Assembly (NCBI GenBank): GCA_039588935.1 | Contig: JBDGYW010000001.1 | Coordinates: 13,659 to 77,658, forward strand | Length of the DNA: 64,000 nt | From: Gemmatimonadota bacterium | GTDB lineage: Bacteria; Gemmatimonadota; Gemmatimonadetes; Gemmatimonadales; GWC2-71-9 | Direction of reading: 5' to 3' | Part shown: piece after piece, positions 1 to 64,000 of the stretch | How positions within the stretch are numbered: the first letter of the stretch is position 1 | Layout: each line of letters starts with the position of its first letter | Position numbers and translations under genes: made by a program | Notes under the pieces: generated by a model | Databases searched by the model: none | What the model was told of the DNA's origin: nothing | The model's input: the letters and a program-made list of their open reading frames with translations, nothing else

Positions 1-527
1 GCAAACCAGTCCAGATGCTCACGGAAGGGGGCAACCGTCCATTCGATCTGGCGACCGCTTTTGCCGCGGTAATTGAGAAGTCCCGTCCGCACACCCTCGC
101 GCACCGCCCGCTTCGTGAGCCGACAGACGTCGCCAACCCGGAAGCCACGCATGCAGATCATCATGAGCGCTGCTGCTTCTGCTTCCTTGAAGGGAAGTTC
201 GTCGACGGCTGCGATCACGCCGTCCCACTCATCGAGGGTCAGCGGGCGCTTCTCGTGTATCCGCTCCGGTGGCGGGAGCTTCAGGTCATCGAGCGTCTCG
301 AGCAGCGAGGTGTCTTTCGTGTACTTGGCCCAGGCCCGGAGTGCCGCAAGATTCGTGCGCTTGGTCTTTGGCGCGAGCCCGTCGCGGACGAGGCGGCCGG
401 TGAGGCCGCGCCGGTCGGCGAGGCAGTGCGCGACATTGTGTGCGTAGAGTTCCGCCGTCCCCTCCGTTCGGCCGCGGCCGATGAGCCAATCTGAAAACCG
501 CTGGATCTGCGCTTGTTTGGAGGGCAT
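1..527 (-). CDS. int: Tyrosine recombinase / phage integrase, N-terminal ~175 aa (3' end runs off the window)
   Basis: Absent from the ORF track because it has no stop in the window. ATG at 527-525. My translation is MPSKQAQIQRFSDWLIGRGRTEGTAELYAHNVAHCL...LTLDEWDGVIAAV...ALMMICMRGFRVGDVCRL, which gives a SAM-like N-domain followed by the first catalytic Arg box of phage integrases. Confidence 0.8.
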   Translation of the reverse strand, partial: MPSKQAQIQRFSDWLIGRGRTEGTAELYAHNVAHCLADRRGLTGRLVRDGLAPKTKRTNLAALRAWAKYTKDTSLLETLDDLKLPPPERIHEKRPLTLDEWDGVIAAVDELPFKEAEAAALMMICMRGFRVGDVCRLTKRAVREGVRTGLLNYRGKSGRQIEWTVAPFREHLDWF

Positions 528-544
528 CTGAGGATAAATATTGC

Positions 545-557
545 TTTAGATTCGCAA
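545..557. promoter_or_regulatory. 13-bp dyad copy TTTAGATTCGCAA
   Basis: Intergenic. Lies 17 nt upstream of the integrase ATG (opposite strand) and 6 nt upstream of the -35 of the candidate sRNA promoter. Confidence 0.7.
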
Positions 558-562
558 ACTGG

Positions 563-591
563 TTGACGAAAGGCAAGCCGAACCCTAGGAT
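563..591 (+). promoter_or_regulatory. Candidate sigma70-type promoter TTGACG-N17-TAGGAT
   Basis: -35 at 563-568, 17-nt spacer, -10 at 586-591. Divergent from int. A terminator lies about 60 nt downstream of the predicted transcription start. Confidence 0.35.
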
Positions 592-597
592 GTAGCT

Positions 598-684
598 GCA
601 GAACCCTTCGGGAACTCGGATCGTCCTCCTTGCTCCCACCCCGCTTGCGCCCCTGCTTCTTCGCCGTCGTAGGGGCGTTTTTTT
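598..684 (+). ncRNA. Candidate ~85-nt sRNA carrying an anti-RBS box UCGUCCUCCU
   Basis: Bounded by the promoter-like element (563-591) and the intrinsic terminator (648-684). No ORF. 621-630 TCGTCCTCCT is the exact complement of the AGGAGGACGA cassette found upstream of at least 14 genes here. Confidence 0.3.
648..684 (+). terminator. Rho-independent terminator (orphan, no upstream CDS)
   Basis: Stem CGCCCCT (648-654) pairs with AGGGGCG (671-677), 16-nt loop, followed by T7 (678-684). Confidence 0.55.
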
Positions 685-893
685 GCCTTGAAGTCGGCGG
701 CGCTCTTGGGTAGCCTCAATCTGCCGGGCCGATTGGGCGAGGGTTATCATCTTGACCATGAACGCCGAAAGGCATTTCCCTCCCCGCCACTTGCCCGGCA
801 TTGACAACCAGCTCTCCATTTGCCGAACAAAGGCAAAGGGCCCACCGCGAGCCTGAACGTTACAACGCGCGCAGTAGATCGCGAATCGCGGTA

Positions 894-934
894 GGGGACG
901 CCGGCACGTACAAGCAATCACGCACGGCGTCCCC
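894..934 (+). other. Strong hairpin in the int-tRNA spacer
   Basis: GGGGACGCCG (894-903) pairs with CGGCGTCCCC (925-934), a perfect 10-bp stem with a 21-nt loop. No T-run follows. Confidence 0.5.
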
Positions 935-941
935 GCCTTGA

Positions 942-1016
942 TGCGGTGAGGGACGATCCCCAGCTTGGGCTCATAACCCAATGCCCCTTCAGGTTTGACT
1001 CCTGGCGCCGCTACCA
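942..1016 (+). tRNA. tRNA-like element, anticodon CAU, encoded CCA, no canonical D-arm (pseudo- or non-canonical tRNA)
   Basis: Anticodon arm is TTGGG-CTCATAA-CCCAA, with the three G:C pairs next to the loop typical of initiator tRNA. T-arm is TCAGG-TTTGACT-CCTGG. Acceptor TGCGGTG/CGCCGCT pairs at 6 of 7 positions, then A-CCA. The D region is only 14 nt with no 4-bp stem, and the variable region is 7 nt. Confidence 0.35.
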
Positions 1017-1052
1017 AGACCGCGGCCTCTCGGTGGGGGCCTACACGCACCA

Positions 1053-1126
1053 TTCGACTTAGCTCAGCCTGGTAGAGCTCCGAACTAACACTTCGGTGGT
1101 CGAGAGTTCAATTCTCTCAGTCAAAA
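1053..1126 (+). tRNA. tRNA, anticodon AAC (Val by the code)
   Basis: Hand-folded cloverleaf. Acceptor TTCGACT/AGTCAAA pairs at 6 of 7 positions (C3:A70 mismatch). D-arm GCTC-AGCCTGGTA-GAGC. Anticodon arm CCGAA-CTAACAC-TTCGG with U33 and A37. T-arm GAGAG-TTCAATT-CTCTC. 74 nt, CCA not encoded. Confidence 0.75.
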
Positions 1127-1155
1127 CCGCCCCCACCACTCGGCCGCGGTTTTTC
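1125..1155 (+). terminator. Weak terminator-like hairpin after the tRNA
   Basis: AACCGC (1125-1130) pairs with GCGGTT (1146-1151), followed by TTTT. Short stem that overlaps the tRNA 3' end. Confidence 0.3.
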
Positions 1156-1168
1156 TGTTAGGCTCCCC

Positions 1169-1390
1169 GTGATGCGACTGATCGACGCCAACACGGGTTA
1201 CGAGCCTAAAGCAGGCGAGACCTTCAAAAACGTCCTCGGCTACGTGACGATCCTGAAGGTGCGCGAGGGCATCTTCTCGGCCAAGGTGCTGGTCTCGATC
1301 AATGGCGATGACCCGCAGTGGTGGCCGCTCACCGTGCGCTACCTACACCCCGGCTTCCCGTTTCAGAAGGTCGGCTTCCTCAACAGCTAA
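1169..1390 (+). CDS. Hypothetical protein (73 aa)
   Basis: ORF track. GTG 1169 or ATG 1172 start. First ORF after the tRNA and convergent with 1387..2091(-). No domain recognised. Confidence 0.5.
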   Translation: MMRLIDANTGYEPKAGETFKNVLGYVTILKVREGIFSAKVLVSINGDDPQWWPLTVRYLHPGFPFQKVGFLNS

Positions 1391-2091
1391 AGCTCGACGA
1401 CCGCGGCGGAGCCGATGATCCGGTAGGGCCGCCCGCGTGCCTGGCAGAACCTCTTGAAGACATGGTGGGGCAAAGCGTTCTGATTCCACTCGTCCGGCCA
1501 ATCCCAGTCATCGCAGATGATGAGGCCGTGCTCGACCAGGTGGTTGGCGGCGAACTCGAGCTCCCACCTCATATTCGCCGCGCCGTGGTCGGAATCGTGA
1601 ATGAAGAGATCCCACGGCCCAGTTAGAGCCGCAAGTTCTGGGAGCACCTTCTTGCTCTCGCCGGCCAGGAAGGTGAATCGGTCAAAGCCATTGAAGCCCA
1701 GGGTGTCGCGGATGGCATCCATGGCCTGCTTCTGGCTGTAGTGCCTCGGGTCGCAGCTATACAGTGCGCCGTGTCCATTCCGATCGAGCGCGCGAAGGAC
1801 CAGGGACGCGCCCACACCGAAGCGCGTCCCTGTCTCGATGACCTTCTCGGGCCGGAGGATGCGGCAGATCGCATAGACGTAGTCCTGGTAGAGCAACGGC
1901 CCGTGGCTGTGCAGTCGCTTGTGGTCCGGGATCGCCTTGGCCTCGGCGAGAATCGGGCCCGGGTCGACATTGTGGCGGACGGCTAGGTCGCGAACGTAAT
2001 CCCAGTCACGCATCCGGCGAGAATAGCGCACCTTCGAGCGGTGAGGCCTGATGCAGATCGCGAGTCGGTTCGCAAGGAAAATCAGTTGCAT
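1387..2091 (-). CDS. Class I SAM-dependent methyltransferase (CmcI / O-MTase-like)
   Basis: ORF track 1387..2181 trimmed to ATG 2091 (ATG 2013 also possible) so the DnaA-box spacer stays non-coding. Motif I VIETGTRFGVGAS, then LFIHDSDHGAANMRWELE, as in Methyltransf_24/CmcI-type enzymes. Confidence 0.7.
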   Translation of the reverse strand: MQLIFLANRLAICIRPHRSKVRYSRRMRDWDYVRDLAVRHNVDPGPILAEAKAIPDHKRLHSHGPLLYQDYVYAICRILRPEKVIETGTRFGVGASLVLRALDRNGHGALYSCDPRHYSQKQAMDAIRDTLGFNGFDRFTFLAGESKKVLPELAALTGPWDLFIHDSDHGAANMRWELEFAANHLVEHGLIICDDWDWPDEWNQNALPHHVFKRFCQARGRPYRIIGSAAVVEL

Positions 2092-2126
2092 CTCCCACCA
2101 CCTGGTCGTGGAATTTTTCACCAAAG

Positions 2127-2146
2127 TTATCCACAGGTTATCCACA
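2127..2146 (+). promoter_or_regulatory. Two tandem perfect DnaA boxes TTATCCACA
   Basis: 2127-2135 and 2138-2146, 11 bp start to start. Flanked by GGAATTTTT repeats at 2110 and 2164, in the divergent MTase/XRE spacer. Confidence 0.6.
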
Positions 2147-2234
2147 CGGAATTTCGCGCACTTGGAATTTTTTCCCTCCACGTCGGCAGATAACTTGACC
2201 GGCCGTCACGAACCGTGTGAGATTACTATCCGTC

Positions 2235-2489
2235 ATGGAGGACGAGCCGTTGACCCAAGAGGAAGCTGCCCGCCTGCTCCGCGCTGAGCGGAAGCGAGCG
2301 AACCTCACACAGGACGAGATGGCGAAGGCCCTCGGCATCGGCCAGAGCCACTACAGCCTGCTGGAGCGCGGCAAGAGGCGCTACACCGTCGTCTACCTGA
2401 TGAGGGCGAAACGGAGACTTGGCGTCAGCTACGAATCTCTGCTGGGAGAGACCGAGGGGGACGAACAGAAATGCCACGCAGACGGGTAG
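2235..2489 (+). CDS. XRE / Cro-CI family helix-turn-helix regulator
   Basis: ORF track 2217..2489 with the start moved to ATG 2235 (MEDEPL). LTQDEMAKALGIGQSHYSLLERGKR is a canonical HTH_3 motif. Confidence 0.8.
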   Translation: MEDEPLTQEEAARLLRAERKRANLTQDEMAKALGIGQSHYSLLERGKRRYTVVYLMRAKRRLGVSYESLLGETEGDEQKCHADG

Positions 2490-3643
2490 CGGTCCGGCCG
2501 GACAAGCTGTCGCACACGAAGATCACGCCGCGGCTGATGGAGTGGGGCCCCTGGGAGATGATGTCTCCGACCGCGCGCTGTCTATGGATAGGGCTCTACG
2601 CTAGCCCAGAGGCGCGCAGCGTCGCTCCAGGCCTCTGGAGGGGCGGTGTCGCAGTGATGGCCGAGTCCTCGTGCCTGGGAGTCACGGACACACAGAACGC
2701 ACTGAGCGAGCTGAAGGAGCGAGGCGTCCTTCTCTTCGATCCGGCGACCCGCGTCGCCATCTTCACGAGGCTTCCGGACCGTGCAATGCGCCCCGCAAAC
2801 GGCCGCTGCATCGTCCGCTACTACAAGCGATGGGCGGAGCTGCCGGATTGCCTGTTGGTGGATGCCTGGATTCATCTGCTGCTCTGGCTCTGTCACCCCA
2901 TGACGGGGGACCATGAGAAGCACTGGGACAGCACTTTTGGGGACGCGACAGGTGTAATGTCCAGCACAATCCCGATTTTCCCAATTGAAGGCGTCATTAC
3001 GAACTCCGAAAAACCTGTTGTTCTGGCCAGCACAAATGGTCATGACGAAGCCTCCCGTGGAGAACCTGAGGACAAGGTAGCACAAACATCAATGTTTCAG
3101 CAAGGATCCGATACGGTATCCGAGACTGTTGAGGATACCCTACTTATTACTTATAGCTTGTCCGGAGTAAGAGAAGGGGGTGTGGGGGAAGAGAGGACCC
3201 GGGGGCCAGCCAACGGGGCGGACTTCCTGGAGGGGCGCAGGCGGAAACCGCGGCGAAAGCCAGAGCGCCCCTTCGCCATCAAGGACCTCTTCGCGGCGCT
3301 GCGCGAGACCTCGGCCGGGCGGGTCGCAACGACGCCATGGGACGTGAGGATGGCGAAGCCCCTATGGGACGTCATCGAGGCTTGTGGCCAAGCTGAAGTA
3401 ACACTTGAGGACGTGCGGCTGGCCGGCGACTGGCTCGCGGCCGGCGGTCTCGGCTATCGCGATGACCTCGGCATCCCCTGGATCGCGAAGACTGGCGAGC
3501 TCCTCAACGCCGTCGCGAAGGCGCGGCTCTGGGGTGAGGCCGGCCGCGGAAAAGTTGAGAGTCACAAGAAGGGTTCTGGGCGAGGGGTGACGGCCCGCGA
3601 TCTTGCGGACCGAGCCGCCTCACTCGAGGCTGACGGACAGTAG
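2471..3643 (+). CDS. Hypothetical 390-aa protein; possible replication initiator/organiser (inference only)
   Basis: ORF track. GAGGGGGA RBS. Overlaps the XRE gene end. Winged-helix-like segment NALSELKERGVLLFDPATRVAIF. Sits next to the DnaA boxes. Confidence 0.65.
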   Translation: MPRRRVAVRPDKLSHTKITPRLMEWGPWEMMSPTARCLWIGLYASPEARSVAPGLWRGGVAVMAESSCLGVTDTQNALSELKERGVLLFDPATRVAIFTRLPDRAMRPANGRCIVRYYKRWAELPDCLLVDAWIHLLLWLCHPMTGDHEKHWDSTFGDATGVMSSTIPIFPIEGVITNSEKPVVLASTNGHDEASRGEPEDKVAQTSMFQQGSDTVSETVEDTLLITYSLSGVREGGVGEERTRGPANGADFLEGRRRKPRRKPERPFAIKDLFAALRETSAGRVATTPWDVRMAKPLWDVIEACGQAEVTLEDVRLAGDWLAAGGLGYRDDLGIPWIAKTGELLNAVAKARLWGEAGRGKVESHKKGSGRGVTARDLADRAASLEADGQ

Positions 3644-3657
3644 GAGGACGACGGGGC

Positions 3658-3825
3658 ATGATCTGGCACGATGGACCACGGTGTCCGCACTGCGGGCGAA
3701 GGTTTTGGACGGAGGCCGCGCTGTGGAAGCATTACGAGCGCGGATGTCGGAAGACACCAAAACAGAAGTGGGAGAAGCCGAAGGGCCCGCTGTCGCTCTA
3801 CCCTAACAATCGGCGATGTAGTTAG
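3658..3825 (+). CDS. Small zinc-finger protein (55 aa)
   Basis: Below the ORF-track size cutoff. TAGGAGGACGA cassette followed by ATG 3658. My translation is MIWHDGPRCPHCGRRFWTEAALWKHYERGCRK.... It fills the 3644-3834 gap. Confidence 0.55.
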   Translation: MIWHDGPRCPHCGRRFWTEAALWKHYERGCRKTPKQKWEKPKGPLSLYPNNRRCS

Positions 3826-3834
3826 GAGGACGAC

Positions 3835-4074
3835 ATGCGGGAACGAATAGGACGATCGGGATTGCGGCGCGCTGAGCTGGAGCAAGAGTGCGCGATGATT
3901 GGAAGCGCCCTTGGCGACGTACTCAAGGCAAGAACACCTGGCGCTGGGTTCGCGCTTCTTCTTTTCGACTTTGGCGAAAAAGGGAACATTGCCTACGTCT
4001 CGAATGCGAACCGCGAGGACATGATAGAGGCGCTGGGTGAGTTGTTGGGGAATCTGAAGGCGGAGACACGGTAG
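3835..4074 (+). CDS. Hypothetical protein (79 aa)
   Basis: ORF track. TTAGGAGGACGAC-ATG cassette. ORFan. Confidence 0.65.
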   Translation: MRERIGRSGLRRAELEQECAMIGSALGDVLKARTPGAGFALLLFDFGEKGNIAYVSNANREDMIEALGELLGNLKAETR

Positions 4075-4084
4075 GAGGAGGAGG

Positions 4085-4546
4085 ATGGAGGAAAAACCGA
4101 CCGATGCCGCGATCCTGAAAGAGCTTGCGATAAGGATTCGACAACGACTCGACGAGGTTGATGCGGCCGATCGTCGTGCCGAACGGGCGGAGGCCCAGCT
4201 CGAAGGATTCCATGACGCCCTCGCTGCTATTGCCCAGCACGGGCCACAGCCGAGATGCCAGTGTGGATGCAATGAGGTTGGCAACGAATGTGATGCGGAT
4301 TGTGCGGCCCAGATGGTCGGTTTTGCCATGACGGCACTCAGTAAAACTGACTGGAAGGGCGCCGCTGAGCGTCGTGACGAGTGGGAGCGCGGTATCATGG
4401 AACAGCTAAAGAAGCTGTTCGCAGAGGCCGGTGTGAAGATTCTCGTTGGCCCGCGAGCCCCACTTCAAAACCAGATGGAAGGCCGGCTTCAGAGCGAGGA
4501 CGTGAAGCTCTACTTCCGCCTTGAGTTTTCCAGGCGCGGATTCTAG
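4085..4546 (+). CDS. Hypothetical protein (153 aa)
   Basis: ORF track. TAGGAGGAGGAGG-ATG. Cys cluster CQCGCNEVGNECDADC. Confidence 0.7.
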   Translation: MEEKPTDAAILKELAIRIRQRLDEVDAADRRAERAEAQLEGFHDALAAIAQHGPQPRCQCGCNEVGNECDADCAAQMVGFAMTALSKTDWKGAAERRDEWERGIMEQLKKLFAEAGVKILVGPRAPLQNQMEGRLQSEDVKLYFRLEFSRRGF

Positions 4547-4559
4547 GAAGAAGGACGAG

Positions 4560-4889
4560 ATGAAAGAAAGACACACCTCACCGGAGCTGCTTCAGAGGCT
4601 AAACGCCGCGACAAGGGCTGCTGCAGACAAATTGGGCGACGACTGCGGTGCGGTCATCGTTGTCGGAGTAATGCGCGATCCGGACGGTGTCGCATTCCCA
4701 ATCAAGGATCTTTGGAACTCCGCCTTTACCGACGAGAACATCCGTGACATCTACCCGTTGGTTGGCGAGGTATTCAAGCGGTGGATTGCTGGGCAAGCGA
4801 AGGGTGAGCGTGGCGACGAATGCCCCGACTGCATCAATGCCATCAACAGCGGCGAATTGCTATGCAAGCGCCACCTGGATGAGTACTGA
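4560..4889 (+). CDS. Hypothetical protein (109 aa)
   Basis: ORF track 4521..4889 trimmed to ATG 4560 behind GAAGGACGAG. C-terminal CPDC...CKRH. Confidence 0.65.
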   Translation: MKERHTSPELLQRLNAATRAAADKLGDDCGAVIVVGVMRDPDGVAFPIKDLWNSAFTDENIRDIYPLVGEVFKRWIAGQAKGERGDECPDCINAINSGELLCKRHLDEY

Positions 4890-4890
4890 G

Positions 4891-4910
4891 AACAAACAGC
4901 TCTTTATCAT
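4891..4910 (+). promoter_or_regulatory. Early intercistronic motif copy AACAAACAGCTCTTTATCAT
   Basis: Starts right after stop TGA 4887-4889 and ends 1 nt before ATG 4912. Confidence 0.6.
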
Positions 4911-4911
4911 C

Positions 4912-5337
4912 ATGGCTACCAAGTACCCAACCCCATCACGGCAGCGACCAGACGTTTTCAACGTGTGCGTGAAATGCCTCTTCTCGATTCCGAGTACAGA
5001 ACCGATCGGCTTCGAGTTTCTATTTGGTGAGCACTGGGTTACCTGCCACGCCAGCGACAAGGACTGCTTAGACCGTCAGGATAAGTGCAGGGATCGCCAC
5101 AGGCGCGAGATAGCTCATCGCATGAAGTTTCTAGCCGGAGGTCACTTGGTGGTGATACGCGATCTGCTAGGCCACCACTTCGACACCTATGGGAACTACT
5201 ACCTGAAAGTCGAGGAGGGCGCGGACCCGCTTCAGCGAGCCGAACAGTTCATTCGCGCTCAGGATGAGACGTGGGGTTCTCTCGCGGGGAAGTGCGTTCT
5301 CATCGTCGAAGAGATCCTCTCGGACGGCGCTAGCTAA
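4912..5337 (+). CDS. Hypothetical protein (141 aa)
   Basis: ORF track 4687..5337 trimmed to ATG 4912, which directly follows the early motif. No SD. Confidence 0.6.
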   Translation: MATKYPTPSRQRPDVFNVCVKCLFSIPSTEPIGFEFLFGEHWVTCHASDKDCLDRQDKCRDRHRREIAHRMKFLAGGHLVVIRDLLGHHFDTYGNYYLKVEEGADPLQRAEQFIRAQDETWGSLAGKCVLIVEEILSDGAS

Positions 5338-5355
5338 ACCACAGTTTGTTATCAA
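5335..5355 (+). promoter_or_regulatory. Early intercistronic motif copy TAAACCACAGTTTGTTATCAA
   Basis: Begins with stop TAA 5335-5337. Followed by the GGAGGACGA RBS. Confidence 0.65.
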
Positions 5356-5368
5356 CGGAGGACGACAA

Positions 5369-5608
5369 ATGTCACAGCCAATGGATGAGCAAGAGGTGAG
5401 GCGCCGTCGTCAGCACGCCACCGCGGGCGCTCATATAGCTCAAGCTGTTGAGCATCTTGCGCGTGCCCAGGAAGCAGTGGCGGATCTTTGGGCCGGGGGC
5501 CATGCGATTAGCAGCTACTACCTCGACCAGCTCAGCCGCGCGGCGAACGCGCACCTACAGATTGCGGCTCACGGAGACGAGTTAGGAGGACGAGATGGCC
5601 AAGATTGA
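5369..5608 (+). CDS. Hypothetical protein (79 aa)
   Basis: ORF track 5264..5608 trimmed to ATG 5369 behind GGAGGACGA (5357-5365). Confidence 0.65.
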   Translation: MSQPMDEQEVRRRRQHATAGAHIAQAVEHLARAQEAVADLWAGGHAISSYYLDQLSRAANAHLQIAAHGDELGGRDGQD

Positions 5609-5873
5609 CCCCATACCATTCGCGCAGCACCTCGTCGGATACGCCTGCGGCGTGATGCGCGCAATCACCGAGGCGCTCGAGAGTGCCCAGACCAACGAGG
5701 CATACAGCTGCGAGCAGTTCGAGAAGGCTCGCGATTTCATCGATGAGTTTCTCGTGCAGCACAAGACGGAGAACTCCTCAGGGGAGCCCGTGGGGTACGG
5801 TCCGCTTCGATGTGGCGAGTGCCTCGCATGTCGAAAGAATGAACCGTGCTTTGATCCGCCGACGGCTCTTTGA
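5595..5873 (+). CDS. Hypothetical protein (92 aa)
   Basis: ORF track. GGAGGACGA at 5585-5593. Overlaps the previous gene end. Confidence 0.7.
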   Translation: MAKIDPIPFAQHLVGYACGVMRAITEALESAQTNEAYSCEQFEKARDFIDEFLVQHKTENSSGEPVGYGPLRCGECLACRKNEPCFDPPTAL

Positions 5874-5874
5874 G

Positions 5875-5896
5875 AACAAACAACGCTTTATTATCA
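5875..5896 (+). promoter_or_regulatory. Early intercistronic motif copy AACAAACAACGCTTTATTATCA
   Basis: Follows stop TGA 5871-5873 and precedes GGAGGACGA 5898-5906. Confidence 0.65.
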
Positions 5897-5907
5897 CGGA
5901 GGACGAT

Positions 5908-6336
5908 GTGACGGACGTAGAGCGAGAATGGGCGAAAACGATCATCGACGGAGATAGGCTGGCGCTGTGGGCGCTAGATAGCTGCGATGAGTTCGACACC
6001 GACATGTTCGGCGACGAACTTGAATGGCTCAGGTTTCGCTTTGGGGAAACGTGGTACGTCTGGAATCCAGATGACGACTGGGACGGCGAGGGTGTCGCTG
6101 TGGCTATGCTGATGGTGAAGGCGGTCGAGAACTCTCGCGCCGCCGCCGAAGCCGAAATCGAACACCATGTCAGGAAGCGGGTTGAGTTAACGCAGGCGGT
6201 GCGTCCGGCGGTTGAGTGGATGGAATGGTGGCTAGATCAGCAGGAGTGCGAGTGCGAGGGCATCGGCCATAATTGCGGGCGGGATGGCCGCCAGCGCGAA
6301 TACCGGGTGGCACGCGCCGCGCTAGACGGACGCTGA
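5908..6336 (+). CDS. Hypothetical protein (142 aa)
   Basis: ORF track 5683..6336 trimmed to the in-frame GTG 5908 behind GGAGGACGA. Acidic, Trp-rich ORFan. Confidence 0.65.
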   Translation: MTDVEREWAKTIIDGDRLALWALDSCDEFDTDMFGDELEWLRFRFGETWYVWNPDDDWDGEGVAVAMLMVKAVENSRAAAEAEIEHHVRKRVELTQAVRPAVEWMEWWLDQQECECEGIGHNCGRDGRQREYRVARAALDGR

Positions 6337-6349
6337 GTAGGAGGACGAG

Positions 6350-6751
6350 GTGGCTGAATCGAGTGACGAGGTTGCTGAGTGTGCAGGCTGTGGTGGTGAA
6401 GTCCCCTTCATTGACGCAATCGCCGAGAACAACCAGCAGTGGTGTAGTTACATCTGCATCGCGCGCGACGTTTCCACGAAGGCGATCGAACGCGCAGCAG
6501 AGAAGCCAACCCGACTTCGCAAGGGTTGGAGGAGCACCGCGATCGCCTACATTGAGGTCGTCGCGGACGCGGAGACGATCGGTGCGTTCCGCGACTGGAT
6601 GCGAGCGGAGAAGATAACGTTCTACCACAGCTGCTCGCCTTACAACCCCCTGGCCCACAGTGGCTACTTCCGTGAAGCGGAAGCGAAGCGCATCGAGGCG
6701 TGGCTGGGTGCCCACGTCGAGCAGACGTGGCCGCAAGCCGGCCGCGTCTGA
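6350..6751 (+). CDS. Hypothetical protein (133 aa)
   Basis: ORF track. GTG behind GGAGGACGA 6340-6348. N-terminal CAGCGG...C zinc-ribbon-like. Confidence 0.7.
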   Translation: MAESSDEVAECAGCGGEVPFIDAIAENNQQWCSYICIARDVSTKAIERAAEKPTRLRKGWRSTAIAYIEVVADAETIGAFRDWMRAEKITFYHSCSPYNPLAHSGYFREAEAKRIEAWLGAHVEQTWPQAGRV

Positions 6752-6752
6752 G

Positions 6753-6775
6753 AATAAACGACGGGTTTGTTATCA
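6753..6775 (+). promoter_or_regulatory. Early intercistronic motif copy AATAAACGACGGGTTTGTTATCA
   Basis: Follows stop TGA 6749-6751. Together with the stop it forms the imperfect dyad TGAGAATAAAC / GTTTGTTATCA. Confidence 0.65.
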
Positions 6776-6819
6776 GAGGAGGACGGGATGAGTGAGGTCG
6801 ATGAACAGCGAGAGGGGGA

Positions 6820-7086
6820 TTGACGGTGCAGCAAAGAACCAGGTGCCGCGAAATCCTATCGACGCACGCCGGTGCTGTCGAGTGTCGCCGCAACCGCGAC
6901 ACCGGGACCGTAATTACCCTCTATCGAGCCAGTGAGGCGGGCTTGGACGATGATCCATGGACGCCGTGGGCGACCGTTTGTGAGGATCATGGATCTATCG
7001 TGCTTCACCGGACACGAGCGGATGGCCGTTCCGCGATCGCACACCCGGATTGGTGTCGCGAGTGTGCCGAGCTGTACGGGCGGTGA
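6820..7086 (+). CDS. Hypothetical protein (88 aa)
   Basis: ORF track. TTG start behind GAGAGGGGGA (GTG 6826 is an alternative). Start uncertain. Confidence 0.5.
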   Translation: MTVQQRTRCREILSTHAGAVECRRNRDTGTVITLYRASEAGLDDDPWTPWATVCEDHGSIVLHRTRADGRSAIAHPDWCRECAELYGR

Positions 7087-7087
7087 G

Positions 7088-7110
7088 AATAAACGACGGT
7101 TTGTTATCAA
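7088..7110 (+). promoter_or_regulatory. Early intercistronic motif copy AATAAACGACGGTTTGTTATCAA
   Basis: Follows stop TGA 7084-7086. Confidence 0.65.
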
Positions 7111-7128
7111 CGAAAGGAAGGGAAAGAC

Positions 7129-7368
7129 ATGATCTTTAGAGTCGAAAACAAGTGGAGCGGTGCGAGGCTCGTCGAGGCGCATGCCCTGGACGAAGCGATC
7201 TCGAAGGCACGCGACGCAGAGATCGGCGAGTTCAAAACCTCCTACGCGGAGAACGCGATCCCAGGCAAGAACCTCGAGCCGAAGGATCTAGAAGAGGCAC
7301 TGGTAGACTTTCGGCCCGATCTCGAACCATTTCGGGCAGAACTTGTCGCGCAGGAGGTGCTCCGCTAG
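7129..7368 (+). CDS. Hypothetical protein (79 aa)
   Basis: ORF track. GGAAGGGAAAG RBS-like. Codons 3-7 carry a 13-bp dyad copy. Confidence 0.65.
   Translation: MIFRVENKWSGARLVEAHALDEAISKARDAEIGEFKTSYAENAIPGKNLEPKDLEEALVDFRPDLEPFRAELVAQEVLR
7135..7147. repeat. 13-bp dyad copy TTTAGAGTCGAAA
   Basis: Within codons 3-7 of CDS 7129..7368. Confidence 0.55.
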
Positions 7369-7391
7369 CTAAACGACGGGCGTGTTATCAG
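7369..7391 (+). promoter_or_regulatory. Early intercistronic motif copy CTAAACGACGGGCGTGTTATCAG
   Basis: Follows stop TAG 7366-7368. Confidence 0.6.
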
Positions 7392-7401
7392 TGAGGGAGA
7401 C

Positions 7402-7659
7402 ATGCCAGAGACTAAATCCGACGCCACCCAGCCGCTAAAGGCGTGGGCAGTACAGCACGACTCGCACGGGATCTGCGTTGACACGCTCTGTTTTCTGCAG
7501 GAGGGCGACAAACCTGAAGGCGACCTCGCGTGGGTGCGCCTCCCCTGGTTGGATGAGCCGGAGGGCGACGAGAGTCGGTGTTTCGAATGCCGGAGCACCA
7601 ACCTAGAGTTTGAGGAACGGGTCACATGTCGCACATGCGGCAAGGTCAGCCCGTACTAG
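7402..7659 (+). CDS. Hypothetical protein (85 aa), C-terminal zinc ribbon
   Basis: ORF track. GAGGGAGA RBS. CFECRS...CRTCG. Confidence 0.65.
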   Translation: MPETKSDATQPLKAWAVQHDSHGICVDTLCFLQEGDKPEGDLAWVRLPWLDEPEGDESRCFECRSTNLEFEERVTCRTCGKVSPY

Positions 7660-7668
7660 GAGGATGAC

Positions 7669-7962
7669 ATGTACGGGAAAACGGTGAGGAAAAGGGTCCG
7701 CGCGGTACTGGAGGAGACAACTCGCGCGGAGGCTCACGTTGAGGTGGACGTGCCGGTCTATGTCTGCCAAGCCTGCGAAGAGCAGGCGGAGGCGGAGGTT
7801 ACCTCGATGCGACGCCAGGCCGCAGACGAACAGCTCTACGTGAGCGGATGGAAAAAACCGGAGGGGTGGATTGACACGGTGGTGTCGGACGATAAGTCAC
7901 TTTGCCTCTGTGGGGGCTGTCTCTCGATTGCGCTTGCAGCCGTGAGCCTGGAGCTGGAATAG
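7669..7962 (+). CDS. Hypothetical protein (97 aa)
   Basis: ORF track. TAGGAGGATGAC-ATG. CQAC...CLCGGC. Confidence 0.65.
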   Translation: MYGKTVRKRVRAVLEETTRAEAHVEVDVPVYVCQACEEQAEAEVTSMRRQAADEQLYVSGWKKPEGWIDTVVSDDKSLCLCGGCLSIALAAVSLELE

Positions 7963-7971
7963 GAGAACTGG

Positions 7972-8478
7972 ATGAGCACCAAAGAACACCCATACCGGAA
8001 GATCGCCAGACAGGGGGTGAAGTACCGAGATGGTGAGGGGTGGATCGACTCGGGAAGTGGGAGGCTTCTCTGCCCGGGCAACTCTCGGCTTGTGACTCTC
8101 AATCTGAAACTTGGCGGTGTTGTCAACCACTGCGTGCCTATGCGAGATCTGCTCCACATCTTCCAGATATACGCCCTGCCTCCGCCCGGGTGGGAACCAC
8201 CACCGGCTCCCCCAGTCGACGCCTGCGAGGGTGAGATTGCGATTCAATCCGACGCGACAAACACGATCGTCTTTAGCCGATCCGTTCGCGGGCTTGTCGA
8301 CGATTATTGGTCGCGTCTCACGCGCGATGAAGTCCCAATCACGCTTCTACGCCCGCTTAGCTTTTGGCCAAGTGACTCGATCCGCCTCATCGGCCTCGGA
8401 GCACGCGACGGCACTGAGGTGGAACTGCACGGTTGCTTTGACCCCATCCCACCGCGCACAGGCGTGGGCTGGAGCTAA
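7972..8478 (+). CDS. Hypothetical protein (168 aa)
   Basis: ORF track. TAGGAGAACTGG-ATG. ORFan. Confidence 0.7.
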   Translation: MSTKEHPYRKIARQGVKYRDGEGWIDSGSGRLLCPGNSRLVTLNLKLGGVVNHCVPMRDLLHIFQIYALPPPGWEPPPAPPVDACEGEIAIQSDATNTIVFSRSVRGLVDDYWSRLTRDEVPITLLRPLSFWPSDSIRLIGLGARDGTEVELHGCFDPIPPRTGVGWS

Positions 8479-8500
8479 CTAAATACGAGTTTGTTATCAA
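8479..8500 (+). promoter_or_regulatory. Early intercistronic motif copy CTAAATACGAGTTTGTTATCAA
   Basis: Follows stop TAA 8476-8478. Part of the 225-bp duplicated segment. Confidence 0.65.
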
Positions 8501-8506
8501 CGGGGG

Positions 8507-8519
8507 TTGAGACTCTAAA
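8507..8519. promoter_or_regulatory. 13-bp dyad copy TTGAGACTCTAAA
   Basis: Intergenic. Fused to the AAAGGAGG RBS of 8530. Confidence 0.65.
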
Positions 8520-8529
8520 GGAGGTTGGC

Positions 8530-8742
8530 GTGAACGGAGCAATGGAACTGTTTTTCCGCGAGCTGGTAGACGAGTATGGCTCGGAGGGGGTGGCTCGCGT
8601 CCTACTCGAGCGTCTCTACAAAAATTGCCAGGAACAGTGGCCACTCAATACGACGTGGGCCGCCAGTGACGAGGGGATAATGACTCATGTTCGTGGGTGG
8701 CTACGCGAAGCAGCGCAGCGACGAACAGGGGCGGCCGGATGA
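8530..8742 (+). CDS. Hypothetical protein (70 aa), short paralog of the N-terminus of 11284..11880
   Basis: ORF track 8491..8742 trimmed to GTG 8530 behind GGAGG. NGAMELFFRELV...QEQWPLN..WAASDEGIMTHVRGWL is shared with 11284. Confidence 0.7.
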   Translation: MNGAMELFFRELVDEYGSEGVARVLLERLYKNCQEQWPLNTTWAASDEGIMTHVRGWLREAAQRRTGAAG

Positions 8743-8918
8743 CGGCACGCAAGACATTCCGCGGCGAGAAGCGGGCGACGAAGGCCGAACTTAAGAAGGA
8801 AGCACGGGAGATCGCGAAGTTCGTCGAGATGTTGTTGCAATTCTCGCACGAAGGCCGCTTCCGTATTCTCCGCGCGCTGTCGGCCTACTTTCGCAACTAC
8901 AACGGAGACGTGAAATAG
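8739..8918 (+). CDS. Hypothetical basic protein (59 aa)
   Basis: ORF track 8697..8918 trimmed to ATG 8739 (ATGA overlap with the previous stop). Confidence 0.55.
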   Translation: MTARKTFRGEKRATKAELKKEAREIAKFVEMLLQFSHEGRFRILRALSAYFRNYNGDVK

Positions 8919-8927
8919 GAGGACGAC

Positions 8928-9527
8928 GTGAGTTACGAACACTGCGAGAAACACGACGAGGATGCGACCAACGGCTGCATGGCGTGTGAGAAGGAGCGGG
9001 TTGCAGCGCTGACGGACGCTGATGTCATCAGCGAACTCTCCGCCATGGCCAGTGGCAACTATCGCCGGACGCCAGAGGAACCGATGTTTGTCCGCGCCAA
9101 CGAAATTCGGAAGCGCTTGAGCAAGGGGCTTGAGGAAAGCGTGGGTGAGTCGTGCGTCGAGTCGCTACGAAGAATGGCGAAGCAGGCGCGCGACAACCTC
9201 ACCGACAGGGAGCGCGAGATCCTCGACAAGCACTTTACACCTCCGCGTCGAGCGGACTCCACGGCCGCATTGCGCACGGAATTAGGGGAGGGGAAGTACA
9301 CCAGGTGGATGGCGCGGCTTTCGGACGGCGAACTCGTCGGCTTGCTATGGTTGGTCGGGGAGTACGCGGCGAGATCCGACTCCCAGGAGCACGACATCGC
9401 AAAGTTTGATCACCCAGGGGACCGCCGGAAGTATGGCGCGTTGAATGGCATCGCTGCCTTCAAGCGCAAGCCGATGAGCCTCGATCTGGTTCGTCTCTTC
9501 ATGCGCAACTGCGTGAATGGAGAGTAG
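8928..9527 (+). CDS. Hypothetical protein (199 aa)
   Basis: ORF track. GTG behind GGAGGACGA 8918-8926. Confidence 0.7.
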   Translation: MSYEHCEKHDEDATNGCMACEKERVAALTDADVISELSAMASGNYRRTPEEPMFVRANEIRKRLSKGLEESVGESCVESLRRMAKQARDNLTDREREILDKHFTPPRRADSTAALRTELGEGKYTRWMARLSDGELVGLLWLVGEYAARSDSQEHDIAKFDHPGDRRKYGALNGIAAFKRKPMSLDLVRLFMRNCVNGE

Positions 9528-9536
9528 AAGGACGTC

Positions 9537-9647
9537 ATGGAAAATGTCTATATCGCGATAGTCGTCGGCACGACCACGCTCCTGGGCGCGCTCATCGGCG
9601 TTCTCGGCGGGCACTTAGCCTCGCGGCGTCGGGACCGTGGAGACTGA
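9537..9647 (+). CDS. Small single-pass membrane peptide (36 aa)
   Basis: Below the ORF-track cutoff. ATG 9537 lies 10 nt after the previous stop. MENVYIAIVVGTTTLLGALIGVLGGHLASRRRDRGD gives a TM helix plus a basic tail. Confidence 0.4.
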   Translation: MENVYIAIVVGTTTLLGALIGVLGGHLASRRRDRGD

Positions 9648-9651
9648 GAGC

Positions 9652-9671
9652 AAAACATGAAGTTATCTTCA
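9652..9671 (+). promoter_or_regulatory. Degenerate early motif copy AAAACATGAAGTTATCTTCA
   Basis: AAAAC-N5-GTTATC upstream of the GGAGG RBS of 9683. Weaker match than the others. Confidence 0.35.
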
Positions 9672-9682
9672 CGGAGGTCACG

Positions 9683-9913
9683 ATGAAGATCCGCATAGTC
9701 AAGCCATCGCAGCGACTGCTCGACTACATCGGGTCGCTTGTGTCGCTCGAGGAACGGCGAACAATCACCGACGATGAACTGCTCAGGCGAGACCGCGCGT
9801 CCGACGACCTGTGGAACGACCTCTCGGACGAGGAACAGGAAGAGGTTCGATCTGGAACGGTGTCCGAAGCGGAAGCCGAGGGTCTCCTGGCCGCACTGAA
9901 GCGTCGACCTTGA
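9683..9913 (+). CDS. Hypothetical acidic protein (76 aa)
   Basis: ORF track. ACGGAGGTCACG-ATG. Confidence 0.65.
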   Translation: MKIRIVKPSQRLLDYIGSLVSLEERRTITDDELLRRDRASDDLWNDLSDEEQEEVRSGTVSEAEAEGLLAALKRRP

Positions 9914-9914
9914 G

Positions 9915-9937
9915 ACTAAACACCAATTTATTATCAG
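9915..9937 (+). promoter_or_regulatory. Early intercistronic motif copy ACTAAACACCAATTTATTATCAG
   Basis: Follows stop TGA 9911-9913. Confidence 0.6.
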
Positions 9938-9946
9938 GAGGCCGAG

Positions 9947-10411
9947 GTGAAGGAGATCATGAAAAAATCAACGCCACTGACGGTCTACGACTGGGTGGCC
10001 TGTGTCGCTCGAATCGTGCCTGAGGCAACCTTTTCAGCCGGGACTCGCATCAGGGACAATAAGCACCGCGTTGTCGTCGAAACTCCATGGATGAACCTGG
10101 AGTGCGTAGTAGAGGAGGATAAGGCGGAGGCTGTTCGCGATCACTTATACACGAAGCGCCCATGTATCGCATGTGAAGGAAAGGGATATGTGGGAACCGC
10201 ACGGGCTCGATGTGCGCACTGCAATGGGGCAGATCTTGAGAGTCGCAATCGCGAGAGCGAGTGCGGCGATGAGCCGGAGTTCGCGATTTGCAGTCAATGC
10301 GGGCTCGCCATCGTGCTTGCAGCCAAGGAGAGCGGGCGACTGGTCAAACACGAGGACCCGTGTTCGCGAAAGCCCTGCCTGGGCATGGCCTCAACGGGTT
10401 CGCCGAAGTAG
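9947..10411 (+). CDS. Cys-rich protein (154 aa) with DnaJ-type CxxCxGxG-like fingers
   Basis: ORF track. GTG 9947 (ATG 9959 is an alternative). CIACEGKGYV, CAHCNG, CSQCG. Confidence 0.65.
   Translation: MKEIMKKSTPLTVYDWVACVARIVPEATFSAGTRIRDNKHRVVVETPWMNLECVVEEDKAEAVRDHLYTKRPCIACEGKGYVGTARARCAHCNGADLESRNRESECGDEPEFAICSQCGLAIVLAAKESGRLVKHEDPCSRKPCLGMASTGSPK
10236..10248. repeat. 13-bp dyad copy TTGAGAGTCGCAA
   Basis: Inside CDS 9947..10411, read as cTT GAG AGT CGC AAt (LESRN). Confidence 0.7.
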
Positions 10412-10423
10412 GAGGACGACGGC

Positions 10424-10609
10424 ATGGACTGTTTGCTAACTTTGGACGAGTTTGTGGAGGAATTCGTCAGGGAAATGACTCGTGACGCAGATGCTTTCAA
10501 GTTGCACACAGAGGGACAGACGATGGCGCCAGGACGGATGTGCGTCGACGAATGGCATCGCCTGTATGTCGCCTTCCTGGACCAGCGTGGCGACGGTGTG
10601 CGCAACTAG
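10424..10609 (+). CDS. Hypothetical protein (61 aa)
   Basis: ORF track. GGAGGACGA at 10411-10419. Confidence 0.6.
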   Translation: MDCLLTLDEFVEEFVREMTRDADAFKLHTEGQTMAPGRMCVDEWHRLYVAFLDQRGDGVRN

Positions 10610-10618
10610 GAGGACAAC

Positions 10619-11236
10619 ATGGCACAACTAGACCAGGCATGGCCGGAGCCGAAGGAACGCCCAATTTTGTTCAGCGGACCGATGGTGCTGGCGATCCTTG
10701 CGGGCAAGAAGACGCAAACGCGGCGGGTGATTAAACCGTCGTGGTCACGATGTCTCGACTTGGACGATCCGGACGACCGCGAGAAAGCGCGGCTGGGTTG
10801 TCCACACGGCACATCTCGGGATCGGTTGTGGGTCCGTGAGACATTCTACTGCGACGACTACCGCTACCCGAACGCTCCACCAGGAGAACTCTTACAGCTG
10901 ATGGAGTATCGAGCTGACCATGATTGTCGGACGTGGGAGGCGGGTTGTCCATGCTGCGATGAGGAGGGGCGCGCGTCTTGGAGGCCGTCTATTCATATGC
11001 CCCGATGGGCCTCGCGGATCACACTTGAAGTGATCGCTGTGAGGGTTGAGCGAGTGCAGTCGATCAGCGAGCAAGGCGTGCTCGCCGAGGGCATCGAGCC
11101 CGCGATCGTTGCCGGTGCGGCCTGGCACTGGCGACCGTTCCAGCACCTCTGGGACTCGATAAACGCCAAGCGCGGATACCCGTGGGCGGAAAACCCGTGG
11201 GTCTGGGTCGTCGAATTCAAGGTCCAGCGAAACTAA
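10619..11236 (+). CDS. ASCH/PUA-like domain protein (205 aa)
   Basis: ORF track. TAGGAGGACAAC-ATG. The N-terminus PILFSGPMVLAILAGKKTQTRRV is typical of ASCH-type phage proteins. Confidence 0.65.
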   Translation: MAQLDQAWPEPKERPILFSGPMVLAILAGKKTQTRRVIKPSWSRCLDLDDPDDREKARLGCPHGTSRDRLWVRETFYCDDYRYPNAPPGELLQLMEYRADHDCRTWEAGCPCCDEEGRASWRPSIHMPRWASRITLEVIAVRVERVQSISEQGVLAEGIEPAIVAGAAWHWRPFQHLWDSINAKRGYPWAENPWVWVVEFKVQRN

Positions 11237-11254
11237 ACCACGGTTTGTTATCAG
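11233..11254 (+). promoter_or_regulatory. Early intercistronic motif copy CTAAACCACGGTTTGTTATCAG
   Basis: Overlaps stop TAA 11234-11236. Part of the 225-bp duplicated segment. Confidence 0.65.
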
Positions 11255-11260
11255 TTGGGA

Positions 11261-11273
11261 TTGAGACTCTAAA
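11261..11273. promoter_or_regulatory. 13-bp dyad copy TTGAGACTCTAAA
   Basis: Intergenic. Fused to the GGAGGACGA RBS (11274-11282) of 11284. Confidence 0.65.
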
Positions 11274-11283
11274 GGAGGACGAG

Positions 11284-11880
11284 ATGAATGGAGCAATGGA
11301 ACTATTTTTTCGCGAGCTAGTAGGCGAGTACGGCCCGGAGAGGGTAGCCCGTGTTTTACTCGAGCGCCTTTACAGGAATTGCCAGGAACAGTGGCCGCTC
11401 AATGCAACCTGGGCCGCCAGCGACGAGGGAATAATGACCCACGTTCGTGGCTGGCTATCCGAGGGCGACAGACCTGAGCGAGTGGGATGCCCCGGAGCCA
11501 CCCACGGGCAGAACAGAGGTGCGGACTGCGACGCGGGCAGCGGACCCGCACCTCAGCCGCCCGTCATCTTGTTCCATCCTGCAGGCAAGAAGCTGGTCAT
11601 CGACCACTCGACGCACCCAATCACGCTCCTCGGTGAGGATGCGTTGGGTGGCGAAGTCCAGCCAATCGTCAACATGCGGCCAATCAACAAGTATGGCCGC
11701 GTCGTCGAATCGCACATTGTTCTCATTCCGAACGCATCGTCGCTGCAGCTCTCATGGCACCCGGCTTACGTGTGGCCGGGAAACACGGTGTACATACCAA
11801 GTGACGGCATGGACATGGTGACCGTGGTGATGGATCGAGACGGGCGCATGCTTTCGACTGTCACGCGCGACTTTCAATAG
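11284..11880 (+). CDS. Hypothetical protein (198 aa), long paralog of 8530..8742
   Basis: ORF track 11182..11880 trimmed to ATG 11284 behind GGAGGACGA. The first ~58 aa are shared with 8530, followed by a unique C-terminal ~140 aa. Confidence 0.75.
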   Translation: MNGAMELFFRELVGEYGPERVARVLLERLYRNCQEQWPLNATWAASDEGIMTHVRGWLSEGDRPERVGCPGATHGQNRGADCDAGSGPAPQPPVILFHPAGKKLVIDHSTHPITLLGEDALGGEVQPIVNMRPINKYGRVVESHIVLIPNASSLQLSWHPAYVWPGNTVYIPSDGMDMVTVVMDRDGRMLSTVTRDFQ

Positions 11881-11889
11881 GAGAGGCTG

Positions 11890-12312
11890 ATGTCTACAGC
11901 GTGTTCATGTGTGGCCATCTCTGGAGAAGAAGGCTACGATCACTGGGGCGAGGAACTGTGCATCGCCGGCACCGAGCGCCAGTGTGTTGAGTGCAATCGC
12001 CAGATTGATCTCGGCGAAGAGTACGAGTACAGCTGGGGGGCGAGGCTCGACGATAACGAGGAGGTCGAGGAGTTCAACTCGTTCATTACCTGCGTTGACT
12101 GCACGTCGATGCGTCAGGCGTTCTTTTGCGAGAGCTGGTACGTGGGTAGAACCTGGGATGACCTGGAGGAGCACCTGGCCGAGGTCGTGCAGTACGGCGA
12201 CGGCGTGTCGAGCGAGTGCATGGCACAGCTGACGAAGTCCGCACGCGATGACGTGTGCGACATCGTCGAGAAACTCTGGAAGGAGTGGGACGATGATGAG
12301 GAGGCCGCATGA
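11890..12312 (+). CDS. Hypothetical Cys-rich acidic protein (140 aa)
   Basis: ORF track. TAGGAGAGGCTG-ATG. Confidence 0.7.
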   Translation: MSTACSCVAISGEEGYDHWGEELCIAGTERQCVECNRQIDLGEEYEYSWGARLDDNEEVEEFNSFITCVDCTSMRQAFFCESWYVGRTWDDLEEHLAEVVQYGDGVSSECMAQLTKSARDDVCDIVEKLWKEWDDDEEAA

Positions 12313-12569
12313 CCTGCACGCCATTCAAGAACAAGGACGGCAAGGTGATAGCGATCGTCTGCACGCGCGGTGACCGCGGACGCCGGTGCCGCGTGCCTGG
12401 CTGCGACCGCCGCGCGACCAAGCAGTGCGACTACCCGGTTACGAGTCACAAGTCGGGCACCTGCGATATGTACCTGTGCGATGCCCATGCGACCACGAAG
12501 GGCCCAGATTTGGACCACTGCCCGGCGCATGCCAGGGTCCACCAGCAGCAGGAGCTGTTTGCGCCATGA
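12309..12569 (+). CDS. Cys/His-rich small protein (86 aa)
   Basis: ORF track. ATGA overlap with the previous stop. CRVPGCDRRATKQCDY...CDMYLCDAH...CPAH. Confidence 0.7.
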   Translation: MTCTPFKNKDGKVIAIVCTRGDRGRRCRVPGCDRRATKQCDYPVTSHKSGTCDMYLCDAHATTKGPDLDHCPAHARVHQQQELFAP

Positions 12570-12778
12570 AACCGCCTAGAGACATTCAATTAGTCGTCAT
12601 GGGGATACTCGTGATTCTGATAGCCGTTTTCGTGATCGCCTACTCGACCTTCATCTGGAAGAAGCCACTCTGGGCGCGGATGCTTGTGTCTGGTGGCTAT
12701 GGACTATGGGTCTACATCGGGACGTTGTTTTTGCGCGAGGGGCTGCGAAGTGCGGAGGGATGGCATGAAAAAAAGTGA
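12566..12778 (+). CDS. Small membrane protein (70 aa, 2 TM)
   Basis: ORF track 12386..12778 trimmed to ATG 12566 (ATGA overlap). LVVMGILVILIAVFVIAY and GGYGLWVYIGTLFL. Confidence 0.6.
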   Translation: MKPPRDIQLVVMGILVILIAVFVIAYSTFIWKKPLWARMLVSGGYGLWVYIGTLFLREGLRSAEGWHEKK

Positions 12779-13226
12779 AATATCAAAAGTGCTCACAATG
12801 CTACTGGGTGCCTACCCGAACGCCAATGTCACCGAGGAGACGATCGTCGTCTACGAGACCATGTTGTCGGACCTTCCCTCGAATGACGTGGTGCAGATCG
12901 TCTTGGAGCACATCGCGAGCAGTAAGTGGTTCCCGGCGATCGCTGAGATCCGGGAGAAGGTCTTCGACAAACAGCTCGACTTGCCACCTGCCGAGGCAGT
13001 GCTGGCGTGGCTGAGTGATGGGTCAGTCCCAGAGGGCTCGATTCCTCGAGAGGCCGTGAGGCTTTGCGGCGGCTACCATTCCTACCGACACAGTACGAAG
13101 CCGGAGATCTGGCGCGCCGAGTTTCGCGCTACCTACGAAAAATTGCGCAAACGCGAGCGCGCGAAGCTATCGGATGCCGGCCTGAGGACTCTTGTCGAGT
13201 CGTCCTTCAGGGTGCTCAGTGGGTAG
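12765..13226 (+). CDS. G39P-like replicative-helicase loader/inhibitor
   Basis: ORF track 12684..13226 trimmed to ATG 12765. ISKVLTMLLGAYPNANVTEETIVVYETMLSDLP...KWFPAIAEIRE matches the pattern of the loader-and-inhibitor-of-G40P family. Confidence 0.6.
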   Translation: MKKSEISKVLTMLLGAYPNANVTEETIVVYETMLSDLPSNDVVQIVLEHIASSKWFPAIAEIREKVFDKQLDLPPAEAVLAWLSDGSVPEGSIPREAVRLCGGYHSYRHSTKPEIWRAEFRATYEKLRKRERAKLSDAGLRTLVESSFRVLSG

Positions 13227-13449
13227 ACGTCGACACAAGGAGTCGAAGATCCCATGCCACTGTTCGCGTTGCGGGTGTCGCATGGAGATCGAGGCGTGGC
13301 TGCTATCGGCCGCACGCGGATGGAACCAGAATTGGAAGCGCCGTGAGGAAATCACGGCTGATGACATCGCGCTTTGCGAGAAATGCCAGAAGGCCCTCGC
13401 CGAACCACCACATGAACAGCAGGCGCTGTTCAGGAAGGCAGGAGAATGA
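13219..13449 (+). CDS. Small zinc-ribbon-like protein (start uncertain)
   Basis: ORF track 13192..13449. GTG 13219 overlaps the previous TAG. CHCSRCGC...CEKC. Confidence 0.45.
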   Translation: MGRRRHKESKIPCHCSRCGCRMEIEAWLLSAARGWNQNWKRREEITADDIALCEKCQKALAEPPHEQQALFRKAGE

Positions 13450-13793
13450 GTTTTCGCTGTGAATGCTGCGGCGAGCCGCAGGCACCAAGAAAGCGACCGA
13501 ATCGAGTCGTGGTTGAGACTCGCAAGGTGTTCGAGGGTCACGGCTACGATCGAAAGATGCGAACGGAGATTGCCAAGGAGGAAGACCGCTGCGATGTCTG
13601 TGCGGTCGGCACCATCGCGGTCGGCCAAGGCGGTGAGGAGCAAGCATTCAAATCTGGCCTGGTGACGCTTGGCGACCGGATGCAGAATGGCGTGTTCGAC
13701 GCGGTCATGGATCCGGAGATCTTCACCTTCAAGGGACAGGAGGGGCCCGTTGTCGGCTCGCAAGGGACAAAGCTCGTGCCGAGTGAGTCCTAG
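13446..13793 (+). CDS. Hypothetical protein (115 aa)
   Basis: ORF track. ATGA overlap. CECCG...CDVC. Confidence 0.65.
   Translation: MSFRCECCGEPQAPRKRPNRVVVETRKVFEGHGYDRKMRTEIAKEEDRCDVCAVGTIAVGQGGEEQAFKSGLVTLGDRMQNGVFDAVMDPEIFTFKGQEGPVVGSQGTKLVPSES
13513..13525. repeat. 13-bp dyad copy TTGAGACTCGCAA
   Basis: Inside CDS 13446..13793, read as gTT GAG ACT CGC AAg (VETRK). Confidence 0.7.
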
Positions 13794-13806
13794 GAAGCGC
13801 CGGCCC

Positions 13807-13962
13807 GTGATCGACGAGGCTGACGAATTCCTCGGCAAGGTGTGGTGGAGTCCCGCCATCGACCATCGCTTCTGTAAGCGCTGCAAGCCGCATGCGATGG
13901 AGTTGGCCTCGATCGTCGGGCGGGCAATCGCTCTCATTGAGGGCCTGCGAGGTGTGCGATGA
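13807..13962 (+). CDS. Hypothetical small protein (51 aa, start uncertain)
   Basis: ORF track 13669..13962 trimmed to GTG 13807, after the stop of 13446..13793. CKRCKPH. Confidence 0.4.
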   Translation: MIDEADEFLGKVWWSPAIDHRFCKRCKPHAMELASIVGRAIALIEGLRGVR

Positions 13963-14657
13963 GTGACGAGAAAGCACTGGCGGAGCGCGTGGAGCGCGAG
14001 TATATCGAATGGCGCCGTGCAAACAACGCCTATCAGGCCGAGTTGGCAAGGGGCTTCAACGTCGTAGAGCGCGGTAAGGATGAGAAGCGCGCCCGAGATG
14101 TTTACGGACTAACCTCATTCGACGCCGCGCCCGAACTCGCCCGAGCCTACCTCGACCTGTACGAGGAAAGCATCAAGCTCAAATGTTGGCAGGACGGCCC
14201 AGCGACGCATAGGCTGATACGCCAAGAACGCGACTCCCTCCGCGAGCAGCTCGACGCGAAGCAGAAGGTGATCAACGCCAAGAACCGCGACCTCGACTAC
14301 AAGCTAGAGCAGCTCGCCACCGCCCGCGCCAAGGTCGAGCGCCTGGAGGCAGATGTCACCATGCGCATGGACAACCTCGATTCGCTCACACGCCACTGGG
14401 ATCAGCTTGAGAGCAAGTGGGCGCGCGAAAACGAGCGCCTGCGCGGGGCGTTGGAGGAAGGGTGCCATCGCGTCTCGCGTTACGTTTGCGTCGAAGACGA
14501 GGTGGACGAAACGCGCGTATGGCAAGGCGCATCGGAGGGTGACCGAGAGGCGTCGGAGCTCGAAACGCTGGAAGCAAAGGCCGATTGCTGGCCTGTCGGC
14601 TCCGTGATCGTGGCCTACGAACCAGACACCCGCGCCGCGCTCGGTGGGGAGGGGTAA
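13959..14657 (+). CDS. Coiled-coil protein (232 aa)
   Basis: ORF track. ATGA overlap. Long heptad-like stretch REQLDAKQKVINAKNRDLDYKLEQLATARAKVERLEADV. Confidence 0.7.
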   Translation: MSDEKALAERVEREYIEWRRANNAYQAELARGFNVVERGKDEKRARDVYGLTSFDAAPELARAYLDLYEESIKLKCWQDGPATHRLIRQERDSLREQLDAKQKVINAKNRDLDYKLEQLATARAKVERLEADVTMRMDNLDSLTRHWDQLESKWARENERLRGALEEGCHRVSRYVCVEDEVDETRVWQGASEGDREASELETLEAKADCWPVGSVIVAYEPDTRAALGGEG

Positions 14658-15403
14658 TGGTTGTGAGTCTCAAGACCTGCCAGGTCAACTGCTGCATGAA
14701 CGCGCCGCGCGTGGAGTTGGCGGTTGGCCCTGGCCTTGTGCTCGACGTCTGCCGAAAGTGCGCGACCGACGAGACCGCGAAGGCCTTCGAGTCGGGACAG
14801 AACATTGGGCTCTACACCTACAACGGGAAGCGTGTTGTGCTCCCGTGCGAGGGCGATCCGCCCGTACCGCGCGAGGTCGCCTTCGAGATGGGCATCCCGC
14901 GTTGGTGCGAGGCGCCCCCGACGTGGTCGGCCTACATGCTGCCCTGCTATCTCTGCCAGGAGGAGTTCGCGCACGACCCGACCGGCCGGCTGGGCCGTAG
15001 GTCGATCCTCTGCGCCGAGTGCGGCCAGCAGGAGGAGGCGCCCGCGATCACGCCGCCGATCACCGAGGAGCAGGCCGCGGCAGAGGCTCACGAGTACGCA
15101 AGTACGCAAGTACGCGAGTACGCAAGTACGCGAGAGGAGGAGTCCGTGAGCGCGAAGGACGACGTCGGTAATTTCGATCAGCACAAGCCGCCATGGGGTG
15201 AGAAGAAGCCGCTCTGGGAGCAGCTCGAGGACCCTCGGCACCGTCAGGCCGCGAAGGAGGCCTACGACGAACGCGCCGCGATCATGGAGCACGACGGCGA
15301 GCAGCCGAAGCTGGTCGCCGAAGATGAGGCCTACAGGGAGGTCGCCGACAAGGCGGTAGACGCCAAACTCGTAACACATGAGCAGCTCGGGCTGTTCGGC
15401 TAG
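14657..15403 (+). CDS. Hypothetical protein (248 aa) with an internal 8-bp tandem repeat
   Basis: ORF track 14585..15403 trimmed to ATG 14657 (TAATG overlap). Cys-rich N-half and acidic C-half. Confidence 0.7.
   Translation: MVVSLKTCQVNCCMNAPRVELAVGPGLVLDVCRKCATDETAKAFESGQNIGLYTYNGKRVVLPCEGDPPVPREVAFEMGIPRWCEAPPTWSAYMLPCYLCQEEFAHDPTGRLGRRSILCAECGQQEEAPAITPPITEEQAAAEAHEYASTQVREYASTREEESVSAKDDVGNFDQHKPPWGEKKPLWEQLEDPRHRQAAKEAYDERAAIMEHDGEQPKLVAEDEAYREVADKAVDAKLVTHEQLGLFG
14661..14673. repeat. 13-bp dyad variant TTGTGAGTCTCAA
   Basis: Codons 2-6 of CDS 14657..15403. Two deviations from the consensus. Confidence 0.45.
15092..15131 (+). repeat. Five tandem copies of the 8-mer RAGTACGC
   Basis: GAGTACGC AAGTACGC AAGTACGC GAGTACGC AAGTACGC inside CDS 14657..15403, encoding EYASTQVREYASTR. 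Confidence 0.85.
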
Positions 15404-15411
15404 GAGAAAAC

Positions 15412-15873
15412 ATGAGGATCATCGGGTACATCATCGGATTTCTGTGGTGCCTGCCACACACTCTGTTCGCGCTGTTGGTCATGCTCTGGTACCGGCCGCA
15501 CGGCATCCGCTGGAGTGACGGGTGCATCGAGTTCATTGCGGGTCGCAAGCGAGACAAGGACGGCAACGACCGCACGCGCATCTGGGGGAAATTTGCAGCG
15601 CAGTCATTCGCCTGTCCGGTGATCGGCTACGCCACGGAGGCCGACCGGGCGAATCCGGTCTACCGACGTCATGAGCGAACCCACACGCTCCAGGGCATGG
15701 TGCTAGGTCTCTTGTTCGGACCCATCTACGGCATCATCTGGGCGGCCATCGCCATCTTCGCGATGCCCGACGAGCCGACCCATTGGCCTGGGTGGAGACG
15801 CTCCTACTACGAGATCCCGTTCGAGCGGCAAGCGCGGCGGCGCGGCGATGACATTACGGCCTGGGGGACATAG
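15412..15873 (+). CDS. Integral membrane protein (153 aa)
   Basis: ORF track. TAGGAGAAAAC-ATG. Hydrophobic segments IIGYIIGFLWCLPHTLFALLVMLW and GMVLGLLFGPIYGIIWAAIAIFA. Confidence 0.7.
   Translation: MRIIGYIIGFLWCLPHTLFALLVMLWYRPHGIRWSDGCIEFIAGRKRDKDGNDRTRIWGKFAAQSFACPVIGYATEADRANPVYRRHERTHTLQGMVLGLLFGPIYGIIWAAIAIFAMPDEPTHWPGWRRSYYEIPFERQARRRGDDITAWGT
15536..15548. repeat. 13-bp dyad copy TTGCGGGTCGCAA
   Basis: Inside CDS 15412..15873, read as aTT GCG GGT CGC AAg (IAGRK). Confidence 0.6.
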
Positions 15874-16293
15874 GTGAGCGCAGTCGGCGAGCTGCTACGC
15901 GACGGGCGCCGGTGTGACCGCGGAGGGAAACTCTGGAAGGAGTTCCTTGCATTCCATGACGAGAACCCGTGGGTCTACACGCGACTCAAGCAGATTGTTC
16001 AGCAACTCCGCGAGAAGGGCTTCAAGCGCTACTCGACCAGGACCCTCATCGCAGTGCTGCGTTTCGAGTGGGATCTGCAGACGACGGGCGAGGACGTCAA
16101 GCTCGAGGGTGAGCTGCGGAAGGTGAAGCTGAATGATCACCACACGGCCTACTACGCCCGCATGCTCATCGAGGAACGGCCGGAGCTATGGGAGTTCTTC
16201 GAGCTGCGATCGGCCGAGGGGGATCCTGAAGACCCAGACATTCCCGAGGTGCTGCAGGCCGTATGGGACGGACGGCAGCGCGCACTTTTCTAG
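15874..16293 (+). CDS. Hypothetical protein (139 aa)
   Basis: ORF track. GTG immediately after the previous TAG. Confidence 0.65.
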   Translation: MSAVGELLRDGRRCDRGGKLWKEFLAFHDENPWVYTRLKQIVQQLREKGFKRYSTRTLIAVLRFEWDLQTTGEDVKLEGELRKVKLNDHHTAYYARMLIEERPELWEFFELRSAEGDPEDPDIPEVLQAVWDGRQRALF

Positions 16294-16309
16294 AACGGAG
16301 GACGAGAGA

Positions 16310-16750
16310 ATGCCAGGAGTAAACCCAAAAACTGGCCGACCAGGGCCAGCGCCAAATCCACCGCGCGATGGAGACAAAATCCAGGCGCGACAACGGATCA
16401 ACGTCGAAGTCAAGGGGGGAAGGCGACCGCACCCCAACGAACTTCCATGTGCCGACTGTGGACATGTTTGGTCGCCCGGCGAGCGCCGGCACGAATATGA
16501 CCACCACCTCGGATACTCACCCGAGCACCACTATGACGTGCAGTCCGTCTGCACGCTGTGCCATGCCAAAAGGGACAGTGGGAAGAAGGCGCAAACCCAC
16601 TGCGTTCATGGGCACGAGTTCACAGATGAGAACACCAAGTACAGGGCAAACGGAACCCGTGAGTGCATAGCGTGCCGAAGGAGAATAGACAGGGACCGGC
16701 GCGACGCGGCGTGGTGGCGGGAGTACAGAAGGAGGCGTCAAAATGGGTGA
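16310..16750 (+). CDS. HNH endonuclease-like protein
   Basis: ORF track 16133..16750 trimmed to ATG 16310 behind GGAGGACGA 16297-16305. CADCGH...HEYDHHLGY...VCTLCHAKRD plus a second Cys/His cluster. Confidence 0.65.
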   Translation: MPGVNPKTGRPGPAPNPPRDGDKIQARQRINVEVKGGRRPHPNELPCADCGHVWSPGERRHEYDHHLGYSPEHHYDVQSVCTLCHAKRDSGKKAQTHCVHGHEFTDENTKYRANGTRECIACRRRIDRDRRDAAWWREYRRRRQNG

Positions 16751-17546
16751 GAACAGCAATATTCCATGGACCGACGACACGTTTAACACGCACTGGGGAT
16801 GCACGAAGGTAGCCCCGGAATGTCAAAACTGCTACGCCGAGAAGGTGGGCAAGCGGTTCGGGACGTCATGGGGACCGAAGGCCTTCCGCCGCTTCTTCGG
16901 CGACAAGCACTGGAACGAGCCGCGTAAGTGGCAGCGTAGGGCCGAGAAGGAGGGTCGCCGACGCCGCGTCTTCTGCGGCTCGATGTGTGACGTCTTCGAG
17001 GGCCGCGACGACCTGAACGAGCACCGCGAGCGGCTCTGGACGTTGATCGAAGAGACGCCAAACCTAGACTGGCTCCTGCTCACGAAGAGGCCAGAGAACA
17101 TGCAGGCGATGCTGCCCGGCTCCTGGCTGGAGTACCCGCGCTACAACGTCTGGCTTGGCACCACGTCCGGAACGCAGAAGTCTGCAGACAAGAACATCCC
17201 GCATCTCTTGAACACGCCGGCCCTCGTCCACTTCGTCAGTTGCGAGCCGATTCTCGAACCAGTCAACTTCGAGGCTTACTTCGCGAGGGCCGAGGAGTTG
17301 ATCAAGCCGCACTACCCCTGGGTCATCGTCGGCGATGAGTCCGGCTACCACCGCCGGCCGGCGAAGATCGAGTGGGTGCGAGACATCCAAAAGCAGTGCG
17401 AGCAGGCCGGTGTGCCGTTCTTCTTCAAGCAATTCCACCGCCCGTCGATCATGCGCGGCGACCGCGACCTCGGAAACGTGATCAAGGTCGAGTGCCCAGA
17501 CCTGGACGGCAAGGCCTATCGAGAGTTCCCGCACGTCGTCGTCTGA
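16743..17546 (+). CDS. DUF5131 (phage Gp37/Gp68) family protein
   Basis: ORF track. NIPWTDDTFNTHWGCTKVAPECQNCYAEK carries the family-typical IxWTD...GC-x6-C-xx-CYA three-Cys N-terminus. Confidence 0.8.
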   Translation: MGENSNIPWTDDTFNTHWGCTKVAPECQNCYAEKVGKRFGTSWGPKAFRRFFGDKHWNEPRKWQRRAEKEGRRRRVFCGSMCDVFEGRDDLNEHRERLWTLIEETPNLDWLLLTKRPENMQAMLPGSWLEYPRYNVWLGTTSGTQKSADKNIPHLLNTPALVHFVSCEPILEPVNFEAYFARAEELIKPHYPWVIVGDESGYHRRPAKIEWVRDIQKQCEQAGVPFFFKQFHRPSIMRGDRDLGNVIKVECPDLDGKAYREFPHVVV

Positions 17547-18025
17547 TGGCCAGTCGGACCAAAGACCACTGGACGACGCCCGGGGTCGTCGTCGAGCTGC
17601 TCCACAAGTTCTGGGACGGCCCGCCGTTCCTGGACCCCTGCTCGAACCCGCGCTCGATCGTCGGCGCGAAGGTGGAGTGGTACGGGCCACCGCATGGCAA
17701 GGACGGCCTGGTCCTGCCCTGGACAGTGGGCGGTCTCGTCTACTGGAATCCGCCCTACTCCGACAAACCGAGCTGGGCGCGACGAGCCACTGAGCAGTTC
17801 ATCTACGCGAAGGTTGAGTCCATCGGACTGATCCCCGCGGACACCGATACCGACTGGTTCTTCCGCTACTGCTGGACCGCGCCCAGGCGCTCCTTCTGGA
17901 AAGGGCGTCTAAAATTTGGTGGTGATACGTCCTATGGTGCGAGATTTCCAAGCGTTTTGGTCTACCACGGGCGCCGCGTCTCCAGGTTCAACTCCTACTT
18001 TTGGAAGCTAGGCCACTGTTGCTAG
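17546..18025 (+). CDS. Phage-type DNA N6-adenine methyltransferase
   Basis: ORF track 17372..18025 trimmed to ATG 17546 (TGATG overlap). DHWTTP..., LDPCSN, catalytic NPPYS motif. Confidence 0.8.
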   Translation: MASRTKDHWTTPGVVVELLHKFWDGPPFLDPCSNPRSIVGAKVEWYGPPHGKDGLVLPWTVGGLVYWNPPYSDKPSWARRATEQFIYAKVESIGLIPADTDTDWFFRYCWTAPRRSFWKGRLKFGGDTSYGARFPSVLVYHGRRVSRFNSYFWKLGHCC

Positions 18026-18104
18026 GGCTTTGAATTTTGGTGTGGATCCGCTAACCTAGCGGACAACGCCCTGCCACAGAGGCTCTCCGGCTGCTGGTGC
18101 GGGC

Positions 18105-18767
18105 ATGGGGAGCACCAGCATGGCCAAGCGGACTGCCTCGAGCAAGCTATCCCGCAAAGTTGCGAGTCGCAAGAGCCGGAAGAAGCGGAACCTCAAGAAG
18201 CGCTCCAACCCGTCGGCGGTAGCCAAAGAGGCTGACGGCATTATCTCTCACACCTGGGCGGAGCTCGCCACCATGGCGCTTCCCGGACTCGGTGGTTATG
18301 CTGGCGGTCGTGCAGCCGGGTGGCTTACCTACCGCGTTCTGAAAAAGCGATCGCCGAGACTCGCCAAACACGCCGGACCACTCGGATCTGTGGCCTTCGC
18401 GATCGGCGCCTCCTACGCAACCCGTCGATTCGAGTCGCTGCAGAAGTACGACCTGCCGATCATCGTCGGCGCCTGGATCGCCGCGCTCCAAAGTGGTCTC
18501 CAGACCTACGCTCCAGCCATGTCCTGGGTTCTCGGCGACTGGAACATGACCGAGTTCCTCGCGCCGGCCAAGGCCGCAGCGAGAGCGAACGCCGCACAAG
18601 TCGAGCAGCTCGAGGGCTACGACCAGGCCTACGCGGAAGCCTTCGAGAGCGCGCCCGCGGCAGAGCCGCTGCCGGCAACCAGCGGCGAGGACACCTTCGA
18701 CGACATCCCTGGTCTCAATGACGAGGGGGTGAGGACGGGGATCTTTGCCGGCGGGCTGTCGAACTAG
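18105..18767 (+). CDS. Basic-hydrophobic-acidic protein (220 aa), short paralog of 48682..50211
   Basis: ORF track (ATG 18120 behind GGGAG is an alternative start). K/R-rich N-terminus, hydrophobic core, and a C-terminal TGIFAGG shared with the 509-aa basic protein. Confidence 0.7.
   Translation: MGSTSMAKRTASSKLSRKVASRKSRKKRNLKKRSNPSAVAKEADGIISHTWAELATMALPGLGGYAGGRAAGWLTYRVLKKRSPRLAKHAGPLGSVAFAIGASYATRRFESLQKYDLPIIVGAWIAALQSGLQTYAPAMSWVLGDWNMTEFLAPAKAAARANAAQVEQLEGYDQAYAEAFESAPAAEPLPATSGEDTFDDIPGLNDEGVRTGIFAGGLSN
18160..18172. repeat. 13-bp dyad, perfect palindrome TTGCGAGTCGCAA
   Basis: Inside the 5' part of CDS 18105..18767, read as gTT GCG AGT CGC AAg (VASRK). Confidence 0.75.
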
Positions 18768-18787
18768 CGGCCTCCCTTCCCGACTTC

Positions 18788-18800
18788 TTTAAAGCCGCAA
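18788..18800. promoter_or_regulatory. 13-bp dyad copy TTTAAAGCCGCAA
   Basis: Intergenic. Fused to the GGGAGGAG RBS of 18814. Confidence 0.6.
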
Positions 18801-18813
18801 GGGAGGAGAGCCG

Positions 18814-20076
18814 ATGGCCAACCTGTTCACGAATCTTGCCGTGCCGGCCGGCGACGGCGTGGGCGCGTCTGTAGACACGCGGGCCTACGGTCGCAAGCGG
18901 ACTATCACAATCCAAGGGAATTTTGTCGCGACGCTAACGATCGAGTTCTCGCAGGACAACACCAACTTCTTTCCGCTGATGAGCTTTACTAATGCCGGCC
19001 GAAAGACGGTTGACATCGCAGCTGCGTACATGCGCGTTCGCAGATCAGGTACGGTCGGCGGCACAGCAAACGTCGATGTCGGCTCCGACGATTCCGGTGG
19101 CGAGTACGTTGCTCTCCCGGTTCCGGCCAACGATGGCGCCGGCGCAGCCGTAGACGTGCTTGCCTTCGGCACGTTCAACACGGTAGTGGCATCGGGGACG
19201 TTCACCGGAACGATCACCATCGAGATCAGCGAGGACAATACCGTCTGGGCTCAGAAGATGTCGTTCAATGGCCCGGTCTCCTGGGCCTCGATGGAGTTCG
19301 TGGCGCGCTACATGAGGGTGCGCCGTGTTGGGACTGATCCCCTCCTCCTCGGCACAGGAACCGTTTTCGTCGGCGCTATCAACGACGACAAGGTCGCTGC
19401 CGCACTCGGTTGGCTCGCAGCAACCGACGAAAAGGACAGCGCCTACAACGCGGTCCTGAACGACCTCGTTCAGTGTGACACGAGCGGTGGCGCGTTCAAC
19501 GTCACGCTGCCCCTGGCCGCTGCTTCGGCCGTGGTGACGCCGACGCGCACCTATGGCGGCCACATAGCCGTCAAGGTGACAACGGGCACCAATGTTGTCA
19601 ACGTCGTCCGGTCCGGTGCAGACACCATCGACGGTGCAACCAGCGTGAGCATCCCGGAGGATGGCTGCGTCATCTTCGTATCTGATGGGGTAAGCGCCTG
19701 GCGCATGGTCGCGATCAACCGCGAGACCATGCTCAACCAGGCCAATAACTATAGCGGCGACCAGGGAAGCGGCCCGATCGATCTGGTTGACGAGAACAAC
19801 TTCGCCACCCCTTGCGTTCAGGGTAACTACTTCCGCCTCACGGCCACCGGCAGCCACACGATGGCGGCGCCGACTGGCCCGACCGCCGGCCATACGTACA
19901 TGTGGCGCTTCGTTAGCTCGGGGGCCGGCCGCGTGATCACCTTTCCAGGGGCATTCAAGTTCCCGAATGGAGCTGGTTTCACAACGGGTAGCGGTGGGGC
20001 TGGCAGCGTTGACATCGTTACCGCTGCCTATAACGGGACCAACTTCGACTGCGTCGGGCAGCCGAATATGTCGTAG
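18814..20076 (+). CDS. Fibre/adhesin family member A (420 aa): tandem N-terminal beta-domains plus a fibre-like C-terminus
   Basis: ORF track. N-terminus MANLFTNLAVPAGDGVGA. Two ~90-aa repeats, each ending in YMRVRR.G. The C-terminal part (CDTSGGAFNVTLP...) resembles phage tail-fibre distal domains. Confidence 0.8.
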   Translation: MANLFTNLAVPAGDGVGASVDTRAYGRKRTITIQGNFVATLTIEFSQDNTNFFPLMSFTNAGRKTVDIAAAYMRVRRSGTVGGTANVDVGSDDSGGEYVALPVPANDGAGAAVDVLAFGTFNTVVASGTFTGTITIEISEDNTVWAQKMSFNGPVSWASMEFVARYMRVRRVGTDPLLLGTGTVFVGAINDDKVAAALGWLAATDEKDSAYNAVLNDLVQCDTSGGAFNVTLPLAAASAVVTPTRTYGGHIAVKVTTGTNVVNVVRSGADTIDGATSVSIPEDGCVIFVSDGVSAWRMVAINRETMLNQANNYSGDQGSGPIDLVDENNFATPCVQGNYFRLTATGSHTMAAPTGPTAGHTYMWRFVSSGAGRVITFPGAFKFPNGAGFTTGSGGAGSVDIVTAAYNGTNFDCVGQPNMS

Positions 20077-20089
20077 TCGAGACTCGCAA
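20077..20089. promoter_or_regulatory. 13-bp dyad copy TCGAGACTCGCAA
   Basis: Starts 1 nt after stop TAG 20074-20076 and ends exactly at GTG 20090. No SD in between. Confidence 0.7.
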
Positions 20090-22096
20090 GTGTTTCTAAA
20101 CCCAGTTTGTCATTGGGCAGGTAGACAGGCTCCGTGCCAGGGCGATCTACTCACCCTCGATTACACCAACGGGCCACCGGTGCAGGTCTTTCCAGCAACG
20201 GCGGCTGCAATGGCGACGCAGCTCGGAATCCCGGCCGCGACCCCGTCGCACATTTGGAACTTTGAGGAGACGAGTGGGGACGCTCTCGATCTGGTCGGAT
20301 CCGTTGATCTGACGCCCAATGGCTATGGTGCGGTGCCGATTTTGCGCAACAGGAATGCGTCTGGGTTCGGCAACGGCGCCGGCATTCTCACGGGCAATAA
20401 GCGCGCAATCGAGATGCAGGCGAATACCAACCAGCGCTGGGAGGCCGGCAGCAACAACGACCTCGATCAGGGTTTGAACGACAGCTTCGCGTTCATCGTC
20501 GTGGTGCGTGCCGCCTGGGAAAACCAGGGCGAGTGGCAAATCTTCTCCAAGCACACCGGGGGCGCTAACCCGGGCTACCTCCTTGGACTTGGTACCGCTG
20601 GTCAGTTCTTCTGGAGGCTTTGGGGTGCGGCAGGTAGCGCGAACTCCAACACCCTCTCGCTGCACGGCCGAGGTGCCTGGCACTGCCTGATCATCAGCGT
20701 CAATCGCACCACGGACCAGATGTACATCCGTAGTAGCTACAGGGGCTACGACGTGGATGCTATTGGAGCGGTCACGTCTCCGTCGAATGCGACGACCTTT
20801 CGAGTCGGCGGTGGTCCAGCAAGCGGCGGCTCTCTGGCGAGTACCCGATGCCAGATTGCCTACTGCGCGGAATTCGAGGGGGCTGCGGCCGAGGCGCTCG
20901 GCGATGGCTCTGCGGCGATGGCCGCCCTCTGGACGCACGACGACGATCCGAACGGCAAGATCTCTAGCCTTGAGGTCATCAACAACGGCGTCATGTCGAT
21001 CATCGACGAGCAGGCGGACATCGGGGTCCGGATCCACGACTGGCACGTGAAGAGTTTCCCGTACGGTTACCACAGCCCCTTCCTGCACGGTGGAAAACTG
21101 GGCCTCTTCGTTCCGTATCTCGACACCACGCAGCACATCGTCAACACCGACCGCTTCACACAGCCTACTTGGACCAAGGTCAACATCGCCACTACCGCGT
21201 CCATCACACTCATGGACGACTCACCGCGCGACTGGAAGGAGGCCGAGCAGGTCAGCGCGACGGCGGATAACGGCTATCTCTACGACCAATTCAACTCGGT
21301 GGCCGGTCGTCTTTACTGCCTGTCGATTTTCGTCAAGAGGCACTCCACGCAGGGCAGCGACGTGGCTGGTCGGCTTATTTTCTGGAACGCTAGCGCCGCC
21401 GGGGAACGTGCCGGGCAAGATTTTCTAGCTACCGATCAGTGGAAGGAGATCCGCATCGTGACCACCGCCGCGGTTGGTCAGATCTCAAGCCAGCTTCGCG
21501 TACGCATAGACACGAACGGTGAAAAAATCTCCCTATCACGCTGCACGGCGACTGACAACACAAACTACCCGCAGGGTTGCTACGCTGGTGGCAGCGTAGC
21601 AACCCTCAACGGCTACCAGTTCGATGGTCTGATGCCATCGACGGAGGAGTGGTTCCACAGCGACGAGGGCGAGGTCTACATTCTGTTTGGCACCGTGACG
21701 AACGTCCAGGAGTACGTCGCCCAGCCGTTCAATGTGCGAGGAACCGCCAACAACAAGGACCGCCACTACGGAGTGATCAACACGAGTGAGCAGATCGGCT
21801 ACGTCATCTATGATGATGTTCCGGCGGTTGTTGCAAACTACTACACTGCCGCGGTCCCGGATCTCTCGGCCAGGCATGTGCTTCGCTACCAGTGGGATGC
21901 CGGGAGCGCCAGCCTCGGTGGCTTCCATGCGAGAACGATTCTCGACGGCGTGATCACGAATGGACCAGCCGTCGGCTGGACTCCCGACGGGAATGAGCTG
22001 GACCACTTCTATGTGGGCATGAGCTATGTCTACACCACACCGCTCGGAGGCTTCATCGCCGGTATCTGTGTCTATTCGACGCCGCAGCCCTTATGA
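20090..22096 (+). CDS. LamG/concanavalin-A-like lectin domain protein with a C-terminal CBM-like domain (668 aa)
   Basis: ORF track 19967..22096 trimmed to the in-frame GTG 20090, after the stop of 18814..20076 (ATG 20210 is an alternative). FAFIVVVRAAW...WQIFSK...GYLLGL...FFWRLWG...WHCLIISVN is a LamG-type signature. Confidence 0.7.
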   Translation: MFLNPVCHWAGRQAPCQGDLLTLDYTNGPPVQVFPATAAAMATQLGIPAATPSHIWNFEETSGDALDLVGSVDLTPNGYGAVPILRNRNASGFGNGAGILTGNKRAIEMQANTNQRWEAGSNNDLDQGLNDSFAFIVVVRAAWENQGEWQIFSKHTGGANPGYLLGLGTAGQFFWRLWGAAGSANSNTLSLHGRGAWHCLIISVNRTTDQMYIRSSYRGYDVDAIGAVTSPSNATTFRVGGGPASGGSLASTRCQIAYCAEFEGAAAEALGDGSAAMAALWTHDDDPNGKISSLEVINNGVMSIIDEQADIGVRIHDWHVKSFPYGYHSPFLHGGKLGLFVPYLDTTQHIVNTDRFTQPTWTKVNIATTASITLMDDSPRDWKEAEQVSATADNGYLYDQFNSVAGRLYCLSIFVKRHSTQGSDVAGRLIFWNASAAGERAGQDFLATDQWKEIRIVTTAAVGQISSQLRVRIDTNGEKISLSRCTATDNTNYPQGCYAGGSVATLNGYQFDGLMPSTEEWFHSDEGEVYILFGTVTNVQEYVAQPFNVRGTANNKDRHYGVINTSEQIGYVIYDDVPAVVANYYTAAVPDLSARHVLRYQWDAGSASLGGFHARTILDGVITNGPAVGWTPDGNELDHFYVGMSYVYTTPLGGFIAGICVYSTPQPL

Positions 22097-22109
22097 TCTA
22101 ACCAGGCTC

Positions 22110-22122
22110 TTTAGAGCCACAA
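22110..22122. promoter_or_regulatory. 13-bp dyad copy TTTAGAGCCACAA
   Basis: Intergenic. Embedded in the palindrome GGCTCTTTAGAGCC, 2 nt upstream of the GGAGGA RBS of 22136. Confidence 0.65.
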
Positions 22123-22135
22123 TCGGAGGAACCCA

Positions 22136-23518
22136 ATGGCAAATCTATTTTACAGTCTCGCCGTTCCTGCCGCCGATGGCGTAGGAGCCGGAACGAGCGT
22201 TTCAGCGGCCGGAAACAAGAAAACCATTTCCGTGACCGGCACCTGGGTCGGCACGATCACTGTCGAGGTGAGCATCGACGGTACCAACTACTTTCCCCTG
22301 AAGAGTTACACTCACCCGGACGAGATTACGGTGGATGCTCCGTGCGCAAATATGCGTGTTAGAAGATCCGGAACCCTGAGCGGCACCCCGGCCGTGGGGG
22401 TCTCCGCCGAAGACGACGGGACCGAGAGCAACACGCTGAACATGCCGGTTGCAGACGGGGTCGGAACGGCTATGGACGTCAGCGATTGGGGCAACACGGT
22501 TGGCCTGCTCTTGACTGGCACCTGGACCGGGACGGTGACGATCGAAATCAGCGAGGACGGCACGAGCTGGGCGCAGATCAAGAGTTTCACCGCGAATGAC
22601 TACGTGGTGATGACCTTCATCGCGAGGCGGATGCGCGTCCGTCGTTCGGGCAACAGCACCGGAACTCCGCAGGTGGACATTGCCGCTGGAAACGACGCGG
22701 ACACGCTCGTGAACATCTTCGGCGATGGCTCGGACGGCGACGTCACGCTCGGAAGCAACACCACGCTGACGCGCGATATGTACTACAACTCGCTGAGCAT
22801 GGCCGGCTACGACCTCACGACCGCTGGCTATCGGGTCTTTGTCAAGGAGTCTCTGCTCATCCCGGCGCTCTCGAGTATCCACAACTCGGGCGCTAGCGGC
22901 GTCGCTGACGCGGCCGGGGCTGCGGTCTCGGCCGCGATGCTCGGTGGCTCTGGTGCGGGTGGTGCAGGTCAGACAGGCGCTGGATCGGCCGGCGGTGCGA
23001 TCGCACAGTGCATTGGCGGCGCGGGCGGTGCAGGTGGCGCGGGCGGCGGCGGTGCCCAGGCTGGAGGCGCGGCCGGCGCCAAGACGGCGCCAACCGCCAC
23101 GGAGCCGCTCCCCCGTGCCCTTCCAGTCATTGCTCTCGGTCAGTACTTCACACCCGGTTCCAATCCCGACGTGCTCAAGGGTGGTACCGGAGGCGGCGGG
23201 GGTGGTGGTGACGGTGCGGCCGACGAAGGCGGCGGCGGCGGAAGCGGCGGCGGCGTCGTACTGGTCGCTGCCAACCGTATCGAGATCGCCGCGACTGGTT
23301 CAATCCAGTCGCGTGGTGGCAATGGCGCGGCTGGTACCGCGACGGGCTGTGGCGGCGGCGGTGGTGGTGGTGGCGGCAGCGTAATAGTCGTCTACCGCGC
23401 GCTTCAGAACGCCGGCTCGATCAACGCAACCGCCGGAAGTGGCGGAGCAAGCGGCGGCGGAACCGGAGCACAGGGTGCCTCAGGCAGCGACGGGAACATC
23501 TATCAGAATCAGGTCTAG
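22136..23518 (+). CDS. Fibre/adhesin family member B (460 aa) with a glycine-rich C-terminal domain
   Basis: ORF track. MANLFYSLAVPAADGVGA, two N-terminal repeats, then GDGSDGDVTL...YYNSL and long GGxGG tracts (glycine-rich beta-helix-like). Confidence 0.85.
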   Translation: MANLFYSLAVPAADGVGAGTSVSAAGNKKTISVTGTWVGTITVEVSIDGTNYFPLKSYTHPDEITVDAPCANMRVRRSGTLSGTPAVGVSAEDDGTESNTLNMPVADGVGTAMDVSDWGNTVGLLLTGTWTGTVTIEISEDGTSWAQIKSFTANDYVVMTFIARRMRVRRSGNSTGTPQVDIAAGNDADTLVNIFGDGSDGDVTLGSNTTLTRDMYYNSLSMAGYDLTTAGYRVFVKESLLIPALSSIHNSGASGVADAAGAAVSAAMLGGSGAGGAGQTGAGSAGGAIAQCIGGAGGAGGAGGGGAQAGGAAGAKTAPTATEPLPRALPVIALGQYFTPGSNPDVLKGGTGGGGGGGDGAADEGGGGGSGGGVVLVAANRIEIAATGSIQSRGGNGAAGTATGCGGGGGGGGGSVIVVYRALQNAGSINATAGSGGASGGGTGAQGASGSDGNIYQNQV

Positions 23519-23548
23519 CGACCCACCCTATCGACAGCAACCTGGCTC

Positions 23549-23561
23549 TTTAGAGCCACAA
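23549..23561. promoter_or_regulatory. 13-bp dyad copy TTTAGAGCCACAA
   Basis: Intergenic. Same GGCTCTTTAGAGCCACAA context as at 22110, upstream of 23576. Confidence 0.65.
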
Positions 23562-23575
23562 CCGGAGGAACAATA

Positions 23576-24958
23576 ATGGCAAATCTCTTCTATAGTCTCG
23601 CCGTTCCTGCCGCCGATGGCACGGGGGCCTGGACCAATGTCGCAGCGTCCGGAACGAAGAAGACCATCAACGTTCAGGGAACCTGGGTCGGCACGATTAC
23701 CGTCGAGGTGACCAACGACGCTGGCACCGGCTACCACGCTCTCAAGTCCTTTACTTCGCCTGGTGAAGTGACGCTCGATGCGCCATGTCAGTCCATGCGC
23801 GTTCGTCGCAGCGGGACCGTCAGCGGCACGCCGACTGTCGGTGTGTCCGCCGAGGACGATGGCACGGAAGTCGCGAACCTGCCGGTATCGGCCGGTGATG
23901 GTGTCGGCGCTGGTGTCGATGTCTCCGACTACGGCAACACAATGTCGATCCTGATCGCCGGCACCTGGACGGGAGTCGTTACGATCGAGATCAGCGAGGA
24001 TGGCACCAACTGGGCGCAGATCAAGAGTTTCACCGCGAATGACTACGTGGTGATGACCTTCATCGCGAGGCAGATGCGCGTTCGGCGTTCGGGCAATAGC
24101 GGTGGGACTCCCAATGTGGACGTCGCCGCTGGCAACGACGCCGACACGCTGGTGAACCTGTTCGGTGACGGCTCGGACGGTGACGTGACGCTGGGCGCGC
24201 CAACCACGCTGACCCGCGACATGTACTACAACTCGCTAAACACGGGGGCCTTCGCCCTCAACTGCGCGGGCTACAGGGTCTTCGTCAAGGAAACCCTGAC
24301 TGTCGCAGCGGGCGGATCGATTCACCGCAACGGCAACGCGGCTGCGGCCGAAGTTGCTGGCGCTGCCCTGGCCGCGGCCATGCTTGGCAACTCGGGCGCT
24401 GGCGGAACGGGCGTGAGCGGCAACGGCGCGGCCGGTGGCGCGATTGCCCAGTGCATCGGTGGTGCCGGTGGCGCTGGCGGTACTGGAAACGGTGGGGCGA
24501 CTACGTCTGGCGCTGCTGGGGCTGCGACTGTCCCGACCGCGACAGAGCCGCTCCCACGCGCTCTGCCCGTGATGCTGCTCGGCCAGTACTTCACGCCTGG
24601 CGCTGCGCCTGACGTCCTGAAGGGCGGCTGCGGCGGCGGTAGCGGCGGTGGTGACGGCGCTGCCAACGAAGGCGGTGGCGGTGGCGGTGGCGGTGGCGTT
24701 GTTTTGATCGCGGCCAATAAGATCGACATCGTCGCAACCGGCTCGATCTCTGCGCAAGGCGGCGCCGGCGCTGCCGGAACCGCGGCCAACTGCGGCGGTG
24801 GTGGTGGCGGCGGCGGCGGTGGCATCATCCTCGTCTACCGCGCTCTACAGAACGCGGGTACCATCACGGTGGCTGGTGGCGCTCTCGGTGCTGGCGTATC
24901 CAACGGAACGGACGGAACTGCCGGCGCTGTCGGCGACATCTACCAGAACCAGGTCTAG
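23576..24958 (+). CDS. Fibre/adhesin family member C (460 aa), tandem duplicate of B
   Basis: ORF track. Collinear with 22136..23518 over the full length and contains a 62-bp run identical to B. Confidence 0.85.
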   Translation: MANLFYSLAVPAADGTGAWTNVAASGTKKTINVQGTWVGTITVEVTNDAGTGYHALKSFTSPGEVTLDAPCQSMRVRRSGTVSGTPTVGVSAEDDGTEVANLPVSAGDGVGAGVDVSDYGNTMSILIAGTWTGVVTIEISEDGTNWAQIKSFTANDYVVMTFIARQMRVRRSGNSGGTPNVDVAAGNDADTLVNLFGDGSDGDVTLGAPTTLTRDMYYNSLNTGAFALNCAGYRVFVKETLTVAAGGSIHRNGNAAAAEVAGAALAAAMLGNSGAGGTGVSGNGAAGGAIAQCIGGAGGAGGTGNGGATTSGAAGAATVPTATEPLPRALPVMLLGQYFTPGAAPDVLKGGCGGGSGGGDGAANEGGGGGGGGGVVLIAANKIDIVATGSISAQGGAGAAGTAANCGGGGGGGGGGIILVYRALQNAGTITVAGGALGAGVSNGTDGTAGAVGDIYQNQV

Positions 24959-24982
24959 CAACCCACGCGACGGAGACGGGCG

Positions 24983-25216
24983 ATGAGCTACGTACCAACC
25001 GGCTTCAACCTTCAAGAGGAGACCGAGATTCTCACTGGTCAGCGGACCGCGAAGGACAAGCTGGACGAGATCATCGCACGTCTAAAGGCCGAGGAGAGGC
25101 AGCGCCGATGGACCTTGATTGTCGGGTCCATCGGCGTCCTCTTCGCCGCGATCAAGCTTGGGGTGCTCGTCATTCCGAGTGTGCGCGTGCGCAGCCGGAA
25201 GCTCGGCAGGCTCTAG
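24983..25216 (+). CDS. Small single-pass membrane protein (77 aa)
   Basis: ORF track. TM segment WTLIVGSIGVLFAAIKLGVLVIP followed by a basic tail. A holin-like role is speculation. Confidence 0.6.
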   Translation: MSYVPTGFNLQEETEILTGQRTAKDKLDEIIARLKAEERQRRWTLIVGSIGVLFAAIKLGVLVIPSVRVRSRKLGRL

Positions 25217-25218
25217 CT

Positions 25219-25446
25219 GTGATCAGCGTACCGAAGGGCGACAGCCCGACGCGCAAGGGCACCTGGTGGCCGCTCGGCCACAATAACGGCCGCTCAGCCA
25301 GCTTCTGCTGCCCGAGCTGCGGTCTGATGGGCGTACTCACTGAACACGAGATCGGCGATCGCGGCTCCGTGACACCAAGCGTGGTCTGTCCAGCCGATGA
25401 CTGCGACTTCCACGACTACATCTGCCTCGAGGACTGGGCTGCCTAG
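25219..25446 (+). CDS. Hypothetical Cys-rich protein (75 aa)
   Basis: ORF track 25108..25446 trimmed to GTG 25219, after the previous stop. CCPSCG...CPADDC. Confidence 0.5.
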   Translation: MISVPKGDSPTRKGTWWPLGHNNGRSASFCCPSCGLMGVLTEHEIGDRGSVTPSVVCPADDCDFHDYICLEDWAA

Positions 25447-25733
25447 TACAGCTCGCCCTTCAGCGCAGCTGCGGCCCACGGCAGAATGGTCGATGGGTGC
25501 TTCGTGAGGACATGCCGCTTGATCCGCGCCGCGGCCTCGACGAGGTGATCACCGCAGAACTGCACGGTGAACGGCTCCCCCTCCTTCTCGCCCTCTTCGA
25601 TCAGCGCTTCACAGACCTTGCAGTGGTGCATGAGCGCGCCGTTTTTGTGGCAGCCCTTCTTGAAGCAGGGGCCGTGGTGCGCCTTGGTGTCCGCGCGCTT
25701 GGGTTTGCCCTTCAGGGCCCGGGGCTTGCTCAC
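25443..25733 (-). CDS. Hypothetical Cys/His-rich protein (96 aa); last gene of the leftward array
   Basis: ORF track. GTG start 25733. Its stop shares the CTAG tetranucleotide with the stop of 25219..25446(+). Confidence 0.6.
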   Translation of the reverse strand: MSKPRALKGKPKRADTKAHHGPCFKKGCHKNGALMHHCKVCEALIEEGEKEGEPFTVQFCGDHLVEAAARIKRHVLTKHPSTILPWAAAALKGELY

Positions 25734-26389
25734 TGGCCATTCCTCCGCTTGAGACTCGAAAGTAGCAGGCCAGCCTGAAAGGGGCCGGCTGCGTGGTCCT
25801 GGACCTTGTCCGGCGCCTGGAAGTGGAGCACGATAGTTGTTTGCCTTCTCCCCGTGCCTTTCGTGACCACGCCCAGGACATCAGAGCGGACGACGAGGTC
25901 GTCCTTCTTCGGTTTGTATCTCGCACAGTCCACTAGGAACTCCGCAACCTGTTTCGGATCCTCCACGCGGGCACACTGGAACTCGAAGGCCTGGATGTCG
26001 AAGTCCGCGTACTTCATCTCGATGACGGCCTCGATCATCGCCTTCTGGAAGTCCTCGACGGTCTTGGGTTTGAGCTTCTCGACTGTGGGGAGCTCGACCA
26101 GGCGCGCCTCGCACGGCTCGAACCAGCCCGACTGCGGGTCGGTGTAGCGATTGCACTGGATTGCGTTGCCATTGAGGTAGCTGTGTCCGAGCACGTTGCC
26201 GGTCTTCCTGGCAACGATCTCCACGGACAGGTCGCCAGGCTTCGCGTAGACCCACGACGGCATGTCGGTCCGCATGTGCGGCTGCTCGCCCAGGCACGAC
26301 CTGGAGACCGCATGCTCAGTTGCGACCCGCAAGACCTGGCCACCGCGGCAATGGGTGCAACCGAACTTCTTCTCGAGGGAGAGTTTCAC
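25730..26389 (-). CDS. Hypothetical protein (219 aa)
   Basis: ORF track. GTG start. GTGA overlap with the downstream gene. Confidence 0.7.
   Translation of the reverse strand: MKLSLEKKFGCTHCRGGQVLRVATEHAVSRSCLGEQPHMRTDMPSWVYAKPGDLSVEIVARKTGNVLGHSYLNGNAIQCNRYTDPQSGWFEPCEARLVELPTVEKLKPKTVEDFQKAMIEAVIEMKYADFDIQAFEFQCARVEDPKQVAEFLVDCARYKPKKDDLVVRSDVLGVVTKGTGRRQTTIVLHFQAPDKVQDHAAGPFQAGLLLSSLKRRNGQ
25749..25761. repeat. 13-bp dyad copy TTGAGACTCGAAA
   Basis: In the last codons of 25730..26389, 16 nt upstream of the start of 25443..25733. Confidence 0.55.
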
Positions 26390-26401
26390 GTTGACGACTC
26401 C

Positions 26402-26653
26402 TTAGCTTGGCTCGCTTCGCTCGGCCTTGGAGGCCGCTTCCAGTATCTCATGTCCATAGGCAGGCGCCAGCTCAACGCCACGTAGAAGGATGCTCCACCT
26501 CTCGTCGTCGGTAGCGAGTTCGTTCATCGCCATGACCGCACTGCGAACGCAGCCTTCGCAGAACCCGAGTCGGAGTAGGCCCCCGATTGTCACCCCCAAA
26601 TACTCGTTGAGGGCGCGGAAGTCATCGGCGTGCTTCTCTTGGTCACTGCTCAT
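26402..26653 (-). CDS. Hypothetical protein (83 aa)
   Basis: ORF track 26402..26755 trimmed to ATG 26653 behind GGGAAGGAGA. Confidence 0.65.
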   Translation of the reverse strand: MSSDQEKHADDFRALNEYLGVTIGGLLRLGFCEGCVRSAVMAMNELATDDERWSILLRGVELAPAYGHEILEAASKAERSEPS

Positions 26654-26733
26654 AGCTGTCTCCTTCCCGCGGCCGAGACTAGCACGGCCGCCAGCACACG
26701 CGCGGCCGTGATGATGATGGCGGCCGTGGTCAT
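26650..26733 (-). CDS. Micro-ORF, hydrophobic peptide (27 aa)
   Basis: Tail of track ORF 26650..26865. MTTAAIIITAARVLAAVLVSAAGRRQL. ATGA-coupled to both neighbours. Confidence 0.35.
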   Translation of the reverse strand: MTTAAIIITAARVLAAVLVSAAGRRQL

Positions 26734-26810
26734 CGCCGCGAGCCGAGCACGCCAAGAAGAAACCCAGGCAGCACTGCGATTCCCGTGACGATCCAGGTGC
26801 CAGTGGTCAT
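26730..26810 (-). CDS. Micro-ORF, hydrophobic peptide (26 aa)
   Basis: Not in the ORF track. My translation is MTTGTWIVTGIAVLPGFLLGVLGSRR. ATGA-coupled to both neighbours. Confidence 0.35.
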   Translation of the reverse strand: MTTGTWIVTGIAVLPGFLLGVLGSRR

Positions 26811-27544
26811 ACCTTGATGCCCCCCTTGAGGGCGTTCCCGAGGATGCCGGCACCCAGCGCGCCAAGGCCGCTACCGATTGCGCTCACGGTGCCAGCACTC
26901 TTCGTGCGGCGCGCGAGCAGCCAGATCGCGGCAGCTAGCTCGGAAATACCAGCGACACCAGCGGTCGGCCCATAGTCTTCGGCGTCGGCTAGCATGTGCT
27001 CCGTCATTTTGCACAGGTGCTGGTCAACGCGCTCCTCCAGTTTGCCGAGGCGGATCTTCTCCAGCCTGAGCTGGTCGCAGCCGATGGCGACAGCGCGCAA
27101 ATGGTCACACACGGTCTGCTTCAGCGGAGGGTGATACGTCATCGGATCGCGCGCGGCGCTGTGGTCCCCTTGCGCCTCCAGCTTATCGGCGAGCTCCTCG
27201 AGGAACACGCGATCTTCACTCGGGTCTCCATCGAGGGGGTTGGAGTCGGCTTGCGACTCTGAACTCGGCTGCTCGCCCAGACCCTCGAAGTGCTGCTCGA
27301 CGATCGCAAGCATCTTGTCAGCCTCGGCGTAGTCGCTGGGCTTCTCGCTGCCGGGCAGGTCGGAAAACTTGGTCACCATCTGTCTACGCCAACGCACACA
27401 ACTTTCCGGTGCGATGGTCACGGCGCCATTGTCGTGGGTTTGAGAGCGCTCGCTCGAGAACATGTAGCGCATCCAGCCAGACCAGGCTTCGTGGGCATAG
27501 TCGGCCAGGGCGGTGCGGAGGTCTTGGTTTTTGAAATTAGGCAT
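26807..27544 (-). CDS. Hypothetical protein (245 aa) with a Gly-rich hydrophobic C-terminus
   Basis: ORF track. AGGAGAACCCTA-ATG-type RBS. C-terminal GISELAAAIWLLA...GSGLGALGAGILG. Confidence 0.7.
   Translation of the reverse strand: MPNFKNQDLRTALADYAHEAWSGWMRYMFSSERSQTHDNGAVTIAPESCVRWRRQMVTKFSDLPGSEKPSDYAEADKMLAIVEQHFEGLGEQPSSESQADSNPLDGDPSEDRVFLEELADKLEAQGDHSAARDPMTYHPPLKQTVCDHLRAVAIGCDQLRLEKIRLGKLEERVDQHLCKMTEHMLADAEDYGPTAGVAGISELAAAIWLLARRTKSAGTVSAIGSGLGALGAGILGNALKGGIKV
27251..27263. repeat. 13-bp dyad copy TTGCGACTCTGAA
   Basis: Inside CDS 26807..27544. Confidence 0.55.
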
Positions 27545-27569
27545 TAGGGTTCTCCTTTGTCGTGATTGG

Positions 27570-28001
27570 TTATTGAACGTTGCGTGCTATCAGGCCGCCG
27601 ATGCAGCGACGAACCATTTTTGCTTCCTCGGCTTTCTCTGCCGGCGACTTCCTCTCCCAGCGCTCCCGCGCCTCCTTTTGTTTCTGGAGCTGTTCGGCGT
27701 GGTAGGACTTGCAGGAATCACACTCCTCTTGGTAGTCGATGCGCAGCTCGCGCCGCGGCCGGGCGCAGTTGCAGCAGATGGCCGGTGGCGTTGGCAACCC
27801 GCGCTCGGCCAGGGCGCCCATGAGCATCGCTTCGATCTCGAGGCAACTCTCGTCGTCATCTCGCTCGTAGGCCCGTTCGTGCATGCGGACCAGCGGCAAG
27901 AAGAACGAAGTGCGGCGCAGACTTGCGAATCGCAACCGCAGGCGCTCGCTGACGCTCAGCGCGACGATGGTGGTGATGGCTGGGGTCAGTTCCTCGGACA
28001 T
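27570..28001 (-). CDS. Hypothetical protein (143 aa)
   Basis: ORF track 27570..28100 trimmed to ATG 28001 behind CAGGAGAAAG. CCNC...CDSC. Confidence 0.6.
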   Translation of the reverse strand: MSEELTPAITTIVALSVSERLRLRFASLRRTSFFLPLVRMHERAYERDDDESCLEIEAMLMGALAERGLPTPPAICCNCARPRRELRIDYQEECDSCKSYHAEQLQKQKEARERWERKSPAEKAEEAKMVRRCIGGLIARNVQ

Positions 28002-28300
28002 GGCTTTCTCCTGGCGTCGAATGCTGCGGTCTTCGCAGCCGTGCAATCTTCGCAGATCAACCCAGCGTCGTGGTCGTTTGTCCAGCCCGGAGGCATCCAC
28101 TCATTCCAGTCTGGGCCAGGCCAGAGGAACCCCCCGTCCAACCCCTCGGCCTGCTTCGCCTTCACATACTCGATCAGCACGTCGTGCGTGGGTCGCGGCG
28201 TCTCTTTGCCGCAGACGCCGCAGTCATGATAGCCGATGGTGACCCCCGAAGTGACCGTGTAGCTGACTTCGGTCGAGGTTTCTTCGAGCCGGTGCGCCAT
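27986..28300 (-). CDS. Hypothetical protein (104 aa)
   Basis: ORF track. CGVCG...CEDC. Confidence 0.65.
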   Translation of the reverse strand: MAHRLEETSTEVSYTVTSGVTIGYHDCGVCGKETPRPTHDVLIEYVKAKQAEGLDGGFLWPGPDWNEWMPPGWTNDHDAGLICEDCTAAKTAAFDARRKPCPRN

Positions 28301-28302
28301 CG

Positions 28303-28572
28303 CTAGACCCTCGGCGGCCAGGTCCAGTGCCCGCGCTTGAATTCGGACGAGAACGGCACATCGCGCATGTTGAACTCGCCGTCCTCGTAGAAAATGTGGA
28401 GCGAGACGGAGTAGTGCCGCTCATCCTCCTCTTTGTGACTGCCCTCCTCGACTCCGCGATCGAGATCAATGCGAACCTTGGTGATGATCGCGGCCTGCTG
28501 CGCGGGCGGGTAGCGTCCGTCCGCGTCGCCTAGATTGGTGTAGTGGACGATCCTTCCAACTGTCGGTTTCAT
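28303..28572 (-). CDS. Hypothetical protein (89 aa)
   Basis: ORF track 28303..28614 trimmed to ATG 28572 (ATGA overlap with the upstream stop). Confidence 0.65.
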   Translation of the reverse strand: MKPTVGRIVHYTNLGDADGRYPPAQQAAIITKVRIDLDRGVEEGSHKEEDERHYSVSLHIFYEDGEFNMRDVPFSSEFKRGHWTWPPRV

Positions 28573-28754
28573 GGCTGTCCTCTCTCTTCGAGTTTGCGCA
28601 CCTGACTGAGCCACCAGCGGGTGGCGTTGATCTTGGTCTCGACGAGCCTTCTACCGTCGTCGGTTATTTGGTGCGGTGGGTTCTCGTCTGCAAGCAGCTC
28701 CTTGAAGCGCTTGATGCTCTTCTCCATTTCGGCTTCTAGATCGCGGATTTTCAC
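28569..28754 (-). CDS. Hypothetical protein (61 aa)
   Basis: ORF track. GTG start. 4-nt overlap on both sides. Confidence 0.6.
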   Translation of the reverse strand: MKIRDLEAEMEKSIKRFKELLADENPPHQITDDGRRLVETKINATRWWLSQVRKLEERGQP

Positions 28755-29083
28755 GGCTTCGCTTCTCCCTTCAAGGCCTCAATGCGAGCGATCCAGCGCT
28801 CGGTTGCTTTGAGCGCCCTATTCAACACCTTCGCCTTGAAGGGGTTCCCCTCCAACTGGAGCAGCAGCTTGATGTCGGTGATTGAGGCTCTCATCTCCTT
28901 GACGAGCTCGTCGACTGGGAACGCGGGCAGCTCGGCCAGGTGCTCGGCCTCGGCGGCTTGCTTTGCGTGCCGGCGCATCGCCGCGTGTCGCTCCTCGCAC
29001 TCCGTGCACTCCCATGGAGGCTTCTCGTGGATGCAGATGCTCTGCAAGACCTGGACGGGCTCGACGCGCGGTTTGCCGCCCAT
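28751..29083 (-). CDS. Hypothetical protein (110 aa)
   Basis: ORF track. C-terminal segment (KATERWIARIEALKGE) similar to that of 28569..28754 (INATRWWLSQVRKLEE). Confidence 0.65.
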   Translation of the reverse strand: MGGKPRVEPVQVLQSICIHEKPPWECTECEERHAAMRRHAKQAAEAEHLAELPAFPVDELVKEMRASITDIKLLLQLEGNPFKAKVLNRALKATERWIARIEALKGEAKP

Positions 29084-29086
29084 GGC

Positions 29087-29548
29087 TTAGTCCTCTTGCG
29101 CTGCTTTCGAGTACCGGCCGCCGAAAACCGTGACTCGAATCGGCGCTGGCTGCCTGGGCTGGAAGAACGGATCGATGCGGACGTGCCACGGCCGTTCGGG
29201 CATAATCAGGATGGGCACGAATAGCTGGTGCCTGGACGCCGCGACCTCGATGGGGATCGGATCTGATGCGAACTGCTCGCCGACCACAATACTGACCAAT
29301 CCGTCGAAGAGGGCAGTTTCCTGGACGTAGATGCCCGTGAGAACGATCTTGCGCTCGGCAGGGACGTGGCCGTTCGGTTCGCAGACGCTGGTCTCGTGGC
29401 GCTTCCCCGTCTCGGCGCAACGTCGCACTCGAGCCTCGAATTCTTCGCCAGCGAACGCATAGGTCGCCAGGGACGCTCCGGGCCGGACGATCGGCGTGTC
29501 CCAGAAGGCGGTCGACCGAATCTTCCGTATAAAGTGCAGCTTCGGCAT
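29087..29548 (-). CDS. Hypothetical protein (153 aa)
   Basis: ORF track. Abuts its neighbours. Confidence 0.7.
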   Translation of the reverse strand: MPKLHFIRKIRSTAFWDTPIVRPGASLATYAFAGEEFEARVRRCAETGKRHETSVCEPNGHVPAERKIVLTGIYVQETALFDGLVSIVVGEQFASDPIPIEVAASRHQLFVPILIMPERPWHVRIDPFFQPRQPAPIRVTVFGGRYSKAAQED

Positions 29549-29551
29549 GGC

Positions 29552-29932
29552 TCAGCCCAGGGGCTCGAGGATGACGATCGCGCGGTAGCGCTGCTGGACG
29601 CGCACCCTTGCCCCGTTGTGGTTGCCGTGCTGGAGTGCCGGGTCCAAGCAGACGCGGTAGTTGATCGCCTGGAAGTTCAGGTAGGCGTCCACCTCGGTGT
29701 CCTTCTGGTCGAAGTGCTGCTGCGGCAGCTCGAACGTCGTCGCGAAGACGTGCTCGGCGCGCTCCAGGAGCGGTCCTGCGCCGCCCTGGAGCGCCTGGAT
29801 GCCTTCCTTGGCGTCTCTCAGGAGCGAGAGAGCGTCCTGGAGGGCGTTCTGGAGGCGCGTATCGGCCTCGGCCGCGGCGTTCTCCACGGCCTGGACGGCG
29901 ATCGCGGGGTCGAAGTTCTTCAGCTCGCACAT
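29552..29932 (-). CDS. Hypothetical protein (126 aa)
   Basis: ORF track. AAAGGAGAACCCG-ATG. First gene downstream of the 168-bp spacer 29933-30100. Confidence 0.7.
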   Translation of the reverse strand: MCELKNFDPAIAVQAVENAAAEADTRLQNALQDALSLLRDAKEGIQALQGGAGPLLERAEHVFATTFELPQQHFDQKDTEVDAYLNFQAINYRVCLDPALQHGNHNGARVRVQQRYRAIVILEPLG

Positions 29933-30085
29933 CGGGTTCTCCTTTAGATGGGTGCGCTCGCGCGCGGTGATGGGCTTCTCTCCCGGGGTTTTCGGCCGGT
30001 TTTATGCCGGCGCACGCCAATTTTGGCTCGAAACCCCCATTGAAACACGACGTAAGTACTTGAAATCATTAGGTTATGCGTGGGG

Positions 30086-30114
30086 TTTGATAACAAACTA
30101 CTATTTATTATCAA
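30086..30114. promoter_or_regulatory. Palindromic double copy of the early motif TTTGATAACAAAC-TACTA-TTTATTATCAA
   Basis: 11-bp arms match at 10 of 11 positions. It reads as an early motif on both strands, overlaps the stop codon of 30101..30427, and heads the only sizeable spacer inside the leftward array. Confidence 0.7.
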
Positions 30115-30427
30115 CGTGGTGAGCGCGCGATCGCGCCGAAATCGGCTCCAGAAGCACAGCCAGGGCGCGCAGCGGCGCGTCGCGCTCCACCCAGTCGGCC
30201 GCGGCGTCCAGGCGCGCCGGCTCCTCGTACCCGTGGTTCCACATGGTCCGGATGACGGTCTCCTGCCAGCAGTCAGGCTCCGCGGCGCCGGCCTCCCAGC
30301 GGCACACCTGTCCCTGGCTGGAGTGGACCATGAGGGCGAAGAAGCGCTGCGTGGCGCCGATCCGGCCGCGGAGCAGCCGCGTGATGCGCTGGATCGTCAT
30401 CCCGCCGCGGATGCGGGTCTCGGCCAC
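30101..30427 (-). CDS. XRE-family HTH regulator (108 aa)
   Basis: ORF track. MTIQRITRLLRGRIGATQRFFALMVHSSQGQVCRWEAG. Paralog of 30841..31149 (both end ...ALAVLL.P). Confidence 0.7.
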   Translation of the reverse strand: MAETRIRGGMTIQRITRLLRGRIGATQRFFALMVHSSQGQVCRWEAGAAEPDCWQETVIRTMWNHGYEEPARLDAAADWVERDAPLRALAVLLEPISARSRAHHVDNK

Positions 30428-30430
30428 GGC

Positions 30431-30844
30431 TCAGCCCCTCCTCCGATAGAGCTTCGAGCGGCCGTCCTGGGCGTCGAGAACCTCGACGAGGCCGTGATGA
30501 GCCATCGCGGCCAGACGCCGGCTTGCCGTCGAGATATGCGTTCCGGTCGCCGCGGCGACCTCGGTCGGACATTGAGGTCCCCTCGCGAGGCAGTCGAAGA
30601 CGTCCTCCCATCCGATTGGCCACCGTGCCGCGATCGCGTGCCACCCAGCCGAGAACGCGGCGACGACGTCCAGGAGCGCGTCGCGATAGCCCTCCGCGTA
30701 CTCGCTCACCGGATCTAGAGCCACCGCGCCAGCCCGGAACGCCGCCAGCTCCTCCTGGTTACGCTTCACCATGGCATGTCCGACGTCGCGGCCCGACCGC
30801 CTTTCTCCTTCGCGAACGCGCGGGAGTGTCCTATCGAGTTTCAT
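30431..30844 (-). CDS. Winged-helix (MarR/ArsR-like) regulator (137 aa)
   Basis: ORF track 30431..31018 trimmed to ATG 30844. CPTEVAAATGTHISTASRRLAAMAHHGLVEVLDAQDGRSKLY is a typical wHTH recognition helix plus wing. Confidence 0.65.
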   Translation of the reverse strand: MKLDRTLPRVREGERRSGRDVGHAMVKRNQEELAAFRAGAVALDPVSEYAEGYRDALLDVVAAFSAGWHAIAARWPIGWEDVFDCLARGPQCPTEVAAATGTHISTASRRLAAMAHHGLVEVLDAQDGRSKLYRRRG

Positions 30845-31149
30845 CGCGGCCCCCAATTCGAGGGCGCGAGCAGCACGGCCAGGGCCGCGTGGGGCTGCCC
30901 GGAGCGGACGAGCTCCTTGGCGACCTGCATGCGGTCTGGGTAGGTGACCAGGTTGCGGCTCGCAAGTCTGAGGGCGGCCGTCTGCCACTCGTCGGGGCGG
31001 CCGACGCCACGCTCCCACTTGCTGATCGTGACCCAGTGGGCATTCAGCATGCGGCCGAGCTGGCCCTGGGTGGCCTCGAGCGCGGTTCGAAGCCTCCTGA
31101 GGCGACGCCTGTTCATCGAATCGAGGTCTGTGTTCATGGATCGGGCCAT
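30841..31149 (-). CDS. XRE-family HTH regulator (102 aa)
   Basis: ORF track 30841..31293 trimmed to ATG 31149 behind AGGAGGGGGGA. LEATQGQLGRMLNAHWVTISKWERG. Confidence 0.75.
   Translation of the reverse strand: MARSMNTDLDSMNRRRLRRLRTALEATQGQLGRMLNAHWVTISKWERGVGRPDEWQTAALRLASRNLVTYPDRMQVAKELVRSGQPHAALAVLLAPSNWGPR
30953..30965. repeat. 13-bp dyad copy TTGCGGCTCGCAA
   Basis: Inside CDS 30841..31149 (coding strand CTT GCG AGC CGC AAC). Confidence 0.55.
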
Positions 31150-31153
31150 TTGT

Positions 31154-31372
31154 TCACCGATTCCCCCTCCTGTGCAGCCGCTTGGCGCGGATGACGAGAA
31201 CGTCGACCAGGTGCTGGCGTCCTGCCTGCTGAATGTCGTCGAGCTGGCGCCCGTCGAGCAGGTAGTAAAGTAGCGGGCCGTGAAGCGTCTCATACGTTTT
31301 GTCCGAGATGAGATCGGCAGCGCTGACCGTGAGGGTGCCCTCGCTGTCAGCGTCGGCGAAGACCTTGGTCAT
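31154..31372 (-). CDS. Hypothetical protein (72 aa)
   Basis: ORF track 31154..31531 trimmed to ATG 31372 (ATGA overlap with the upstream stop). Confidence 0.55.
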   Translation of the reverse strand: MTKVFADADSEGTLTVSAADLISDKTYETLHGPLLYYLLDGRQLDDIQQAGRQHLVDVLVIRAKRLHRRGNR

Positions 31373-31617
31373 ACGCCCTCCTTTCGCGCAGCATCCCAGC
31401 CAGCGTCGTAGCCGCGGTCGTACGCCTCCTGCACGGGCGACTTGAGACCCTCGACGCTGTCCATGTAGCAGCCGACGCAGGCCGTCCTGGTCATCGGCTG
31501 CTTGATGCGTCGCCACATCGCGTGGCCGCACTCAAGAACGTGAAGGATTAGCGTTCCTCCGCGCGGGCCGCTGAAGGTGCGCGCCTCAACGACGTCTCGC
31601 ATGGGGGTCTCGCTCAC
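31369..31617 (-). CDS. Hypothetical protein (82 aa)
   Basis: ORF track 31369..31998 trimmed to GTG 31617 (GTGA overlap; ATG 31602 is an alternative). CGH...CVGC. Confidence 0.5.
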   Translation of the reverse strand: MSETPMRDVVEARTFSGPRGGTLILHVLECGHAMWRRIKQPMTRTACVGCYMDSVEGLKSPVQEAYDRGYDAGWDAARKEGV

Positions 31618-31823
31618 AGCTCCGATCCGTGCTTTTGGGCGTAGTCGTCTGCCGCCTTGCAGCACACCGGACAGAGCCAGTTCCCGCACGGCTGTCGCTC
31701 CCAGCCAATGAACTGCGCCTCGACCAGTGTGATGCCGCCCTCCTCGTTGCCGGCGACGATCGCCTGCGACCGCTTGCACTCGGCGCAGACCACGTACTCT
31801 CCTGCCTTGTCGTCCATCGTCAT
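31614..31823 (-). CDS. Zinc-ribbon protein (69 aa)
   Basis: ORF track 31614..32030 trimmed to ATG 31823 (ATGA overlap). CAEC...CPVCC. Confidence 0.6.
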   Translation of the reverse strand: MTMDDKAGEYVVCAECKRSQAIVAGNEEGGITLVEAQFIGWERQPCGNWLCPVCCKAADDYAQKHGSEL

Positions 31824-32128
31824 CTCCACAGCGCCTGGCAGTCGGGGTGGTGGAAGGTTCGCTTGCCCTCTTCCCATGCGACTTTGAGATCGCGAGCGAC
31901 CATGCCGTAGACCGCGAGCCAAAGACTGCCTTCGCCGGCATCGAGTTCTCTGCACTTGCAGTTGAACCGCGGCGCCATGAGGCTGGCCATCTTCGCAATC
32001 GTGGCGAGAAGATTCGCTCGGTTCGGACACAACTTCTTTCGACCGAACGGCTCGATAATCACGTAGCTCCCGTCGTCGTAGGCGATGATGCCATCGCAGA
32101 TTGTCGTCTCCGTGTGTTCGTCACCCAT
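31820..32128 (-). CDS. Hypothetical protein (102 aa)
   Basis: ORF track. Confidence 0.65.
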   Translation of the reverse strand: MGDEHTETTICDGIIAYDDGSYVIIEPFGRKKLCPNRANLLATIAKMASLMAPRFNCKCRELDAGEGSLWLAVYGMVARDLKVAWEEGKRTFHHPDCQALWR

Positions 32129-32549
32129 TGTGCCAACCTGCCAAGAATCGCTCCCACCAGGGCTGGTTCGACTTCGCCTCGGCCTGGTTGAGCGACGTCG
32201 TTAGACTCGCAACCATCGACCTGAGTTCCCGGATGATCTCGAGGTGCTCGTTGATCACCTCGCGGGACTCATCGAGCTCGTCGCGTAGAGCGGCTGTTGG
32301 GTCATTCACCAGCTGCTCGAACAGACGAACCAGGTCTCCCTCCGGCTGCTTGTCCTCGATCGCAACGCGGAGAGCCCACAGCTCGTAGCCATCGAGCGAC
32401 TCGACGTAGTCGATCTGCTCTTGGAAATGTCCGTTGATGACGCGCTCGATCTTGTCGATCCGCGTCCGCAGCCTGTTCTCTTGCCGCTCGAACGTTCCAA
32501 GATCCTCCTTGGCCTTCTTCAGTTCCTGCTCCAGTGCCCTCACCATCAC
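32121..32549 (-). CDS. Coiled-coil protein (142 aa)
   Basis: ORF track. MMVRALEQELKKAKEDLGTFERQENRLRTRIDKIERV. Confidence 0.7.
   Translation of the reverse strand: MMVRALEQELKKAKEDLGTFERQENRLRTRIDKIERVINGHFQEQIDYVESLDGYELWALRVAIEDKQPEGDLVRLFEQLVNDPTAALRDELDESREVINEHLEIIRELRSMVASLTTSLNQAEAKSNQPWWERFLAGWHNG
32200..32212. repeat. 13-bp dyad variant GTTAGACTCGCAA
   Basis: Inside CDS 32121..32549. Confidence 0.5.
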
Positions 32550-32845
32550 TGTCCCCCTCTCGCTTCGCGCTCTTCCGCCTCGTGAGGCAGCCCGTTCTGG
32601 TTGAGGTACTCCTCCAGCGCGTCGGCCGTGGTTTCCTTCTCGTACATGTCGAGATGGTCGCGCCCCTCGTCGTCGAGGGCCCAGCGGCCCTCTTCCACGG
32701 TCAGCTCTCCGTAGAAGTGTGTGTCCTCTTGGCCGTTCTTTCGCGACTCCTCGACGTGGACCATGTCGTCGGTGTAGTAAGTGATCGCGAAGTCAACACC
32801 ATCGGCGGTGAAGTGCCAGGTGGTCTTTCGTCGGTAGGCCGCCAT
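32546..32845 (-). CDS. Hypothetical acidic protein (99 aa)
   Basis: ORF track. ATGA overlap. Confidence 0.7.
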   Translation of the reverse strand: MAAYRRKTTWHFTADGVDFAITYYTDDMVHVEESRKNGQEDTHFYGELTVEEGRWALDDEGRDHLDMYEKETTADALEEYLNQNGLPHEAEEREARGGQ

Positions 32846-33168
32846 TACATCTTCTCCACGATCAGTTTGACGAGCTCATCCAGCGTTCCGACGAACGCCG
32901 CCTTTCTGTCCGGGCCAATGGAGGGCTCCGCGAGTAGCTGTTCGCGTAGTTTTCCAGCTGTCTTGCACAGATTCTCGTCGCTCAGTTTTCCGAAGCCAGG
33001 GTGGATCCCTTGCTGCTTGAGAGTCGCAACAATTCCGTCGTACTGGTCCTTGACGAGGCGAACCAACTCCTTTCTGGTCACCCCGTACTCGATGTAGGAA
33101 CCGATACAGGTGCCCAGCATCATTCCGACGATGTGCGGGCCGAAGTTCTTCTCGTCCGATTTGCCCAT
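32845..33168 (-). CDS. Hypothetical protein (107 aa; longer forms up to 33309 possible)
   Basis: ORF track 32845..33309. I prefer ATG 33168 behind AAGGAGATACAAG. The in-frame upstream ATGs 33240 and 33309 lack an RBS. Confidence 0.55.
   Translation of the reverse strand: MGKSDEKNFGPHIVGMMLGTCIGSYIEYGVTRKELVRLVKDQYDGIVATLKQQGIHPGFGKLSDENLCKTAGKLREQLLAEPSIGPDRKAAFVGTLDELVKLIVEKM
33017..33029. repeat. 13-bp dyad copy TTGAGAGTCGCAA
   Basis: Inside CDS 32845..33168 (coding strand GTT GCG ACT CTC AAG). Confidence 0.7.
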
Positions 33169-33269
33169 CTTGTATCTCCTTGTCGTAAATTCGTCCTCGG
33201 TCATCGGACAACGCATGCAATGGCCGGTAGCGCCGAACATGTGGTAGTCCAAACAGAGGAACTGGATCT

Positions 33270-33437
33270 TCAGTCGCGGTGAACCGTCTTGCCGATCGCC
33301 TGCTGCCATGCTCTCAGTCCTCCTTGCAGGTTGTCGCAGCAGTCGAAATCATGGCAGCGGTGGCAGTTCTGGACGCCCTGTCGCACACAGAGAAACTTCA
33401 CGACGATGGCTTCCAGAACTGCCTGCAGCCAGCTCAT
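33270..33437 (-). CDS. Small Cys/His-rich protein (55 aa)
   Basis: ORF track 33270..33605 trimmed to ATG 33437, 2 nt after the upstream stop. CVRQGVQNCHRCHDFDCC. Confidence 0.45.
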   Translation of the reverse strand: MSWLQAVLEAIVVKFLCVRQGVQNCHRCHDFDCCDNLQGGLRAWQQAIGKTVHRD

Positions 33438-33439
33438 CC

Positions 33440-33823
33440 CTAGCTCGTGATCTTCTCGAGCTTTCGCCCGTTGTTCTTGTCCTCGACGATCTTGACGCCG
33501 GGCACGAAGGTGAGCGCCTCGGCGACCTGGTCGTCTTGCTGGGTCGTGACCTGCACGATGCAGCCGACGCGCTCGATGTACATCGCCTTGGTCGACTTCA
33601 TCCACCTCTCGCGCCTCGACGAAGCCTTACAGAGCAATTGGAACATGTCGGTGTTTCCAACCGCCTTGATGTCGGGCACTTGGTCCCTCGCGTGCGCCTG
33701 GGTGCTGCTGTCGAGCGTCTTGGCGTGTTCGACGTCCTCGGCGCTCGCGAGCCGCTCGGCTTTCATGTGAGCCGCGCTGGCTTCTCGATCGTAGACTGGT
33801 TTTCCATTGTTCTCGTCACCCAT
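33440..33823 (-). CDS. Hypothetical protein (127 aa)
   Basis: ORF track 33440..33907 trimmed to ATG 33823 behind GAAAGGAACATC. Confidence 0.65.
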   Translation of the reverse strand: MGDENNGKPVYDREASAAHMKAERLASAEDVEHAKTLDSSTQAHARDQVPDIKAVGNTDMFQLLCKASSRRERWMKSTKAMYIERVGCIVQVTTQQDDQVAEALTFVPGVKIVEDKNNGRKLEKITS

Positions 33824-33845
33824 GATGTTCCTTTCGGTTGTGGTT

Positions 33846-34085
33846 CTAAACTGCGTCGTAGGTGTGGTGGCACCGCGGGCAGCACCGTCGAGTGAGGGTT
33901 GACTCATCAGGATTTGGACAGCGCTTCCTCAGTTCCCGGATCGCGCGGTCGGCCGTGTCGAGCGACATCGCGAACGGCTCCGCGCAGTCCGGCTCCTTGA
34001 CCAGCGCGCAAAAAGCTGACTCGAAGCAACGTTCCCAGAAGGCCCTTTCGGCGGGGGTTAGGCAGAGTGGCTTCCGGTCGGCCAT
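33846..34085 (-). CDS. Hypothetical Cys-rich protein (79 aa)
   Basis: ORF track. Confidence 0.6.
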   Translation of the reverse strand: MADRKPLCLTPAERAFWERCFESAFCALVKEPDCAEPFAMSLDTADRAIRELRKRCPNPDESTLTRRCCPRCHHTYDAV

Positions 34086-34288
34086 CAGCTCACTTCCTTG
34101 ATGTCAACGGTTATCGAGACCGCGACTTTGCGCGCACCCTCGCTGCAGATGCCGGGGTCGGTGAAGACAACACTCGATGGATCGAACTCGACGCCGGCAG
34201 ACTTCGCGCCGTCGATCACCTTGTCGGTTGTGTCTTCGGAGACGGGCACGTAGCCAGTGGCCCTGAATGTTCGTCGCTTGAAGCCCAT
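34085..34288 (-). CDS. Hypothetical protein (67 aa)
   Basis: ORF track. 1-nt overlaps on both sides. Confidence 0.6.
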   Translation of the reverse strand: MGFKRRTFRATGYVPVSEDTTDKVIDGAKSAGVEFDPSSVVFTDPGICSEGARKVAVSITVDIKEVS

Positions 34289-34911
34289 CAGTCTTCTCCT
34301 CGCTCCAACTCGTCCAGGTACGCATCGTCCAGGCCCTCGCCGCCGATGCTGGATTCCGACAGGAAGCTCCGCTCCTCGCCGTCCTGGAGCGAGTCGAGCT
34401 GGGAGTTATCGGGGGCATCGAGCCGCGGCCTGGGCGGTTCGCGCATCTCGCCCTGGATCTGCGGGGCCTGCGGCGCTTGCAGTGCGAGCTGGTGACCCTT
34501 CTTCTTGAGACCCTTGATCTCCTCCAGGGTCGGCAGGTCGGCCGGGTCGGGCAGCGCCAGGAGCATCTCGTCCTCCGCGCGCAGGCCCAGGCGCTGGTCT
34601 CGGGCATCGGCCGCGGCCGAGAGTTTCAGCCGCATGTCCGCGAAGTCCGGTATGTCCAGATCTTCGGCGGCCGGATGGTCGACCACGCGAGCGCCGAGGC
34701 ATTCTGGGCAGGAGGTCCCGAGTGAGCCCGCGTAGATCGAGCCGGCGCCGCCGCACTCGGGGCAGGGCATCTTCATGGTTTTCAGGTAGGCCAGACGCTC
34801 CCAGATGGTCTGCGCCTCATGCAGGGCGCGTAGCCGATCATCGACGTCGTCGAGTTCGGAAAAATCGTCCTCGTCAGGGTCCTCCCCTGGGGTTCGGTAC
34901 GGATGGTCCAT
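34288..34911 (-). CDS. Acidic protein with a DnaJ-type zinc finger (207 aa)
   Basis: ORF track 34288..35115 trimmed to ATG 34911 behind GGAGGACGA (34913-34921). CPECGGAGS...CPECLGARV. Confidence 0.7.
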   Translation of the reverse strand: MDHPYRTPGEDPDEDDFSELDDVDDRLRALHEAQTIWERLAYLKTMKMPCPECGGAGSIYAGSLGTSCPECLGARVVDHPAAEDLDIPDFADMRLKLSAAADARDQRLGLRAEDEMLLALPDPADLPTLEEIKGLKKKGHQLALQAPQAPQIQGEMREPPRPRLDAPDNSQLDSLQDGEERSFLSESSIGGEGLDDAYLDELERGED

Positions 34912-35293
34912 GTCGTCCTCCTCTCGGCCGCGGCCGGTCAGGAATGTGAGGCGGGCGAGCCCGCCAGGGAACTGTACGCGCGACAGCATCGAGCGCACGT
35001 TGAATGTCGGTAGCTCGCTTATGGCAGACATCGATGTCCTCGGCCAGGACGGCGAGCTTGCCCTGGGACGCGGTGACGGCCACGCTGTTCTCTTCGACCG
35101 TCGTCTGCATGTCAATGTCGAGTAAGTCCTTTAGAGTCGCAACTTCAGCCTCGAGCCGCCTGGCCTTAGCCTTCAGCTCTCGGATCTCACCAGTGTTGTA
35201 GCCGATCGCATAGCCGAGAAAGACCACGCCAAGCACGTACCAGATCCAGAGCGGTCGAAGATCGCGAGGCGGCCGGCCGGCCCATTCATCCAT
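34874..35293 (-). CDS. Membrane-anchored coiled-coil protein (139 aa)
   Basis: ORF track 34874..35326 trimmed to ATG 35293, which overlaps the upstream stop. TM segment LWIWYVLGVVFLGYAIGY followed by ELKAKARRLEAEVATLKDLL. Confidence 0.6.
   Translation of the reverse strand: MDEWAGRPPRDLRPLWIWYVLGVVFLGYAIGYNTGEIRELKAKARRLEAEVATLKDLLDIDMQTTVEENSVAVTASQGKLAVLAEDIDVCHKRATDIQRALDAVARTVPWRARPPHIPDRPRPRGGRHGPSVPNPRGGP
35130..35142. repeat. 13-bp dyad copy TTTAGAGTCGCAA
   Basis: Inside CDS 34874..35293 (coding strand GTT GCG ACT CTA AAG). Confidence 0.7.
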
Positions 35294-36017
35294 CGATGAG
35301 CCCCGTATTCCGCTCGTCCCAGGCATGACGGTCTAACTCTGGCAAGAGGTCGCGGACGTCGGCGTCGGTGTCGATGTCGTTCGTCCAGTCGGAAATAACG
35401 GTCATCAGCTCCTCGGCGTACTCATGCAGGGTCGATGGCTTCAGGCCAAGGAACTGCATCCAGATCCAGAGCAAATTCCGAAGATGCCCAGCCTGCCCCC
35501 TGTCGAACTGAAGTTTTCGACACTCCACTCGCATGAGCAGCTCGGCCGTCGTGTTCACGGCCGCTCCGGCCATGGTGTAGGCGAATAGCTCTCCCGTGGC
35601 TCGGTTGAGGTCGTCCGTGCCGAAGAACATAACGTCTTCGTCGCAAGATAGGATGGTGTCCATCGCCGCGCGCGAGTAGACGACATCCCCAAGAAGGAAA
35701 ATGTTCCGGTGGGCACTCCAGTGCGGGTCGGTCCCGTGCATGCCGTCAAGGATGCAGGACCCGGCGTAGCGCAGCGTGAGTAGCTCGCAGCCGTACTCCT
35801 GTTCGACTAGCGTTGAGAAATCCGGCCAGCCCACGACAGTTGGCTCCATCGTCATCGACGTGGGTGCGTCGACGGGCATGTACCAGTGCGACCTGACAAG
35901 ACCGATCGTCCTGGCGAGGATCGGCTGGCCGCCAACGCGCAGGAGCTGCTTCCGGAACTTCAAGCCGGTCATGCGGGATTGCATCCCCTGCGCCATGATG
36001 AATATTCTGGTGCTCAT
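35286..36017 (-). CDS. Nucleotidyltransferase (NTP_transferase / MobA-like fold)
   Basis: ORF track. N-terminus IFIMAQGMQSRMTGLKFRKQLLRVGGQPILARTI matches the G-x-G-x-R...K signature of sugar-nucleotidyl/cytidylyl-transferases. Confidence 0.7.
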   Translation of the reverse strand: MSTRIFIMAQGMQSRMTGLKFRKQLLRVGGQPILARTIGLVRSHWYMPVDAPTSMTMEPTVVGWPDFSTLVEQEYGCELLTLRYAGSCILDGMHGTDPHWSAHRNIFLLGDVVYSRAAMDTILSCDEDVMFFGTDDLNRATGELFAYTMAGAAVNTTAELLMRVECRKLQFDRGQAGHLRNLLWIWMQFLGLKPSTLHEYAEELMTVISDWTNDIDTDADVRDLLPELDRHAWDERNTGLIDG

Positions 36018-36322
36018 GTCTTCAGGATCACCCCTCGCAGGTCTTCCTGCTTCGGAAGGAAGCCGCGCAGCCAGCCGAAGTAGAGAATGTTGGAGTGCGC
36101 ACCGAAGCAGCGCTGGCGTAGTCTCCGCTGGGCAGTATCGAAGTCGGGGCCGCGCTCCTTACTGAACAGGCACTGGCAAGTCCCCATGTTGATTTGGGTC
36201 ATTGGGTACTCGCTGCTGATGTCGGCTCGCTTCAAGAGTCCCGTCCGGATGTCGATGTGACCGACGAGGTAGGCCGTAGCCCTATTCTTCTTCAGTCGGA
36301 GTCTCGTCCACGTCTTCCTCAT
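36014..36322 (-). CDS. Hypothetical protein (102 aa)
   Basis: ORF track 36014..36355 trimmed to ATG 36322 behind GGAGGACGA (36325-36333). Overlaps the end of the upstream gene by 41 nt. Confidence 0.5.
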   Translation of the reverse strand: MRKTWTRLRLKKNRATAYLVGHIDIRTGLLKRADISSEYPMTQINMGTCQCLFSKERGPDFDTAQRRLRQRCFGAHSNILYFGWLRGFLPKQEDLRGVILKT

Positions 36323-36575
36323 CGTCGTCCTCCCCGATCGAGAAGTCCTCGGCATCCATCTCCTTCATGGCGTTCTGCGCCTTGGAGATCGCGATCGCCG
36401 CAGTGTGGCAGAAAAGGAATGACGTATCAATCTCATCGGCGCGCACCGCCCCATCTGCGTCCTCCTCGGGATCGCAGAAGTATGACTGCACTAGCTCGAT
36501 CGAGGCCCGCGCATCCCGCAGGTTCACGTCGGCCGCCACCAGCCGCGCCATGGCTTCATCCCGTTTGGTCGTCAT
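36282..36575 (-). CDS. Hypothetical acidic protein (97 aa)
   Basis: ORF track. TGATG overlap with the upstream gene. Confidence 0.6.
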   Translation of the reverse strand: MTTKRDEAMARLVAADVNLRDARASIELVQSYFCDPEEDADGAVRADEIDTSFLFCHTAAIAISKAQNAMKEMDAEDFSIGEDDDEEDVDETPTEEE

Positions 36576-36802
36576 CAGTTTTTCCTCACTATCTCTGCCT
36601 CAAGGCCCCGTGTGGTGAGTGTGATCTTCACGTCCGCGCGCGACCCGGAGGGTAATTCGACAGTTGTGAATCGCAATTGGCAGCTGGTGCTGACCAGCTT
36701 GCCCTTCTTGAGTTGCCCGCACTGCCGCCGCCGACGCACGAAACTCCCGTCCACGCGGGACTCGATCACGTGCGTCGGCGCACCGCAGCGCGGGCAGAGC
36801 AC
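36575..36802 (-). CDS. NrdR-like zinc-ribbon protein without an ATP-cone (75 aa)
   Basis: ORF track. MLCPRCGAPTHVIESRVDGSFVRRRRQC...CQLRFTTVE parallels the NrdR N-terminus (CPxC..T.V.DSR......RRRR.C..C..RFTT.E). Confidence 0.6.
   Translation of the reverse strand: MLCPRCGAPTHVIESRVDGSFVRRRRQCGQLKKGKLVSTSCQLRFTTVELPSGSRADVKITLTTRGLEAEIVRKN
36664..36676. repeat. 13-bp dyad variant TTGTGAATCGCAA
   Basis: Inside CDS 36575..36802. Confidence 0.45.
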
Positions 36803-37159
36803 CTACTTGCCCCGGTCCTTGTTCATCTCAGCCCAGACCTCGCCGGCCTCGAACTCAGCCCGCTCCTCGTCGGTCTGGACGTGCGTGAATTCCCCCGCAT
36901 CGGCCTTGGATTTCCGCAGCCGAACCAGGACGGGTCGATCGACGGCGACGATCTGAAACCGCTTGCCACAGCCGATGTCCTCCTCGTACTCATTGCCGAA
37001 CTCGTCCTTCTTCGGGACCTTGCGCTCACAGGCGAAAACCGGCTTCTGGTTGTCAGGAATCAGCAGGTAATCGAAGGCCGTCAGGTCGTTCGGCACACCG
37101 CAGTGGGGGCACTTGGCCTTCGCCCACCGCATCCACTTGGTCCACTTCTCGGGCATCAC
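36803..37159 (-). CDS. Hypothetical zinc-ribbon protein (118 aa)
   Basis: ORF track. CPHCG...C...CGKRF. Confidence 0.65.
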   Translation of the reverse strand: MMPEKWTKWMRWAKAKCPHCGVPNDLTAFDYLLIPDNQKPVFACERKVPKKDEFGNEYEEDIGCGKRFQIVAVDRPVLVRLRKSKADAGEFTHVQTDEERAEFEAGEVWAEMNKDRGK

Positions 37160-37485
37160 TGAGGCCTTTGCGGAATGTCCCCGGGGTGTGCGAGGGTGAT
37201 GTTGCTCTGCTCCTGCTCCTTCATGATCCGCTGGACCGCGTCGGCCTCGAAGAACATGGAGACGGCCAGCAGCTGCTCCTTGGGGAGTCGCTGAGCGATT
37301 TGCTGCGGCACATCGGCCGGCGCGCTCCAGGTCAGCATCTCGTAGAGACCATCGAAGCCCTTGACCCTGCGCACAGCTCCCGCGTTGGCGCCCATGCCGG
37401 GCTGGAAGATGATCTGCATCTCGACACCATCGCCACCTCCTTCATCGAGAAGATGGTCGAGGTAGGCCTTCATGGGTGTGCTCAT
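37156..37485 (-). CDS. Hypothetical protein (109 aa)
   Basis: ORF track. ATGA overlaps on both sides. Confidence 0.65.
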   Translation of the reverse strand: MSTPMKAYLDHLLDEGGGDGVEMQIIFQPGMGANAGAVRRVKGFDGLYEMLTWSAPADVPQQIAQRLPKEQLLAVSMFFEADAVQRIMKEQEQSNITLAHPGDIPQRPQ

Positions 37486-37631
37486 TTCCGGTTCTCCTTT
37501 CGTGGCCGCAGATAGCGCTCTAGCGCTCGACAGACGATCTTGGTTCGAGTGACCCCCTCGGCCTCGGCCTTGCGGCTCAGGCTGGCCCAGAGTTTCTCAG
37601 GTATCAGGATGTGTGTGTTGTGGAGTTTCAC
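37482..37631 (-). CDS. Ribbon-helix-helix (CopG/Arc-like) protein (49 aa)
   Basis: Below the ORF-track cutoff. GTG 37631 (GTGA overlap with the GT1 stop) and stop TGA overlapping the next ATG. My translation is MKLHNTHILIPEKLWASLSRKAEAEGVTRTKIVCRALERYLRPRKENRK, a typical RHH pattern. Confidence 0.65.
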   Translation of the reverse strand: MKLHNTHILIPEKLWASLSRKAEAEGVTRTKIVCRALERYLRPRKENRK

Positions 37632-38815
37632 AAAGCCTCCAAAAGGCGTCGAAATTCTGCTCCGATGCTCGCGTACGAGTACCGTTTCAGGAAGTCGGCC
37701 CTGGCCTGGCAGACCCGGTCGGCGCCCCAGGTCTCATCGGTCGGATCGCGACCGGCTCGGGACTCGAAGAGATGCCGCATCCGTGTCTGGAGCATGGCCA
37801 GGTCGGGCTCTAGCCAGTGCTGCGTAGCATCGACTCCCTTCGGTGCGATCGATTCGATCGCTTTGAGCTTCATGACCTGGCCGCCCATCGCGATCGTTTT
37901 GGCCGAGATCGACGCAGTCCAGATCGCAGGCGTTCGGAAGGTGCGAACCAGGTGCTTCTGTCCCTTGTAACTCGACAAAAACTCCACCTGGCCGCCCTCG
38001 CCAGGCGCGATCACAGGCGCCCCGAGCGCGCAGGCCTCGAAGGCCCCCAGGCCGAAGCCCTCCCCGCGGGTGGCGGTGACGTAGCAATCGCAGGCCTGGT
38101 GAAACTCCAGCAGCTCCGCCTCGGTCAGCCAGCTGTCATCGAAGCTGACCGCTGGGAACTCTCTCAGGTTGGTCCCGAGCTTTAGAGCCTCAAGCGTCGC
38201 CTTGTCCACCTGGTTGGTTTTCAGGTAGAGCTCGACGTTCTCGCGAATGGTGAACTCCGTCAGATAGGCCTTGAGCAGACCCAGTAGATTTTTCCGCTCG
38301 CCCCAGGCGCCGATAGAGTAGAAGGCATAGGGCTCATCGCTGCCGTAATTCCAATTACGGGTCTCGCCCCAGAGCGGCCCGATCGCGTGCGGCAGCACTT
38401 CGACCCGGACGTCCATGTCGGCCTCGACGGTCGCCGCCTTCGCATACGCGCTGGGCATAAGGACCAGGTCGAAGACCTCGCTGAGCGGTCCGGCGAGGGT
38501 AGTCGGCAATCGGCTCGTCTCCCAGGTGGTCACGCAGATCTTCGCGCGGCACTCTGGCATGTAGAGCTGGATGTCACGGACATCGGACGGCATCGCGTGG
38601 ACGATCCAGATGTCATCCGCGGTGTCCTTCGGCCAGCCCGGGGTTGTGATCGCAGCGAGCGGTTCGTAATGCGGCTCCAGGTCGTCGGTATCGCACTCGA
38701 ACATCGGGATGATCCGGAGATCGACCCCGGCCTCGAGAAGGGACATGCAGTAGTCCTGGGCGGCGCGGGCAACACCGTTCGGCTGTGCGAAGGGGCAGAG
38801 GTAGTTAACTTTCAC
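37628..38815 (-). CDS. GT-B fold glycosyltransferase (GT1/GT4-like)
   Basis: ORF track. CYVTATRGEGFGLGAFEACALGAPVIAPGEGGQVEF is the EX7E-type C-terminal sugar-donor motif. Confidence 0.8.
   Translation of the reverse strand: MKVNYLCPFAQPNGVARAAQDYCMSLLEAGVDLRIIPMFECDTDDLEPHYEPLAAITTPGWPKDTADDIWIVHAMPSDVRDIQLYMPECRAKICVTTWETSRLPTTLAGPLSEVFDLVLMPSAYAKAATVEADMDVRVEVLPHAIGPLWGETRNWNYGSDEPYAFYSIGAWGERKNLLGLLKAYLTEFTIRENVELYLKTNQVDKATLEALKLGTNLREFPAVSFDDSWLTEAELLEFHQACDCYVTATRGEGFGLGAFEACALGAPVIAPGEGGQVEFLSSYKGQKHLVRTFRTPAIWTASISAKTIAMGGQVMKLKAIESIAPKGVDATQHWLEPDLAMLQTRMRHLFESRAGRDPTDETWGADRVCQARADFLKRYSYASIGAEFRRLLEAL
38181..38193. repeat. 13-bp dyad copy TTTAGAGCCTCAA
   Basis: Inside the GT1 CDS (coding strand CTT GAG GCT CTA AAG). 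Confidence 0.5.
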
Positions 38816-39024
38816 TTGACTTTCCTGAGTGGCAGACCGAAGAAGTGTCTGGCGTTGCGTAGGCGTTTGCGCTGGGCGAGGTCTTCCCTGCGATACCTGT
38901 TCAGTGTTTCAAGAAGCGCGTCCGCTCGACGTCGCGCCTCATCGCGTTCTCGCCGAACCCGCGCATTGTCTCGGGTTAGTGTCTTGATCATCGCCTCGTA
39001 GACGCTTCCGAGCACCTTCGCCAT
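38812..39024 (-). CDS. Hypothetical basic coiled-coil protein (70 aa)
   Basis: ORF track 38812..39108 trimmed to ATG 39024 (overlaps the upstream stop). Confidence 0.55.
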   Translation of the reverse strand: MAKVLGSVYEAMIKTLTRDNARVRRERDEARRRADALLETLNRYRREDLAQRKRLRNARHFFGLPLRKVK

Positions 39025-39203
39025 CAGGCATCTCCAGCTTCCCGAGCGTGGGTGTCTTCGCTGGCTTGTGAATCTGAGTCGCAAACCGTACCAGTTTCGA
39101 GGTGGCACTCATCACAGTAATCGAACGGGCACAGGCAGTCCGGGGACATGCGCCGATAGCAGCGTTTGCAGCGCCGCCAGCGCTTCTTTTGCCGACTAGG
39201 CAT
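39024..39203 (-). CDS. Small Cys-rich protein (59 aa)
   Basis: ORF track 39024..39215 (ATG 39203 or 39215). CKRC...CLCPFDYCDEC. Confidence 0.45.
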   Translation of the reverse strand: MPSRQKKRWRRCKRCYRRMSPDCLCPFDYCDECHLETGTVCDSDSQASEDTHAREAGDA

Positions 39204-39789
39204 CCCCGCGTCCATCGATCATCGCGAGGACTTCCGCAACATCCCCCGTCAATTCCTCGGGTGACAGCGCGAAGGCCGAGACCCCAAGTGCAAGTAACTC
39301 GATGGCATCCTTCTTGGCGGGCGTGATCACCGTGTCATACCGCTTTAGAGCCGCAATTTCAGCGTTGTTTGGGGCCTTTGGCGCGGTGCCAGTGATTGCG
39401 ATGTTGCGCAGGCCTTCAGTCCAGTAGTGGCCGAGGGCGTAGCCAGGCTCGTAGACGATCTCGTCGGCGTTCTCGATCGGCGGTGCGTTGGCTGGCAGGA
39501 AGTTCCCACGTTTCATCTGCCGACCAGTCTCTATGCCGGCCGGACAGCAGACCACATTCAGAGGTCGCTCGCTGACCGGCACCTGCATGCAGTCGCTGAC
39601 GGCCTCCCAGTGTTTCCAGGCCGGGTCGTGGGTCTGGAAGTGGGCGAACCCAATCGGGATCAGTCGAACCTCGAAGCCGCGGCGGAAGGCCACCAGGTAC
39701 TCGTAGCTGAGATCTGGCCACCAGCGGTCCTGGCTTTGCGAGCGAGGGCCGATCAGGGCGAAGTAGCGAACCATCGCAGACATGTACAT
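39196..39789 (-). CDS. Hypothetical protein (197 aa)
   Basis: ORF track. Three candidate ATGs lie within the ATGTACAT palindrome. No domain recognised. Confidence 0.65.
   Translation of the reverse strand: MYMSAMVRYFALIGPRSQSQDRWWPDLSYEYLVAFRRGFEVRLIPIGFAHFQTHDPAWKHWEAVSDCMQVPVSERPLNVVCCPAGIETGRQMKRGNFLPANAPPIENADEIVYEPGYALGHYWTEGLRNIAITGTAPKAPNNAEIAALKRYDTVITPAKKDAIELLALGVSAFALSPEELTGDVAEVLAMIDGRGDA
39344..39356. repeat. 13-bp dyad copy TTTAGAGCCGCAA
   Basis: Inside CDS 39196..39789 (coding strand ATT GCG GCT CTA AAG). Confidence 0.6.
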
Positions 39790-39801
39790 AGTATGTACAT
39801 G
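39781..39801. promoter_or_regulatory. AT-rich palindrome CATGTACAT-AGT-ATGTACATG
   Basis: Perfect 9-bp inverted repeat (two copies of the self-complementary ATGTACAT) at the junction between the kinase-like gene and 39196..39789. Confidence 0.6.
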
Positions 39802-39817
39802 CTGCCGATCGACCGCG

Positions 39818-40504
39818 TCAACCCCTTTCGAGTCGAAACAGGCGCTTCACGATAGGTTTCGCGACCTTCTCATCGACCCGTTCCATCAGGATCTCCGTCT
39901 GTAGATCCATCGCTACGTCGCTCGGACTCCCCTGGTAGGGATCTCGCTTCCCGGAGGCGACGTCCCTGGCGTACTTGAGCATGCCGATCCCGATTCGGAT
40001 GGGGAAGCTGGCATCGACGAGCGTTGCGCTTCCGTCATCGCCGATGATGTAGGAGTCCGTCTTGAACTCGGGCATCTTCCAGCCGGCCTTCTCCATGGCC
40101 GGCGCCATCTCTTCATAGTGAAGCTCCTGAAGGCGCTTTGTGTCCGCCCAGCCGCCTGGCCGGCCGACTGGACAGGTTCTGACGATGACGAGCTCGTCGA
40201 GGTCCAGTTCAACCGGCTCGGAGACCGGAAGGCCGATGCTGAAGGCTTCCTCAAGCCACTCGAACTCGCGCTGGAACGTACCGCGGCTGTGGTCGTCCTG
40301 GTAGTGAGCGACCTTGTAGGCCAGCGATTGCGCGTCGCAAAACACGCTGCCGGTCATACCGCTGCCGACCCACTCCAGCGGCGGCTCGGCGCCTACATTG
40401 AGCGCACGCTGAACCTCATCCTGGAGGCGGTCGGTGCCGACGTGGTACCTGACGTCCTTTGGGATCTCGTCCCAGTTCTCGACGATGTCGAGGACCGTCG
40501 TCAT
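39818..40504 (-). CDS. Protein-kinase-like fold protein (tentative, 228 aa)
   Basis: ORF track. Gly-rich loop VGSGMTGSVF followed by AYKV (Lys). Later LVDASF is DFG-like. No clear HRD loop, so the call is weak. Confidence 0.45.
   Translation of the reverse strand: MTTVLDIVENWDEIPKDVRYHVGTDRLQDEVQRALNVGAEPPLEWVGSGMTGSVFCDAQSLAYKVAHYQDDHSRGTFQREFEWLEEAFSIGLPVSEPVELDLDELVIVRTCPVGRPGGWADTKRLQELHYEEMAPAMEKAGWKMPEFKTDSYIIGDDGSATLVDASFPIRIGIGMLKYARDVASGKRDPYQGSPSDVAMDLQTEILMERVDEKVAKPIVKRLFRLERG
40328..40340. repeat. 13-bp dyad copy TTGCGCGTCGCAA
   Basis: Inside CDS 39818..40504. Confidence 0.5.
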
Positions 40505-40896
40505 CAGCAGCGGCGCGGTTTCGGTGCTCCGAAGTCCTGGCCGAAGCAGGAGACCACCAGCGAGGTCTTTGGCAGAGCGAAGCCCATGCCGGCCCAGACG
40601 GCCGCCCAGAAGATGGACCGGTTGCGCTTGTAGCCGTGGTAGAGCATCGCGAGCGCCGTGAGGCGGCGCCCGAGCGGAGAGGTGAAGAACGCAATCAGCT
40701 CCTCACCCTCGTAGCCGAGACCGTCGAGGTCGCCGACCTTCATGAGCGTGTCCACGCCGCGCACCGGCTGCGGCTCGTACTCGAGGTCGAGGCCCAGGCC
40801 GGGCAAGTCCGCTCCGTACTCCTGCTCTGCCATGCGCTTCCAGGTCTCCCCGGAGTAGATGTTCATCTGCTGTGGTTTGGTGAGCATGCCTGCCAT
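40504..40896 (-). CDS. Hypothetical protein (130 aa) with a C-terminal hydrophobic segment
   Basis: ORF track. 1-nt overlap with the downstream gene. Confidence 0.65.
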   Translation of the reverse strand: MAGMLTKPQQMNIYSGETWKRMAEQEYGADLPGLGLDLEYEPQPVRGVDTLMKVGDLDGLGYEGEELIAFFTSPLGRRLTALAMLYHGYKRNRSIFWAAVWAGMGFALPKTSLVVSCFGQDFGAPKPRRC

Positions 40897-40911
40897 CGTA
40901 TCCTCCCAGGC

Positions 40912-41316
40912 TCAGCGGGAGCGCTTCTTGCGCTTGAGGCTCTTCTTGCCGGCCCTCTTCTCCATCGGCGTTCCGCGAGTCACTCTGATATTCTTGACCC
41001 CGCGCCCCTTGAACATCTTGCGAAGTTCCTCCGCCCTCTTCTTGCTGTAGACAATCCATCCCTTCCTATTGCCGTACGGCGTCGTGTAGGTGATGGACCA
41101 GGCCTGGCTTCTGCTTGTCTTCGCAGGAGCGGTCTTTTTTCGGCCAGGGTTTTTCCGCTTCTTCTTGCCGGTCAGCTTGATGGCCAGGAGGCCAATACCG
41201 ACAAGAACGACCATCGGGAGCCAGCCCTTCAGCTTCTCGCCGATGCTGACTGCGCCGGTTGGCAGCGGTGCGGTGAGTTCGGTGCCGCGGTAGGATCCTG
41301 TGCTGTGGTAACTCAT
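40912..41316 (-). CDS. Single-pass membrane protein with a K/R-rich C-domain (134 aa)
   Basis: ORF track 40912..41442 trimmed to ATG 41316 behind GGAGAAGCGCACC. TM segment WLPMVVLVGIGLLAI followed by KLTGKKKRKNPGRKK. Confidence 0.6.
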   Translation of the reverse strand: MSYHSTGSYRGTELTAPLPTGAVSIGEKLKGWLPMVVLVGIGLLAIKLTGKKKRKNPGRKKTAPAKTSRSQAWSITYTTPYGNRKGWIVYSKKRAEELRKMFKGRGVKNIRVTRGTPMEKRAGKKSLKRKKRSR

Positions 41317-41384
41317 GGTGCGCTTCTCCGAAAAGGCTTGGGGTCGATAGCTGGTCTTGGGTGGGAGCTCCGTGAAGTACGGAC

Positions 41385-41397
41385 TTGCGGGTCGCAA
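41385..41397. promoter_or_regulatory. 13-bp dyad copy TTGCGGGTCGCAA
   Basis: In the 122-nt spacer upstream of ATG 41316 (it would be coding only if the long form of the ORF were real). Confidence 0.55.
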
Positions 41398-41438
41398 CCT
41401 CGTCGCGTCCCAGGCGTAGCCCGCGTAGTGTCGACGCC

Positions 41439-41654
41439 TCACTTCTTCCGCCTCCGTCTGCGGAAGCCGAGGTACTCCTTGAAGCCGAAGAAGGTAAAGA
41501 GCGGGATGGCGACGGTCGCCACCTGGGCGGCCGTCTTCCAGAACGTGCTCTTCGAGGCCTCGTATTCCGCCAGGTCTACTTCGCGCTTCCGCAGTGCGAT
41601 GTACTCACTGCGGAATTCGTCCTCGGAGAGACCCTGTGCTATGTACCCCATCAT
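41439..41654 (-). CDS. C-terminally anchored small membrane protein (71 aa)
   Basis: ORF track. N-terminus MMGYIAQG. TM segment AAQVATVAIPLFTFFGF followed by RRRRRKK. Confidence 0.6.
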   Translation of the reverse strand: MMGYIAQGLSEDEFRSEYIALRKREVDLAEYEASKSTFWKTAAQVATVAIPLFTFFGFKEYLGFRRRRRKK

Positions 41655-41671
41655 GCCCCATCGGCTGGCGG

Positions 41672-42037
41672 CTAGACGTCAATCATCTGGTTCCGCTCGA
41701 CCCTGACATGGAGGCCGCAGCCATCCCAGGTGCAGCGGAATTCCTCGATGTTGATCTCGCCGCCGGTTCGGTCATTGCGCTGAAAGCGGATGGCCTTCAT
41801 CTTGTCGGTGATCCGCAGTGCATTGCTGCAGCGCGGACAGTAGAGGTGGAGAAACAGCTCCCCATCGGCGGCGTAGACATCTGGAGTGGTGATCCGGTCG
41901 CCGTAGCGGATGCGCGGATGGCCGATCGCCGTCTTCGTGAGGTCGACTTCGGCCGACACGCCCCTGGCTCCGCTGCCGGCAGGATCCGGAACGTCACCCT
42001 TGATCTCGTAAAGGTCTTCTGGTCGTGAATTGGTCAT
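41672..42037 (-). CDS. Hypothetical zinc-ribbon protein (121 aa)
   Basis: ORF track. CPRC...CTWDGC. Confidence 0.65.
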   Translation of the reverse strand: MTNSRPEDLYEIKGDVPDPAGSGARGVSAEVDLTKTAIGHPRIRYGDRITTPDVYAADGELFLHLYCPRCSNALRITDKMKAIRFQRNDRTGGEINIEEFRCTWDGCGLHVRVERNQMIDV

Positions 42038-42046
42038 GCGACCAGT

Positions 42047-42361
42047 CTACTTCTTTTTCTTGCCCTTGAGCACGACGGCGATGATGACGAGGCCGCCGCC
42101 GATGACGATGTAGGGCAGGTACTTCTCGACTGCCGAGGGAGGCCGGTAGGCGACGCCAGGCTGCTGGCCCTTCTGCGCCAGGCCGGCGCCGTAGGCTTTC
42201 GCGCCGCCCGTCAGAACGTCCTTGATGAAGCCGAAGACACCACTGTCTGTCTTCGGGGCCGGCGTAGCGGTTGCCGCTGGCTTCTTCTCTTCCGGCTTGG
42301 GCAGGTACTCATCCCAAAAGGCGCCGAGGCCATTGGTCGGGGTTCCGGTGAAGTAGGGCAT
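42047..42361 (-). CDS. C-terminally anchored membrane protein (104 aa)
   Basis: ORF track 42047..42637 trimmed to ATG 42361 behind AGGAGAACCC. TM segment YIVIGGGLVIIAVVL followed by KGKKKK. Confidence 0.65.
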   Translation of the reverse strand: MPYFTGTPTNGLGAFWDEYLPKPEEKKPAATATPAPKTDSGVFGFIKDVLTGGAKAYGAGLAQKGQQPGVAYRPPSAVEKYLPYIVIGGGLVIIAVVLKGKKKK

Positions 42362-42369
42362 GGGTTCTC

Positions 42370-42948
42370 CTATTTTGCTGCGGGCTTCTTGCGCCGCTTC
42401 TTCCAGATGATGAGCCCGGCCAGGGCAGCAGCACCCAGGCCTCCGAGAATGAGTAGTTTTCTGCGCTTGCGACTCGCAACTAGGGCTTGCTCCTGGGCGA
42501 TCTGCGCCTGTTCGGCCGCGCTGGCCTGGGCGGCGAGCTCCGCGATGACCTTGTCGATCTCGGAAAACGGGATCCCCTGCTTTCGACCGTCGATGCAGAC
42601 CTCGAGCGACTGGCCCGTGTAGCCTCGGTCGGCGCACAGCTTGGCGATGGCGAAGTCGTCGTAGGGCCTACCCGCTCCCACCCAGGAGATGCACTCCTTC
42701 CAGGCCTCCCCGCGGAAGGCGGAGCACTTCTTCCGCTCAGCGTCCGCAGGCGTCTCCCTAACGGTCACAGCGCCGTTGACCGGCCCGCACGGATTCTGCC
42801 CGTCAGCCCGCTTCCGGGCGCAGTAGCCTGCCTTACCGGCGGCTGGCGGGCACCAGACCTTGCCGGCCCCACAGAGTGTCGCGGCGATGCGCTCTGGGGT
42901 CATCACCGTGAATCCGGCTTTCGTTGCGCCTGTTCCCACGTATCCCAT
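42370..42948 (-). CDS. Cys-rich, C-terminally anchored membrane protein (192 aa)
   Basis: ORF track 42370..43128 trimmed to ATG 42948. N-terminus MGYVGTGA. 10 Cys. TM segment LLILGGLGAAALAGLIIW followed by KKRRKK. Confidence 0.7.
   Translation of the reverse strand: MGYVGTGATKAGFTVMTPERIAATLCGAGKVWCPPAAGKAGYCARKRADGQNPCGPVNGAVTVRETPADAERKKCSAFRGEAWKECISWVGAGRPYDDFAIAKLCADRGYTGQSLEVCIDGRKQGIPFSEIDKVIAELAAQASAAEQAQIAQEQALVASRKRRKLLILGGLGAAALAGLIIWKKRRKKPAAK
42467..42479. repeat. 13-bp dyad, perfect palindrome TTGCGACTCGCAA
   Basis: Inside CDS 42370..42948 (coding strand GTT GCG AGT CGC AAG). Confidence 0.75.
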
Positions 42949-42950
42949 GA

Positions 42951-43538
42951 CTAGCTCCCCCAGATGGCGTAGGCCGCGGCGAGGGCCGCTGCGCCAATAA
43001 GCGCTATAGTGCCAACCCCCGTTTTCTTCTTCGGCGGTGCGGCCGGCTCGATTTCCGCCTCGTCGAGAAGCTCGTCGACGATCTCCTGCGGTGATTTTGC
43101 CCCGGCCCAGCTCTCGTCGGTCCACCACTGGCTGGCTCCCGCGCCTGATGGGTCGATGACCGGCTGCGGCGGAGGGGCCACGGGCGGAGGAGGCGGAGGG
43201 GAAGGCGCGGTCGTGAACCGCGGAGGCTGGCTGATTATCCTTGGCTCCTTGGTAACGAGCGGCTCCTTCGTCGGCCGGATCGGCGCCGCCTCGAGGACGG
43301 TGATTCCACCCTTGTCCCTGGACACCTCGGGCGAGGGGAAGAGCGTTCTCGTACCAGTCGGGAGCGGGGGGGGCTTCTCCAGCACGAGGGCGCCACCTCC
43401 ATAGATGGGTCGAGTGACCCTGGTCGGGGAGACGATCCTCGGGCTCTTCTTGACGACACGCCCAGTGAGTTCCGTTTCCTGCGCACCGGTCCCGAAGGTC
43501 CGCGACCGCGTGATAGCACCTGTTGCGACGTAGCCCAT
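42951..43538 (-). CDS. Pro-rich, C-terminally anchored membrane protein (195 aa)
   Basis: ORF track. N-terminus MGYVATGA. SPPPPPPVAPPPQP linker. TM segment VGTIALIGAAALAAAYAIW. Confidence 0.7.
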   Translation of the reverse strand: MGYVATGAITRSRTFGTGAQETELTGRVVKKSPRIVSPTRVTRPIYGGGALVLEKPPPLPTGTRTLFPSPEVSRDKGGITVLEAAPIRPTKEPLVTKEPRIISQPPRFTTAPSPPPPPPVAPPPQPVIDPSGAGASQWWTDESWAGAKSPQEIVDELLDEAEIEPAAPPKKKTGVGTIALIGAAALAAAYAIWGS

Positions 43539-43546
43539 GTCGGCTC

Positions 43547-44176
43547 CTAGGATTCGAGTTTCTTGGCTACCTTCTTGAGCAGCGGTGGTCCGAGGATGAA
43601 GACAGCGACAGCGACAGCGCCCCAGATGAGGAGCTTCTTCACGCCGCTACCAACGACATCAGTCGCCAGCGCGATTCCGCCGGCAATGTTCTCCGGCAGC
43701 TCCGCGACGGACTCGATGATCGCTTCGCGCGCCATCGTCCACTTCCCCTGGACCATGCCGGCAGCATTGCGAGCCATCGCGTATCGATTCGCAGTCTCCC
43801 AGAACTCCGTGTTCCAGGGATACTCTTCGTTCATCGCAGACTTGGCCGCGAGCAGCGCCGGTGCGGTCATTGGGTTTTGCCGCCAGAGCTTCACGAACGG
43901 CAGTTGAGACTCGAAAGCCATCCGCGCCGATTTATAGGAGTGGGTCTCGACAAACTTCTTTGGACAGTCGAGATTCCTGTCGAGCTGCATCTCACGAACG
44001 TTGCACGCGAGAGATGCGTAGTTCGAGGTCTGCGCAAGAAAGGCAGCTCCAAACATGTAGACATCCCGCCAGGTCGTCTTCGGGATCGCCTTCCCGCGTG
44101 GGCCGCGCGTGCCGCCGCGCAGTCCGACGTAGCGACGCTTCTCACGGAGGAAGACATCTAGTGCGTTGAAGGCCAT
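43547..44176 (-). CDS. C-terminally anchored membrane protein (209 aa)
   Basis: ORF track. TM segment LLIWGAVAVAVFILGPPLL followed by KKVAKK. Confidence 0.7.
   Translation of the reverse strand: MAFNALDVFLREKRRYVGLRGGTRGPRGKAIPKTTWRDVYMFGAAFLAQTSNYASLACNVREMQLDRNLDCPKKFVETHSYKSARMAFESQLPFVKLWRQNPMTAPALLAAKSAMNEEYPWNTEFWETANRYAMARNAAGMVQGKWTMAREAIIESVAELPENIAGGIALATDVVGSGVKKLLIWGAVAVAVFILGPPLLKKVAKKLES
43904..43916. repeat. 13-bp dyad copy TTGAGACTCGAAA
   Basis: Inside CDS 43547..44176. Confidence 0.55.
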
Positions 44177-44194
44177 CGCGATCCCCTTCCGGCG

Positions 44195-44812
44195 CTAGCG
44201 CGCCATCCTCCTGGCGAGAAAGAGCCCGATTGTGCCGGCGATGCCGATATTGCGGAGCTTCGGCTTGTTCGTGAACCAGCCGAAGGCCATGAGGGCCATG
44301 GCGCCGAAGTTGGCGATGTCGATAGCATCGACCGTCGAAACACCCTGCACGGCGAATAGCTCGCCACGCTCCGTCCACGCGCGGGTGTCGCGGCCCTTGT
44401 GGCTGGGGCGTCCGACACGCTCGACACCCTTGTCGATGATGCAGTTCGTGCCGAAGATGCGCCGGCCGTTCATCTCGATCTCGCAGAGGCCGGTCTCGGC
44501 GCCCTCGGGAACCACGACGGACGCCATGGTCGGGCCCATCATCTGCGGGTAGAGCCAACTCGTGCCCTGGAACTTGACGCGGACCTGGCCCTGGCCGAAG
44601 CCACCGAACGGCCCGGTCACGTTAACCACGTCCCCAACCCGCGTGTGCGTTGGGAAGATGCCGCCAGGCGTGGTCGGGCCCGGGGCGCCGGGGTGGGGCG
44701 CGATCGGACCGGGTAGGCCTCCAGGGAAGCCCGGCCAGCCGCCGGGCAGATTGAACTGGCCCAGCTCGGTGAGGAGACCACGTTCGCCGCGGCCGGTTTG
44801 CTTGTAGCTCAT
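44195..44812 (-). CDS. Gly/Pro-rich protein with an IPT/TIG-like beta domain and a C-terminal anchor (205 aa)
   Basis: ORF track 44195..44920 trimmed to ATG 44812 behind GGAGGAAAGCGGC (ATGA overlap). GDVVNVTGPFGGFGQGQVRVKFQG...VVVPEGAETGLCEIEMNG. Confidence 0.65.
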   Translation of the reverse strand: MSYKQTGRGERGLLTELGQFNLPGGWPGFPGGLPGPIAPHPGAPGPTTPGGIFPTHTRVGDVVNVTGPFGGFGQGQVRVKFQGTSWLYPQMMGPTMASVVVPEGAETGLCEIEMNGRRIFGTNCIIDKGVERVGRPSHKGRDTRAWTERGELFAVQGVSTVDAIDIANFGAMALMAFGWFTNKPKLRNIGIAGTIGLFLARRMAR

Positions 44813-45162
44813 GCCGCTTTCCTCCGCTTGCCGGCCTTGTAGCCGACGAGAAAGGTCAAGCCCAGAACCCCGGCAACGACGGTCGGCAGGAGCCATGGGT
44901 GCTGGCGCTGGTAGATCCAAATCTTGAGTGGCGTCACGGCGAACCGAAGGCCGATTCCCCTCTTGACAGCCGCGGTGCTCAGACCCACCGTAGTTCTACA
45001 CGGAGCCCCGGGTGCCTGGCCGCGCTCGACCTTTGCGAGTCGCAACACCTCGCAGGTGAACTGCGGGAGATAGGGATCGTCCAGGACGTTCTTGCCGACC
45101 TCCAGTGCCGAGGCTACCTTGCCCCAATCTGCTCCGAGTGCTTGACGTTTCCTGTAACTCAC
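44809..45162 (-). CDS. C-terminally anchored membrane protein (117 aa)
   Basis: ORF track 44809..45243 trimmed to GTG 45162 behind AGGGGGG. TM segment LLPTVVAGVLGLTFLVGY followed by KAGKRRK. Confidence 0.55.
   Translation of the reverse strand: MSYRKRQALGADWGKVASALEVGKNVLDDPYLPQFTCEVLRLAKVERGQAPGAPCRTTVGLSTAAVKRGIGLRFAVTPLKIWIYQRQHPWLLPTVVAGVLGLTFLVGYKAGKRRKAA
45033..45045. repeat. 13-bp dyad, perfect palindrome TTGCGAGTCGCAA
   Basis: Inside CDS 44809..45162. Confidence 0.75.
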
Positions 45163-45369
45163 AATGGACCCCCCTGAGTCGCCCGCTGGCCTGCCTCGCG
45201 AGGCTTGTCGGTCGGACTCTCCGGTTGTTTCCGACCGCGGCAATCACGCCGTGAGCTGGCGGAAAGGAGTAAGCGCCAGCTGGGACTCGTTTGGTTGGCT
45301 CTGCAGACCATGGGTTTTGATGCCCCCCTCATGACTAGGCCAGCGGGCCACGCAGAGGGGTCCGTTGTG

Positions 45370-45522
45370 TCAGTCGCCCTTGAGCGCGCTCCAGATGAGG
45401 ATGCCGACCGCTGCGTAGATCCCAAGCTTCATGATATTGGAGAAGTCGGGGACCGCCGCGAGCGGTGCTGGTTTCCTCTTCGGTGCGTAGAGAGACGCAC
45501 CGCTGCAACCCGCGCAGGGCAT
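45370..45522 (-). CDS. Small membrane peptide (50 aa)
   Basis: Not in the ORF track. ATG 45522 lies 2 nt after the upstream stop. My translation is MPCAGCSGASLYAPKRKPAPLAAVPDFSNIMKLGIYAAVGILIWSALKGD. Confidence 0.4.
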   Translation of the reverse strand: MPCAGCSGASLYAPKRKPAPLAAVPDFSNIMKLGIYAAVGILIWSALKGD

Positions 45523-45524
45523 CG

Positions 45525-45749
45525 CTAGCAGAGGCTCCCGTAGCCGCAGCTACTGAGGCTTCCGAGGCTGCCACCGCCGAGCGTGCCCAGGCCGTCGCTC
45601 GAGAGCGAGCCCAGGCCGCTCGGGGCCTGCTTGCCCGCCGCGGGTGCCGGAAGCTTCGCTGCAGCCTTCTTCTTGTGGACCAAGAAGTAGTAGCCGAGCG
45701 CGAGGCCGGCGAGGCCCAGACCGATCTTGGTTTTCTTGCTGAGTTTCAT
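45525..45749 (-). CDS. N-terminally anchored Gly/Ser-rich small protein (74 aa)
   Basis: Tail of track ORF 45525..46409. ATG 45749 behind CAGGGAGTCAGCA. MKLSKKTKIGLGLAGLALGYYFLV... Confidence 0.6.
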   Translation of the reverse strand: MKLSKKTKIGLGLAGLALGYYFLVHKKKAAAKLPAPAAGKQAPSGLGSLSSDGLGTLGGGSLGSLSSCGYGSLC

Positions 45750-45776
45750 TGCTGACTCCCTGTTGAGCTGACTCGC

Positions 45777-45789
45777 TTGCGACTCGCAG
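45777..45789. promoter_or_regulatory. 13-bp dyad copy TTGCGACTCGCAG
   Basis: Intergenic, between stop 45796 and start 45749. Confidence 0.6.
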
Positions 45790-45795
45790 GCGGTG

Positions 45796-46440
45796 CTACA
45801 TGTTGACGATGCGATAGCCGGGGAAGCCGACGACCAGTGTTCCCTGCGTGGTGGCCGGCGTCTCGACCGAAAAGAGGATCCGCTGATAGATCGGCGTGAA
45901 GTTGACGACGGTGTTCGGCGTCCAGAGCGTCGGCACCGGCAGTGGGATCGCATTGCCCGGCATCGACAGGAGCGGAGGCCGCTCGGAGTTCTGGAAGTTC
46001 CGCTGCGAACCGCCATCGCTGATCTCATAGGAGATCGCGATGATGTCCTCATCGAAGTCGACCGCGCCGTTGGCCTGGTCGGGCAGCGGCCAGCCGGCCC
46101 AGACCGGACGCCAGAAGCCCCAGTAGACACCGTTGGACGGAAGCGACGGATACCACATGCAGACCGGGTAGTGCGTCCCAATGAACGGACCATCCTGCGA
46201 GACCTGCATGGGGATCGGGTTCCCGCGGAGCCCATTCTGGGCGATGGCGAAGGTCTGCTCACCGCAGAGCATGTACTCGACCCGGCGACCCGGGATCTTG
46301 TCGATCTCGTCGGTGATGCTCTTGGGGCCCTTGCGAAGCTCCTCGACCTGTTTGGAGAGCTGGTCGACCTCGGCATTGAGGTTCGCGATGCTCTGCATCG
46401 CCTTACCAATTACTGCTCTTACGTATTCCTGTAGTCCCAT
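45796..46440 (-). CDS. Coiled-coil plus beta-rich protein, candidate capsid/vertex component (214 aa)
   Basis: ORF track 45796..46491 trimmed to ATG 46440, whose first 22 nt match the start of 50389..50850 (MGLQE.V). The C-terminal ~150 aa are beta-rich (ISYEISDGGSQRNFQN...). Confidence 0.65.
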   Translation of the reverse strand: MGLQEYVRAVIGKAMQSIANLNAEVDQLSKQVEELRKGPKSITDEIDKIPGRRVEYMLCGEQTFAIAQNGLRGNPIPMQVSQDGPFIGTHYPVCMWYPSLPSNGVYWGFWRPVWAGWPLPDQANGAVDFDEDIIAISYEISDGGSQRNFQNSERPPLLSMPGNAIPLPVPTLWTPNTVVNFTPIYQRILFSVETPATTQGTLVVGFPGYRIVNM

Positions 46441-46521
46441 TGGGGTACCCCTTGGTCGGGCTTGGGTTGGGGTGGCTTTTGCCCTCGGCATGGCAGGCCC
46501 GAGCTACCTGGCCGGATTCAG

Positions 46522-46534
46522 TTGAGAGTCGTAA
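46522..46534. promoter_or_regulatory. 13-bp dyad copy TTGAGAGTCGTAA
   Basis: Intergenic, 3 nt from the stop codon of 46538..47893. Confidence 0.6.
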
Positions 46535-46537
46535 GTG

Positions 46538-47893
46538 CTAGTCGCTTAACTCCAGAATCGTGCCGAACCGTTGGGCTCGGTAGTGAAGGTCAGAGGAAAG
46601 AAGTGCCAGGTTCGCTGCTGGCGTCCCGGAACCCTTACCCGTGTCGTAGGTGTCCAGCACGTTGGTGCCTTCGCGGATCAAGTAAAGAAACAGGCAGGTC
46701 GATGGCGTTGGGCTGGCCGGCGCGTTGATCACTGCGATCTCCGCAATCTTGTGCTTGTAGATCTCGCCGTTAGCGACCGCCATCGTCGCTGTAAATGGCG
46801 TCCAACTAGCGACGGCTGGCACGGGTGAGAAGTTGACCGGTGCCCAGGTGTAGTAGCCGGAGAAGTAGGCGTTCTCAGTGGACGCTGGATCGGCAAGCGG
46901 CATGACGTGGAGATGGACGCGAACAGCAGTCGTTGTCCTCCACTTGTGGGGAAGCTGGTAGACGTAGTGCAGGCTGTCGTCCTGGTCATGCCGAAAATGG
47001 AGCAGGAGGAGCGCCGTGTCGCGAAACACCTCTTGCGTCAGCGCCGCAGCGCGGTTGCCGATGTCGGGAGCGCCTATGAGGTCGTCCCAGCGGCCCTGCG
47101 TCTGGGCGATCCAATAGCCACCGTCCTGGGCGGCGATGATCTCGAGCCCATCTGGCGTGTACGGGCCGCCGAGTTTGGTGAGCGTGTAGAGGTCGTCCAT
47201 GGTGCGAACGTAAGCGACCGAGCCGTCCTTGAGAGGGTCGGAGTTTACGTTTCCAAGCGCAGTCACGTCCTCGACATTGATGAGCGTCTCTCCGTCGTTG
47301 CCGGACACGGGCGGGTTGACGGCCACGGTGTAGACAACAGGCGTGCCGCTGCTTCCACCGCTTCGTCTGACGCGCATGTACTGCGCGACGATCGATCTAC
47401 TGAAGTGCCCGGGCTCTGCGAAGCTCTCGATTTCCTGCCATGCCGTGTTGTCCTGGCTGATCTCAATATGGACCGTGCCCGCAGTCAGGGTGCCCCCAAT
47501 GACAACCGTATTGAAGGTGCCGAGGGCACTCACGTCGGAAGCTGCGCCCGCACCGTCTCCGGCGGGCACGACGAGCTGGGCATACTGAGTGCCGTCGTTC
47601 GTTGCACCTACATCCACGTTCGCAGTCAGGACCATGCCGGTGCCGGCGAGAAATCCAGAGATGCGAACGCGCATGTAGCGCGCAGCGAGCTCAAAGGTCT
47701 TCTGCCCTGGTTTCGAGAAGGTCCAGAGCGGTCGCCAGTTCGCGTTGTCCGGCGAGAATTCGATCGTGAGCGCGGGGCCGGAGAGGCCGCCGCCGATTGT
47801 AATCGTCTTGACGCGCCCCATAATGGACACATCAGTCGACGCACCGACGCCATCGGCGGCGGGTACGGCGAGGTTGACGAAAACGTTCGACAC
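46538..47893 (-). CDS. Fibre/adhesin family member D (451 aa)
   Basis: ORF track. GTG start. MSNVFVNLAVPAADGVGAS, the same two N-terminal repeats (YMRVRISG / YMRVRRSG), and a unique C-terminal ~250 aa. Confidence 0.85.
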   Translation of the reverse strand: MSNVFVNLAVPAADGVGASTDVSIMGRVKTITIGGGLSGPALTIEFSPDNANWRPLWTFSKPGQKTFELAARYMRVRISGFLAGTGMVLTANVDVGATNDGTQYAQLVVPAGDGAGAASDVSALGTFNTVVIGGTLTAGTVHIEISQDNTAWQEIESFAEPGHFSRSIVAQYMRVRRSGGSSGTPVVYTVAVNPPVSGNDGETLINVEDVTALGNVNSDPLKDGSVAYVRTMDDLYTLTKLGGPYTPDGLEIIAAQDGGYWIAQTQGRWDDLIGAPDIGNRAAALTQEVFRDTALLLLHFRHDQDDSLHYVYQLPHKWRTTTAVRVHLHVMPLADPASTENAYFSGYYTWAPVNFSPVPAVASWTPFTATMAVANGEIYKHKIAEIAVINAPASPTPSTCLFLYLIREGTNVLDTYDTGKGSGTPAANLALLSSDLHYRAQRFGTILELSD

Positions 47894-47906
47894 TTGCGAC
47901 TCTCAA
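47894..47906. promoter_or_regulatory. 13-bp dyad copy (minus-strand reading TTGAGAGTCGCAA)
   Basis: Ends exactly at GTG start 47893. No SD. Confidence 0.7.
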
Positions 47907-47947
47907 TATAAGAACGGCCGCCCCTCCACCAAGGGAGAGGCGGCCGT
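47905..47947 (-). terminator. Rho-independent terminator downstream of the candidate major capsid gene
   Basis: 14-bp stem 47914-47927 / 47934-47947 with 1 mismatch and a 6-nt loop. On the minus strand it is followed by TCTTATATT. Confidence 0.6.
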
Positions 47948-47987
47948 GCCAGTCAGGTGGAGTGAACTAGCTGACCGACAGCAAGCT

Positions 47988-48569
47988 CTACTGGACGTCT
48001 CGGGTCTGGAGGCCGTCGATCATGAACATGATGACCTTCTGGTCATCGGTCGCACCGCTGTTCAGGATCGTCAGCGCGTTCGTCGCCCCGATCGCGAAGA
48101 ACTCCATGTTCACGTTGAAGTTCTGGCGCACGGGCACGACGATGGGACGGGCCAGCTTGAGGATCGCCTCCTGGCTCGGTTCACCGAGGTTGAAGATCGA
48201 AGTCGCGCTGGTGCCGTCGAAGCCCCAGAGGCCGCCGCCCGTCGGTACGTACCAGATGGGCGCCTGGAACTGAGGCTTATCGCCCAAATTCAAGGTGAAG
48301 TACAGCTGCGAGGTGACCTGCACGTAGTTCTGGCGATGGTTGGTGCCCTCGAAGAAGAGGTAGCAACGTAGCGACAGAATCACATATGTTTGATCCGATG
48401 CCAACTGGCCAGCCACCTGCAGATTGGTGAGTGCTAGCGTCCCCACGTTGGCGTTGCCAAACAGTCGGGTGCTCGCACCGATCGCGGTTGCGGGGTTGCC
48501 AGTGGTGCGGACGAGGGTGTCCCAGAAGGGCTGGTGGCGGCGTTCGCGTACGCCATGAAGTCTCGGCAT
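47988..48569 (-). CDS. Candidate major capsid protein, small beta-rich (193 aa)
   Basis: ORF track. AGGAGAGAAAA-ATG RBS. Dyad copy upstream and a strong terminator downstream. Beta-strand-like alternating pattern (TYVILSLRCYLFF, LYFTLNL, FNVNMEFFAIG). The function is inferred. Confidence 0.6.
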   Translation of the reverse strand: MPRLHGVRERRHQPFWDTLVRTTGNPATAIGASTRLFGNANVGTLALTNLQVAGQLASDQTYVILSLRCYLFFEGTNHRQNYVQVTSQLYFTLNLGDKPQFQAPIWYVPTGGGLWGFDGTSATSIFNLGEPSQEAILKLARPIVVPVRQNFNVNMEFFAIGATNALTILNSGATDDQKVIMFMIDGLQTRDVQ

Positions 48570-48590
48570 TTTTCTCTCCTGTACGTAGTG

Positions 48591-48603
48591 TTTCGGCTCT
48601 AAA
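48591..48603. promoter_or_regulatory. 13-bp dyad copy (minus-strand reading TTTAGAGCCGAAA)
   Basis: Intergenic, 21 nt upstream of ATG 48569 and just upstream of its RBS. Confidence 0.6.
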
Positions 48604-48681
48604 GCCAGGTCGGGTGTCGTCCCGCCTTGGGTTGATGGCGTGAGGGAGTCGAAAGGGAGGAGTCAGGAGGGAAACGCGAGC

Positions 48682-50211
48682 CTAGAAGCCGCCCGCGAAG
48701 ATTCCGGTGTAGAGGTTGGCCATCTTGTCGTAGCCGGGGCCGACCTTCGGCACCTGGCGCACGAAGCTGCGAGAGGGCACCGGGGCGACCATCGCGCGAC
48801 GCGGGACGGCCTTGAGCATGGCGGGGTTCTGCGTGCCGATGCCGGTGCCGATGTTGGAGCCGCCGAGCGCTTCCTCGAAGCCCTCGCCCATCTCCTCCAT
48901 CATGCCGAGCTCCTCTTCGGCGCCCATGTCGATGTACTCGCCCATCTCCTCCTCGTAGCCGCCGACATCGATGTACTCGCCGACGTCCACGTACTCGCCC
49001 ATGGCCGAGTCGTAGATGCCCTCGTCACCGGACAGACCGATGGTGCCGAGCCAGTTCGCCGGCACGTACGAGGTGAGGACGATCTCGATGAAGTTCAGGC
49101 CGAGGCCCATGAGGACTTCCTGCCGGTACTTCCGCAGGAGTGCCACCTTCTTGGTGGCGAAGCTGCCCGCGAGCAGCATCAGGCCGGCGCCGGCCGGCGC
49201 CGCGTGCTGGCCGAGGCTCGAGAGTCCGGGGACCATCGGGAGGACTTTGCGAGCCACAACCCGGCCACCGTACATCGCCGCGGCGACGGGGATCGCCTTC
49301 TTGACGGCATCGACGACGCCACCCTGGACGTTCGCGCGCATCTTGTAGCGGCGCATGAAGGCCTTGGAGCCGGAGCTGCCGTGAGCCTTCTGGAACTTGA
49401 TGGTCTTGCGAGCGCGCTTCACGCTCTTGGAGACGCGGCGCTTGCCCTTCCACTTCCGGCTCTTGAACTTCCGCTTCAGGCTCTTGCGATGGGCCTTGCG
49501 GGTGCGACGCCAGGACTTGATCGCCTTGGTTCCGCCTTTCCGCTTTCGCTTGCGCCATCCCTTGAGGGCCGCACGCCGACGAGCGGCCTTGGTCGTCTTG
49601 CTCTTCTTCTTGGCCACAGTCTTCCTCCTGGTGGTCTTGGCGGCGGTCTTCCTCTTGGTTGTCTTCCGCCTGGTCGTGGTGGTCTTGCGGGCCCGCTTCT
49701 TCGCGGTGGCTTTCCGCTTCCGGGTCGCGGCGGCCTTCTTGGCGGCGGCGCTCCGCTTGCGAGCCTTCGTGGCCCGGGTCGCGGCGGCCTTCTTGGCGGC
49801 GCGCTTCCGCATGGCGGAGATGGCGCGCGGCGTCTTGGCCTTCTTGGCGGTCTTCCGCTTCTTGGCCGGCTTCCGCTTCTTGCCTCCCCAAGTCGCGCCC
49901 TTCGTGATGCGCGGCTTGTACTTGGCCTTCATCTTCACGCCGACCGGGTTTTTGCGACGAGCCTTCGCGAGACTCTTGAGCCGGGCCTTGCGAGCAGCGC
50001 CGTGCAGCTTGCTCAGCGGGGTCTTCCGCTTGGCCACTTTTCGTTTGGCCTTGGGCATTCGCTTCCCTCCTGGGTTCTTGACAGACTGAGGAACTCCCGG
50101 CGGTCGACCTTTCCTAACGGGCTTGCGTCGGCCCGAGGCAGCCTTCTGCTTCGGGATGTACCGTTTCGTCGATCGTCGCGTAGTTCGCGGGTTGACGTAG
50201 AAAAGGGGCAT
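48682..50211 (-). CDS. Hyper-basic protein (509 aa): ~300-aa K/R/A/T low-complexity region, hydrophobic core, acidic tract, C-terminal TGIFAGGF
   Basis: ORF track. Repeated KKAA.TRK.K motifs. The C-terminal ~200 aa are paralogous to 18105..18767. Confidence 0.75.
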   Translation of the reverse strand: MPLFYVNPRTTRRSTKRYIPKQKAASGRRKPVRKGRPPGVPQSVKNPGGKRMPKAKRKVAKRKTPLSKLHGAARKARLKSLAKARRKNPVGVKMKAKYKPRITKGATWGGKKRKPAKKRKTAKKAKTPRAISAMRKRAAKKAAATRATKARKRSAAAKKAAATRKRKATAKKRARKTTTTRRKTTKRKTAAKTTRRKTVAKKKSKTTKAARRRAALKGWRKRKRKGGTKAIKSWRRTRKAHRKSLKRKFKSRKWKGKRRVSKSVKRARKTIKFQKAHGSSGSKAFMRRYKMRANVQGGVVDAVKKAIPVAAAMYGGRVVARKVLPMVPGLSSLGQHAAPAGAGLMLLAGSFATKKVALLRKYRQEVLMGLGLNFIEIVLTSYVPANWLGTIGLSGDEGIYDSAMGEYVDVGEYIDVGGYEEEMGEYIDMGAEEELGMMEEMGEGFEEALGGSNIGTGIGTQNPAMLKAVPRRAMVAPVPSRSFVRQVPKVGPGYDKMANLYTGIFAGGF

Positions 50212-50327
50212 TCGATCCGACTTGCGTTAGGTTGTGTCGTCCGAGCCGGAGAGCCCCCTGACGAGTAGCCTCGATGATGCGGGAGAAAGTCGTGACCTGT
50301 CAAGGACTTCGGGCGCGCCCGGGCGAC

Positions 50328-50340
50328 TTGCGACTCTCAA
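50328..50340. promoter_or_regulatory. 13-bp dyad copy (minus-strand reading TTGAGAGTCGCAA)
   Basis: In the 177-nt spacer upstream of 48682..50211. On the minus strand a TTGACA hexamer (50303-50298) follows about 24 nt downstream. Confidence 0.65.
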
Positions 50341-50388
50341 CAGGGCCAGCGTGTAGGCCCCGGAGTGAAACACCAGTGCTAGCGGTTT

Positions 50389-50850
50389 TCAGCGTCCGCG
50401 GCGCCGCAAAAGAAGGTCGAGTTTTTCAGTGTTGGTCTGCTGCGACTGTTTGATCAGGCCCTGTTCGGTCCTCACATCCTTTATAAGGCCCTTCTGCTCG
50501 CCGATCTCACCGCGCAGTTCACTGATATCCCGGCGCGTCGTCTCATGACCGTTTTTGTCGTGTTGGATCATCACGTCGCGGAGCTGCGAGGTGGTCGGCC
50601 TGTCCGCGAGCATGCTCGAGAGCGCCCACAGCGCGCCTGACAGAATCACGAAGGCACCGAAGGTGATCGACACGACCCGCAAGATCGATGGCGGCTTCGG
50701 TGTGGTCTTATGCTCCACTTCCGTGATCCTGGCGTCCTGCTTGGAGAAGACCTCGCTGCCGTTCTCAAGCCGGACTCGGTGCTCCACTGCGGCGTCTCGT
50801 AGTTTTCTAACTGCGAGCTGCAAACCAGCCACGTCTTCCTGTAGTCCCAT
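50389..50850 (-). CDS. Coiled-coil single-pass membrane protein (153 aa)
   Basis: ORF track. N-terminus MGLQEDV. TM segment ILRVVSITFGAFVILSGALWALSSML. Confidence 0.7.
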   Translation of the reverse strand: MGLQEDVAGLQLAVRKLRDAAVEHRVRLENGSEVFSKQDARITEVEHKTTPKPPSILRVVSITFGAFVILSGALWALSSMLADRPTTSQLRDVMIQHDKNGHETTRRDISELRGEIGEQKGLIKDVRTEQGLIKQSQQTNTEKLDLLLRRRGR

Positions 50851-50856
50851 TGACGA

Positions 50857-51345
50857 TCATCCCACGAGGCCCTGCGGTTTCCAATCGAGTTCTCCACCCC
50901 AGATGATCGCTACGAGTTTCCGGCGGTTGCGAATGAGCAAGAGGGCCTTCCCCTGTGGGTGCCAGTACCACTTGCAGCCTGCCGCCGTCGCGTCAACGAG
51001 CTCCCCGTCTCCCCCCCGATACCCAAATCCGAGAGCCTTCTTATTCAGACCCACCAGCGTCGTGTTGTCGCAGATTCGTTTCGGAACCCGACGCTTGCGA
51101 GAGGTTTTCTGACCTACCAGCCCAACAACGACGCGCGGAAAGGACTCGATGTCATGCACGTAGTCGTGCGTGCCGTCCTTCCACTTGTCGCTGCGGTAGG
51201 TCACATAGACACAGGGCCCTGCGTAGTAGACAGAAGTAGGGATCGCGACGCTCGACGGGAGGCGTTTGGCGTCCTTCACGTCGTAGGCGTGGAAGTCCTC
51301 GAACAGCCTAATAGCCCTGCGAAAGCCTGGCGGGCAGCTGGGCAT
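50857..51345 (-). CDS. Hypothetical protein (162 aa)
   Basis: ORF track. YVTYRSDKWKDGTHDYVHD motif. No family assigned. Confidence 0.7.
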   Translation of the reverse strand: MPSCPPGFRRAIRLFEDFHAYDVKDAKRLPSSVAIPTSVYYAGPCVYVTYRSDKWKDGTHDYVHDIESFPRVVVGLVGQKTSRKRRVPKRICDNTTLVGLNKKALGFGYRGGDGELVDATAAGCKWYWHPQGKALLLIRNRRKLVAIIWGGELDWKPQGLVG

Positions 51346-51678
51346 CTACTTCTTGGCTTCCTCGCTGAACACGTACTTCCAGAGGAGGTAGCCGGCGATC
51401 CCGAGCATAAGCAATTCCTTGTTGCTGATGTCGAGGGTGATTCCCGCGAGCGGATTGCCGCTCTTGCGAGTCGCAATCGAGCCCCTTGGATAGAGTCCTT
51501 TTCCGATCAAGACAGCCCCCATGGGTAGCGGTTGTGCGGCGTCGTCGGGCGCAACGCCCAGTTTTCCTCCGCCGCGGATCTTCGGTTTCTTGGCGAACAC
51601 TCCGTCGCGCAGCTCTCCAGAGGCGCGATAGTAATCGTAGCCCTTGCCATTCCAAACGGAGTAGTCGGCCATGATCAT
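51346..51678 (-). CDS. C-terminally anchored membrane protein (110 aa)
   Basis: Tail of track ORF 51346..52449. ATG 51678 (ATGA overlap). TM segment LLMLGIAGYLLWKYVF. Confidence 0.65.
   Translation of the reverse strand: MIMADYSVWNGKGYDYYRASGELRDGVFAKKPKIRGGGKLGVAPDDAAQPLPMGAVLIGKGLYPRGSIATRKSGNPLAGITLDISNKELLMLGIAGYLLWKYVFSEEAKK
51464..51476. repeat. 13-bp dyad, perfect palindrome TTGCGAGTCGCAA
   Basis: Inside CDS 51346..51678 (coding strand ATT GCG ACT CGC AAG). Confidence 0.75.
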
Positions 51679-51908
51679 CTCCCGCCGATCGCGTCGACGA
51701 CGGTTCGGTCGAAGAAGGTCTTCCCGCGCTTGTCCTTGCGGATGAAGACCAGGTAGGCGCCGATCCCGAGGAACGCGAGCGGCAGCACCGACCCTGCGAG
51801 CTTCGCATCCCCGAACTGCATCATCGGCGGCTTCGTCGATGGCATTGGGTAGCCCTTCCAGTTGTACTCGTATTGGTAGGGCTGGGCTCCGTATCTGTAG
51901 TAGCGCAT
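51675..51908 (-). CDS. Tyr-rich single-pass membrane protein (77 aa)
   Basis: ORF track. MRYYRYGAQPYQYEYNWKGY. TM segment LAGSVLPLAFLGIGAYLVFI. Confidence 0.65.
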   Translation of the reverse strand: MRYYRYGAQPYQYEYNWKGYPMPSTKPPMMQFGDAKLAGSVLPLAFLGIGAYLVFIRKDKRGKTFFDRTVVDAIGGR

Positions 51909-51917
51909 CGCGCCCTC

Positions 51918-52823
51918 CTAGAAGATGCCCTTGAGGAGCTTGGGTGGCTTGAGCTTCTTGCCCTTCTTCTTGGACTCGTAGTAGTAGAGACCACCGACGA
52001 CCGCCAGGCCGATGCCGACCAGGGCGAGGTTGCTCTGCTGCACGCGCTGGAGCAGCGGCAAACCCGCGACGATCTGATCGCGGGGCGGGTTCACGACACC
52101 GCCGGTGCCAGACGGGGGCGCCTTCGGCGGAGGCGACGGGACCTTGGTCGCGACGTTGAGCTGGTTGGCCTGACTGTGGAGTTTCTCCATCGCGAGGTCG
52201 GCCGTCAGTGCCAAACCATCGACATCGGAGAAGGTCGGCGCGGGGATCTTTGCCAGGCACTTGTTCACGAGCGACAGCGTACCGGACCCGAGGCGCCCAT
52301 CCACCGCGATGCGAGACCAACCATAGGAGCTGGCAACCCGATTGGCCTGATTCTGCACGGCCTTGAAGAGGTTCGCGGTCTCGATCGTCATCGGCAGAAC
52401 GATGCCGCGAATCGGTTTGCAGTTGCCCTGCGGGTTCTTCGTGCTGCACCAGTTGGGCTGCAAGACGAGGCCCATCGAAGAGTAGCCCATGCCCATTGCT
52501 CCAGTCGGCGACGCGGAGTGGTTGCCTCGGTACAGCACGTCGCCATAGAGCTGCAGCCAGGTTTTGGATTTCCAGTTCGGACCGCTGAGTTCCCGCATCG
52601 CAGCGGCAGTGGCCTTGTCTACGAAACCGTCCTGGCGGTTTGGGTAGCCAAGCGTCGCCAGCTTGTGCTGAAGCGTCTCCACGATCATGATCGTCACCGG
52701 ATTGTAGACGTCCGTGGTGGCAGCCATCAGCCAGAGCTGCGGGACGGCCATCCCGGCATTCACGCGATCCATCCCCATTTCCATGGCGACGGTCACGGCA
52801 TCGTAGGTGTCATAGTCGGACAT
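51918..52823 (-). CDS. Membrane-anchored protein with two peptidoglycan-binding-like repeats (301 aa)
   Basis: ORF track 51918..52850 trimmed to ATG 52823 behind AAGGAG. LQHKLATLGYPNRQDGFVDKATAAAMREL resembles PG_binding_1. C-terminal TM segment ALVGIGLAVVGGLYYY followed by KKKGKK. Confidence 0.65.
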   Translation of the reverse strand: MSDYDTYDAVTVAMEMGMDRVNAGMAVPQLWLMAATTDVYNPVTIMIVETLQHKLATLGYPNRQDGFVDKATAAAMRELSGPNWKSKTWLQLYGDVLYRGNHSASPTGAMGMGYSSMGLVLQPNWCSTKNPQGNCKPIRGIVLPMTIETANLFKAVQNQANRVASSYGWSRIAVDGRLGSGTLSLVNKCLAKIPAPTFSDVDGLALTADLAMEKLHSQANQLNVATKVPSPPPKAPPSGTGGVVNPPRDQIVAGLPLLQRVQQSNLALVGIGLAVVGGLYYYESKKKGKKLKPPKLLKGIF

Positions 52824-52833
52824 CGATTGCTCC

Positions 52834-53823
52834 TTACTTGAGAGCCACAACCGCGATCAGGAGGACCGCTCCGCCTGCCACCAGGACTGGAACGAGCGGG
52901 AAGGGTTTCGCCGGGGCGGCATAGGCAGCACCGGGCTGGTCCGCACAGGCCGACGCGACCAGGTTTGCACCCTTCTGGCCAACCTCCGGCGGTGCGCCGG
53001 CTGCCGCGGCACCTCCGGAAGCAGCGAGCTGGCCCACCCTCGAGCCAGCGACATTGCAGGCCAGGCTACCGATCGAGCTGATGACCCCCTTGCCCCATTC
53101 GGCGGCCTTCATACCGGCAGGCGCCGCGGTCGCGGTCGCCTTGCTTACGCCCTTCGCAACCCAGGACAGCGGGTTGTACCAGGCGCCGAGTGCGCCCTGC
53201 ATGCCCTCCAGGACGACGATCTCGGAGGCCTCCCCGTAGGCGGCCAGGCCGAGCATCGACTTGACCTCGACACGGCCGGTCTGGCCGGCCCGGATGAACT
53301 CCTCAAGAAGGCCCATCGAGGTACTCGCGGCGATCGCCTGGTGGAGCGCGTGCTTCGGCGGCAAACCTTGTCGCTCGAACTTCCTACCCTGTGCGGCGAC
53401 GCGGCCCCAGAGCTTCGGATCGAGCTGATCGAAGACTGCCTTGAGGGCTGGCTTTCGCTCCTCGACTGGAAGCTGCCGGATGCTCGACATGATGCGGCTG
53501 GCCACCTGCTGTCCAAAGTTGGCGATCGGGTCCTTGCCCTGAACTGCGCCGGGCTCGTCGTCGCCCAGATACTTCGGGACCAGGACGTCGATGGATTTCC
53601 GCGGGTAGTACTTCGTGCGGTGAACCCCACGCCCGATCGGCTCCTGGCCAACGTAGTTCGGATAGGCGTAGCCCGGCTGCCACGGTGTCGGGATCGCTGG
53701 GTTGTCGATGCTCTTGCGACGCCGATACTTCGTGGTCGCCGTGCCGCGGCCAGGTGGCTCTGCCATCACATAGTCGGGAATAGCGTACTGCCCATCCCAC
53801 GGGTGCGGTTTGCGAAAGAACAT
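52834..53823 (-). CDS. C-terminally anchored protein with an N-terminal duplicated 28-aa motif (329 aa)
   Basis: ORF track. YAIPDYVMAEPPGRGTATTKYRRRKSID / YAYPNYVGQEPIGRGVHRTKYYPRKSID. TM segment LVPVLVAGGAVLLIAVVAL. Confidence 0.7.
   Translation of the reverse strand: MFFRKPHPWDGQYAIPDYVMAEPPGRGTATTKYRRRKSIDNPAIPTPWQPGYAYPNYVGQEPIGRGVHRTKYYPRKSIDVLVPKYLGDDEPGAVQGKDPIANFGQQVASRIMSSIRQLPVEERKPALKAVFDQLDPKLWGRVAAQGRKFERQGLPPKHALHQAIAASTSMGLLEEFIRAGQTGRVEVKSMLGLAAYGEASEIVVLEGMQGALGAWYNPLSWVAKGVSKATATAAPAGMKAAEWGKGVISSIGSLACNVAGSRVGQLAASGGAAAAGAPPEVGQKGANLVASACADQPGAAYAAPAKPFPLVPVLVAGGAVLLIAVVALK
52838..52850. promoter_or_regulatory. 13-bp dyad copy TTGAGAGCCACAA
   Basis: In the last codons of 52834..53823. 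On the minus strand it reads TTGTGGCTCTCAA-GT-AAGGAG, directly upstream of the RBS of 51918..52823. Confidence 0.6.
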
Positions 53824-53831
53824 GGATCCTC

Positions 53832-54362
53832 CTAGGCGACCGGCCAGACTTTGGCGGCCACGACGCGGCTGAGCATACGCTTGGTTCGACTGGCGGCGAC
53901 TGGATCGAGCGCGATCCAGCGATTGGTTTGTGGCTCTAAAGCCTCGGTGAAGACGTGCGAGAACTGGCGCTGCCCATGATGGAACATGTGCCGAAACGCA
54001 ACGGTGACGATTCGCGCCCGGCCGCCCCCCATGAGCACCATGGCCGTGAGCAGCGCGCAGGAATCATCGCAGTCGAGGGACGGCTTCTTGCCACTCACAA
54101 GTTCGCGAGCGACCACGTAGGGAGCCCTGACGAGCTCGACGGTCCTGGGGTCCCGCATGTAGCGGGTGTTGCCCAGGACGAAGTAGTAGTAGGCGAGGTA
54201 CTCGTCGAGGTAGGCCTTTCCCGGCAGACCCGCGACGATCTGCTCGAGGAAGAGACGCAGGTTATAGTCACGCTGCGAGGAGAGCGCAGCGTCGATGATC
54301 ACGCCGACTGTCTGTGGAGCACCGCGGTACGGAAACTTCAGTACTCGATCGTGGCCTCGCAA
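53832..54362 (-). CDS. Transglutaminase-like cysteine peptidase fold protein (176 aa)
   Basis: ORF track. Cys-His-Asp arrangement SLDCDDSCALLTAMV ... FSHVFTEA ... IALDP, as in the transglutaminase core. Confidence 0.65.
   Translation of the reverse strand: MRGHDRVLKFPYRGAPQTVGVIIDAALSSQRDYNLRLFLEQIVAGLPGKAYLDEYLAYYYFVLGNTRYMRDPRTVELVRAPYVVARELVSGKKPSLDCDDSCALLTAMVLMGGGRARIVTVAFRHMFHHGQRQFSHVFTEALEPQTNRWIALDPVAASRTKRMLSRVVAAKVWPVA
53928..53940. repeat. 13-bp dyad copy (minus-strand reading TTTAGAGCCACAA)
   Basis: Inside CDS 53832..54362. Confidence 0.6.
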
Positions 54363-54363
54363 C

Positions 54364-56070
54364 TCATGTTTCTTCTACCGGAGAGTCGTCGGGAGGGGTC
54401 TCGGGGTCGCCGAGGTCGTCGGGAAGGTCGTCGGTCAGATCGTCTGGAGCCTCTTCGTCTGGCTCCTCCGCTGGCTCTGGCTCCTCACTGATTTCGCCAG
54501 TGAGCAGGAACTCGGCGACCTGCCTGACCCAAACTCGACCGGGTACCGTCGCAAGCGGCGAGCCCGTCTGTATTTTAGCCATCTTACCAAGGAAGACGTC
54601 AACCCCGAGCCGACGCAGGCCGTCGAGAATGTCGTCCGGCAGCATGTTGCGTGCCGTAGCGGCAAAGACGGCAGGAGGCGTGTTATTTCGGATAGCTGTC
54701 TCCATGAAGGCCACGGCCTTGGCCATGTCCTCGTCGGAAACCTCAGGGATTTCGGGCTCGCCGGCCGCGCGGCGCGCCTCCCTCTCGGCCTGTTTGGCAG
54801 CCTGCTGCTCGCGCATCTTGTCCACCACGCCCTTGGGCATCTCGACGACCCGACCGTCCTGGAGGCGCACCTGCACGAGCTGCTCGTCCTCTTCCCCCTC
54901 CGCCCCTACTCCGGCCGCCGCCCCTGCGACGCGCCCGGCGATGGCTCCGGCAATCGGCGAGTTCGTGACCATTTCCAGTGCGCGCTCCCATCCGGCCTTG
55001 TCGCCGCCGCCGCTTGGCACCAGGGCCTCGAAGGCTTCCTTGACGGTCACGAGATTCTGGATCTGATCGATTGGCCCCTGCTCCTTTCGCGTGCGGAGCG
55101 CGACTGTCTCGGTCTCGGCCTTGTTGACCTCGCGCTCCAGACGCTTCTGGATGTCCCTTAGTCCATCGATCCGCATCTCGAATCCGTGCCGCTGGGAGTC
55201 CATCGCCTGCTGGTGCGCCGACTTCAGAGTATGAACTTCTCGCTGGCAGGCCGATCGGACCTCAGCGAGTTCTCGCTCAAAGCGAGCCTCATAGCGCTTC
55301 AGCTCCTCGAGGTGGAAGTCTTCACGCCGCGCCATCCTCGCCTCGTACTGCTGGCGGATCGCTTCCAAATTGTTGGAGTGCGTGGCTTCCTTGCTCTCCA
55401 TGATCCCGAACAGGCGCTCCTGGCCGGTGTTGTCGGGCTCCTTGTTGAGAGCCTCAACCAGGCGGTCGTCCTTGTCGGCCAGGCGCTCGCGGAGTGCCTT
55501 CATCTCCTCGCGCATCGGGGCGAGGATCAACTCCAACATCTCCAGGTCCTTACCTCCGCTATCGGCGCGGCTATCACGGAGTTGTCGCGCTTCTTCGCGG
55601 GATTCACGTACTTGCTGGGTCATGACGTTCATCGCCTGGCTCGCGAGGCCCTGATTCTCGCCGTTGCTGCTCGCCTGCTGCTCGTCTTCTTCGTCGTCGG
55701 CGTTGAGTAGGGAGTCCAGTTTTGGCGCTCCGGCAACGTCGAAGGTCCGACCCTCGATGTAGCCCCACCGACGTTTCTTGGTCTTCGGGTCCCTGCGGTA
55801 GCCCTCGACCCGAATCTGGAACTTGCCACCACCGTGTTCTTCCTTGATGCGATCGACGGTGACCGGTTCCTGGTAGGTTTCGAGTGCGCCGTCGACCTTC
55901 ACGCCGCGGTGTTTCGTCGGCGACAGGCGTGCGAGCCGCACCTTGATTTCGCCCGTGGCCCCGAACTGCTGGATCCACTCGTAGAGATCCTTGTCGGTTT
56001 CGCGCTGGATGTCACCGATCGGGTCATCCTTCGCGTCTGGTTCGTCAGTCTTTTGCGTCGTCGCTGCCAT
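54364..56070 (-). CDS. Large coiled-coil protein with an acidic C-terminus (568 aa), scaffold-like (inference)
   Basis: ORF track 54364..56112. ATG 56070 (MAATTQ) preferred. About 250 aa of heptad-like E/R/K/L sequence and a D/E/P-rich tail. Confidence 0.7.
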   Translation of the reverse strand: MAATTQKTDEPDAKDDPIGDIQRETDKDLYEWIQQFGATGEIKVRLARLSPTKHRGVKVDGALETYQEPVTVDRIKEEHGGGKFQIRVEGYRRDPKTKKRRWGYIEGRTFDVAGAPKLDSLLNADDEEDEQQASSNGENQGLASQAMNVMTQQVRESREEARQLRDSRADSGGKDLEMLELILAPMREEMKALRERLADKDDRLVEALNKEPDNTGQERLFGIMESKEATHSNNLEAIRQQYEARMARREDFHLEELKRYEARFERELAEVRSACQREVHTLKSAHQQAMDSQRHGFEMRIDGLRDIQKRLEREVNKAETETVALRTRKEQGPIDQIQNLVTVKEAFEALVPSGGGDKAGWERALEMVTNSPIAGAIAGRVAGAAAGVGAEGEEDEQLVQVRLQDGRVVEMPKGVVDKMREQQAAKQAEREARRAAGEPEIPEVSDEDMAKAVAFMETAIRNNTPPAVFAATARNMLPDDILDGLRRLGVDVFLGKMAKIQTGSPLATVPGRVWVRQVAEFLLTGEISEEPEPAEEPDEEAPDDLTDDLPDDLGDPETPPDDSPVEET

Positions 56071-56497
56071 CGGGCTCCTCCTCCTCCTCGTCCTCTTCTT
56101 CCACCAGAACATCGTCGACCATCTGGATCATGACGGCCGCCGAGTCACGGAAGGTCTGGATGAGCATCATCAGCTCTGGCTCGGGTGGATTCTCTGGGCT
56201 CGCACCCTTGGTCGCGTACTCGCAGAGCTGCATGCCGAGCGCAACCGTTGTTTGAATTCGGGCCGCGAGCCGTTGATGGATTCGATCATCGCTGCCGGTG
56301 ATCATCTCCGCGACTGCTCCCTCGCAGAGGTCTAGCCGCTCATTGACGTTCTTCTCCAGCTTGGCTTGGCTCTGCGCGAGCAGTTTCAGGAGCGGGTAGA
56401 CATTTCCGAGAAACTCGGCCTTCTGATCGATGATCGCGGCGTTACTCAGCCTGCTGATCGACGCATCGATCTCCGTCTGAATCGTCTCTGCTTTCAT
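56045..56497 (-). CDS. Hypothetical acidic helical protein (150 aa)
   Basis: Tail of track ORF 56045..56785. ATG 56497 behind GGAGGACGA (56503-56511). Confidence 0.65.
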   Translation of the reverse strand: MKAETIQTEIDASISRLSNAAIIDQKAEFLGNVYPLLKLLAQSQAKLEKNVNERLDLCEGAVAEMITGSDDRIHQRLAARIQTTVALGMQLCEYATKGASPENPPEPELMMLIQTFRDSAAVMIQMVDDVLVEEEDEEEEEPDGSDDAKD

Positions 56498-57011
56498 TCT
56501 CGTCGTCCTCCTCCTCGTCGTCGTCCAGGTCGAGGTCGTCGTCCAGGTCGGGCAAGTCCGTTGGACGTACGGGTCGGTGTTTCGGGTGCTGGGCGAAGTA
56601 CTTCTTGCGCCGCTTCTCCAGCTTGCGCAGCTCGCGCTTGGTGAACGGATCCCAGCGGTCACAGTCCAGGACTGGCGAATCTCCTGATAGCTCCAGGTAG
56701 ACGCCTGGCTGGATGATGCAGCAGCGGTGATGTTCTTGTGGCCGGTAGTCCTCGAGCCCGAGGGCCTCGAAGGTACCGCCCGCATTGCCGTGATCGAAGT
56801 GCGACATGACGTGTAGGTAGTAGCGGCAGTTTCGCTCGCAGGGGCAGTTCTGTGGGGTGTGGGGTGGCCCTGGCTCCGGCGGACTGATGAGGTTCACGGC
56901 CTCCGGCGTTGGGCCTCCGTCCGGCGCGGGCGGTCCCCAGGTCGCTGGCTCCCCCTCTTCGAGTGCTCCGGCAGGTCGAGCTACCCCATCAGGATCATCG
57001 TGTCCCTTCAT
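56442..57011 (-). CDS. First gene of the leftward array: Cys/His-rich N-half, basic then poly-acidic C-half (189 aa)
   Basis: ORF track 56442..57032 trimmed to ATG 57011 behind GGAAGGAGATCC. Overlaps the next gene by 56 nt. Confidence 0.6.
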   Translation of the reverse strand: MKGHDDPDGVARPAGALEEGEPATWGPPAPDGGPTPEAVNLISPPEPGPPHTPQNCPCERNCRYYLHVMSHFDHGNAGGTFEALGLEDYRPQEHHRCCIIQPGVYLELSGDSPVLDCDRWDPFTKRELRKLEKRRKKYFAQHPKHRPVRPTDLPDLDDDLDLDDDEEEDDENESRDDSDGDRCVDQQAE

Positions 57012-57047
57012 GGATCTCCTTCCGCCGGCCAATGTACACGACCTGAG

Positions 57048-57060
57048 TTCAGACTCGCAA
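57048..57060. promoter_or_regulatory. 13-bp dyad copy TTCAGACTCGCAA
   Basis: 37 nt upstream of ATG 57011 (opposite strand). Confidence 0.6.
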
Positions 57061-57066
57061 GCACCC

Positions 57067-57122
57067 CCCGCAGTTCAGCCGCACATTATCTGCAAAAGAT
57101 CCGCAGATCACCCGCAGTTCAG
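57067..57122 (+). repeat. 12-bp direct repeat CCCGCAGTTCAG x2 flanking the small palindrome ATCTGC-N9-GCAGAT
   Basis: Copies at 57067-57078 and 57111-57122. Confidence 0.7.
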
Positions 57123-57208
57123 ATGACAGTCGGGCGTCTCTGACTTTGAAGACGACCGAGGGATGCGTCTCGCGCCGTTCCTGCGGGCCGCAAGACGCAC
57201 CTCTCCCG

Positions 57209-57638
57209 CCCGGTTTTGAGCCGTCTTACCGGGGCCCGCAACCACCGGAATCCGCAGGGTCAGCGGCCAGGGCCCGCGGTCGCACCGGGGACACCCCCAC
57301 CGGGAGGCACAAAAACCGACATGTCGGATACGCTCGCCCGGTGGCCACCCGTAGCAAGAACTATGCCAGCCCGGTTTAGACTCGCAATCGCCCCACACCA
57401 GCCTACACTGGCCCCGGTTGAGGATTCGTCACTTCCCGGTGAGAATTCACCACAAATCCGGTGAAAAGTTGACACCTACAGGTAGGCGCCCGGTGATTAC
57501 GCGGGGTTACCCGGTTGGTCCCCGGATTGCACTACCCTTGGTTGGACCCATGTCCCACCTTTACCGACAGCTGGCCCCGGTGGCCAGTTCCCGCCCCCCG
57601 GTAACGCGCTGCGTTACCCCTGGTGTGGGCCCCGGTGC
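57209..57638 (+). repeat. Array of 12 same-orientation CCCGGT-type hexamers, preceded by 4 inverted copies
   Basis: Direct copies start at 57209, 57337, 57370, 57413, 57435, 57457 (TCCGGT), 57489, 57510, 57521 (CCCGGA), 57576, 57597 and 57631. Inverted ACCGGR copies start at 57228, 57244, 57284 and 57299. Confidence 0.8.
57375..57387. promoter_or_regulatory. 13-bp dyad copy TTTAGACTCGCAA
   Basis: Inside the non-coding control region, overlapping CCCGGT copy 57370. Confidence 0.6.
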
Positions 57639-57670
57639 AATGGGTGGGGAATTGTCCTGCATCCCCGGGC

Positions 57671-57782
57671 GCGCCCCATGCGCCCCACGACGCGCCCCGA
57701 CCGACCGCCCCCCCGCGGTCAGCGGTCGGGCCCCGCGCGCGTCGTGGGGCCTGTGGGGGGCCCCACGGGGGCCTGTGGGGGG
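57671..57782 (+). repeat. G/C-rich direct repeats: GCGCCCC x3 and GGGGCCTGTGGGGGG x2
   Basis: GCGCCCC at 57671, 57680 and 57692. GGGGCCTGTGGGGGG at 57746-57760 and 57768-57782. A partial inverted copy CCCCCACAGG lies near 57861. Confidence 0.75.
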
Positions 57783-57896
57783 CGCGTTGCCCCCTACCCC
57801 TACCGCGCAACTCGACGCGACGCGGCAACTGTAGGGGTTTGTCATACATGCCGCAACCGTCCCCCACAGGGGGGCGGCGATAGGAGGGTTCTGCAA

Positions 57897-58160
57897 ATGT
57901 CCGATACCAAGAAGTCCGATACCAAGAAGTCCGACAGCGAGACTACCCTGGCAAAGGCTCCCGCTCTGTTGTCAGAGGTACGCCCGGCCCGCGTGATTGC
58001 CGCGGACGCGGTTCTTTTCGCCCCGGTGGGGGACGGTTCCGTTTCCGTCGAAATCAGCGGTTCCGACCTGAAACGGCTGACGCTGCGCGCCCTGTCGGCC
58101 GAATTCGTGCGGCCCGGCGTTCGCGCCGCTGTCGAAGCCTGGAAGGCCTCCAAGAAGTAG
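57897..58160 (+). CDS. Hypothetical protein (87 aa) with an N-terminal SDTKK tandem repeat
   Basis: ORF track 57678..58160 trimmed to ATG 57897 behind TAGGAGGG. Followed by a strong terminator. Confidence 0.6.
   Translation: MSDTKKSDTKKSDSETTLAKAPALLSEVRPARVIAADAVLFAPVGDGSVSVEISGSDLKRLTLRALSAEFVRPGVRAAVEAWKASKK
57900..57929 (+). repeat. Perfect 15-bp tandem duplication TCCGATACCAAGAAG x2
   Basis: Codons 2-11 of CDS 57897..58160. A third partial copy follows. Confidence 0.85.
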
Positions 58161-58200
58161 GCGCGCCTACATAGCCCGCGACCGGCCCGCTCCCGCGACT

Positions 58201-58232
58201 GGCCCGCCCCTTACCGGGGGGCGGGCCTTTTT
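58201..58232 (+). terminator. Rho-independent terminator
   Basis: GGCCCGCCCC (58201-58210) pairs with GGGGCGGGCC (58218-58227), followed by TTTTT (58228-58232). Confidence 0.75.
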
Positions 58233-58339
58233 CGTGGGCTAACGCCGGGGCGCGCCCGGGAATTGCACCGGGGCGCCCCGGGGTTGGCCCACCCGTGCGC
58301 CTATGGGGGGCGCACAAACGGCCGTTGGAGGGTTCTATC

Positions 58340-58522
58340 ATGGCGAAACTGCCCAAGAAAACCACGGTTGCGCGGGCGATTCAGGACTTCTTCGGCTGCA
58401 ACCGGCGCGAGATTCTTGCGCTCACGCGCCGCGAACGGCTGGATTTGGCACGCGCCGCTGCCGAGGTGCGCGGCGAGCTGCTCAAGGACGCGGACGAGTA
58501 CCCCGTTGCCGACCCGGCGTAG
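58340..58522 (+). CDS. Hypothetical protein (60 aa)
   Basis: ORF track 58295..58522 trimmed to ATG 58340 behind GGAGGGTTCT, the same leader as 57897. Confidence 0.6.
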   Translation: MAKLPKKTTVARAIQDFFGCNRREILALTRRERLDLARAAAEVRGELLKDADEYPVADPA

Positions 58523-58534
58523 TACCATCTGCGC

Positions 58535-59476
58535 ATGGCACGCCGCGACGACGACCCCCGCGCTCACCTGAAACGCATCCAACGGCAGCTGGCGCGCGGC
58601 GGCCGTCCGAAACTCAAGCCAGCCAGCAAGCTGGCGCGTCTCTACGATGACTTGCGCGACCAGGCCGTCGCCGATTGGGCCGAGTCCCAACGGAAACGCG
58701 CCCTCGACGGCCTCGAGCCGGAAGCCCCGGCCGCTGTGCGCGAGCGCCAGGAGGTGGAGCGGATCTCCGCCTCCGACTTCCTGGACGTGCTCGCCGACCA
58801 GGGCGAGGCAATCTCCGGCGCGCTGACGTCGGCGATGCTCGATCCCGAGGTGGCGGAGCTCTATCGGCCATGGGTCGAAAACGCCGAACACCCGGTGCTC
58901 GCTTTCGAGGCAGTGATCAGCCAGCCATTCGAGGCCTGGACGGGCGACATCGTACTCGGCGATCCGCCCGACCCCAATCGGCTCAAAGCCTACCTCTTGC
59001 AGCACGCGATCGAGTTGCGCGCGACTCTCGAAGAACGGCCCGCGAAGGAACTCGCCGCGGAGCTGTCCGCGATCCTCGCTGAACCGGAGTACGAACCGAA
59101 GCGTGGGCCATCGATGCTTGCGCCTGGACAGTGGCGCGGGCTTCCGTCAGGCATCGGCAAAGATCCGGGAACCTACTCCGTTTTCCTCGCCCCCGATGAC
59201 AAGCGCTTTTGGGCCTACGCCAAGCGAGTCCGCTCACGTGAGCAACGCCGCGCTCGCGACCGCCAGAAGGTCTTCGACAAGGCACTCGCGGAAATCCGCT
59301 CGAAGGGGGGCGACGAGCGGCGCGCGATCTTCTGGGTGCGCGTCCACAACCGCATGATGCAGCTCGCCGACAGGCTCGCCCGCAAGCGGCGTAAGCACAA
59401 GCGGGAGTACTTCGGAGGCATGTCGCGCGCTGGGACCTATCACGCAGGTCATCGCCGCAAACGCAAGCGGCGCTAA
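58535..59476 (+). CDS. Hypothetical protein (313 aa) with a very basic C-terminus
   Basis: ORF track. The C-terminal 60 aa are rich in R/K (KRRKHKREY...HRRKRKRR). Confidence 0.7.
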   Translation: MARRDDDPRAHLKRIQRQLARGGRPKLKPASKLARLYDDLRDQAVADWAESQRKRALDGLEPEAPAAVRERQEVERISASDFLDVLADQGEAISGALTSAMLDPEVAELYRPWVENAEHPVLAFEAVISQPFEAWTGDIVLGDPPDPNRLKAYLLQHAIELRATLEERPAKELAAELSAILAEPEYEPKRGPSMLAPGQWRGLPSGIGKDPGTYSVFLAPDDKRFWAYAKRVRSREQRRARDRQKVFDKALAEIRSKGGDERRAIFWVRVHNRMMQLADRLARKRRKHKREYFGGMSRAGTYHAGHRRKRKRR

Positions 59477-59567
59477 CGTTCGGCCGTGGTGGGCAGAACG
59501 GGCCCGCGAGCGCAGTCTAGCTCCTACTGCGTTCGCGGGCTCACTTGTGTCGACCAAGGAGGACAAA

Positions 59568-60044
59568 ATGGCAGAAAATAGAGGCTGGAAGGTGATCGGC
59601 CGTGGGAAGAACGGCTGGCACGCGGACAACGGGACCACATCGCTATCCGGCGCCTACGCGGAGGGACGTGGCATCGAGCTGGCCGCGGAGGCCGCCGAGG
59701 GCGCGCTGGTCTACGACGCGAAGGACGCCGACGAGGGCCAGTTCATCAGACTGGTCATGGCCGGACCGATGTGCTGCTGCAAGCTCGATCCCGACAGCTA
59801 CGACAAGCTCGACGGCAAGACGCGCAAGGCAGCCTTGCGCATGGCCCCGCTCATGGAGGGGTCGTTCAAACAGTACGCGCTCATGGCACAGAACCCCAGG
59901 TTCGGTGGGCTCGACCAGGTCGGCGTGCATATCTACGAGGGTCTGCTTCGCCAGGTCGACGGCATGCGTATCGGTCACGTCAAGAACGGCGAGATCGTCT
60001 GGGAAGAGCCAGGGCCGGAAGCGCAGTTGGAGCTTCTGTCATGA
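59568..60044 (+). CDS. Hypothetical protein (158 aa)
   Basis: ORF track 59547..60044 trimmed to ATG 59568 behind AAGGAGGACAAA. Confidence 0.7.
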   Translation: MAENRGWKVIGRGKNGWHADNGTTSLSGAYAEGRGIELAAEAAEGALVYDAKDADEGQFIRLVMAGPMCCCKLDPDSYDKLDGKTRKAALRMAPLMEGSFKQYALMAQNPRFGGLDQVGVHIYEGLLRQVDGMRIGHVKNGEIVWEEPGPEAQLELLS

Positions 60045-60241
60045 AGATGCACCCGTCGATCACGAGCGAGCGCGTCATGTCGGCTGTGCGCGAGTCGATG
60101 TTCGACCTTGCCAACCCGGGCTTCTGCATCAATTGCGGCGCGGACGCGGATGGATGCGAGCCGGACATGCGCCGAGGCAAGTGCGATAGCTGCAATACCT
60201 ACAAGGTGTACGGCGCGGAAGAACTGCTGATCTACATCTAG
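60041..60241 (+). CDS. Small zinc-ribbon protein (66 aa)
   Basis: Tail of track ORF 59771..60241. ATG 60041 (ATGA overlap). CINCG...CDSC. Confidence 0.6.
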   Translation: MKMHPSITSERVMSAVRESMFDLANPGFCINCGADADGCEPDMRRGKCDSCNTYKVYGAEELLIYI

Positions 60242-60258
60242 ACCGGGGTTGCGGGCAC

Positions 60259-60271
60259 TTGTGGCTCGCAA
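60259..60271. promoter_or_regulatory. 13-bp dyad copy TTGTGGCTCGCAA
   Basis: Intergenic. Its right half begins the left arm of a 21-bp inverted repeat. Confidence 0.55.
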
Positions 60272-60360
60272 CTGCGCGCGGGGCCCAAACTGACGATAGG
60301 CGTTGTGCCTGTTCGCCAGAATTTAAAGTTGGAATGAGATTGGGCCCCGCGCGGAGTTGC
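60268..60360 (+). other. Long inverted repeat (21-bp arms, 1 mismatch, 51-nt loop)
   Basis: GCAACTGCGCGCGGGGCCCAA (60268-60288) pairs with TTGGGCCCCGCGCGGAGTTGC (60340-60360). Ends 3 nt before the AAGGAGGAC RBS region of 60379. Confidence 0.7.
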
Positions 60361-60378
60361 GAAATCAAGGAGGACACC

Positions 60379-60822
60379 ATGAGAGAGTATGAGATACACG
60401 GCCGAATCGGCTGCTGGGATGATTTGCGAGGCCTCGGGATTCACGCACTGACCGGCGAAGCGTGCGGCTGGAGCCTGCGATTGCTCTGCGACGTGACCGC
60501 GCGCGGAAAACAGGTGGTCGAACGCTTCCTCGGTGGGAACGTGACGATCGCGGCCGAAAGCAACTGGAACGGCGGATCGGACGGCGAGGAGCACGTCGGA
60601 AGCGTCATGCTGCCCTGCAGCATCCTGCCGGAGCTGGCTGCGTTTGCGCTCGCGTTCCGCGGGCCCCACGGAGTTGTGATCACCAAGGACGGCGATGCAG
60701 TCGAGTACACGGGGCACTGGGACCAGGAGTTCTACCCGATTCGCCGCATCGTCCGCTTACCCGAGAAGCCCGCGCAGCTTGGCGACCGCAATGAGCACGC
60801 CATGAGCGGCCGGGTAATCTGA
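60379..60822 (+). CDS. Hypothetical protein (147 aa)
   Basis: ORF track 60259..60822 trimmed to ATG 60379 behind AAGGAGGACACC. Confidence 0.7.
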   Translation: MREYEIHGRIGCWDDLRGLGIHALTGEACGWSLRLLCDVTARGKQVVERFLGGNVTIAAESNWNGGSDGEEHVGSVMLPCSILPELAAFALAFRGPHGVVITKDGDAVEYTGHWDQEFYPIRRIVRLPEKPAQLGDRNEHAMSGRVI

Positions 60823-61118
60823 TGCCCTGGATCATCGATCGCGACTACATCTCGTCCGGCGAAGATCGCGTTCCGTCCAAGAAGGGAACGAATGCCTTCG
60901 CCGTTGGCGTCTGTTCGCGCTCCTGGCTGAAGCTCACTTCCGAGCAACGCAAGAAGGCGACCGCGCGGTTCCGCATGCTCGATGACGACGGCAACGTCTA
61001 CTACGGTGGGCGCTGCACTGCCGACGTTGAGTTTCAGCCGCTCGACGACTTTGGCATGCCGAATGCCGGCTGCACGACGATCCAATTTCGCGAAAACGGA
61101 GAGTGGAGGACACTGTAA
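60822..61118 (+). CDS. Hypothetical protein (98 aa)
   Basis: ORF track. 1-nt overlap (TGATG). Confidence 0.65.
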   Translation: MPWIIDRDYISSGEDRVPSKKGTNAFAVGVCSRSWLKLTSEQRKKATARFRMLDDDGNVYYGGRCTADVEFQPLDDFGMPNAGCTTIQFRENGEWRTL

Positions 61119-61315
61119 TGAAACGCTACTGGATCCTGTGGACTTACATTGCCAACTACAATTCGATTCCGCTGACGGTGACTGCGGATTCACCAATGCG
61201 CGCCGCCGAAGTGGTCTTCGAGGGCTTCAGTGAGGAATTTCGCGAGAAGGCAACCCTTCACATCTTCGATCGCCCCCCCGCGATGACCATTCGCAAAGGA
61301 GTGACCAATGGCTAG
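61118..61315 (+). CDS. Hypothetical protein (65 aa)
   Basis: ORF track 61103..61315 trimmed to ATG 61118 (TAATG overlap). Confidence 0.6.
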   Translation: MKRYWILWTYIANYNSIPLTVTADSPMRAAEVVFEGFSEEFREKATLHIFDRPPAMTIRKGVTNG

Positions 61316-61496
61316 TCGCCAATTCGCACTCACAATCAAGCTGGGCAACGATGCGATGCGGACCCTGGAGGATGTTGCCGATGCGCTCGAAAGCGTTGCC
61401 AGAAGCCTCCGGGTCGGAACCTGCTACGGACAAACGCGCCCCATCCACGACATCAACGGCAATCGGGTCGGTGAGTGGAAGTGGCCGGAGAGGTAG
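61308..61496 (+). CDS. Hypothetical protein (62 aa)
   Basis: ORF track. Overlaps the previous gene end by 8 nt. Confidence 0.6.
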   Translation: MASRQFALTIKLGNDAMRTLEDVADALESVARSLRVGTCYGQTRPIHDINGNRVGEWKWPER

Positions 61497-61507
61497 GGTG
61501 ACATCCA

Positions 61508-61870
61508 ATGATCGAATATCCATACGGCGATGACGCCTGGGTCAAGTGCTCCTGCTGCGGAGCGCTGATCGAGAACGATCCCGACCACAACGTCTACCTG
61601 CACGAACCAGACGGCTCGCCCTACCCGAGCGATGACGGCTTTGGGATGTGCATCCCCTGCGGCGGCGATCCCAAGGCCGATCGCAGCGACACCTCCGAGG
61701 CGAATCTCAGAAAACGCCTCGGCTGGGGCATGCAGTGCTTCTACGACACGCGCATCGAGACGCTGGAGAAGAGTCTCAACGAGAAGAACGCTGCCAAGTT
61801 CAAGGCGATGCCCTATGGGGAGAAGGTCGCGTTCATCATGGCCGCGATCGAAGACGGGATCATGTTCTGA
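61508..61870 (+). CDS. Hypothetical protein (120 aa)
   Basis: ORF track. CSCCG...CIPCGG. Confidence 0.65.
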   Translation: MIEYPYGDDAWVKCSCCGALIENDPDHNVYLHEPDGSPYPSDDGFGMCIPCGGDPKADRSDTSEANLRKRLGWGMQCFYDTRIETLEKSLNEKNAAKFKAMPYGEKVAFIMAAIEDGIMF

Positions 61871-61880
61871 GGAGGATTCC

Positions 61881-62108
61881 ATGGCCGACGTCTACAAGCC
61901 CGAAGCGAGCTACGAATTCATGCGCGAGCTTGCCCTCGTTGCCAAAAACAACGGCGACGCCTACCGCGATGGAAAGAACGCGGAGCGCGCGGTAGAGGAG
62001 GCCTTCCGTGATTACCAGCATCGCAAACGCGAGCAGGAGCGGGAGGATCTTTCCCTCTGCAGGGATGCTCTCATTCGCGAACTGGCCGACTACTGGTCAG
62101 AGCACTAA
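61881..62108 (+). CDS. Hypothetical protein (75 aa)
   Basis: Tail of track ORF 61632..62108. ATG 61881 behind GAGGAGGATTCC. Confidence 0.65.
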   Translation: MADVYKPEASYEFMRELALVAKNNGDAYRDGKNAERAVEEAFRDYQHRKREQEREDLSLCRDALIRELADYWSEH

Positions 62109-62115
62109 CCGCGAC

Positions 62116-62128
62116 TTGCGAGTCGCAA
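62116..62128. promoter_or_regulatory. 13-bp dyad, perfect palindrome TTGCGAGTCGCAA
   Basis: Intergenic, 4 nt upstream of the GGAGGACGA RBS (62133-62141) of 62143. Confidence 0.75.
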
Positions 62129-62142
62129 TCAAGGAGGACGAG

Positions 62143-62421
62143 ATGGGATCGAAACCACGGGCCGCACCGGGCCTACCCGACAAAGTGCGCGAGAATCTGC
62201 CGACCTACGTGCAGCTGCTGCTTGACAACCTGGGCGAGGAGGATCTCGCCGAGGGGAATTTCGAGGCGGCCAACGATGAGGACGACGATGATGTCAGCTA
62301 TGGCTTCGCAGTCGGCTACATCAACTGCTGCGCGGACATCTGCGGCGTTGCCTTCAACGAGTTCGTCGAGCAGATCGCCGTCGAGGCTGAGTTAATCGAG
62401 AAGGGCGACGGCGATGGGTAG
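62143..62421 (+). CDS. Hypothetical acidic protein (92 aa)
   Basis: Tail of track ORF 62008..62421. ATG 62143 behind GGAGGACGA. Confidence 0.65.
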   Translation: MGSKPRAAPGLPDKVRENLPTYVQLLLDNLGEEDLAEGNFEAANDEDDDDVSYGFAVGYINCCADICGVAFNEFVEQIAVEAELIEKGDGDG

Positions 62422-62761
62422 GGGCGACTTCGACATCCCGGACGGTCTGTCGGATCGCGGACACAAAGCAGCCGAGCAGATCGTCGCGCTTGCCCGCAAT
62501 CACTTCGGGGCGGATTCGTCCGGCGGCGGATGCCGCGCGTTCTACACGCCGGCTGAGTGGCGCGAGCGGAGCGAGGAGTACGGACTGGAGAGCGAGCTTA
62601 TCGTCGTCCATGACGGCGGCGATCTCGCGCCGTTCTTCAACTACGACTATCTCGTCTACACGCTCATTGAGAAGATGGACGGCCGTCTTCGCGCCATCGA
62701 CTGCTACGCACAGAACTGCACTTGCTGGTACACGGCGATCTATAGGAGTAGCGATGCCTGA
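62414..62761 (+). CDS. Hypothetical protein (115 aa)
   Basis: ORF track. Overlaps the previous gene end by 8 nt. Confidence 0.65.
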   Translation: MGRGDFDIPDGLSDRGHKAAEQIVALARNHFGADSSGGGCRAFYTPAEWRERSEEYGLESELIVVHDGGDLAPFFNYDYLVYTLIEKMDGRLRAIDCYAQNCTCWYTAIYRSSDA

Positions 62762-62945
62762 TCTGAAGAAGTTGACCCAGGAGGAGTTCGACGCGCTGCT
62801 TGAGGAGATCGTGAGCGAAGAGGGCCACAACCTCCTGTCTGTCCCCGGCGTCTACGAGATTGTGGCGGAGCACTTCAACAACGAGGTGCTCCGAAAATGG
62901 GAGGACAGCCAGGAGGACGAGGAGGACGAGGATGGCGATTCCTGA
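62754..62945 (+). CDS. Hypothetical acidic protein (63 aa)
   Basis: Tail of track ORF 62490..62945. ATG 62754 behind TAGGAGTAGCG. Confidence 0.6.
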   Translation: MPDLKKLTQEEFDALLEEIVSEEGHNLLSVPGVYEIVAEHFNNEVLRKWEDSQEDEEDEDGDS

Positions 62946-63192
62946 ACACCACCGAACCAACTTCGGCACGCTACAGACGGCATTCGACTCGCGCGACGTC
63001 GTCCTGGTCGAGTGCACCTCCACAAAGACGGGGGAGCCGGTCTACATGCTCTGCATCGCCTATCGCGACGGTGATGATCGCTACGTGCTCCGTCCATTCG
63101 CAAAGCTGATGGAGGATCCGTTCGAGGAGGTGGATCCTCCGGGGCTCAATCAGCCGCGTGTTCCCGATCGCGCGCTCGGGGAATCGCCATGA
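62932..63192 (+). CDS. Hypothetical protein (86 aa)
   Basis: Tail of track ORF 62860..63192. ATG 62932. Confidence 0.6.
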   Translation: MAIPEHHRTNFGTLQTAFDSRDVVLVECTSTKTGEPVYMLCIAYRDGDDRYVLRPFAKLMEDPFEEVDPPGLNQPRVPDRALGESP

Positions 63193-63509
63193 AGTGCTCC
63201 GTCTGCGGCGGCGAGCTCCAGCTGCTCGGTCAACTCGGCCGCGTGAAGCATCTGCGCTGTCGCCAGTGCGGCGGCGAGTGCAGCTACGAGCCAGCGGACT
63301 ACTACTGCGAGGCGTGCGGAGAAGACAAGCAGGTTTTCCCGATCACCTTTCGCGGGCAGAATGGCGAGCTGAAGAAGCACTATGACCCGTTCGGCTGGAT
63401 CGAGGGCTGGTGCATCCACTGTGAACACACCGCATTGAAGCGCAAAGGCGCAAGCGAGGAGGAGGAATGTACGACTTCCAAGGACCGCAAGGGCGTCCCT
63501 GCGGCGTAG
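63189..63509 (+). CDS. Multi-zinc-ribbon protein (106 aa)
   Basis: ORF track. ATGA overlap. CSVCGG...CRQCGGEC...CEACG...CIHC. Confidence 0.65.
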   Translation: MKCSVCGGELQLLGQLGRVKHLRCRQCGGECSYEPADYYCEACGEDKQVFPITFRGQNGELKKHYDPFGWIEGWCIHCEHTALKRKGASEEEECTTSKDRKGVPAA

Positions 63510-64000
63510 AAGCGCGCGATCTGCGTCGCAATCTCACGATTCCGGTTGCGGCTGCCATCATCGCTTCCCGGTTTCGACCGCTATCCAAACCGGGAAAGAT
63601 GCCGGGATTTGCATGGGGAATCCCTGCATTTCAGTGTAAGCGAGGTGAGCAACTAGCGCAGGAACCGGGAACGGTGTGCCATGCCTGCTATGCGCGAATC
63701 GGATGGTACTGTGCGCGCAATGTCGCCAAGACCCAGTACGCTCGCATGGAGGGTCTCGCGCATCCCCGCTGGGCCGACGCGATGACTTACCTCATCAAGC
63801 ATTGCGTCGATGGCTGGTTTCGCTGGTTCGATAGCGGAGATCTGCAGTCCCTCGGGCACCTGGCGCAAGTCGTTCGCATCTGCGAGGACACGCCGAAGAT
63901 CCGACACTGGCTTCCCACCCACGAGCCGTACATGATTGGCGACTTCCTGGACCAGGGCGGCGAGTTCCCGCCGAACCTCTGCATCAGGATTTCTGCCGAC
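63468..64000 (+). CDS. GP88-family protein, N-terminal 177 aa (runs off the right edge)
   Basis: Absent from the ORF track because it has no stop in the window. ATG 63468 behind GAGGAGGAGGA. My translation contains ...IPAFQCKRGEQLAQEPGTVCHACYARIGWYCARNV...FRWFDSGDLQSLGHL...RHWLPTHEP, the pattern I associate with the phage gene-product-88 domain. Confidence 0.6.

What the first reader, a model, noticed from the sequence alone, without database searches (positions are those of the whole stretch)
40504..54362. Virion-like module dominated by tail-anchored membrane proteins, with no recognisable tailed-phage head/tail hallmarks in the window
Between 40.5 and 54.4 kb at least 15 consecutive or near-consecutive gene products have one predicted TM helix. 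It is usually at the extreme C-terminus and followed by a K/R tail. The genes are 40912, 41439, 42047, 42370, 42951, 43547, 44195, 44809, 45370, 45525, 50389, 51346, 51675, 51918 and 52834.

Interleaved with them are:
- two small beta-rich proteins (193 aa at 47988-48569; 214 aa at 45796-46440)
- adhesin paralog D
- the hyper-basic protein
- a protein with PG-binding repeats
- a transglutaminase-like peptidase
- a long coiled-coil protein

Reading all called proteins in the 64 kb by eye, I found no Walker-A (GxxxxGK[ST]) motif, no terminase, no portal, no HK97-like capsid, no tape measure and no tail tube or sheath.

There are two readings. (a) The canonical morphogenesis genes lie outside the window, and this block encodes envelope, lysis or superinfection functions. 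(b) The particle is of an internal-membrane type, with small vertical jelly-roll capsid proteins as in PRD1, PM2 or sphaerolipovirus-like viruses. Those viruses have small single-jelly-roll MCPs together with many small membrane proteins. If so, the genome here is several-fold larger than in those viruses. The second reading would be novel, but it is speculative.
Basis: inference. Interest (0 to 1): 0.8.

Follow-up and report, generated by a model that had tools for sequence, protein, structure and literature searches.

The report
Motor-less membrane virus capsid module
This gene block most likely builds the particle of an undescribed family of ~80-kb bacterial viruses, with a small jelly-roll shell protein, many membrane-anchored proteins and an extremely basic DNA-binding protein, in a genome that encodes no recognisable DNA-packaging motor.

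Summary
All 15 listed genes have an uncharged hydrophobic stretch of 15-30 aa. In 12 it lies near the C-terminus, and most are followed by a K/R tail. TM proteins are enriched in the block (8/22 genes against 4/105 outside, p = 8e-5).

I closed the genome using a 100%-identical contig: window plus 16.5 kb gives an 80,497-bp circle with 162 genes. It has no terminase, portal, HK97 or tail family, and no P-loop motif in any gene. Reading (a) is therefore refuted.

The 193-aa protein models confidently (pLDDT 87) as a jelly-roll. Its structural neighbours are viral single-jelly-roll capsid proteins (SPV1, SH1, circoviruses), but all matches are weak. It is the most conserved gene of a module found on 68-89-kb, circularly permuted metagenome contigs, and distant relatives sit on 94-171-kb contigs.

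Three genes always travel together: a hyper-basic protein (net +85 to +188), the jelly-roll protein, and a ~214-aa protein.

The closest cultured virus is probably Salisaeta phage SSIP-1, on weak capsid-profile similarity plus a shared transglutaminase-like virion protein.

Reading (b) is supported in outline. However, the FtsK/HerA packaging ATPase that defines the PRD1 and sphaerolipovirus groups is absent. I infer motor-less assembly around condensed DNA, as in the archaeal virus SPV1. The fold of the 214-aa protein, the presence of lipid and the host remain untested.

The parts
47988..48569 (-). Putative major capsid protein, 193 aa, single jelly-roll with a basic N-terminal arm (MPRLHGVRERRHQ)
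   Evidence: AF2 with a deep alignment gives pLDDT 86.8 and pTM 0.80. Foldseek neighbours are viral SJR capsid proteins, all weak. There are 767 homologs at 90% clustering and 487 clusters at 50%. It is 65-78% identical across 19 loci, the most conserved gene of the module. Longer relatives carry insertions at two loop positions.
48682..50211 (-). Hyper-basic protein (509 aa from the corrected start). The N-terminal ~270 aa carry net +95 to +121. The C-terminal domain is conserved, with hydrophobic segments and acidic E/G/Y repeats. Putative genome-condensing, membrane-associated core protein
   Evidence: The architecture is conserved in 13 orthologs. The gene sits immediately upstream of the capsid gene in all relatives, including distant ones, where it carries +47 to +188. 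No Pfam or meaningful PHROG family was found.
45796..46440 (-). Conserved 214-aa partner protein: N-terminal coiled coil of ~50 aa plus a ~160-aa C-terminal domain. Candidate second capsid or vertex protein; fold not determined
   Evidence: Present in 19 of 19 loci and directly downstream of the capsid gene in most. The pairing is kept at 41% capsid identity. It has 972 homologs, all hypothetical. No profile similarity to the 193-aa family, SSIP-1 gp45/gp46 or PDB.
53832..54362 (-). Transglutaminase-like cysteine peptidase, 176 aa with a TTG start and an invariant Cys/His/Asp triad
   Evidence: Transglut_core E 1e-3. The triad is invariant in 13 orthologs. BLASTP E 1.2e-7 to the SSIP-1 structural protein gp34.
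51918..52823 (-). PG_binding_1-domain protein with a C-terminal TM helix and a K-rich tail
   Evidence: Conserved in 14 loci.
52834..53823 (-). 329-aa protein with an extreme C-terminal TM helix. Conserved, and 345-678 aa in relatives
50389..51908 (-). Four small genes: 51675-51908 (TM), 51346-51678 (conserved, C-terminal hydrophobic), 50857-51345 (conserved, soluble, 162 aa) and 50389-50850 (central TM)
   Evidence: Homologs of 51346 and 50857 are present even in the 161-171-kb relatives.
40912..45749 (-). Run of bitopic membrane proteins (45525, 45370, 44809, 44195, 43547, 42951, 42370, 42047, 41439, 40912), plus the conserved Zn-ribbon protein 41672-42037
   Evidence: Hydropathy and K/R tails. 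44809-45162 is conserved in 17 loci and 41672-42037 in 18.
54364..57011 (-). Head of the late operon: three strongly acidic proteins. These are a 568-aa coiled-coil protein (net -38), a 150-aa protein (net -19) and a 189-aa protein (net -23). Candidate scaffold, or chaperones for the polycation
   Evidence: Charges. The 568-aa protein is conserved in 12 loci. The operon starts here, opposite a divergent early operon, in relatives as well.
46538..47893 (-). Adhesin-like paralog D, with two N-terminal discoidin-like repeats. Candidate spike or receptor-binding protein, inserted between the capsid gene and its partner in this genome
   Evidence: Weak F5_F8_type_C match. Paralogs lie at 18814-20076, 22136-23518 and 23576-24958, and one homolog is found 0.1-9 kb downstream of the capsid gene in 11 of the 19 related loci.
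18814..24958 (+). Adhesin-like paralogs A-C, plus an unrelated 628-aa protein, converging on the late operon
37628..38815 (-). GT4 glycosyltransferase at the distal end of the same strand block. It recurs near the module in relatives
   Evidence: Pfam match. Homologs in L008, L013, L038 and L040.

Best explanation
The block is the core of the late (virion) operon of a circular ~80.5-kb dsDNA virus of a peptidoglycan-bearing bacterium. The virus belongs to a large, uncultured and undescribed lineage.

Proposed parts and roles:
- The 193-aa single jelly-roll protein forms the icosahedral shell, probably together with the invariably linked ~214-aa protein.
- About 15 bitopic proteins, each with a TM helix followed by a K/R tail, populate a lipid layer under the shell. 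Their basic tails would face the DNA.
- The hyper-basic protein (about +115 in its N-terminal half, with a hydrophobic conserved C-terminal domain) neutralises the genome, condenses it and ties it to that membrane.
- The three acidic proteins at the head of the operon act as scaffold or as chaperones for the polycation.
- The adhesin-like proteins are spikes.
- The transglutaminase-like peptidase, the PG-binding protein, SLT and the M23 peptidases act on the cell wall at entry or exit.

The complete genome has no P-loop NTPase of any kind. I therefore propose that DNA is not pumped into a preformed shell. Instead, membrane and shell would assemble around the condensed nucleoprotein, as proposed for the archaeal virus SPV1.

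Shown: gene content, genome closure, the jelly-roll model, conservation and synteny, the charge and TM patterns, and the absence of P-loops. Inferred: capsid role, internal membrane, topology of the tails, and the motor-less mechanism.
For: Genome:
- Closure to 80,497 bp with 100%-identical overlaps. The NCBI contig carrying the same protein is 80,611 bp.
- Relatives lie on 68-89-kb contigs binned into seven unrelated lineages spanning at least five phyla (the window's own contig adds Planctomycetota) and on 75.6-86.4-kb IMG/VR contigs. The module wraps around contig ends.

Absence of known morphogenesis genes:
- No terminase, portal, HK97 or tail family.
- No Walker A in the window, the gap or any of the 162 genes.
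- No conserved P-loop ORF within 10 kb either side of the capsid gene in 19 relatives, in 4 distant relatives, or up to 18 kb upstream in 9 relatives.

Capsid protein:
- Jelly-roll model with pLDDT 86.8.
- Top PDB neighbours are SJR capsid proteins. SPV1 6oj0_A has prob 0.97 and TM 0.42-0.45; SH1 6qt9_h has prob 0.82.
- The top BFVD hit has E 1.8e-4 and TM 0.51.
- It is the most conserved module gene, and variants carry loop insertions.

Other evidence:
- The trio of basic protein, capsid protein and 214-aa protein is conserved down to 41% capsid identity in L038. Basic protein directly upstream of the capsid gene persists in relatives down to 26%, where a 214-aa homolog was detected only in L042.
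- TM enrichment and K/R tails.
- SSIP-1 links: gp46 ranks first and gp45 second of 57 SSIP-1 proteins. The hhalign alignment is colinear over 151 columns. The TGase-like protein matches gp34 at E 1e-7. SSIP-1's virion module also has C-terminal-TM proteins.
- SPV1 and FLiP are precedents that lack a packaging ATPase (PMC8812541).
- A Shine-Dalgarno core precedes 64% of genes against 13% expected. Together with the PG enzymes, this points to a bacterial host.
Against: - No structural match reaches E below 1e-3 in PDB, and TM-scores are at most 0.45. The jelly-roll fold is also used by lectins, C1q/TNF domains and enzymes, which appear in the same hit lists.
- Profile similarity to SSIP-1 gp46 is statistically weak (hhalign probability 2-3%, hmmsearch E 0.09 in a 57-protein set).
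- I could not confirm my guess, from the shared 211-aa length, that the best BFVD hit (I1ZBH9) is SSIP-1 gp46.
- The 214-aa protein's fold is unknown.
- Only one genome of the family was seen whole, and one relative carries an SNF2-like helicase.
- There is no particle, lipid or proteome evidence.
- Topology is a puzzle. A large N-terminal domain and a K/R tail lie on opposite sides of the bilayer. The PG-binding domain would need to reach the periplasm while the basic tail stays cytoplasmic.
- A motor-less route for 80-170 kb of dsDNA has no bacterial precedent.
Confidence: 0.6

Rival explanations
1. The particle type is as in the best explanation: a jelly-roll shell over an internal membrane. 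Packaging, however, is motor-driven as in PRD1, PM2 or sphaerolipoviruses. The ATPase would either have no recognisable Walker A motif or be borrowed from the host (for example FtsK).
For: All cultured bacterial viruses of this architecture with dsDNA genomes encode an FtsK/HerA-type ATPase (PMC8812541). SSIP-1 gp40 and gp41 carry Walker A motifs. Many module proteins have no assignable function.
Against: No GK[ST] occurs in a P-loop context in any of the 162 genes. No SSIP-1 gp40 homolog was found. No conserved P-loop ORF lies within 10 kb either side of the capsid gene in 23 relatives. The conserved polycationic protein adjacent to the capsid gene suggests condensation instead.
Confidence: 0.12
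2. This is an enveloped or pleomorphic virus, in the manner of plasmaviruses or pleolipoviruses. The many membrane proteins sit in an external envelope acquired by budding. The jelly-roll protein is a nucleocapsid, matrix or spike component rather than an icosahedral shell.
For: Budding viruses need no packaging ATPase. K/R tails facing a nucleoprotein core, with N-terminal ectodomains outside, would satisfy the positive-inside rule and would put the PG-binding domain outside. A strongly basic core protein is present.
Against: The jelly-roll's neighbours are icosahedral shell proteins, and its extreme conservation with loop insertions is typical of a lattice protein. There are links to SSIP-1, an icosahedral T=49 virus. 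Known budding prokaryotic viruses have genomes of 7-16 kb (my knowledge). SLT and M23 enzymes suggest lysis.
Confidence: 0.12
3. This is not a virus. It is an ~80-kb plasmid or integrative element whose membrane-protein block builds a cell-envelope, adhesion or vesicle apparatus. The jelly-roll protein would be a lectin-like or pilin-like surface subunit.
For: ParB, an integrase and a beta-clamp are plasmid-compatible. There is no packaging ATPase. Jelly-roll lectins, C1q-like domains and Ena fibre subunits appear among the weak fold hits.
Against: There is no relaxase, T4SS or other secretion ATPase, since the genome has no P-loop at all. The 193-aa protein has no signal peptide. Genome size is discrete and contigs are circularly permuted across many samples and bins. 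No hit was found in 72,556 plasmids. The repertoire is phage-type: cI/Cro-like HTH proteins, DUF5131, GP88, methylases, SLT and M23. IMG/VR lists the contigs as viral.
Confidence: 0.1
4. This is a tailed phage whose terminase, portal, HK97 and tail genes lie outside the window, and the block encodes envelope, lysis or superinfection functions.
For: The window alone covers only 80% of the genome. A tRNA gene and an integrase sit at its edge.
Against: The remaining 16.5 kb was recovered and holds none of these genes. The whole genome has no Walker A. The block is the most conserved part of the genome family.
Confidence: 0.03

Closest known systems
[quoted passage not shown]
   Same: - Circular dsDNA genome, and a virion module rich in proteins with a C-terminal TM helix (gp34, ORF35, gp41, ORF50, ORF52).
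- A transglutaminase-like virion protein: gp34 matches 53832-54362 at E 1.2e-7.
- Two adjacent ~210-aa structural proteins, gp45 and gp46, are the two best SSIP-1 matches to the 193-aa family profile. The alignment is colinear and shares an N-terminal PRLxG motif.
- SSIP-1 is reported as membrane-containing, T=49, with two capsid protein types, probably single jelly-rolls (PMC6356626, PMC6260650, PMC4958249).
   Different: - The genome is 44 kb against 80.5 kb here, and up to 171 kb in relatives.
- SSIP-1 gp40 and gp41 have Walker A motifs. No counterpart exists here.
- SSIP-1 has no hyper-basic protein or adhesin homologs.
- No other significant protein matches were found apart from small HTH proteins.
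- The capsid similarity is below statistical significance.
[quoted passage not shown]
   Same: - It has single jelly-roll capsid proteins, an internal lipid layer, and a circular dsDNA genome held as a nucleoprotein core (my knowledge of the SPV1 literature, not checked here).
- It lacks a packaging ATPase (PMC8812541).
- Its capsid proteins are the highest-probability PDB neighbours of the 193-aa model: 6oj0_A prob 0.97 with TM 0.42-0.45, and 6oj0_Z prob 0.93.
   Different: - The host is archaeal and the genome is ~20 kb.
- There is no sequence similarity, and the fold match has E 0.009-0.04, which is not significant.
- No peptidoglycan enzymes are expected in an archaeal virus (my inference; SPV1's gene content was not examined here).
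Helvetiavirae/Singelaviria (Sphaerolipoviridae, Simuloviridae, Matsushitaviridae: SH1, HHIV-2, SNJ1, P23-77, IN93)
   Same: They are tailless with an internal membrane and small vertical single jelly-roll capsid proteins encoded side by side. Their structural modules hold many small membrane proteins. An SH1 chain (6qt9_h) is among the fold neighbours (prob 0.82).
   Different: They have genomes of 16-31 kb and a defining FtsK/HerA packaging ATPase next to the capsid genes. The ATPase is absent here. No Pfam or PHROG hit was found to their proteins.
Prokaryotic double jelly-roll viruses (Tectiviridae PRD1, Corticoviridae PM2, Autolykiviridae, FLiP)
   Same: They have an internal membrane, many small membrane proteins and spike complexes. 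FLiP also lacks a packaging ATPase.
   Different: Their capsid protein is a double jelly-roll. Here it is a 193-aa single beta-sandwich. Their genomes are under 20 kb (PMC8812541). An ATPase is present in all of them except FLiP.

Membership tests
Caudoviricetes (tailed phages) | Large terminase with a P-loop ATPase | tested here: not met
   No terminase family in Pfam or PHROGs over the window and the gap. No Walker A in any of the 162 genes of the closed genome.
Caudoviricetes (tailed phages) | Portal, HK97-fold capsid and tail genes | tested here: not met
   No such family by profile search. A fold-level check was done only for the 193-aa protein, which is a jelly-roll and not HK97.
Helvetiavirae/Singelaviria (sphaerolipovirus-like) | Single jelly-roll major capsid protein | tested here: inconclusive
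   The jelly-roll model is confident. Similarity to SH1 and SPV1 capsid proteins is only weak (prob 0.82-0.97, TM 0.36-0.45, E above 1e-3). Vertical orientation in a lattice cannot be tested with these tools.
Helvetiavirae/Singelaviria (sphaerolipovirus-like) | Two different SJR capsid proteins encoded side by side | tested here: inconclusive
   A ~214-aa protein is always paired with the capsid gene. It has no profile similarity to the capsid family, and its fold was not predicted.
Helvetiavirae and prokaryotic Bamfordvirae (PRD1, PM2) | FtsK/HerA-superfamily genome-packaging ATPase in the structural module | tested here: not met
   No P-loop in the complete genome. None within 10 kb either side of the capsid gene in 23 relatives.
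Prokaryotic Bamfordvirae (Tectiviridae, Corticoviridae, Autolykiviridae) | [quoted passage not shown] | tested here: not met
   The 193-aa model is one beta-sandwich. Long relatives are single cores with loop insertions, not duplications.
Portogloboviridae (SPV1-like) | SJR capsid proteins, a nucleoprotein core and no packaging ATPase | tested here: inconclusive
   The absence of an ATPase is met. A candidate condensing protein is present. The capsid fold match is the best in PDB by probability but is not significant. The host is bacterial, not archaeal.
SSIP-1-like viruses (no formal taxon) | Homologous capsid proteins (gp45 and gp46) | tested here: inconclusive
   gp46 and gp45 rank 1st and 2nd of 57 SSIP-1 proteins by two methods, but with E 0.09 and hhalign probability 2-3%. 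gp46 has only one homolog in 5.8 billion proteins, so no deep profile could be built.
SSIP-1-like viruses (no formal taxon) | Shared virion proteins beyond the capsid | tested here: met
   The TGase-like protein matches structural protein gp34 at E 1.2e-7. This rests on one domain only.
Any internal-membrane virus | Lipid bilayer under the capsid; sensitivity to chloroform or detergent | not testable with these tools
   Inferred only from the cluster of about 15 membrane proteins in the capsid operon.

The most novel reading that the evidence does not exclude
This would be a previously unrecognised, deep-branching lineage of bacterial viruses, at family level or higher, possibly sister to SSIP-1. 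Its genomes span 80-170 kb. The particle is a single jelly-roll shell over an internal membrane, and it encapsidates dsDNA without any packaging motor, by assembling around a genome condensed by a virus-encoded polycation of +85 to +188 charge. It would be the largest known prokaryotic jelly-roll viruses and the first bacterial dsDNA example of motor-less, nucleoprotein-based encapsidation.
Probability: 0.35. Interest if true: 0.9.

Novelty: new variant of a known kind. Interest (0 to 1): 0.8.

Why it matters
- Prokaryotic jelly-roll, internal-membrane viruses are thought to be small. DJR phages are under 20 kb, helvetiaviruses 16-31 kb and SSIP-1 44 kb. Except for two small outliers (the ssDNA phage FLiP and the 20-kb archaeal virus SPV1), they are thought to depend on an FtsK/HerA packaging ATPase (PMC8812541).
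- This family has hundreds of sequence clusters in public metagenomes, with complete ~80-kb circles and relatives on contigs up to 171 kb. It would break both rules at once.
- It offers a testable model for how a large dsDNA genome can be encapsidated without a motor.
- It gives the orphan phage SSIP-1 its first plausible relatives.
- It bears on the debate about the origin of jelly-roll capsids, specifically the idea of a portoglobovirus-like ancestral state lacking an ATPase.
- Practically, it shows that ~80-kb contigs of this kind are being binned into MAGs of at least six unrelated phyla, and that hallmark-gene-based phage annotation finds no head, tail or packaging gene in them.

Tried and rejected
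- First AF2 run with 36 close homologs: pLDDT 63. The fold hits were uninformative. It was superseded by the run with remote homologs.
- INPHARED phages and PLSDB plasmids by tblastn with the capsid protein: no match.
- GTDB genomes with single-sequence patterns: no relative. The alignment-based scan worked.
- Walking from the far end of L005 with the 332-aa protein: nothing in viral or metagenome contigs. This was solved instead by looking up window gene 2471-3643.
- Exact look-ups of window 3-527 and 1387-2181 failed. Window 3-527 is the truncated integrase. For 1387-2181 the recorded gene call is shorter.
- Alignments A6 and A3 were too divergent for pattern scans.
- hhalign of the 214-aa family against the capsid family, SSIP-1 gp45 and gp46, and a PDB sequence search: nothing.
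- PDB sequence search with the capsid profile: nothing.
- The SSIP-1 primary paper is not held.
- The identity of BFVD entry I1ZBH9 could not be established, because SSIP-1 proteins carry only UniParc ids.
- Contexts of very remote capsid homologs were on contigs too short to help.
- Four literature searches found no description of this family.
- I considered a eukaryotic host because of the tRNA-Val(AAC). I rejected it because of strong Shine-Dalgarno usage and the peptidoglycan enzymes.
- I considered a haloarchaeal host because of the weak HVO/DUF75xx Pfam hits. I rejected it because the proteome is not acidic and PG enzymes are present.

Full report
**Observation**

The window has about 62% GC, so raw ORF lists are noisy. 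I trained a codon model on long ORFs and called 127 genes. Genes run on the + strand for 1-25.4 kb, on the - strand for 25.4-57.0 kb, and on the + strand again from 57.9 kb.

Hydropathy confirms the membrane-protein cluster.
- With a strict rule, 8 of 22 genes at 40.9-53.9 kb have a TM helix against 4 of 105 elsewhere (p = 7.6e-5).
- All 15 listed genes have an uncharged stretch of 15-30 aa. Twelve have it within 25 aa of the C-terminus, and about ten are followed at once by a K/R tail.
- No called gene in the window has a Walker A motif.
- Pfam and PHROG scans of all 123 proteins of 50 aa or more find only HTH regulators, methylases, DUF5131, GP88, a GT4 glycosyltransferase, an integrase, a helicase loader, PG_binding_1 and Transglut_core. 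There is no terminase, portal, capsid or tail family.

**Closing the genome**

Exact look-ups of window proteins returned a 40,275-bp Logan contig that is 100% identical to the window. It leaves the right end of the window, runs through 16,497 new bases, and re-enters at window position 1. Window plus gap makes an 80,497-bp circle. The NCBI contig that carries the identical 193-aa protein, labelled a Planctomycetota MAG, is 80,611 bp.

The gap encodes GP88, a beta sliding clamp, a C5 methylase, ParB, two J-domain proteins, an SLT lytic transglycosylase, two M23 peptidases, a dual-specificity phosphatase and the tyrosine integrase, which the window start cuts. No frame of the gap has a Walker A. 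Among the 162 genes of the circle, no GK[ST] sits in a P-loop context. Reading (a) is therefore refuted for this genome.

**The 193-aa protein**

- It has 767 homologs at 90% clustering, all hypothetical. The top 120 are more than 72% identical.
- A profile search of 1.84 billion representatives finds 487 clusters at 50% identity.
- It has no match in Pfam, PHROGs, PDB sequences, 50,697 phage records or 72,556 plasmids.
- With a shallow alignment AF2 was poor. With 41 sequences reaching 23% identity the model is confident: pLDDT 86.8, pTM 0.80, a beta-sandwich with two short helices.
- Foldseek against PDB gives nothing below E = 1e-3, but viral single jelly-roll capsid proteins dominate the list. 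These include circoviruses, a betanodavirus, SPV1 (6oj0_A, prob 0.97, TM 0.42-0.45; 6oj0_Z, prob 0.93) and an SH1 chain (prob 0.82). They are mixed with cellular jelly-rolls such as PHM, BcsB and C1q.
- Against BFVD the top hit is a 211-aa entry with E 1.8e-4, prob 1.0 and TM 0.51.
- Longer family members are the same single core with insertions at two fixed positions, or with N-terminal extensions. That is how lattice jelly-rolls usually acquire surface towers.
- I conclude that the fold is a jelly-roll. Its capsid role is an inference from context and conservation.

**Family and synteny**

- Pattern scans found the gene on seven MAG contigs, six of them 68-89 kb, assigned to Gemmatimonadota, Thermomicrobiales, Kiloniellales, Galbitalea, Peribacteria, Myxococcales and Deltaproteobacteria. 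It is also on nine IMG/VR contigs of 75.6-86.4 kb.
- The scatter across phyla, together with the uniform size, indicates a free replicon that binning places arbitrarily.
- In two IMG/VR contigs the module wraps around the contig ends, so the assemblies are circularly permuted.
- Across 19 loci the conserved core, in order, is: the 568-aa acidic coiled-coil protein, the TGase-like peptidase, the 329-aa TM protein, the PG-binding TM protein, the 110-aa and 162-aa proteins, the hyper-basic protein, the 193-aa protein (65-78% identity, the best conserved), the 214-aa protein (42-54%), the 117-aa TM protein, the 121-aa Zn-ribbon protein and an adhesin-like protein.
- In most relatives the 214-aa gene follows the capsid gene directly. 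In this genome, adhesin paralog D has been inserted between them.
- The trio of basic protein, capsid protein and 214-aa protein persists at 41% capsid identity.
- More distant relatives lie on 94-, 104-, 161- and 171-kb IMG/VR contigs. They keep the same order, the C-terminal-TM proteins, and a basic protein of 538-924 aa with net +47 to +188.
- None of these 23 loci has a conserved P-loop ORF within 10 kb either side of the capsid gene. In nine relatives the 10 kb upstream of the TGase gene is a divergent operon of small genes. The only P-loop there is one SNF2-like helicase.

**The hyper-basic protein**

Orthologs share the N-terminus MPxFxVNP, so the true start is 50211 and the protein is 509 aa. 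In 13 orthologs the first ~270 residues carry net +74 to +121 (+94 or more in 12 of them), with little sequence conservation. The last ~190 residues are conserved. They contain hydrophobic segments, an acidic E/G/Y/M repeat and a terminal LYTGIFxGGF motif. This reads as a DNA-neutralising arm joined to a domain that binds membrane or capsid.

**Link to SSIP-1**

SSIP-1 is a 43.8-kb circular, membrane-containing, T=49 phage, reported to have two capsid protein types, probably single jelly-rolls.
- The window's TGase-like protein matches SSIP-1 structural protein gp34 at E 1.2e-7.
- SSIP-1's structural module has the same C-terminal-TM pattern.
- The 193-aa family profile ranks the adjacent structural proteins gp46 and gp45 first and second of 57 SSIP-1 proteins, by both hmmsearch and hhalign.
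- The alignment is colinear over 151 columns and shares an N-terminal PRLxG motif.
- The statistics are weak. gp46 has only one homolog in 5.8 billion proteins. I could not confirm my guess, from the shared 211-aa length, that the top BFVD entry is gp46.
- SSIP-1 gp40 and gp41 have Walker A motifs. Nothing similar exists here.

**Mechanism**

The module looks like that of an internal-membrane jelly-roll virus, but it lacks the ATPase that defines the PRD1, PM2 and sphaerolipovirus groups. The published precedents without a packaging ATPase are FLiP and SPV1 (PMC8812541). SPV1, as I recall the literature, wraps its circular dsDNA into a nucleoprotein core under a lipid layer and an SJR shell. 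It also provides the highest-probability PDB neighbours of the model.

I therefore propose co-assembly of membrane and shell around DNA condensed by the polycation. The K/R tails of the bitopic proteins would line the DNA side of the membrane. The acidic operon-head proteins would serve as scaffold or chaperones. The adhesin-like proteins would be spikes. The peptidoglycan-active proteins would work at entry and exit.

The topology of large N-terminal domains relative to K/R tails remains unresolved, particularly for the PG-binding protein. That problem keeps an external-envelope model alive.

**Host**

A Shine-Dalgarno core precedes 64% of genes against 13% expected (my start-codon choice slightly favours such sites). 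PG_binding_1, SLT and M23 enzymes are encoded. Both point to a bacterium with peptidoglycan. The phylum is unknown, and the MAG labels are unreliable.

**Novelty**

No Pfam, PHROG, INPHARED or PLSDB match was found for the core proteins. Four full-text literature searches found no description of the family. I cannot exclude a description in papers not held in the library.

I rate the finding as a new variant of a known kind (tailless, membrane-containing jelly-roll viruses). There is a substantial chance that it is a deeper novelty in both genome size and packaging mode.

Noticed in passing
window 1053-1128 (+): A complete tRNA (Rfam 58.8 bits) with the anticodon AAC (Val), which is unusual for bacteria. 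It lies between the tyrosine integrase, which is cut by the window start, and the first early genes. It may be a virus-borne tRNA, or an attP-associated copy of a host tRNA-Val gene with an altered anticodon.
   Followed up: partly
window 18814-20076, 22136-23518, 23576-24958 (+) and 46538-47893 (-): Four adhesin-like paralogs with weak discoidin (F5/8 type C) matches. The N-terminal domain is internally duplicated in paralog D. Eleven of the 19 related loci show one homolog, 0.1-9 kb downstream of the capsid gene. This genome may therefore have expanded its receptor-binding repertoire.
   Followed up: partly
L042 6178-8952 and L043 6210-8975 (IMG/VR contigs of 171 and 161.5 kb): Distant relatives on much larger contigs have a basic protein of 921-924 aa with net charge +187 and +188, against +85 to +124 in most of the ~80-kb genomes. 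This hints that polycation charge scales with genome size. The 104-kb relative (+47) does not fit.
   Followed up: partly
cluster of window 47988-48569: A member of the window capsid protein's 90%-identity cluster appears in a eukaryotic transcriptome assembly (GHVR01158881). Presumably the virus or its host contaminated that sample, and the gene was transcribed.
   Followed up: no
P0100 and P0105 (capsid homologs), residues 53-90: A weak, sub-threshold Pfam match to DUF7592 (E 1e-5, 25.7 bits against a cut-off of 27) over the most conserved strand region of the jelly-roll. I do not know what DUF7592 proteins are. This could be a lead to further relatives.
   Followed up: no
gap region: L005 1430-2560, 6503-7096; L025 1554-2075, 5383-5838: The genome encodes its own beta sliding clamp, two J-domain-like proteins and a dual-specificity phosphatase. 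It encodes no polymerase, primase or helicase with a P-loop, so replication apparently relies on host enzymes.
   Followed up: partly
L032 3-2537 (-), IMGVR_UViG_3300013306_000002: One relative carries an 845-aa SNF2-like helicase (ILCGEMGTGKT) in the variable early region. The lack of any P-loop is therefore not universal in the family, although it holds for the structural modules.
   Followed up: no
window 37628-38815 (-), with homologs in L008, L013, L038 and L040: A GT4 glycosyltransferase recurs close to the structural module in several relatives, and L038 has two glycosyltransferases. This may mean glycosylation of virion proteins or lipids.
   Followed up: no
window 40912-41442 (-): This 176-aa protein has a central TM helix followed by an 88-aa tail with 33 K/R and 3 D/E. 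It is a second strongly basic, membrane-anchored protein in the block, besides the 509-aa one.
   Followed up: no
Complete ~70-89-kb genomes of this family have been deposited inside MAGs of eight unrelated lineages spanning at least six phyla, Planctomycetota and a CPR lineage among them. This is a binning artefact that affects public genome collections.
   Followed up: partly

Follow-up and report, generated by a model that had tools for sequence, protein, structure and literature searches.

A hyper-basic protein from an undescribed group of temperate bacterial viruses is a candidate shell-tethered, genome-condensing polycation

To our knowledge, the genomes of dsDNA phages are pumped as naked DNA into preformed shells by an ATPase motor; compaction followed by capsid assembly around the DNA is known to us for some eukaryotic and archaeal viruses, not for dsDNA phages. 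Condensation of the genome by protein is characteristic of adenoviruses, baculoviruses, polyomaviruses, and certain archaeal viruses. Protein J of phiX174 and other Microviridae (20 to 40 residues) binds the ssDNA genome through a basic N terminus, is tethered to the interior of a jelly-roll capsid through a hydrophobic or aromatic C terminus, and is packaged with the ssDNA into the procapsid. In circovirus Cap and many ssRNA virus coat proteins, disordered Arg-rich arms line the capsid interior and neutralize the genome. PRD1 P16-type proteins of the Tectiviridae are small, contain a hydrophobic segment, are encoded with the vertex and spike genes, and link the vertices to the internal membrane. 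In adenovirus, the polycations VII, V, and mu, which have protease-processed precursors, condense the viral dsDNA and neutralize its charge within a capsid of jelly-roll type. Protein V links the core to the shell, and a cysteine protease is encoded too (PMC7998265, PMC10081844).

The protein described here, a hyper-basic polypeptide of 509 residues, is encoded on the reverse strand at 48682..50211 (stop codon counted) of a 64,000-nucleotide stretch of DNA (the window) belonging to a circular genome that was reconstructed in full (80,497 bp). Its ORF begins with ATG, and its GC3 (0.88) and GC2 (0.52) differ in the way typical of coding sequence in this 62% GC genome; an overlapping antisense ORF of 542 residues (48640..50268) lacks this pattern. 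The ATG at 50211 was taken as the start because the N terminus that it defines is conserved: MP[IL][WFM]YVNP is found at the first start codon in all related loci whose sequence extends far enough upstream. Of 152 database representatives, 32 have it, and the others are shorter gene calls. One related pair gives dN/dS values of 0.47 in the basic tract and 0.27 in the C-terminal part. The gene is real, given a GC3 signal confined to its frame, conservation across the family, and dN/dS below 1.

Homologs fall into about 245 clusters at 50% identity (E ≤ 1e-3; 171 at E ≤ 1e-10). All are metagenomic, and the C-terminal motif, for which a search of metagenomic viral proteins had been proposed, is near-universal among them. 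NCBI cluster names carry a single taxon label, a doubtful MAG tag (Armatimonadota) on a 2.7-kb contig. Pfam, PHROGs, and NCBIfam gave nothing meaningful for the target, its paralog, or eight neighbors; in Pfam, there were zero matches at E ≤ 0.1 for the whole target and zero for 18 family members. A match to the tail fiber family phrog_381 (E 0.0035) was limited to the K/R-rich residues 120 through 295 and was set aside as compositional. Neither megablast with 10 kb nor tblastn with the neighboring 193-residue protein or the target C terminus matched any GenBank phage; no relative was found among GTDB genomes, and PDB sequence-profile searches with the 193-, 231-, and 582-residue families and the target family returned nothing significant. 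The full-text literature search, which was not exhaustive, found no such phage protein or virus group. The statement in the earlier note that no described phage family has this layout agrees with the blank results of these protein-family, PDB, and GenBank-phage searches. The viruses concerned form an uncultivated, undescribed lineage that is temperate, with genomes of about 66 to 88 kb.

The composition of the protein confirms the four parts that the earlier note had read from it, and all four are conserved in the family. Residues 1 through 294 contain 74 K, 52 R, 45 A, and 27 T (42% K+R) and zero D or E, giving a net charge of +126; this is the low-complexity K/R/A/T tract of ~300 residues, with 126 positive charges and none acidic. 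It opens with the motif MPLFYVNP (residues 1 through 8; 50188..50211, as all parts on the reverse strand), conserved in homologs. The polycationic low-complexity tract proper, defined by composition, follows (residues 9 through 265; 49417..50187; 69 K, 47 R, 41 A, 26 T, zero D or E, net +116) and includes a conserved SKLHGAARKARLK motif at residues 67 through 79. The basic motif RARKTIKFQKAHGSSGSKAFMRRYKMRAN (residues 266 through 294; 49330..49416), delimited from alignments and AF2, is predicted to form two helices (construct residues 2 through 16 and 19 through 27; pLDDT about 70) and is duplicated in some homologs. Across 28 full-length members, the basic N-terminal region ranges from 129 to 383 residues and from +56 to +156 in net charge (median +104); family basic tracts are 34 to 54% K+R with 0 to 10 acidic residues. 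The tract is indel-rich and hard to align (one related pair has 43 gap columns): the length and sequence of the polycation turn over fast, and charge and flanking motifs are retained. Judged from sequence, such composition, charge, and variability would be the behavior of a nonspecific polyanion binder.

The remainder of the protein is not basic. Residues 295 through 393 (49033..49329) form a hydrophobic helical core, the segment common to the short paralog, for which AF2 predicts three long helices of 20 to 32 residues (pLDDT 86 to 94). An acidic array of hexapeptide repeats follows (residues 394 through 450; 48862..49032; net −20), with units GEY[VI]D[VM] and [AM]EE[EM][LM]G; it is the Y/E/D/G tract noted earlier and contains the quoted GEYVDVGEYIDVGGYEEEMGEYIDMG. 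The 18-bp period that TRF detects at 48921..49003 is a real six-residue period, and the copy number differs between homologs. A reading of this tract as a PF00132 hexapeptide-repeat, left-handed β-helix found no Pfam match in the target or 18 family members, and PDB-HMM matches to β-helix proteins were nonsignificant (E 0.038). Conserved columns define the last part, a Pro-rich tail (VPRRAMVAPVPSRSFVRQVP..GPGYD) with the C-terminal motif LYTGIFAGGF (residues 451 through 509; 48685..48861), which ends NLYTGIFAGGF as first reported. The family version of the motif is x-Y-x-G-I-F-x-G-G-aromatic. Among real ORFs of this genome, G-[IVLM]-F-x-G-G occurs only in the two paralog families, always 1 to 8 residues before the stop codon. 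Two readings of this end were dropped, as the position fits poorly in each case: protease or ubiquitin-like processing at the GG, and an OMP β-signal in the final aromatic residue. Since pLDDT is below 50 for both the tail and the acidic tract, their docking mode cannot be stated.

Directly downstream of the target gene, at 47988..48569 (reverse strand) and preceded by an AGGAG-like RBS, lies the gene for a 193-residue protein. The target gene is present in all 14 related loci, in each as the long form directly upstream of a gene for a 191- to 194-residue protein, 4 of the 14 loci having been retrieved via that neighbor and not via the target; the claimed position upstream of a candidate capsid gene is constant in these loci. 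The neighbor is the group's most conserved gene (767 matches, the best 120 at 72 to 94% identity), and AF2 models its product, at moderate confidence (pLDDT 67), as a β-sandwich with eight long strands. Foldseek returns weak, generic jelly-roll and β-sandwich matches to this model, mostly jelly-roll capsid proteins and including SPV1 and SH1 (best PDB match E 8e-3, TM ≤ 0.33; best BFVD match E 9.6e-5, an unnamed protein). Such matches by themselves would not justify the name of capsid protein; the gene is a strong candidate for that of a major virion protein. A sigma-70-like promoter match (TTGACA-18-CATCAT; 50274..50303, reverse strand) lies 5′ of the target gene and is weak evidence, matching 10 of 12 consensus positions in a scan that gave 2 sites against 1.0 expected; just past the 193-residue gene is a strong terminator-like hairpin (47914..47947, reverse strand; 14-bp stem, 11 G-C pairs). 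Together they would bound a two-gene unit. Two adjacent single-jelly-roll MCP genes would be expected of a Sphaerolipoviridae-like virus. The 193-residue gene adjoins a gene for a protein of about 211 to 231 residues in most loci, and hhalign found no relationship between the 193- and 231-residue families. The late operon that holds the target also encodes a peptidoglycan (PG)-binding protein, fiber-like proteins, and many tail-anchored membrane proteins, with SLT and M23 enzymes also among its virion/lysis-like genes.

A second gene, at 18105..18767 on the forward strand, heads a fiber-like gene cluster and encodes a short paralog of 220 residues. Translation probably begins at the ATG at 18120 (MAKR...), giving 215 residues, a start preferred because orthologs begin there and the database copy has that length. 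The paralog comprises a basic N terminus of about 35 residues, the same helical core (residues 53 through 144), and an acidic linker, and it ends ...TGIFAGGLSN. The relationship proposed in the earlier note is substantiated by BLASTP between the two cores (E 9e-7), by a family HMM that was built without the paralog and matches its core at E 9.1e-15, and by the collinear C-terminal motif. The paralog has seven orthologs of its own (44 to 55% identity), and its position at the head of the fiber cluster is also conserved in other loci. As core and C-terminal motif are all that the paralog shares with the target, they mark a reusable anchor module.

Our leading explanation, to which we give about an even chance, is that the target is a structural, virion-internal, shell-tethered polycation that condenses the genome. 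The earlier note had suggested a genome-associated core or ejection protein, an interpretation that the analysis bears out in part. Composition and gene context suggest DNA binding, a virion or core location, and possible membrane activity. The N-terminal tract of ~290 residues (+126) would be disordered and bind viral dsDNA nonspecifically, neutralizing its charge, and the conserved C-terminal 215 residues (three-helix core, acidic hexapeptide array, Pro-rich tail, and terminal motif) would tether the polycation to the shell, either at the inner capsid face or at an internal membrane. The likely docking partner would be the product of the presumably cotranscribed downstream gene, the 193-residue β-sandwich protein. 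The short paralog, with the same anchor module and only a basic stub, would probably anchor the vertex or fiber proteins encoded after it.

The packaging genes of the virus bear on this explanation. Neither the window nor the remaining 16.5 kb has a Pfam or PHROG match to terminase, portal, or HK97 MCP, the virion module of Caudoviricetes. A regular expression found no canonical Walker A motif in the 80,497-bp genome, a search that a very divergent packaging enzyme could escape; nor was there a P-loop motif for the FtsK/HerA-type packaging ATPase that is a Sphaerolipoviridae-like trait. With no recognizable packaging motor, a condensation-based packaging route becomes plausible, in which condensation may partly or wholly substitute for motor packaging. 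The missing ATPase also favors a condensing protein over an ejection protein, without deciding between them. More tentatively, and rather against the balance of probability, the group could be an undescribed phage lineage with circular genomes, a shell of small β-sandwich (jelly-roll-like) proteins, and possibly an internal membrane, motor-less, in which the capsid assembles around polycation-compacted DNA.

The main rival is a DNA-pilot or ejection protein, carried in the particle, whose hydrophobic helices would enter the host envelope and whose polycation would escort the genome into the cell; phiX174 H and podovirus ejection proteins are the analogs. The confidently modeled three-helix core is hydrophobic, Foldseek with this core gave nothing significant but its top nonsignificant matches are mostly transmembrane helical bundles, and the gene shares a virion/lysis-like late operon with those for PG-binding, SLT, and M23 proteins; a hydrophobic core with an escorting polycation would suit this role equally well. 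However, the core is only moderately hydrophobic and holds conserved charged residues. Its best 19-residue Kyte-Doolittle window reaches 1.54, against 1.8 to 2.8 for the clear transmembrane anchors of neighboring genes, which leaves membrane insertion ambiguous, and a Wimley-White scan did not discriminate. Of the proposed structure and membrane checks, then, AF2 delivered a confident three-helix core and hydropathy an ambiguous membrane status, so that the "probably membrane-active" segment of the earlier note is not established. In addition, a charge of +100 to +150 is, as far as we know, well above that of known pilot proteins, and a stoichiometric structural role accords better with the missing packaging ATPase and with a tight pairing, the same in every locus, to the shell-like protein that is the most conserved. 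We regard an ejection role as unlikely, though deserving of serious weight.

An assembly scaffold or chaperone, which would nucleate the shell on the genome and then be removed or processed and not persist in the core, is improbable. Its discrete basic and acidic modules and docking-type C-terminal peptide do recall the logic of scaffolding proteins. A conserved protein of 176 residues encoded upstream in the same operon (56 to 60% identity to relatives) resembles a transglutaminase core, a cysteine-protease fold, and could be a processing protease; NP dipeptides, 12-fold over expectation in the basic tract, could mark its sites. Yet the transglutaminase-core match falls below the Pfam threshold (19.8 vs. 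23 bits), and the NP dipeptides are equally explicable as helix N-cap signals. We hold it distinctly improbable that the target is instead an intracellular, H1-like polycation, made late and left unpackaged, that compacts or shuts off host DNA or organizes replicating viral DNA. Its K/A/T-rich AKKAAATRKRKA-type sequence resembles bacterial H1-like tails such as those of Hc1, AlgP, and the C-terminal domain of HupB, but the gene lies in a late structural operon and not in an early or regulatory region, its C-terminal anchor module is common to the paralog heading the fiber cluster, and its pairing with the shell-like protein gene is invariable.

Very little probability attaches to a cationic lysis or envelope-disrupting protein of holin-like or antimicrobial-peptide-like type: the protein is cationic, has a hydrophobic segment, and is encoded near PG-binding and membrane proteins, but at 440 to 545 residues with a 300-residue polycation it is far beyond holin or spanin size, it lacks a signal peptide and a clear TM segment, and its pairing with the 193-residue protein would be left unexplained. 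Long false ORFs do arise in high-GC genomes, as the overlapping antisense ORF illustrates, but the chance that the target is such an artifact is negligible, a reading already refuted by its conservation as a protein, with both terminal motifs, in 245 clusters and by the frame-specific GC3 and dN/dS noted above.

If the target does condense the genome, a widespread, conserved polycation of about +100 to +150 would suggest that bacterial viruses have another way of packaging their genomes, and that a virus lineage exists beyond the reach of current marker-based classifiers; even as an ejection protein, it would be unusual. Experimental handles are the two conserved terminal motifs, the foldable core, the partner gene identified here, and complete genomes.

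Among the known systems, PRD1 P16 resembles the short paralog by description only, both being small, with a hydrophobic segment, and encoded near vertex- or fiber-type genes; the late operon of the target is rich in tail-anchored membrane proteins, and an internal membrane is hypothetical. The K/R/A/T(P)-rich tracts of Chlamydia Hc1/Hc2, Pseudomonas AlgP, the mycobacterial HupB tail, eukaryotic linker histone tails, and protamines have a charge density comparable to that of the target. Unlike these H1-like proteins, the target has no linker-histone winged-helix globular (PF00538), Hc1, or HU domain in Pfam or NCBIfam, is encoded in a viral late operon, and carries a conserved nonbasic C-terminal module. 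The Arg-rich arms of capsid proteins act in cis and span 20 to 60 residues, whereas the polycation of the target family would act in trans and spans 129 to 383; the weak fold matches of the 193-residue neighbor include capsid proteins of this arm-bearing type. Protein J (Microvir_J) is like the target in logic only: there is no Pfam match or homology, and the target is more than 10 times larger, carries additional modules, and comes from a dsDNA virus of 80 kb. With the adenovirus core proteins the likeness is that of a virus-encoded polycation, the DNA and virion role of the target being presumed; Adeno_VII, Adeno_PV, and pX/mu give no Pfam match, and the C-terminal profile of the target matches no PDB sequence. 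Adenovirus has the packaging ATPase IVa2, whereas none was seen in the target genome; the host of the target virus is bacterial, and the target unites polycation, helical core, acidic repeats, and putative docking tail in one protein of ~500 residues.

The reading frame at 48682..50211 (minus strand) begins with ATG and encodes 509 residues in the four-part layout described in the earlier note. Residues 1 through 294 comprise 74 Lys, 52 Arg, 45 Ala, and 27 Thr among others, with no Asp or Glu (net charge +126); they are followed by a hydrophobic core (295 through 393, +7), an acidic tract (394 through 450, −20), a Pro-rich tail (451 through 499, +6), and the terminal LYTGIFAGGF (500 through 509, 0). 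Codon-position GC (GC1 0.57, GC2 0.52, GC3 0.88) matches what genuine genes show in this window (62% GC); an overlapping antisense ORF of 542 residues lacks that pattern. Every longest ORF (438 to 544 residues) in related loci with enough upstream DNA opens with MP[IL][WFM]YVNP, which validates the ATG at 50211; many database homologs are shorter gene calls starting at an internal Met. The possibility that the frame is a GC-rich artifact is refuted by its conservation.

A word-indexed search with the C-terminal 231 residues found 9 metagenomic homologs (E from 1e-34 to 1e-73), and a profile search covering 1.84 billion representatives found 245 family clusters at 50% identity (E ≤ 1e-3); 171 of these reach E ≤ 1e-10. 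Across 28 full-length members, the basic tract spans 129 to 383 residues (median 269), with 34 to 54% K+R, 0 to 10 acidic residues, and a net charge of +56 to +156 (median +104). In one pair of related genomes, the basic tracts share 62% identity, with 43 gap columns and a dN/dS of 0.47; the C-terminal parts share 84%, with 2 gap columns and a dN/dS of 0.27. These comparisons indicate that selection acts on charge and frame while sequence and length drift, as would be expected of a nonspecific polyanion binder. The dipeptide NP is in 12-fold excess in the basic tracts (152 observed; 12.6 expected); it may serve either to cap helices at their N termini or to mark sites of processing. Nearly every Asn of these tracts precedes Pro (RRNP, KNP), for example in two related loci (L008, 1760..3076; L007, 9173..10741).

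Conserved non-basic features of the family include KL[YH]GAAxKA, RARRTI[KR][YF]Q...[FY][ML][RK]R[YH][RK]MRxNP, which is sometimes duplicated, the hydrophobic core, VPxxAMVAPVPxRSF, and the C terminus x-Y-x-G-I-F-x-G-G-[FYW]. The acidic tract is an array of G-[DE]-Y-[IV]-[DE]-x and G-A-E-E-E-L hexapeptides with an 18-bp DNA period (48862..49032, minus strand, in the window), whose copy number differs between homologs; it has weak, nonsignificant profile matches to left-handed β-helix proteins. AlphaFold2, using an 18-sequence alignment, predicts three long helices for residues 295 through 391 (pLDDT 86 to 94), preceded by two basic helices (pLDDT about 70); confidence falls below 50 in the acidic array and tail. 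Foldseek found no match for the predicted core (best E 4.9), and the protein has none in Pfam, PHROG, NCBIfam, or PDB sequences. The best 19-residue Kyte-Doolittle window of the core reaches 1.54, against 1.8 to 2.8 for clear anchors encoded by neighboring genes; at this moderate hydrophobicity, membrane insertion of the predicted helices is possible.

The proposed paralogy with the 220-residue protein at 18105..18767 (plus strand) was borne out by a BLASTP match between the cores (E 9e-7), a match to a family HMM built without it (E 9.1e-15), and a collinear C-terminal motif. Its seven orthologs (205 to 240 residues, 44 to 55% identity) share the start MAK.TASSKLTRKVA.RKKRKKR..KNP, the core, an acidic linker, and the ending DDDFxDIPGLNDxGxNVGIFSGGLSN; the true start in the window is put at 18120 by these starts and by the database entry for the same protein, which is 215 residues long. 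The window's gene order (DUF5131, Dam, short paralog, 421 residues, 672 residues) is kept in a 78.6-kb relative. In another related locus (L018, 7683..8243) a 186-residue short paralog (E 1.6e-18 to the family HMM; C terminus ...NQGIFSTNWAN) is the immediate upstream neighbor of the long form, so the two forms can adjoin as well as sit in separate modules. G-I-F-x-G-G occurs in no other real ORF of the genome and always lies 1 to 8 residues from the stop. As the core and C-terminal motif are the part common to both forms, they appear to behave as a reusable anchor module, with the polycation as variable cargo.

In all 14 loci with enough sequence, the gene immediately downstream of the long form encodes a 191- to 194-residue protein (193 residues in the window; 47988..48569, minus strand); 4 of these loci were retrieved via this neighbor rather than via the long form. 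A protein of about 211 to 231 residues usually comes next; a fiber-like protein is inserted between the two in the window and in one relative (L019, 10681..11706). The 193-residue protein has 767 database matches, the best 120 at 72 to 94% identity, and contigs carrying its relatives cluster at 66 to 88 kb. Its gene has an AGGAG-type ribosome-binding site and is followed by a terminator-like hairpin with a 14-bp stem; a putative, weakly supported σ70-like site precedes the gene of the long form. The protein is likely a major virion protein. Its AlphaFold2 model is an eight-stranded β-sandwich (pLDDT 67) with weak fold matches (best E 8e-3 in PDB and 9.6e-5 in BFVD; TM ≤ 0.38), mostly to jelly-roll capsid proteins and also to other β-sandwiches; a jelly-roll capsid assignment is a lead. 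Insertions split the gene in several relatives (L007/L002, 10940..12368; L008, 3226..4381; also L001 and L011), with some 800 bp inserted after roughly codon 43 in L007 and some 360 bp inserted in L008, where an Rfam group I intron (RF00028, 63.6 bits; 4158..4381) lies within the 3′ part; introns here are consistent with a structural gene that is essential and strongly expressed.

Among the other products of the surrounding minus-strand operon are a PG_binding_1 protein and, from its first large late gene, a 582-residue protein (54364..56112) with a long central coiled coil, conserved at 28 to 30% identity and without a family or PDB match. Second in conservation within the module is the gene at 53832..54362 (56 to 60% identity); its 176-residue product has a subthreshold transglutaminase-core (papain-like) match and is a candidate for a protease acting in maturation or for a cross-linking enzyme. 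Unusually many late proteins (39000..57000, minus strand) carry a single C-terminal transmembrane anchor (for example 52834..53823, 42370..43128, 42951..43538, 43547..44176, and 44809..45243), an abundance typical of membrane-containing virions; small transmembrane proteins lie at 51675..51908 and 50389..50850. Four paralogous fiber-like proteins (18814..20076, 22136..23518, and 23576..24958, plus strand; 46538..47893, minus strand, the one between the 193- and 231-residue genes) share an N-terminal tandem pair of β-sandwich domains of ∼95 residues (MxN[LV]F[TV]NLAVPAxDGxGA...) and variable C termini; 46538..47893 and 22136..23518 have weak F5/8-type-C matches.

A Logan contig 100% identical to both window ends joins them through 16,497 bp into an 80,497-bp circle (the window's source contig is 80,611 bp). 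The joining DNA, scanned as L015 1183..10691 plus L016 543..7530, encodes GP88, a sliding-clamp-like protein, a C5 methylase, ParB, SLT, two M23 peptidases, and an integrase, with no ORF above 400 residues. CI/Cro-like regulators, Dam, DUF5131, HNH, and a helicase loader in the early regions indicate, from gene content, a temperate virus-like element. An integrase gene cut by the left edge (1..527, minus strand) adjoins a tRNA-Val (anticodon AAC; 1053..1128, plus strand), a possible attachment-site region. One relative is listed in IMG/VR as a viral genome, and relatives carry pectate-lyase-type fiber domains. Across the whole 80.5 kb there were no terminase, portal, or HK97 capsid matches, although divergent versions may escape family searches, and no canonical Walker A (G/AxxxxGK[ST]) in real ORFs, although divergent enzymes could escape a motif scan. 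This absence of packaging hallmarks is striking. Motor-less, condensation-driven packaging in a bacterial double-stranded DNA virus is a possible but unlikely reading.

The best-supported reading, which we hold with evenly balanced confidence, is that the long form is a shell-tethered polycation condensing the genome. In this picture, each molecule would have its charge of about +100 to +150 fastened to the inside of the particle through the hydrophobic core, the acidic array, and the C-terminal peptide. By arithmetic, a genome of 80.5 kb has about 161,000 phosphate charges; neutralizing a third to all of them would take from a few hundred to roughly 1,300 copies of the protein. The main rival, a pilot or ejection protein, is unlikely. 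A transient assembly scaffold is improbable, a late protein targeting the nucleoid is very improbable, and a lysis factor is scarcely credible.

Neither the protein nor its virus group was found in the family libraries, structure library, phage genome collection, and literature searched, in agreement with the earlier note, which knew of no described phage family with this layout; the carrier has the look of a phage lineage not yet described. In function, the proposed shell-tethered polycation compares with adenovirus VII/V/mu, with phiX174 J, and with the arginine-rich arms of jelly-roll coat proteins. Since the searches revealed no homology to these, the resemblance lies in logic rather than membership; as a kind, the protein may, by analogy and with the case for and against about equal, belong with viral genome-condensing core proteins.
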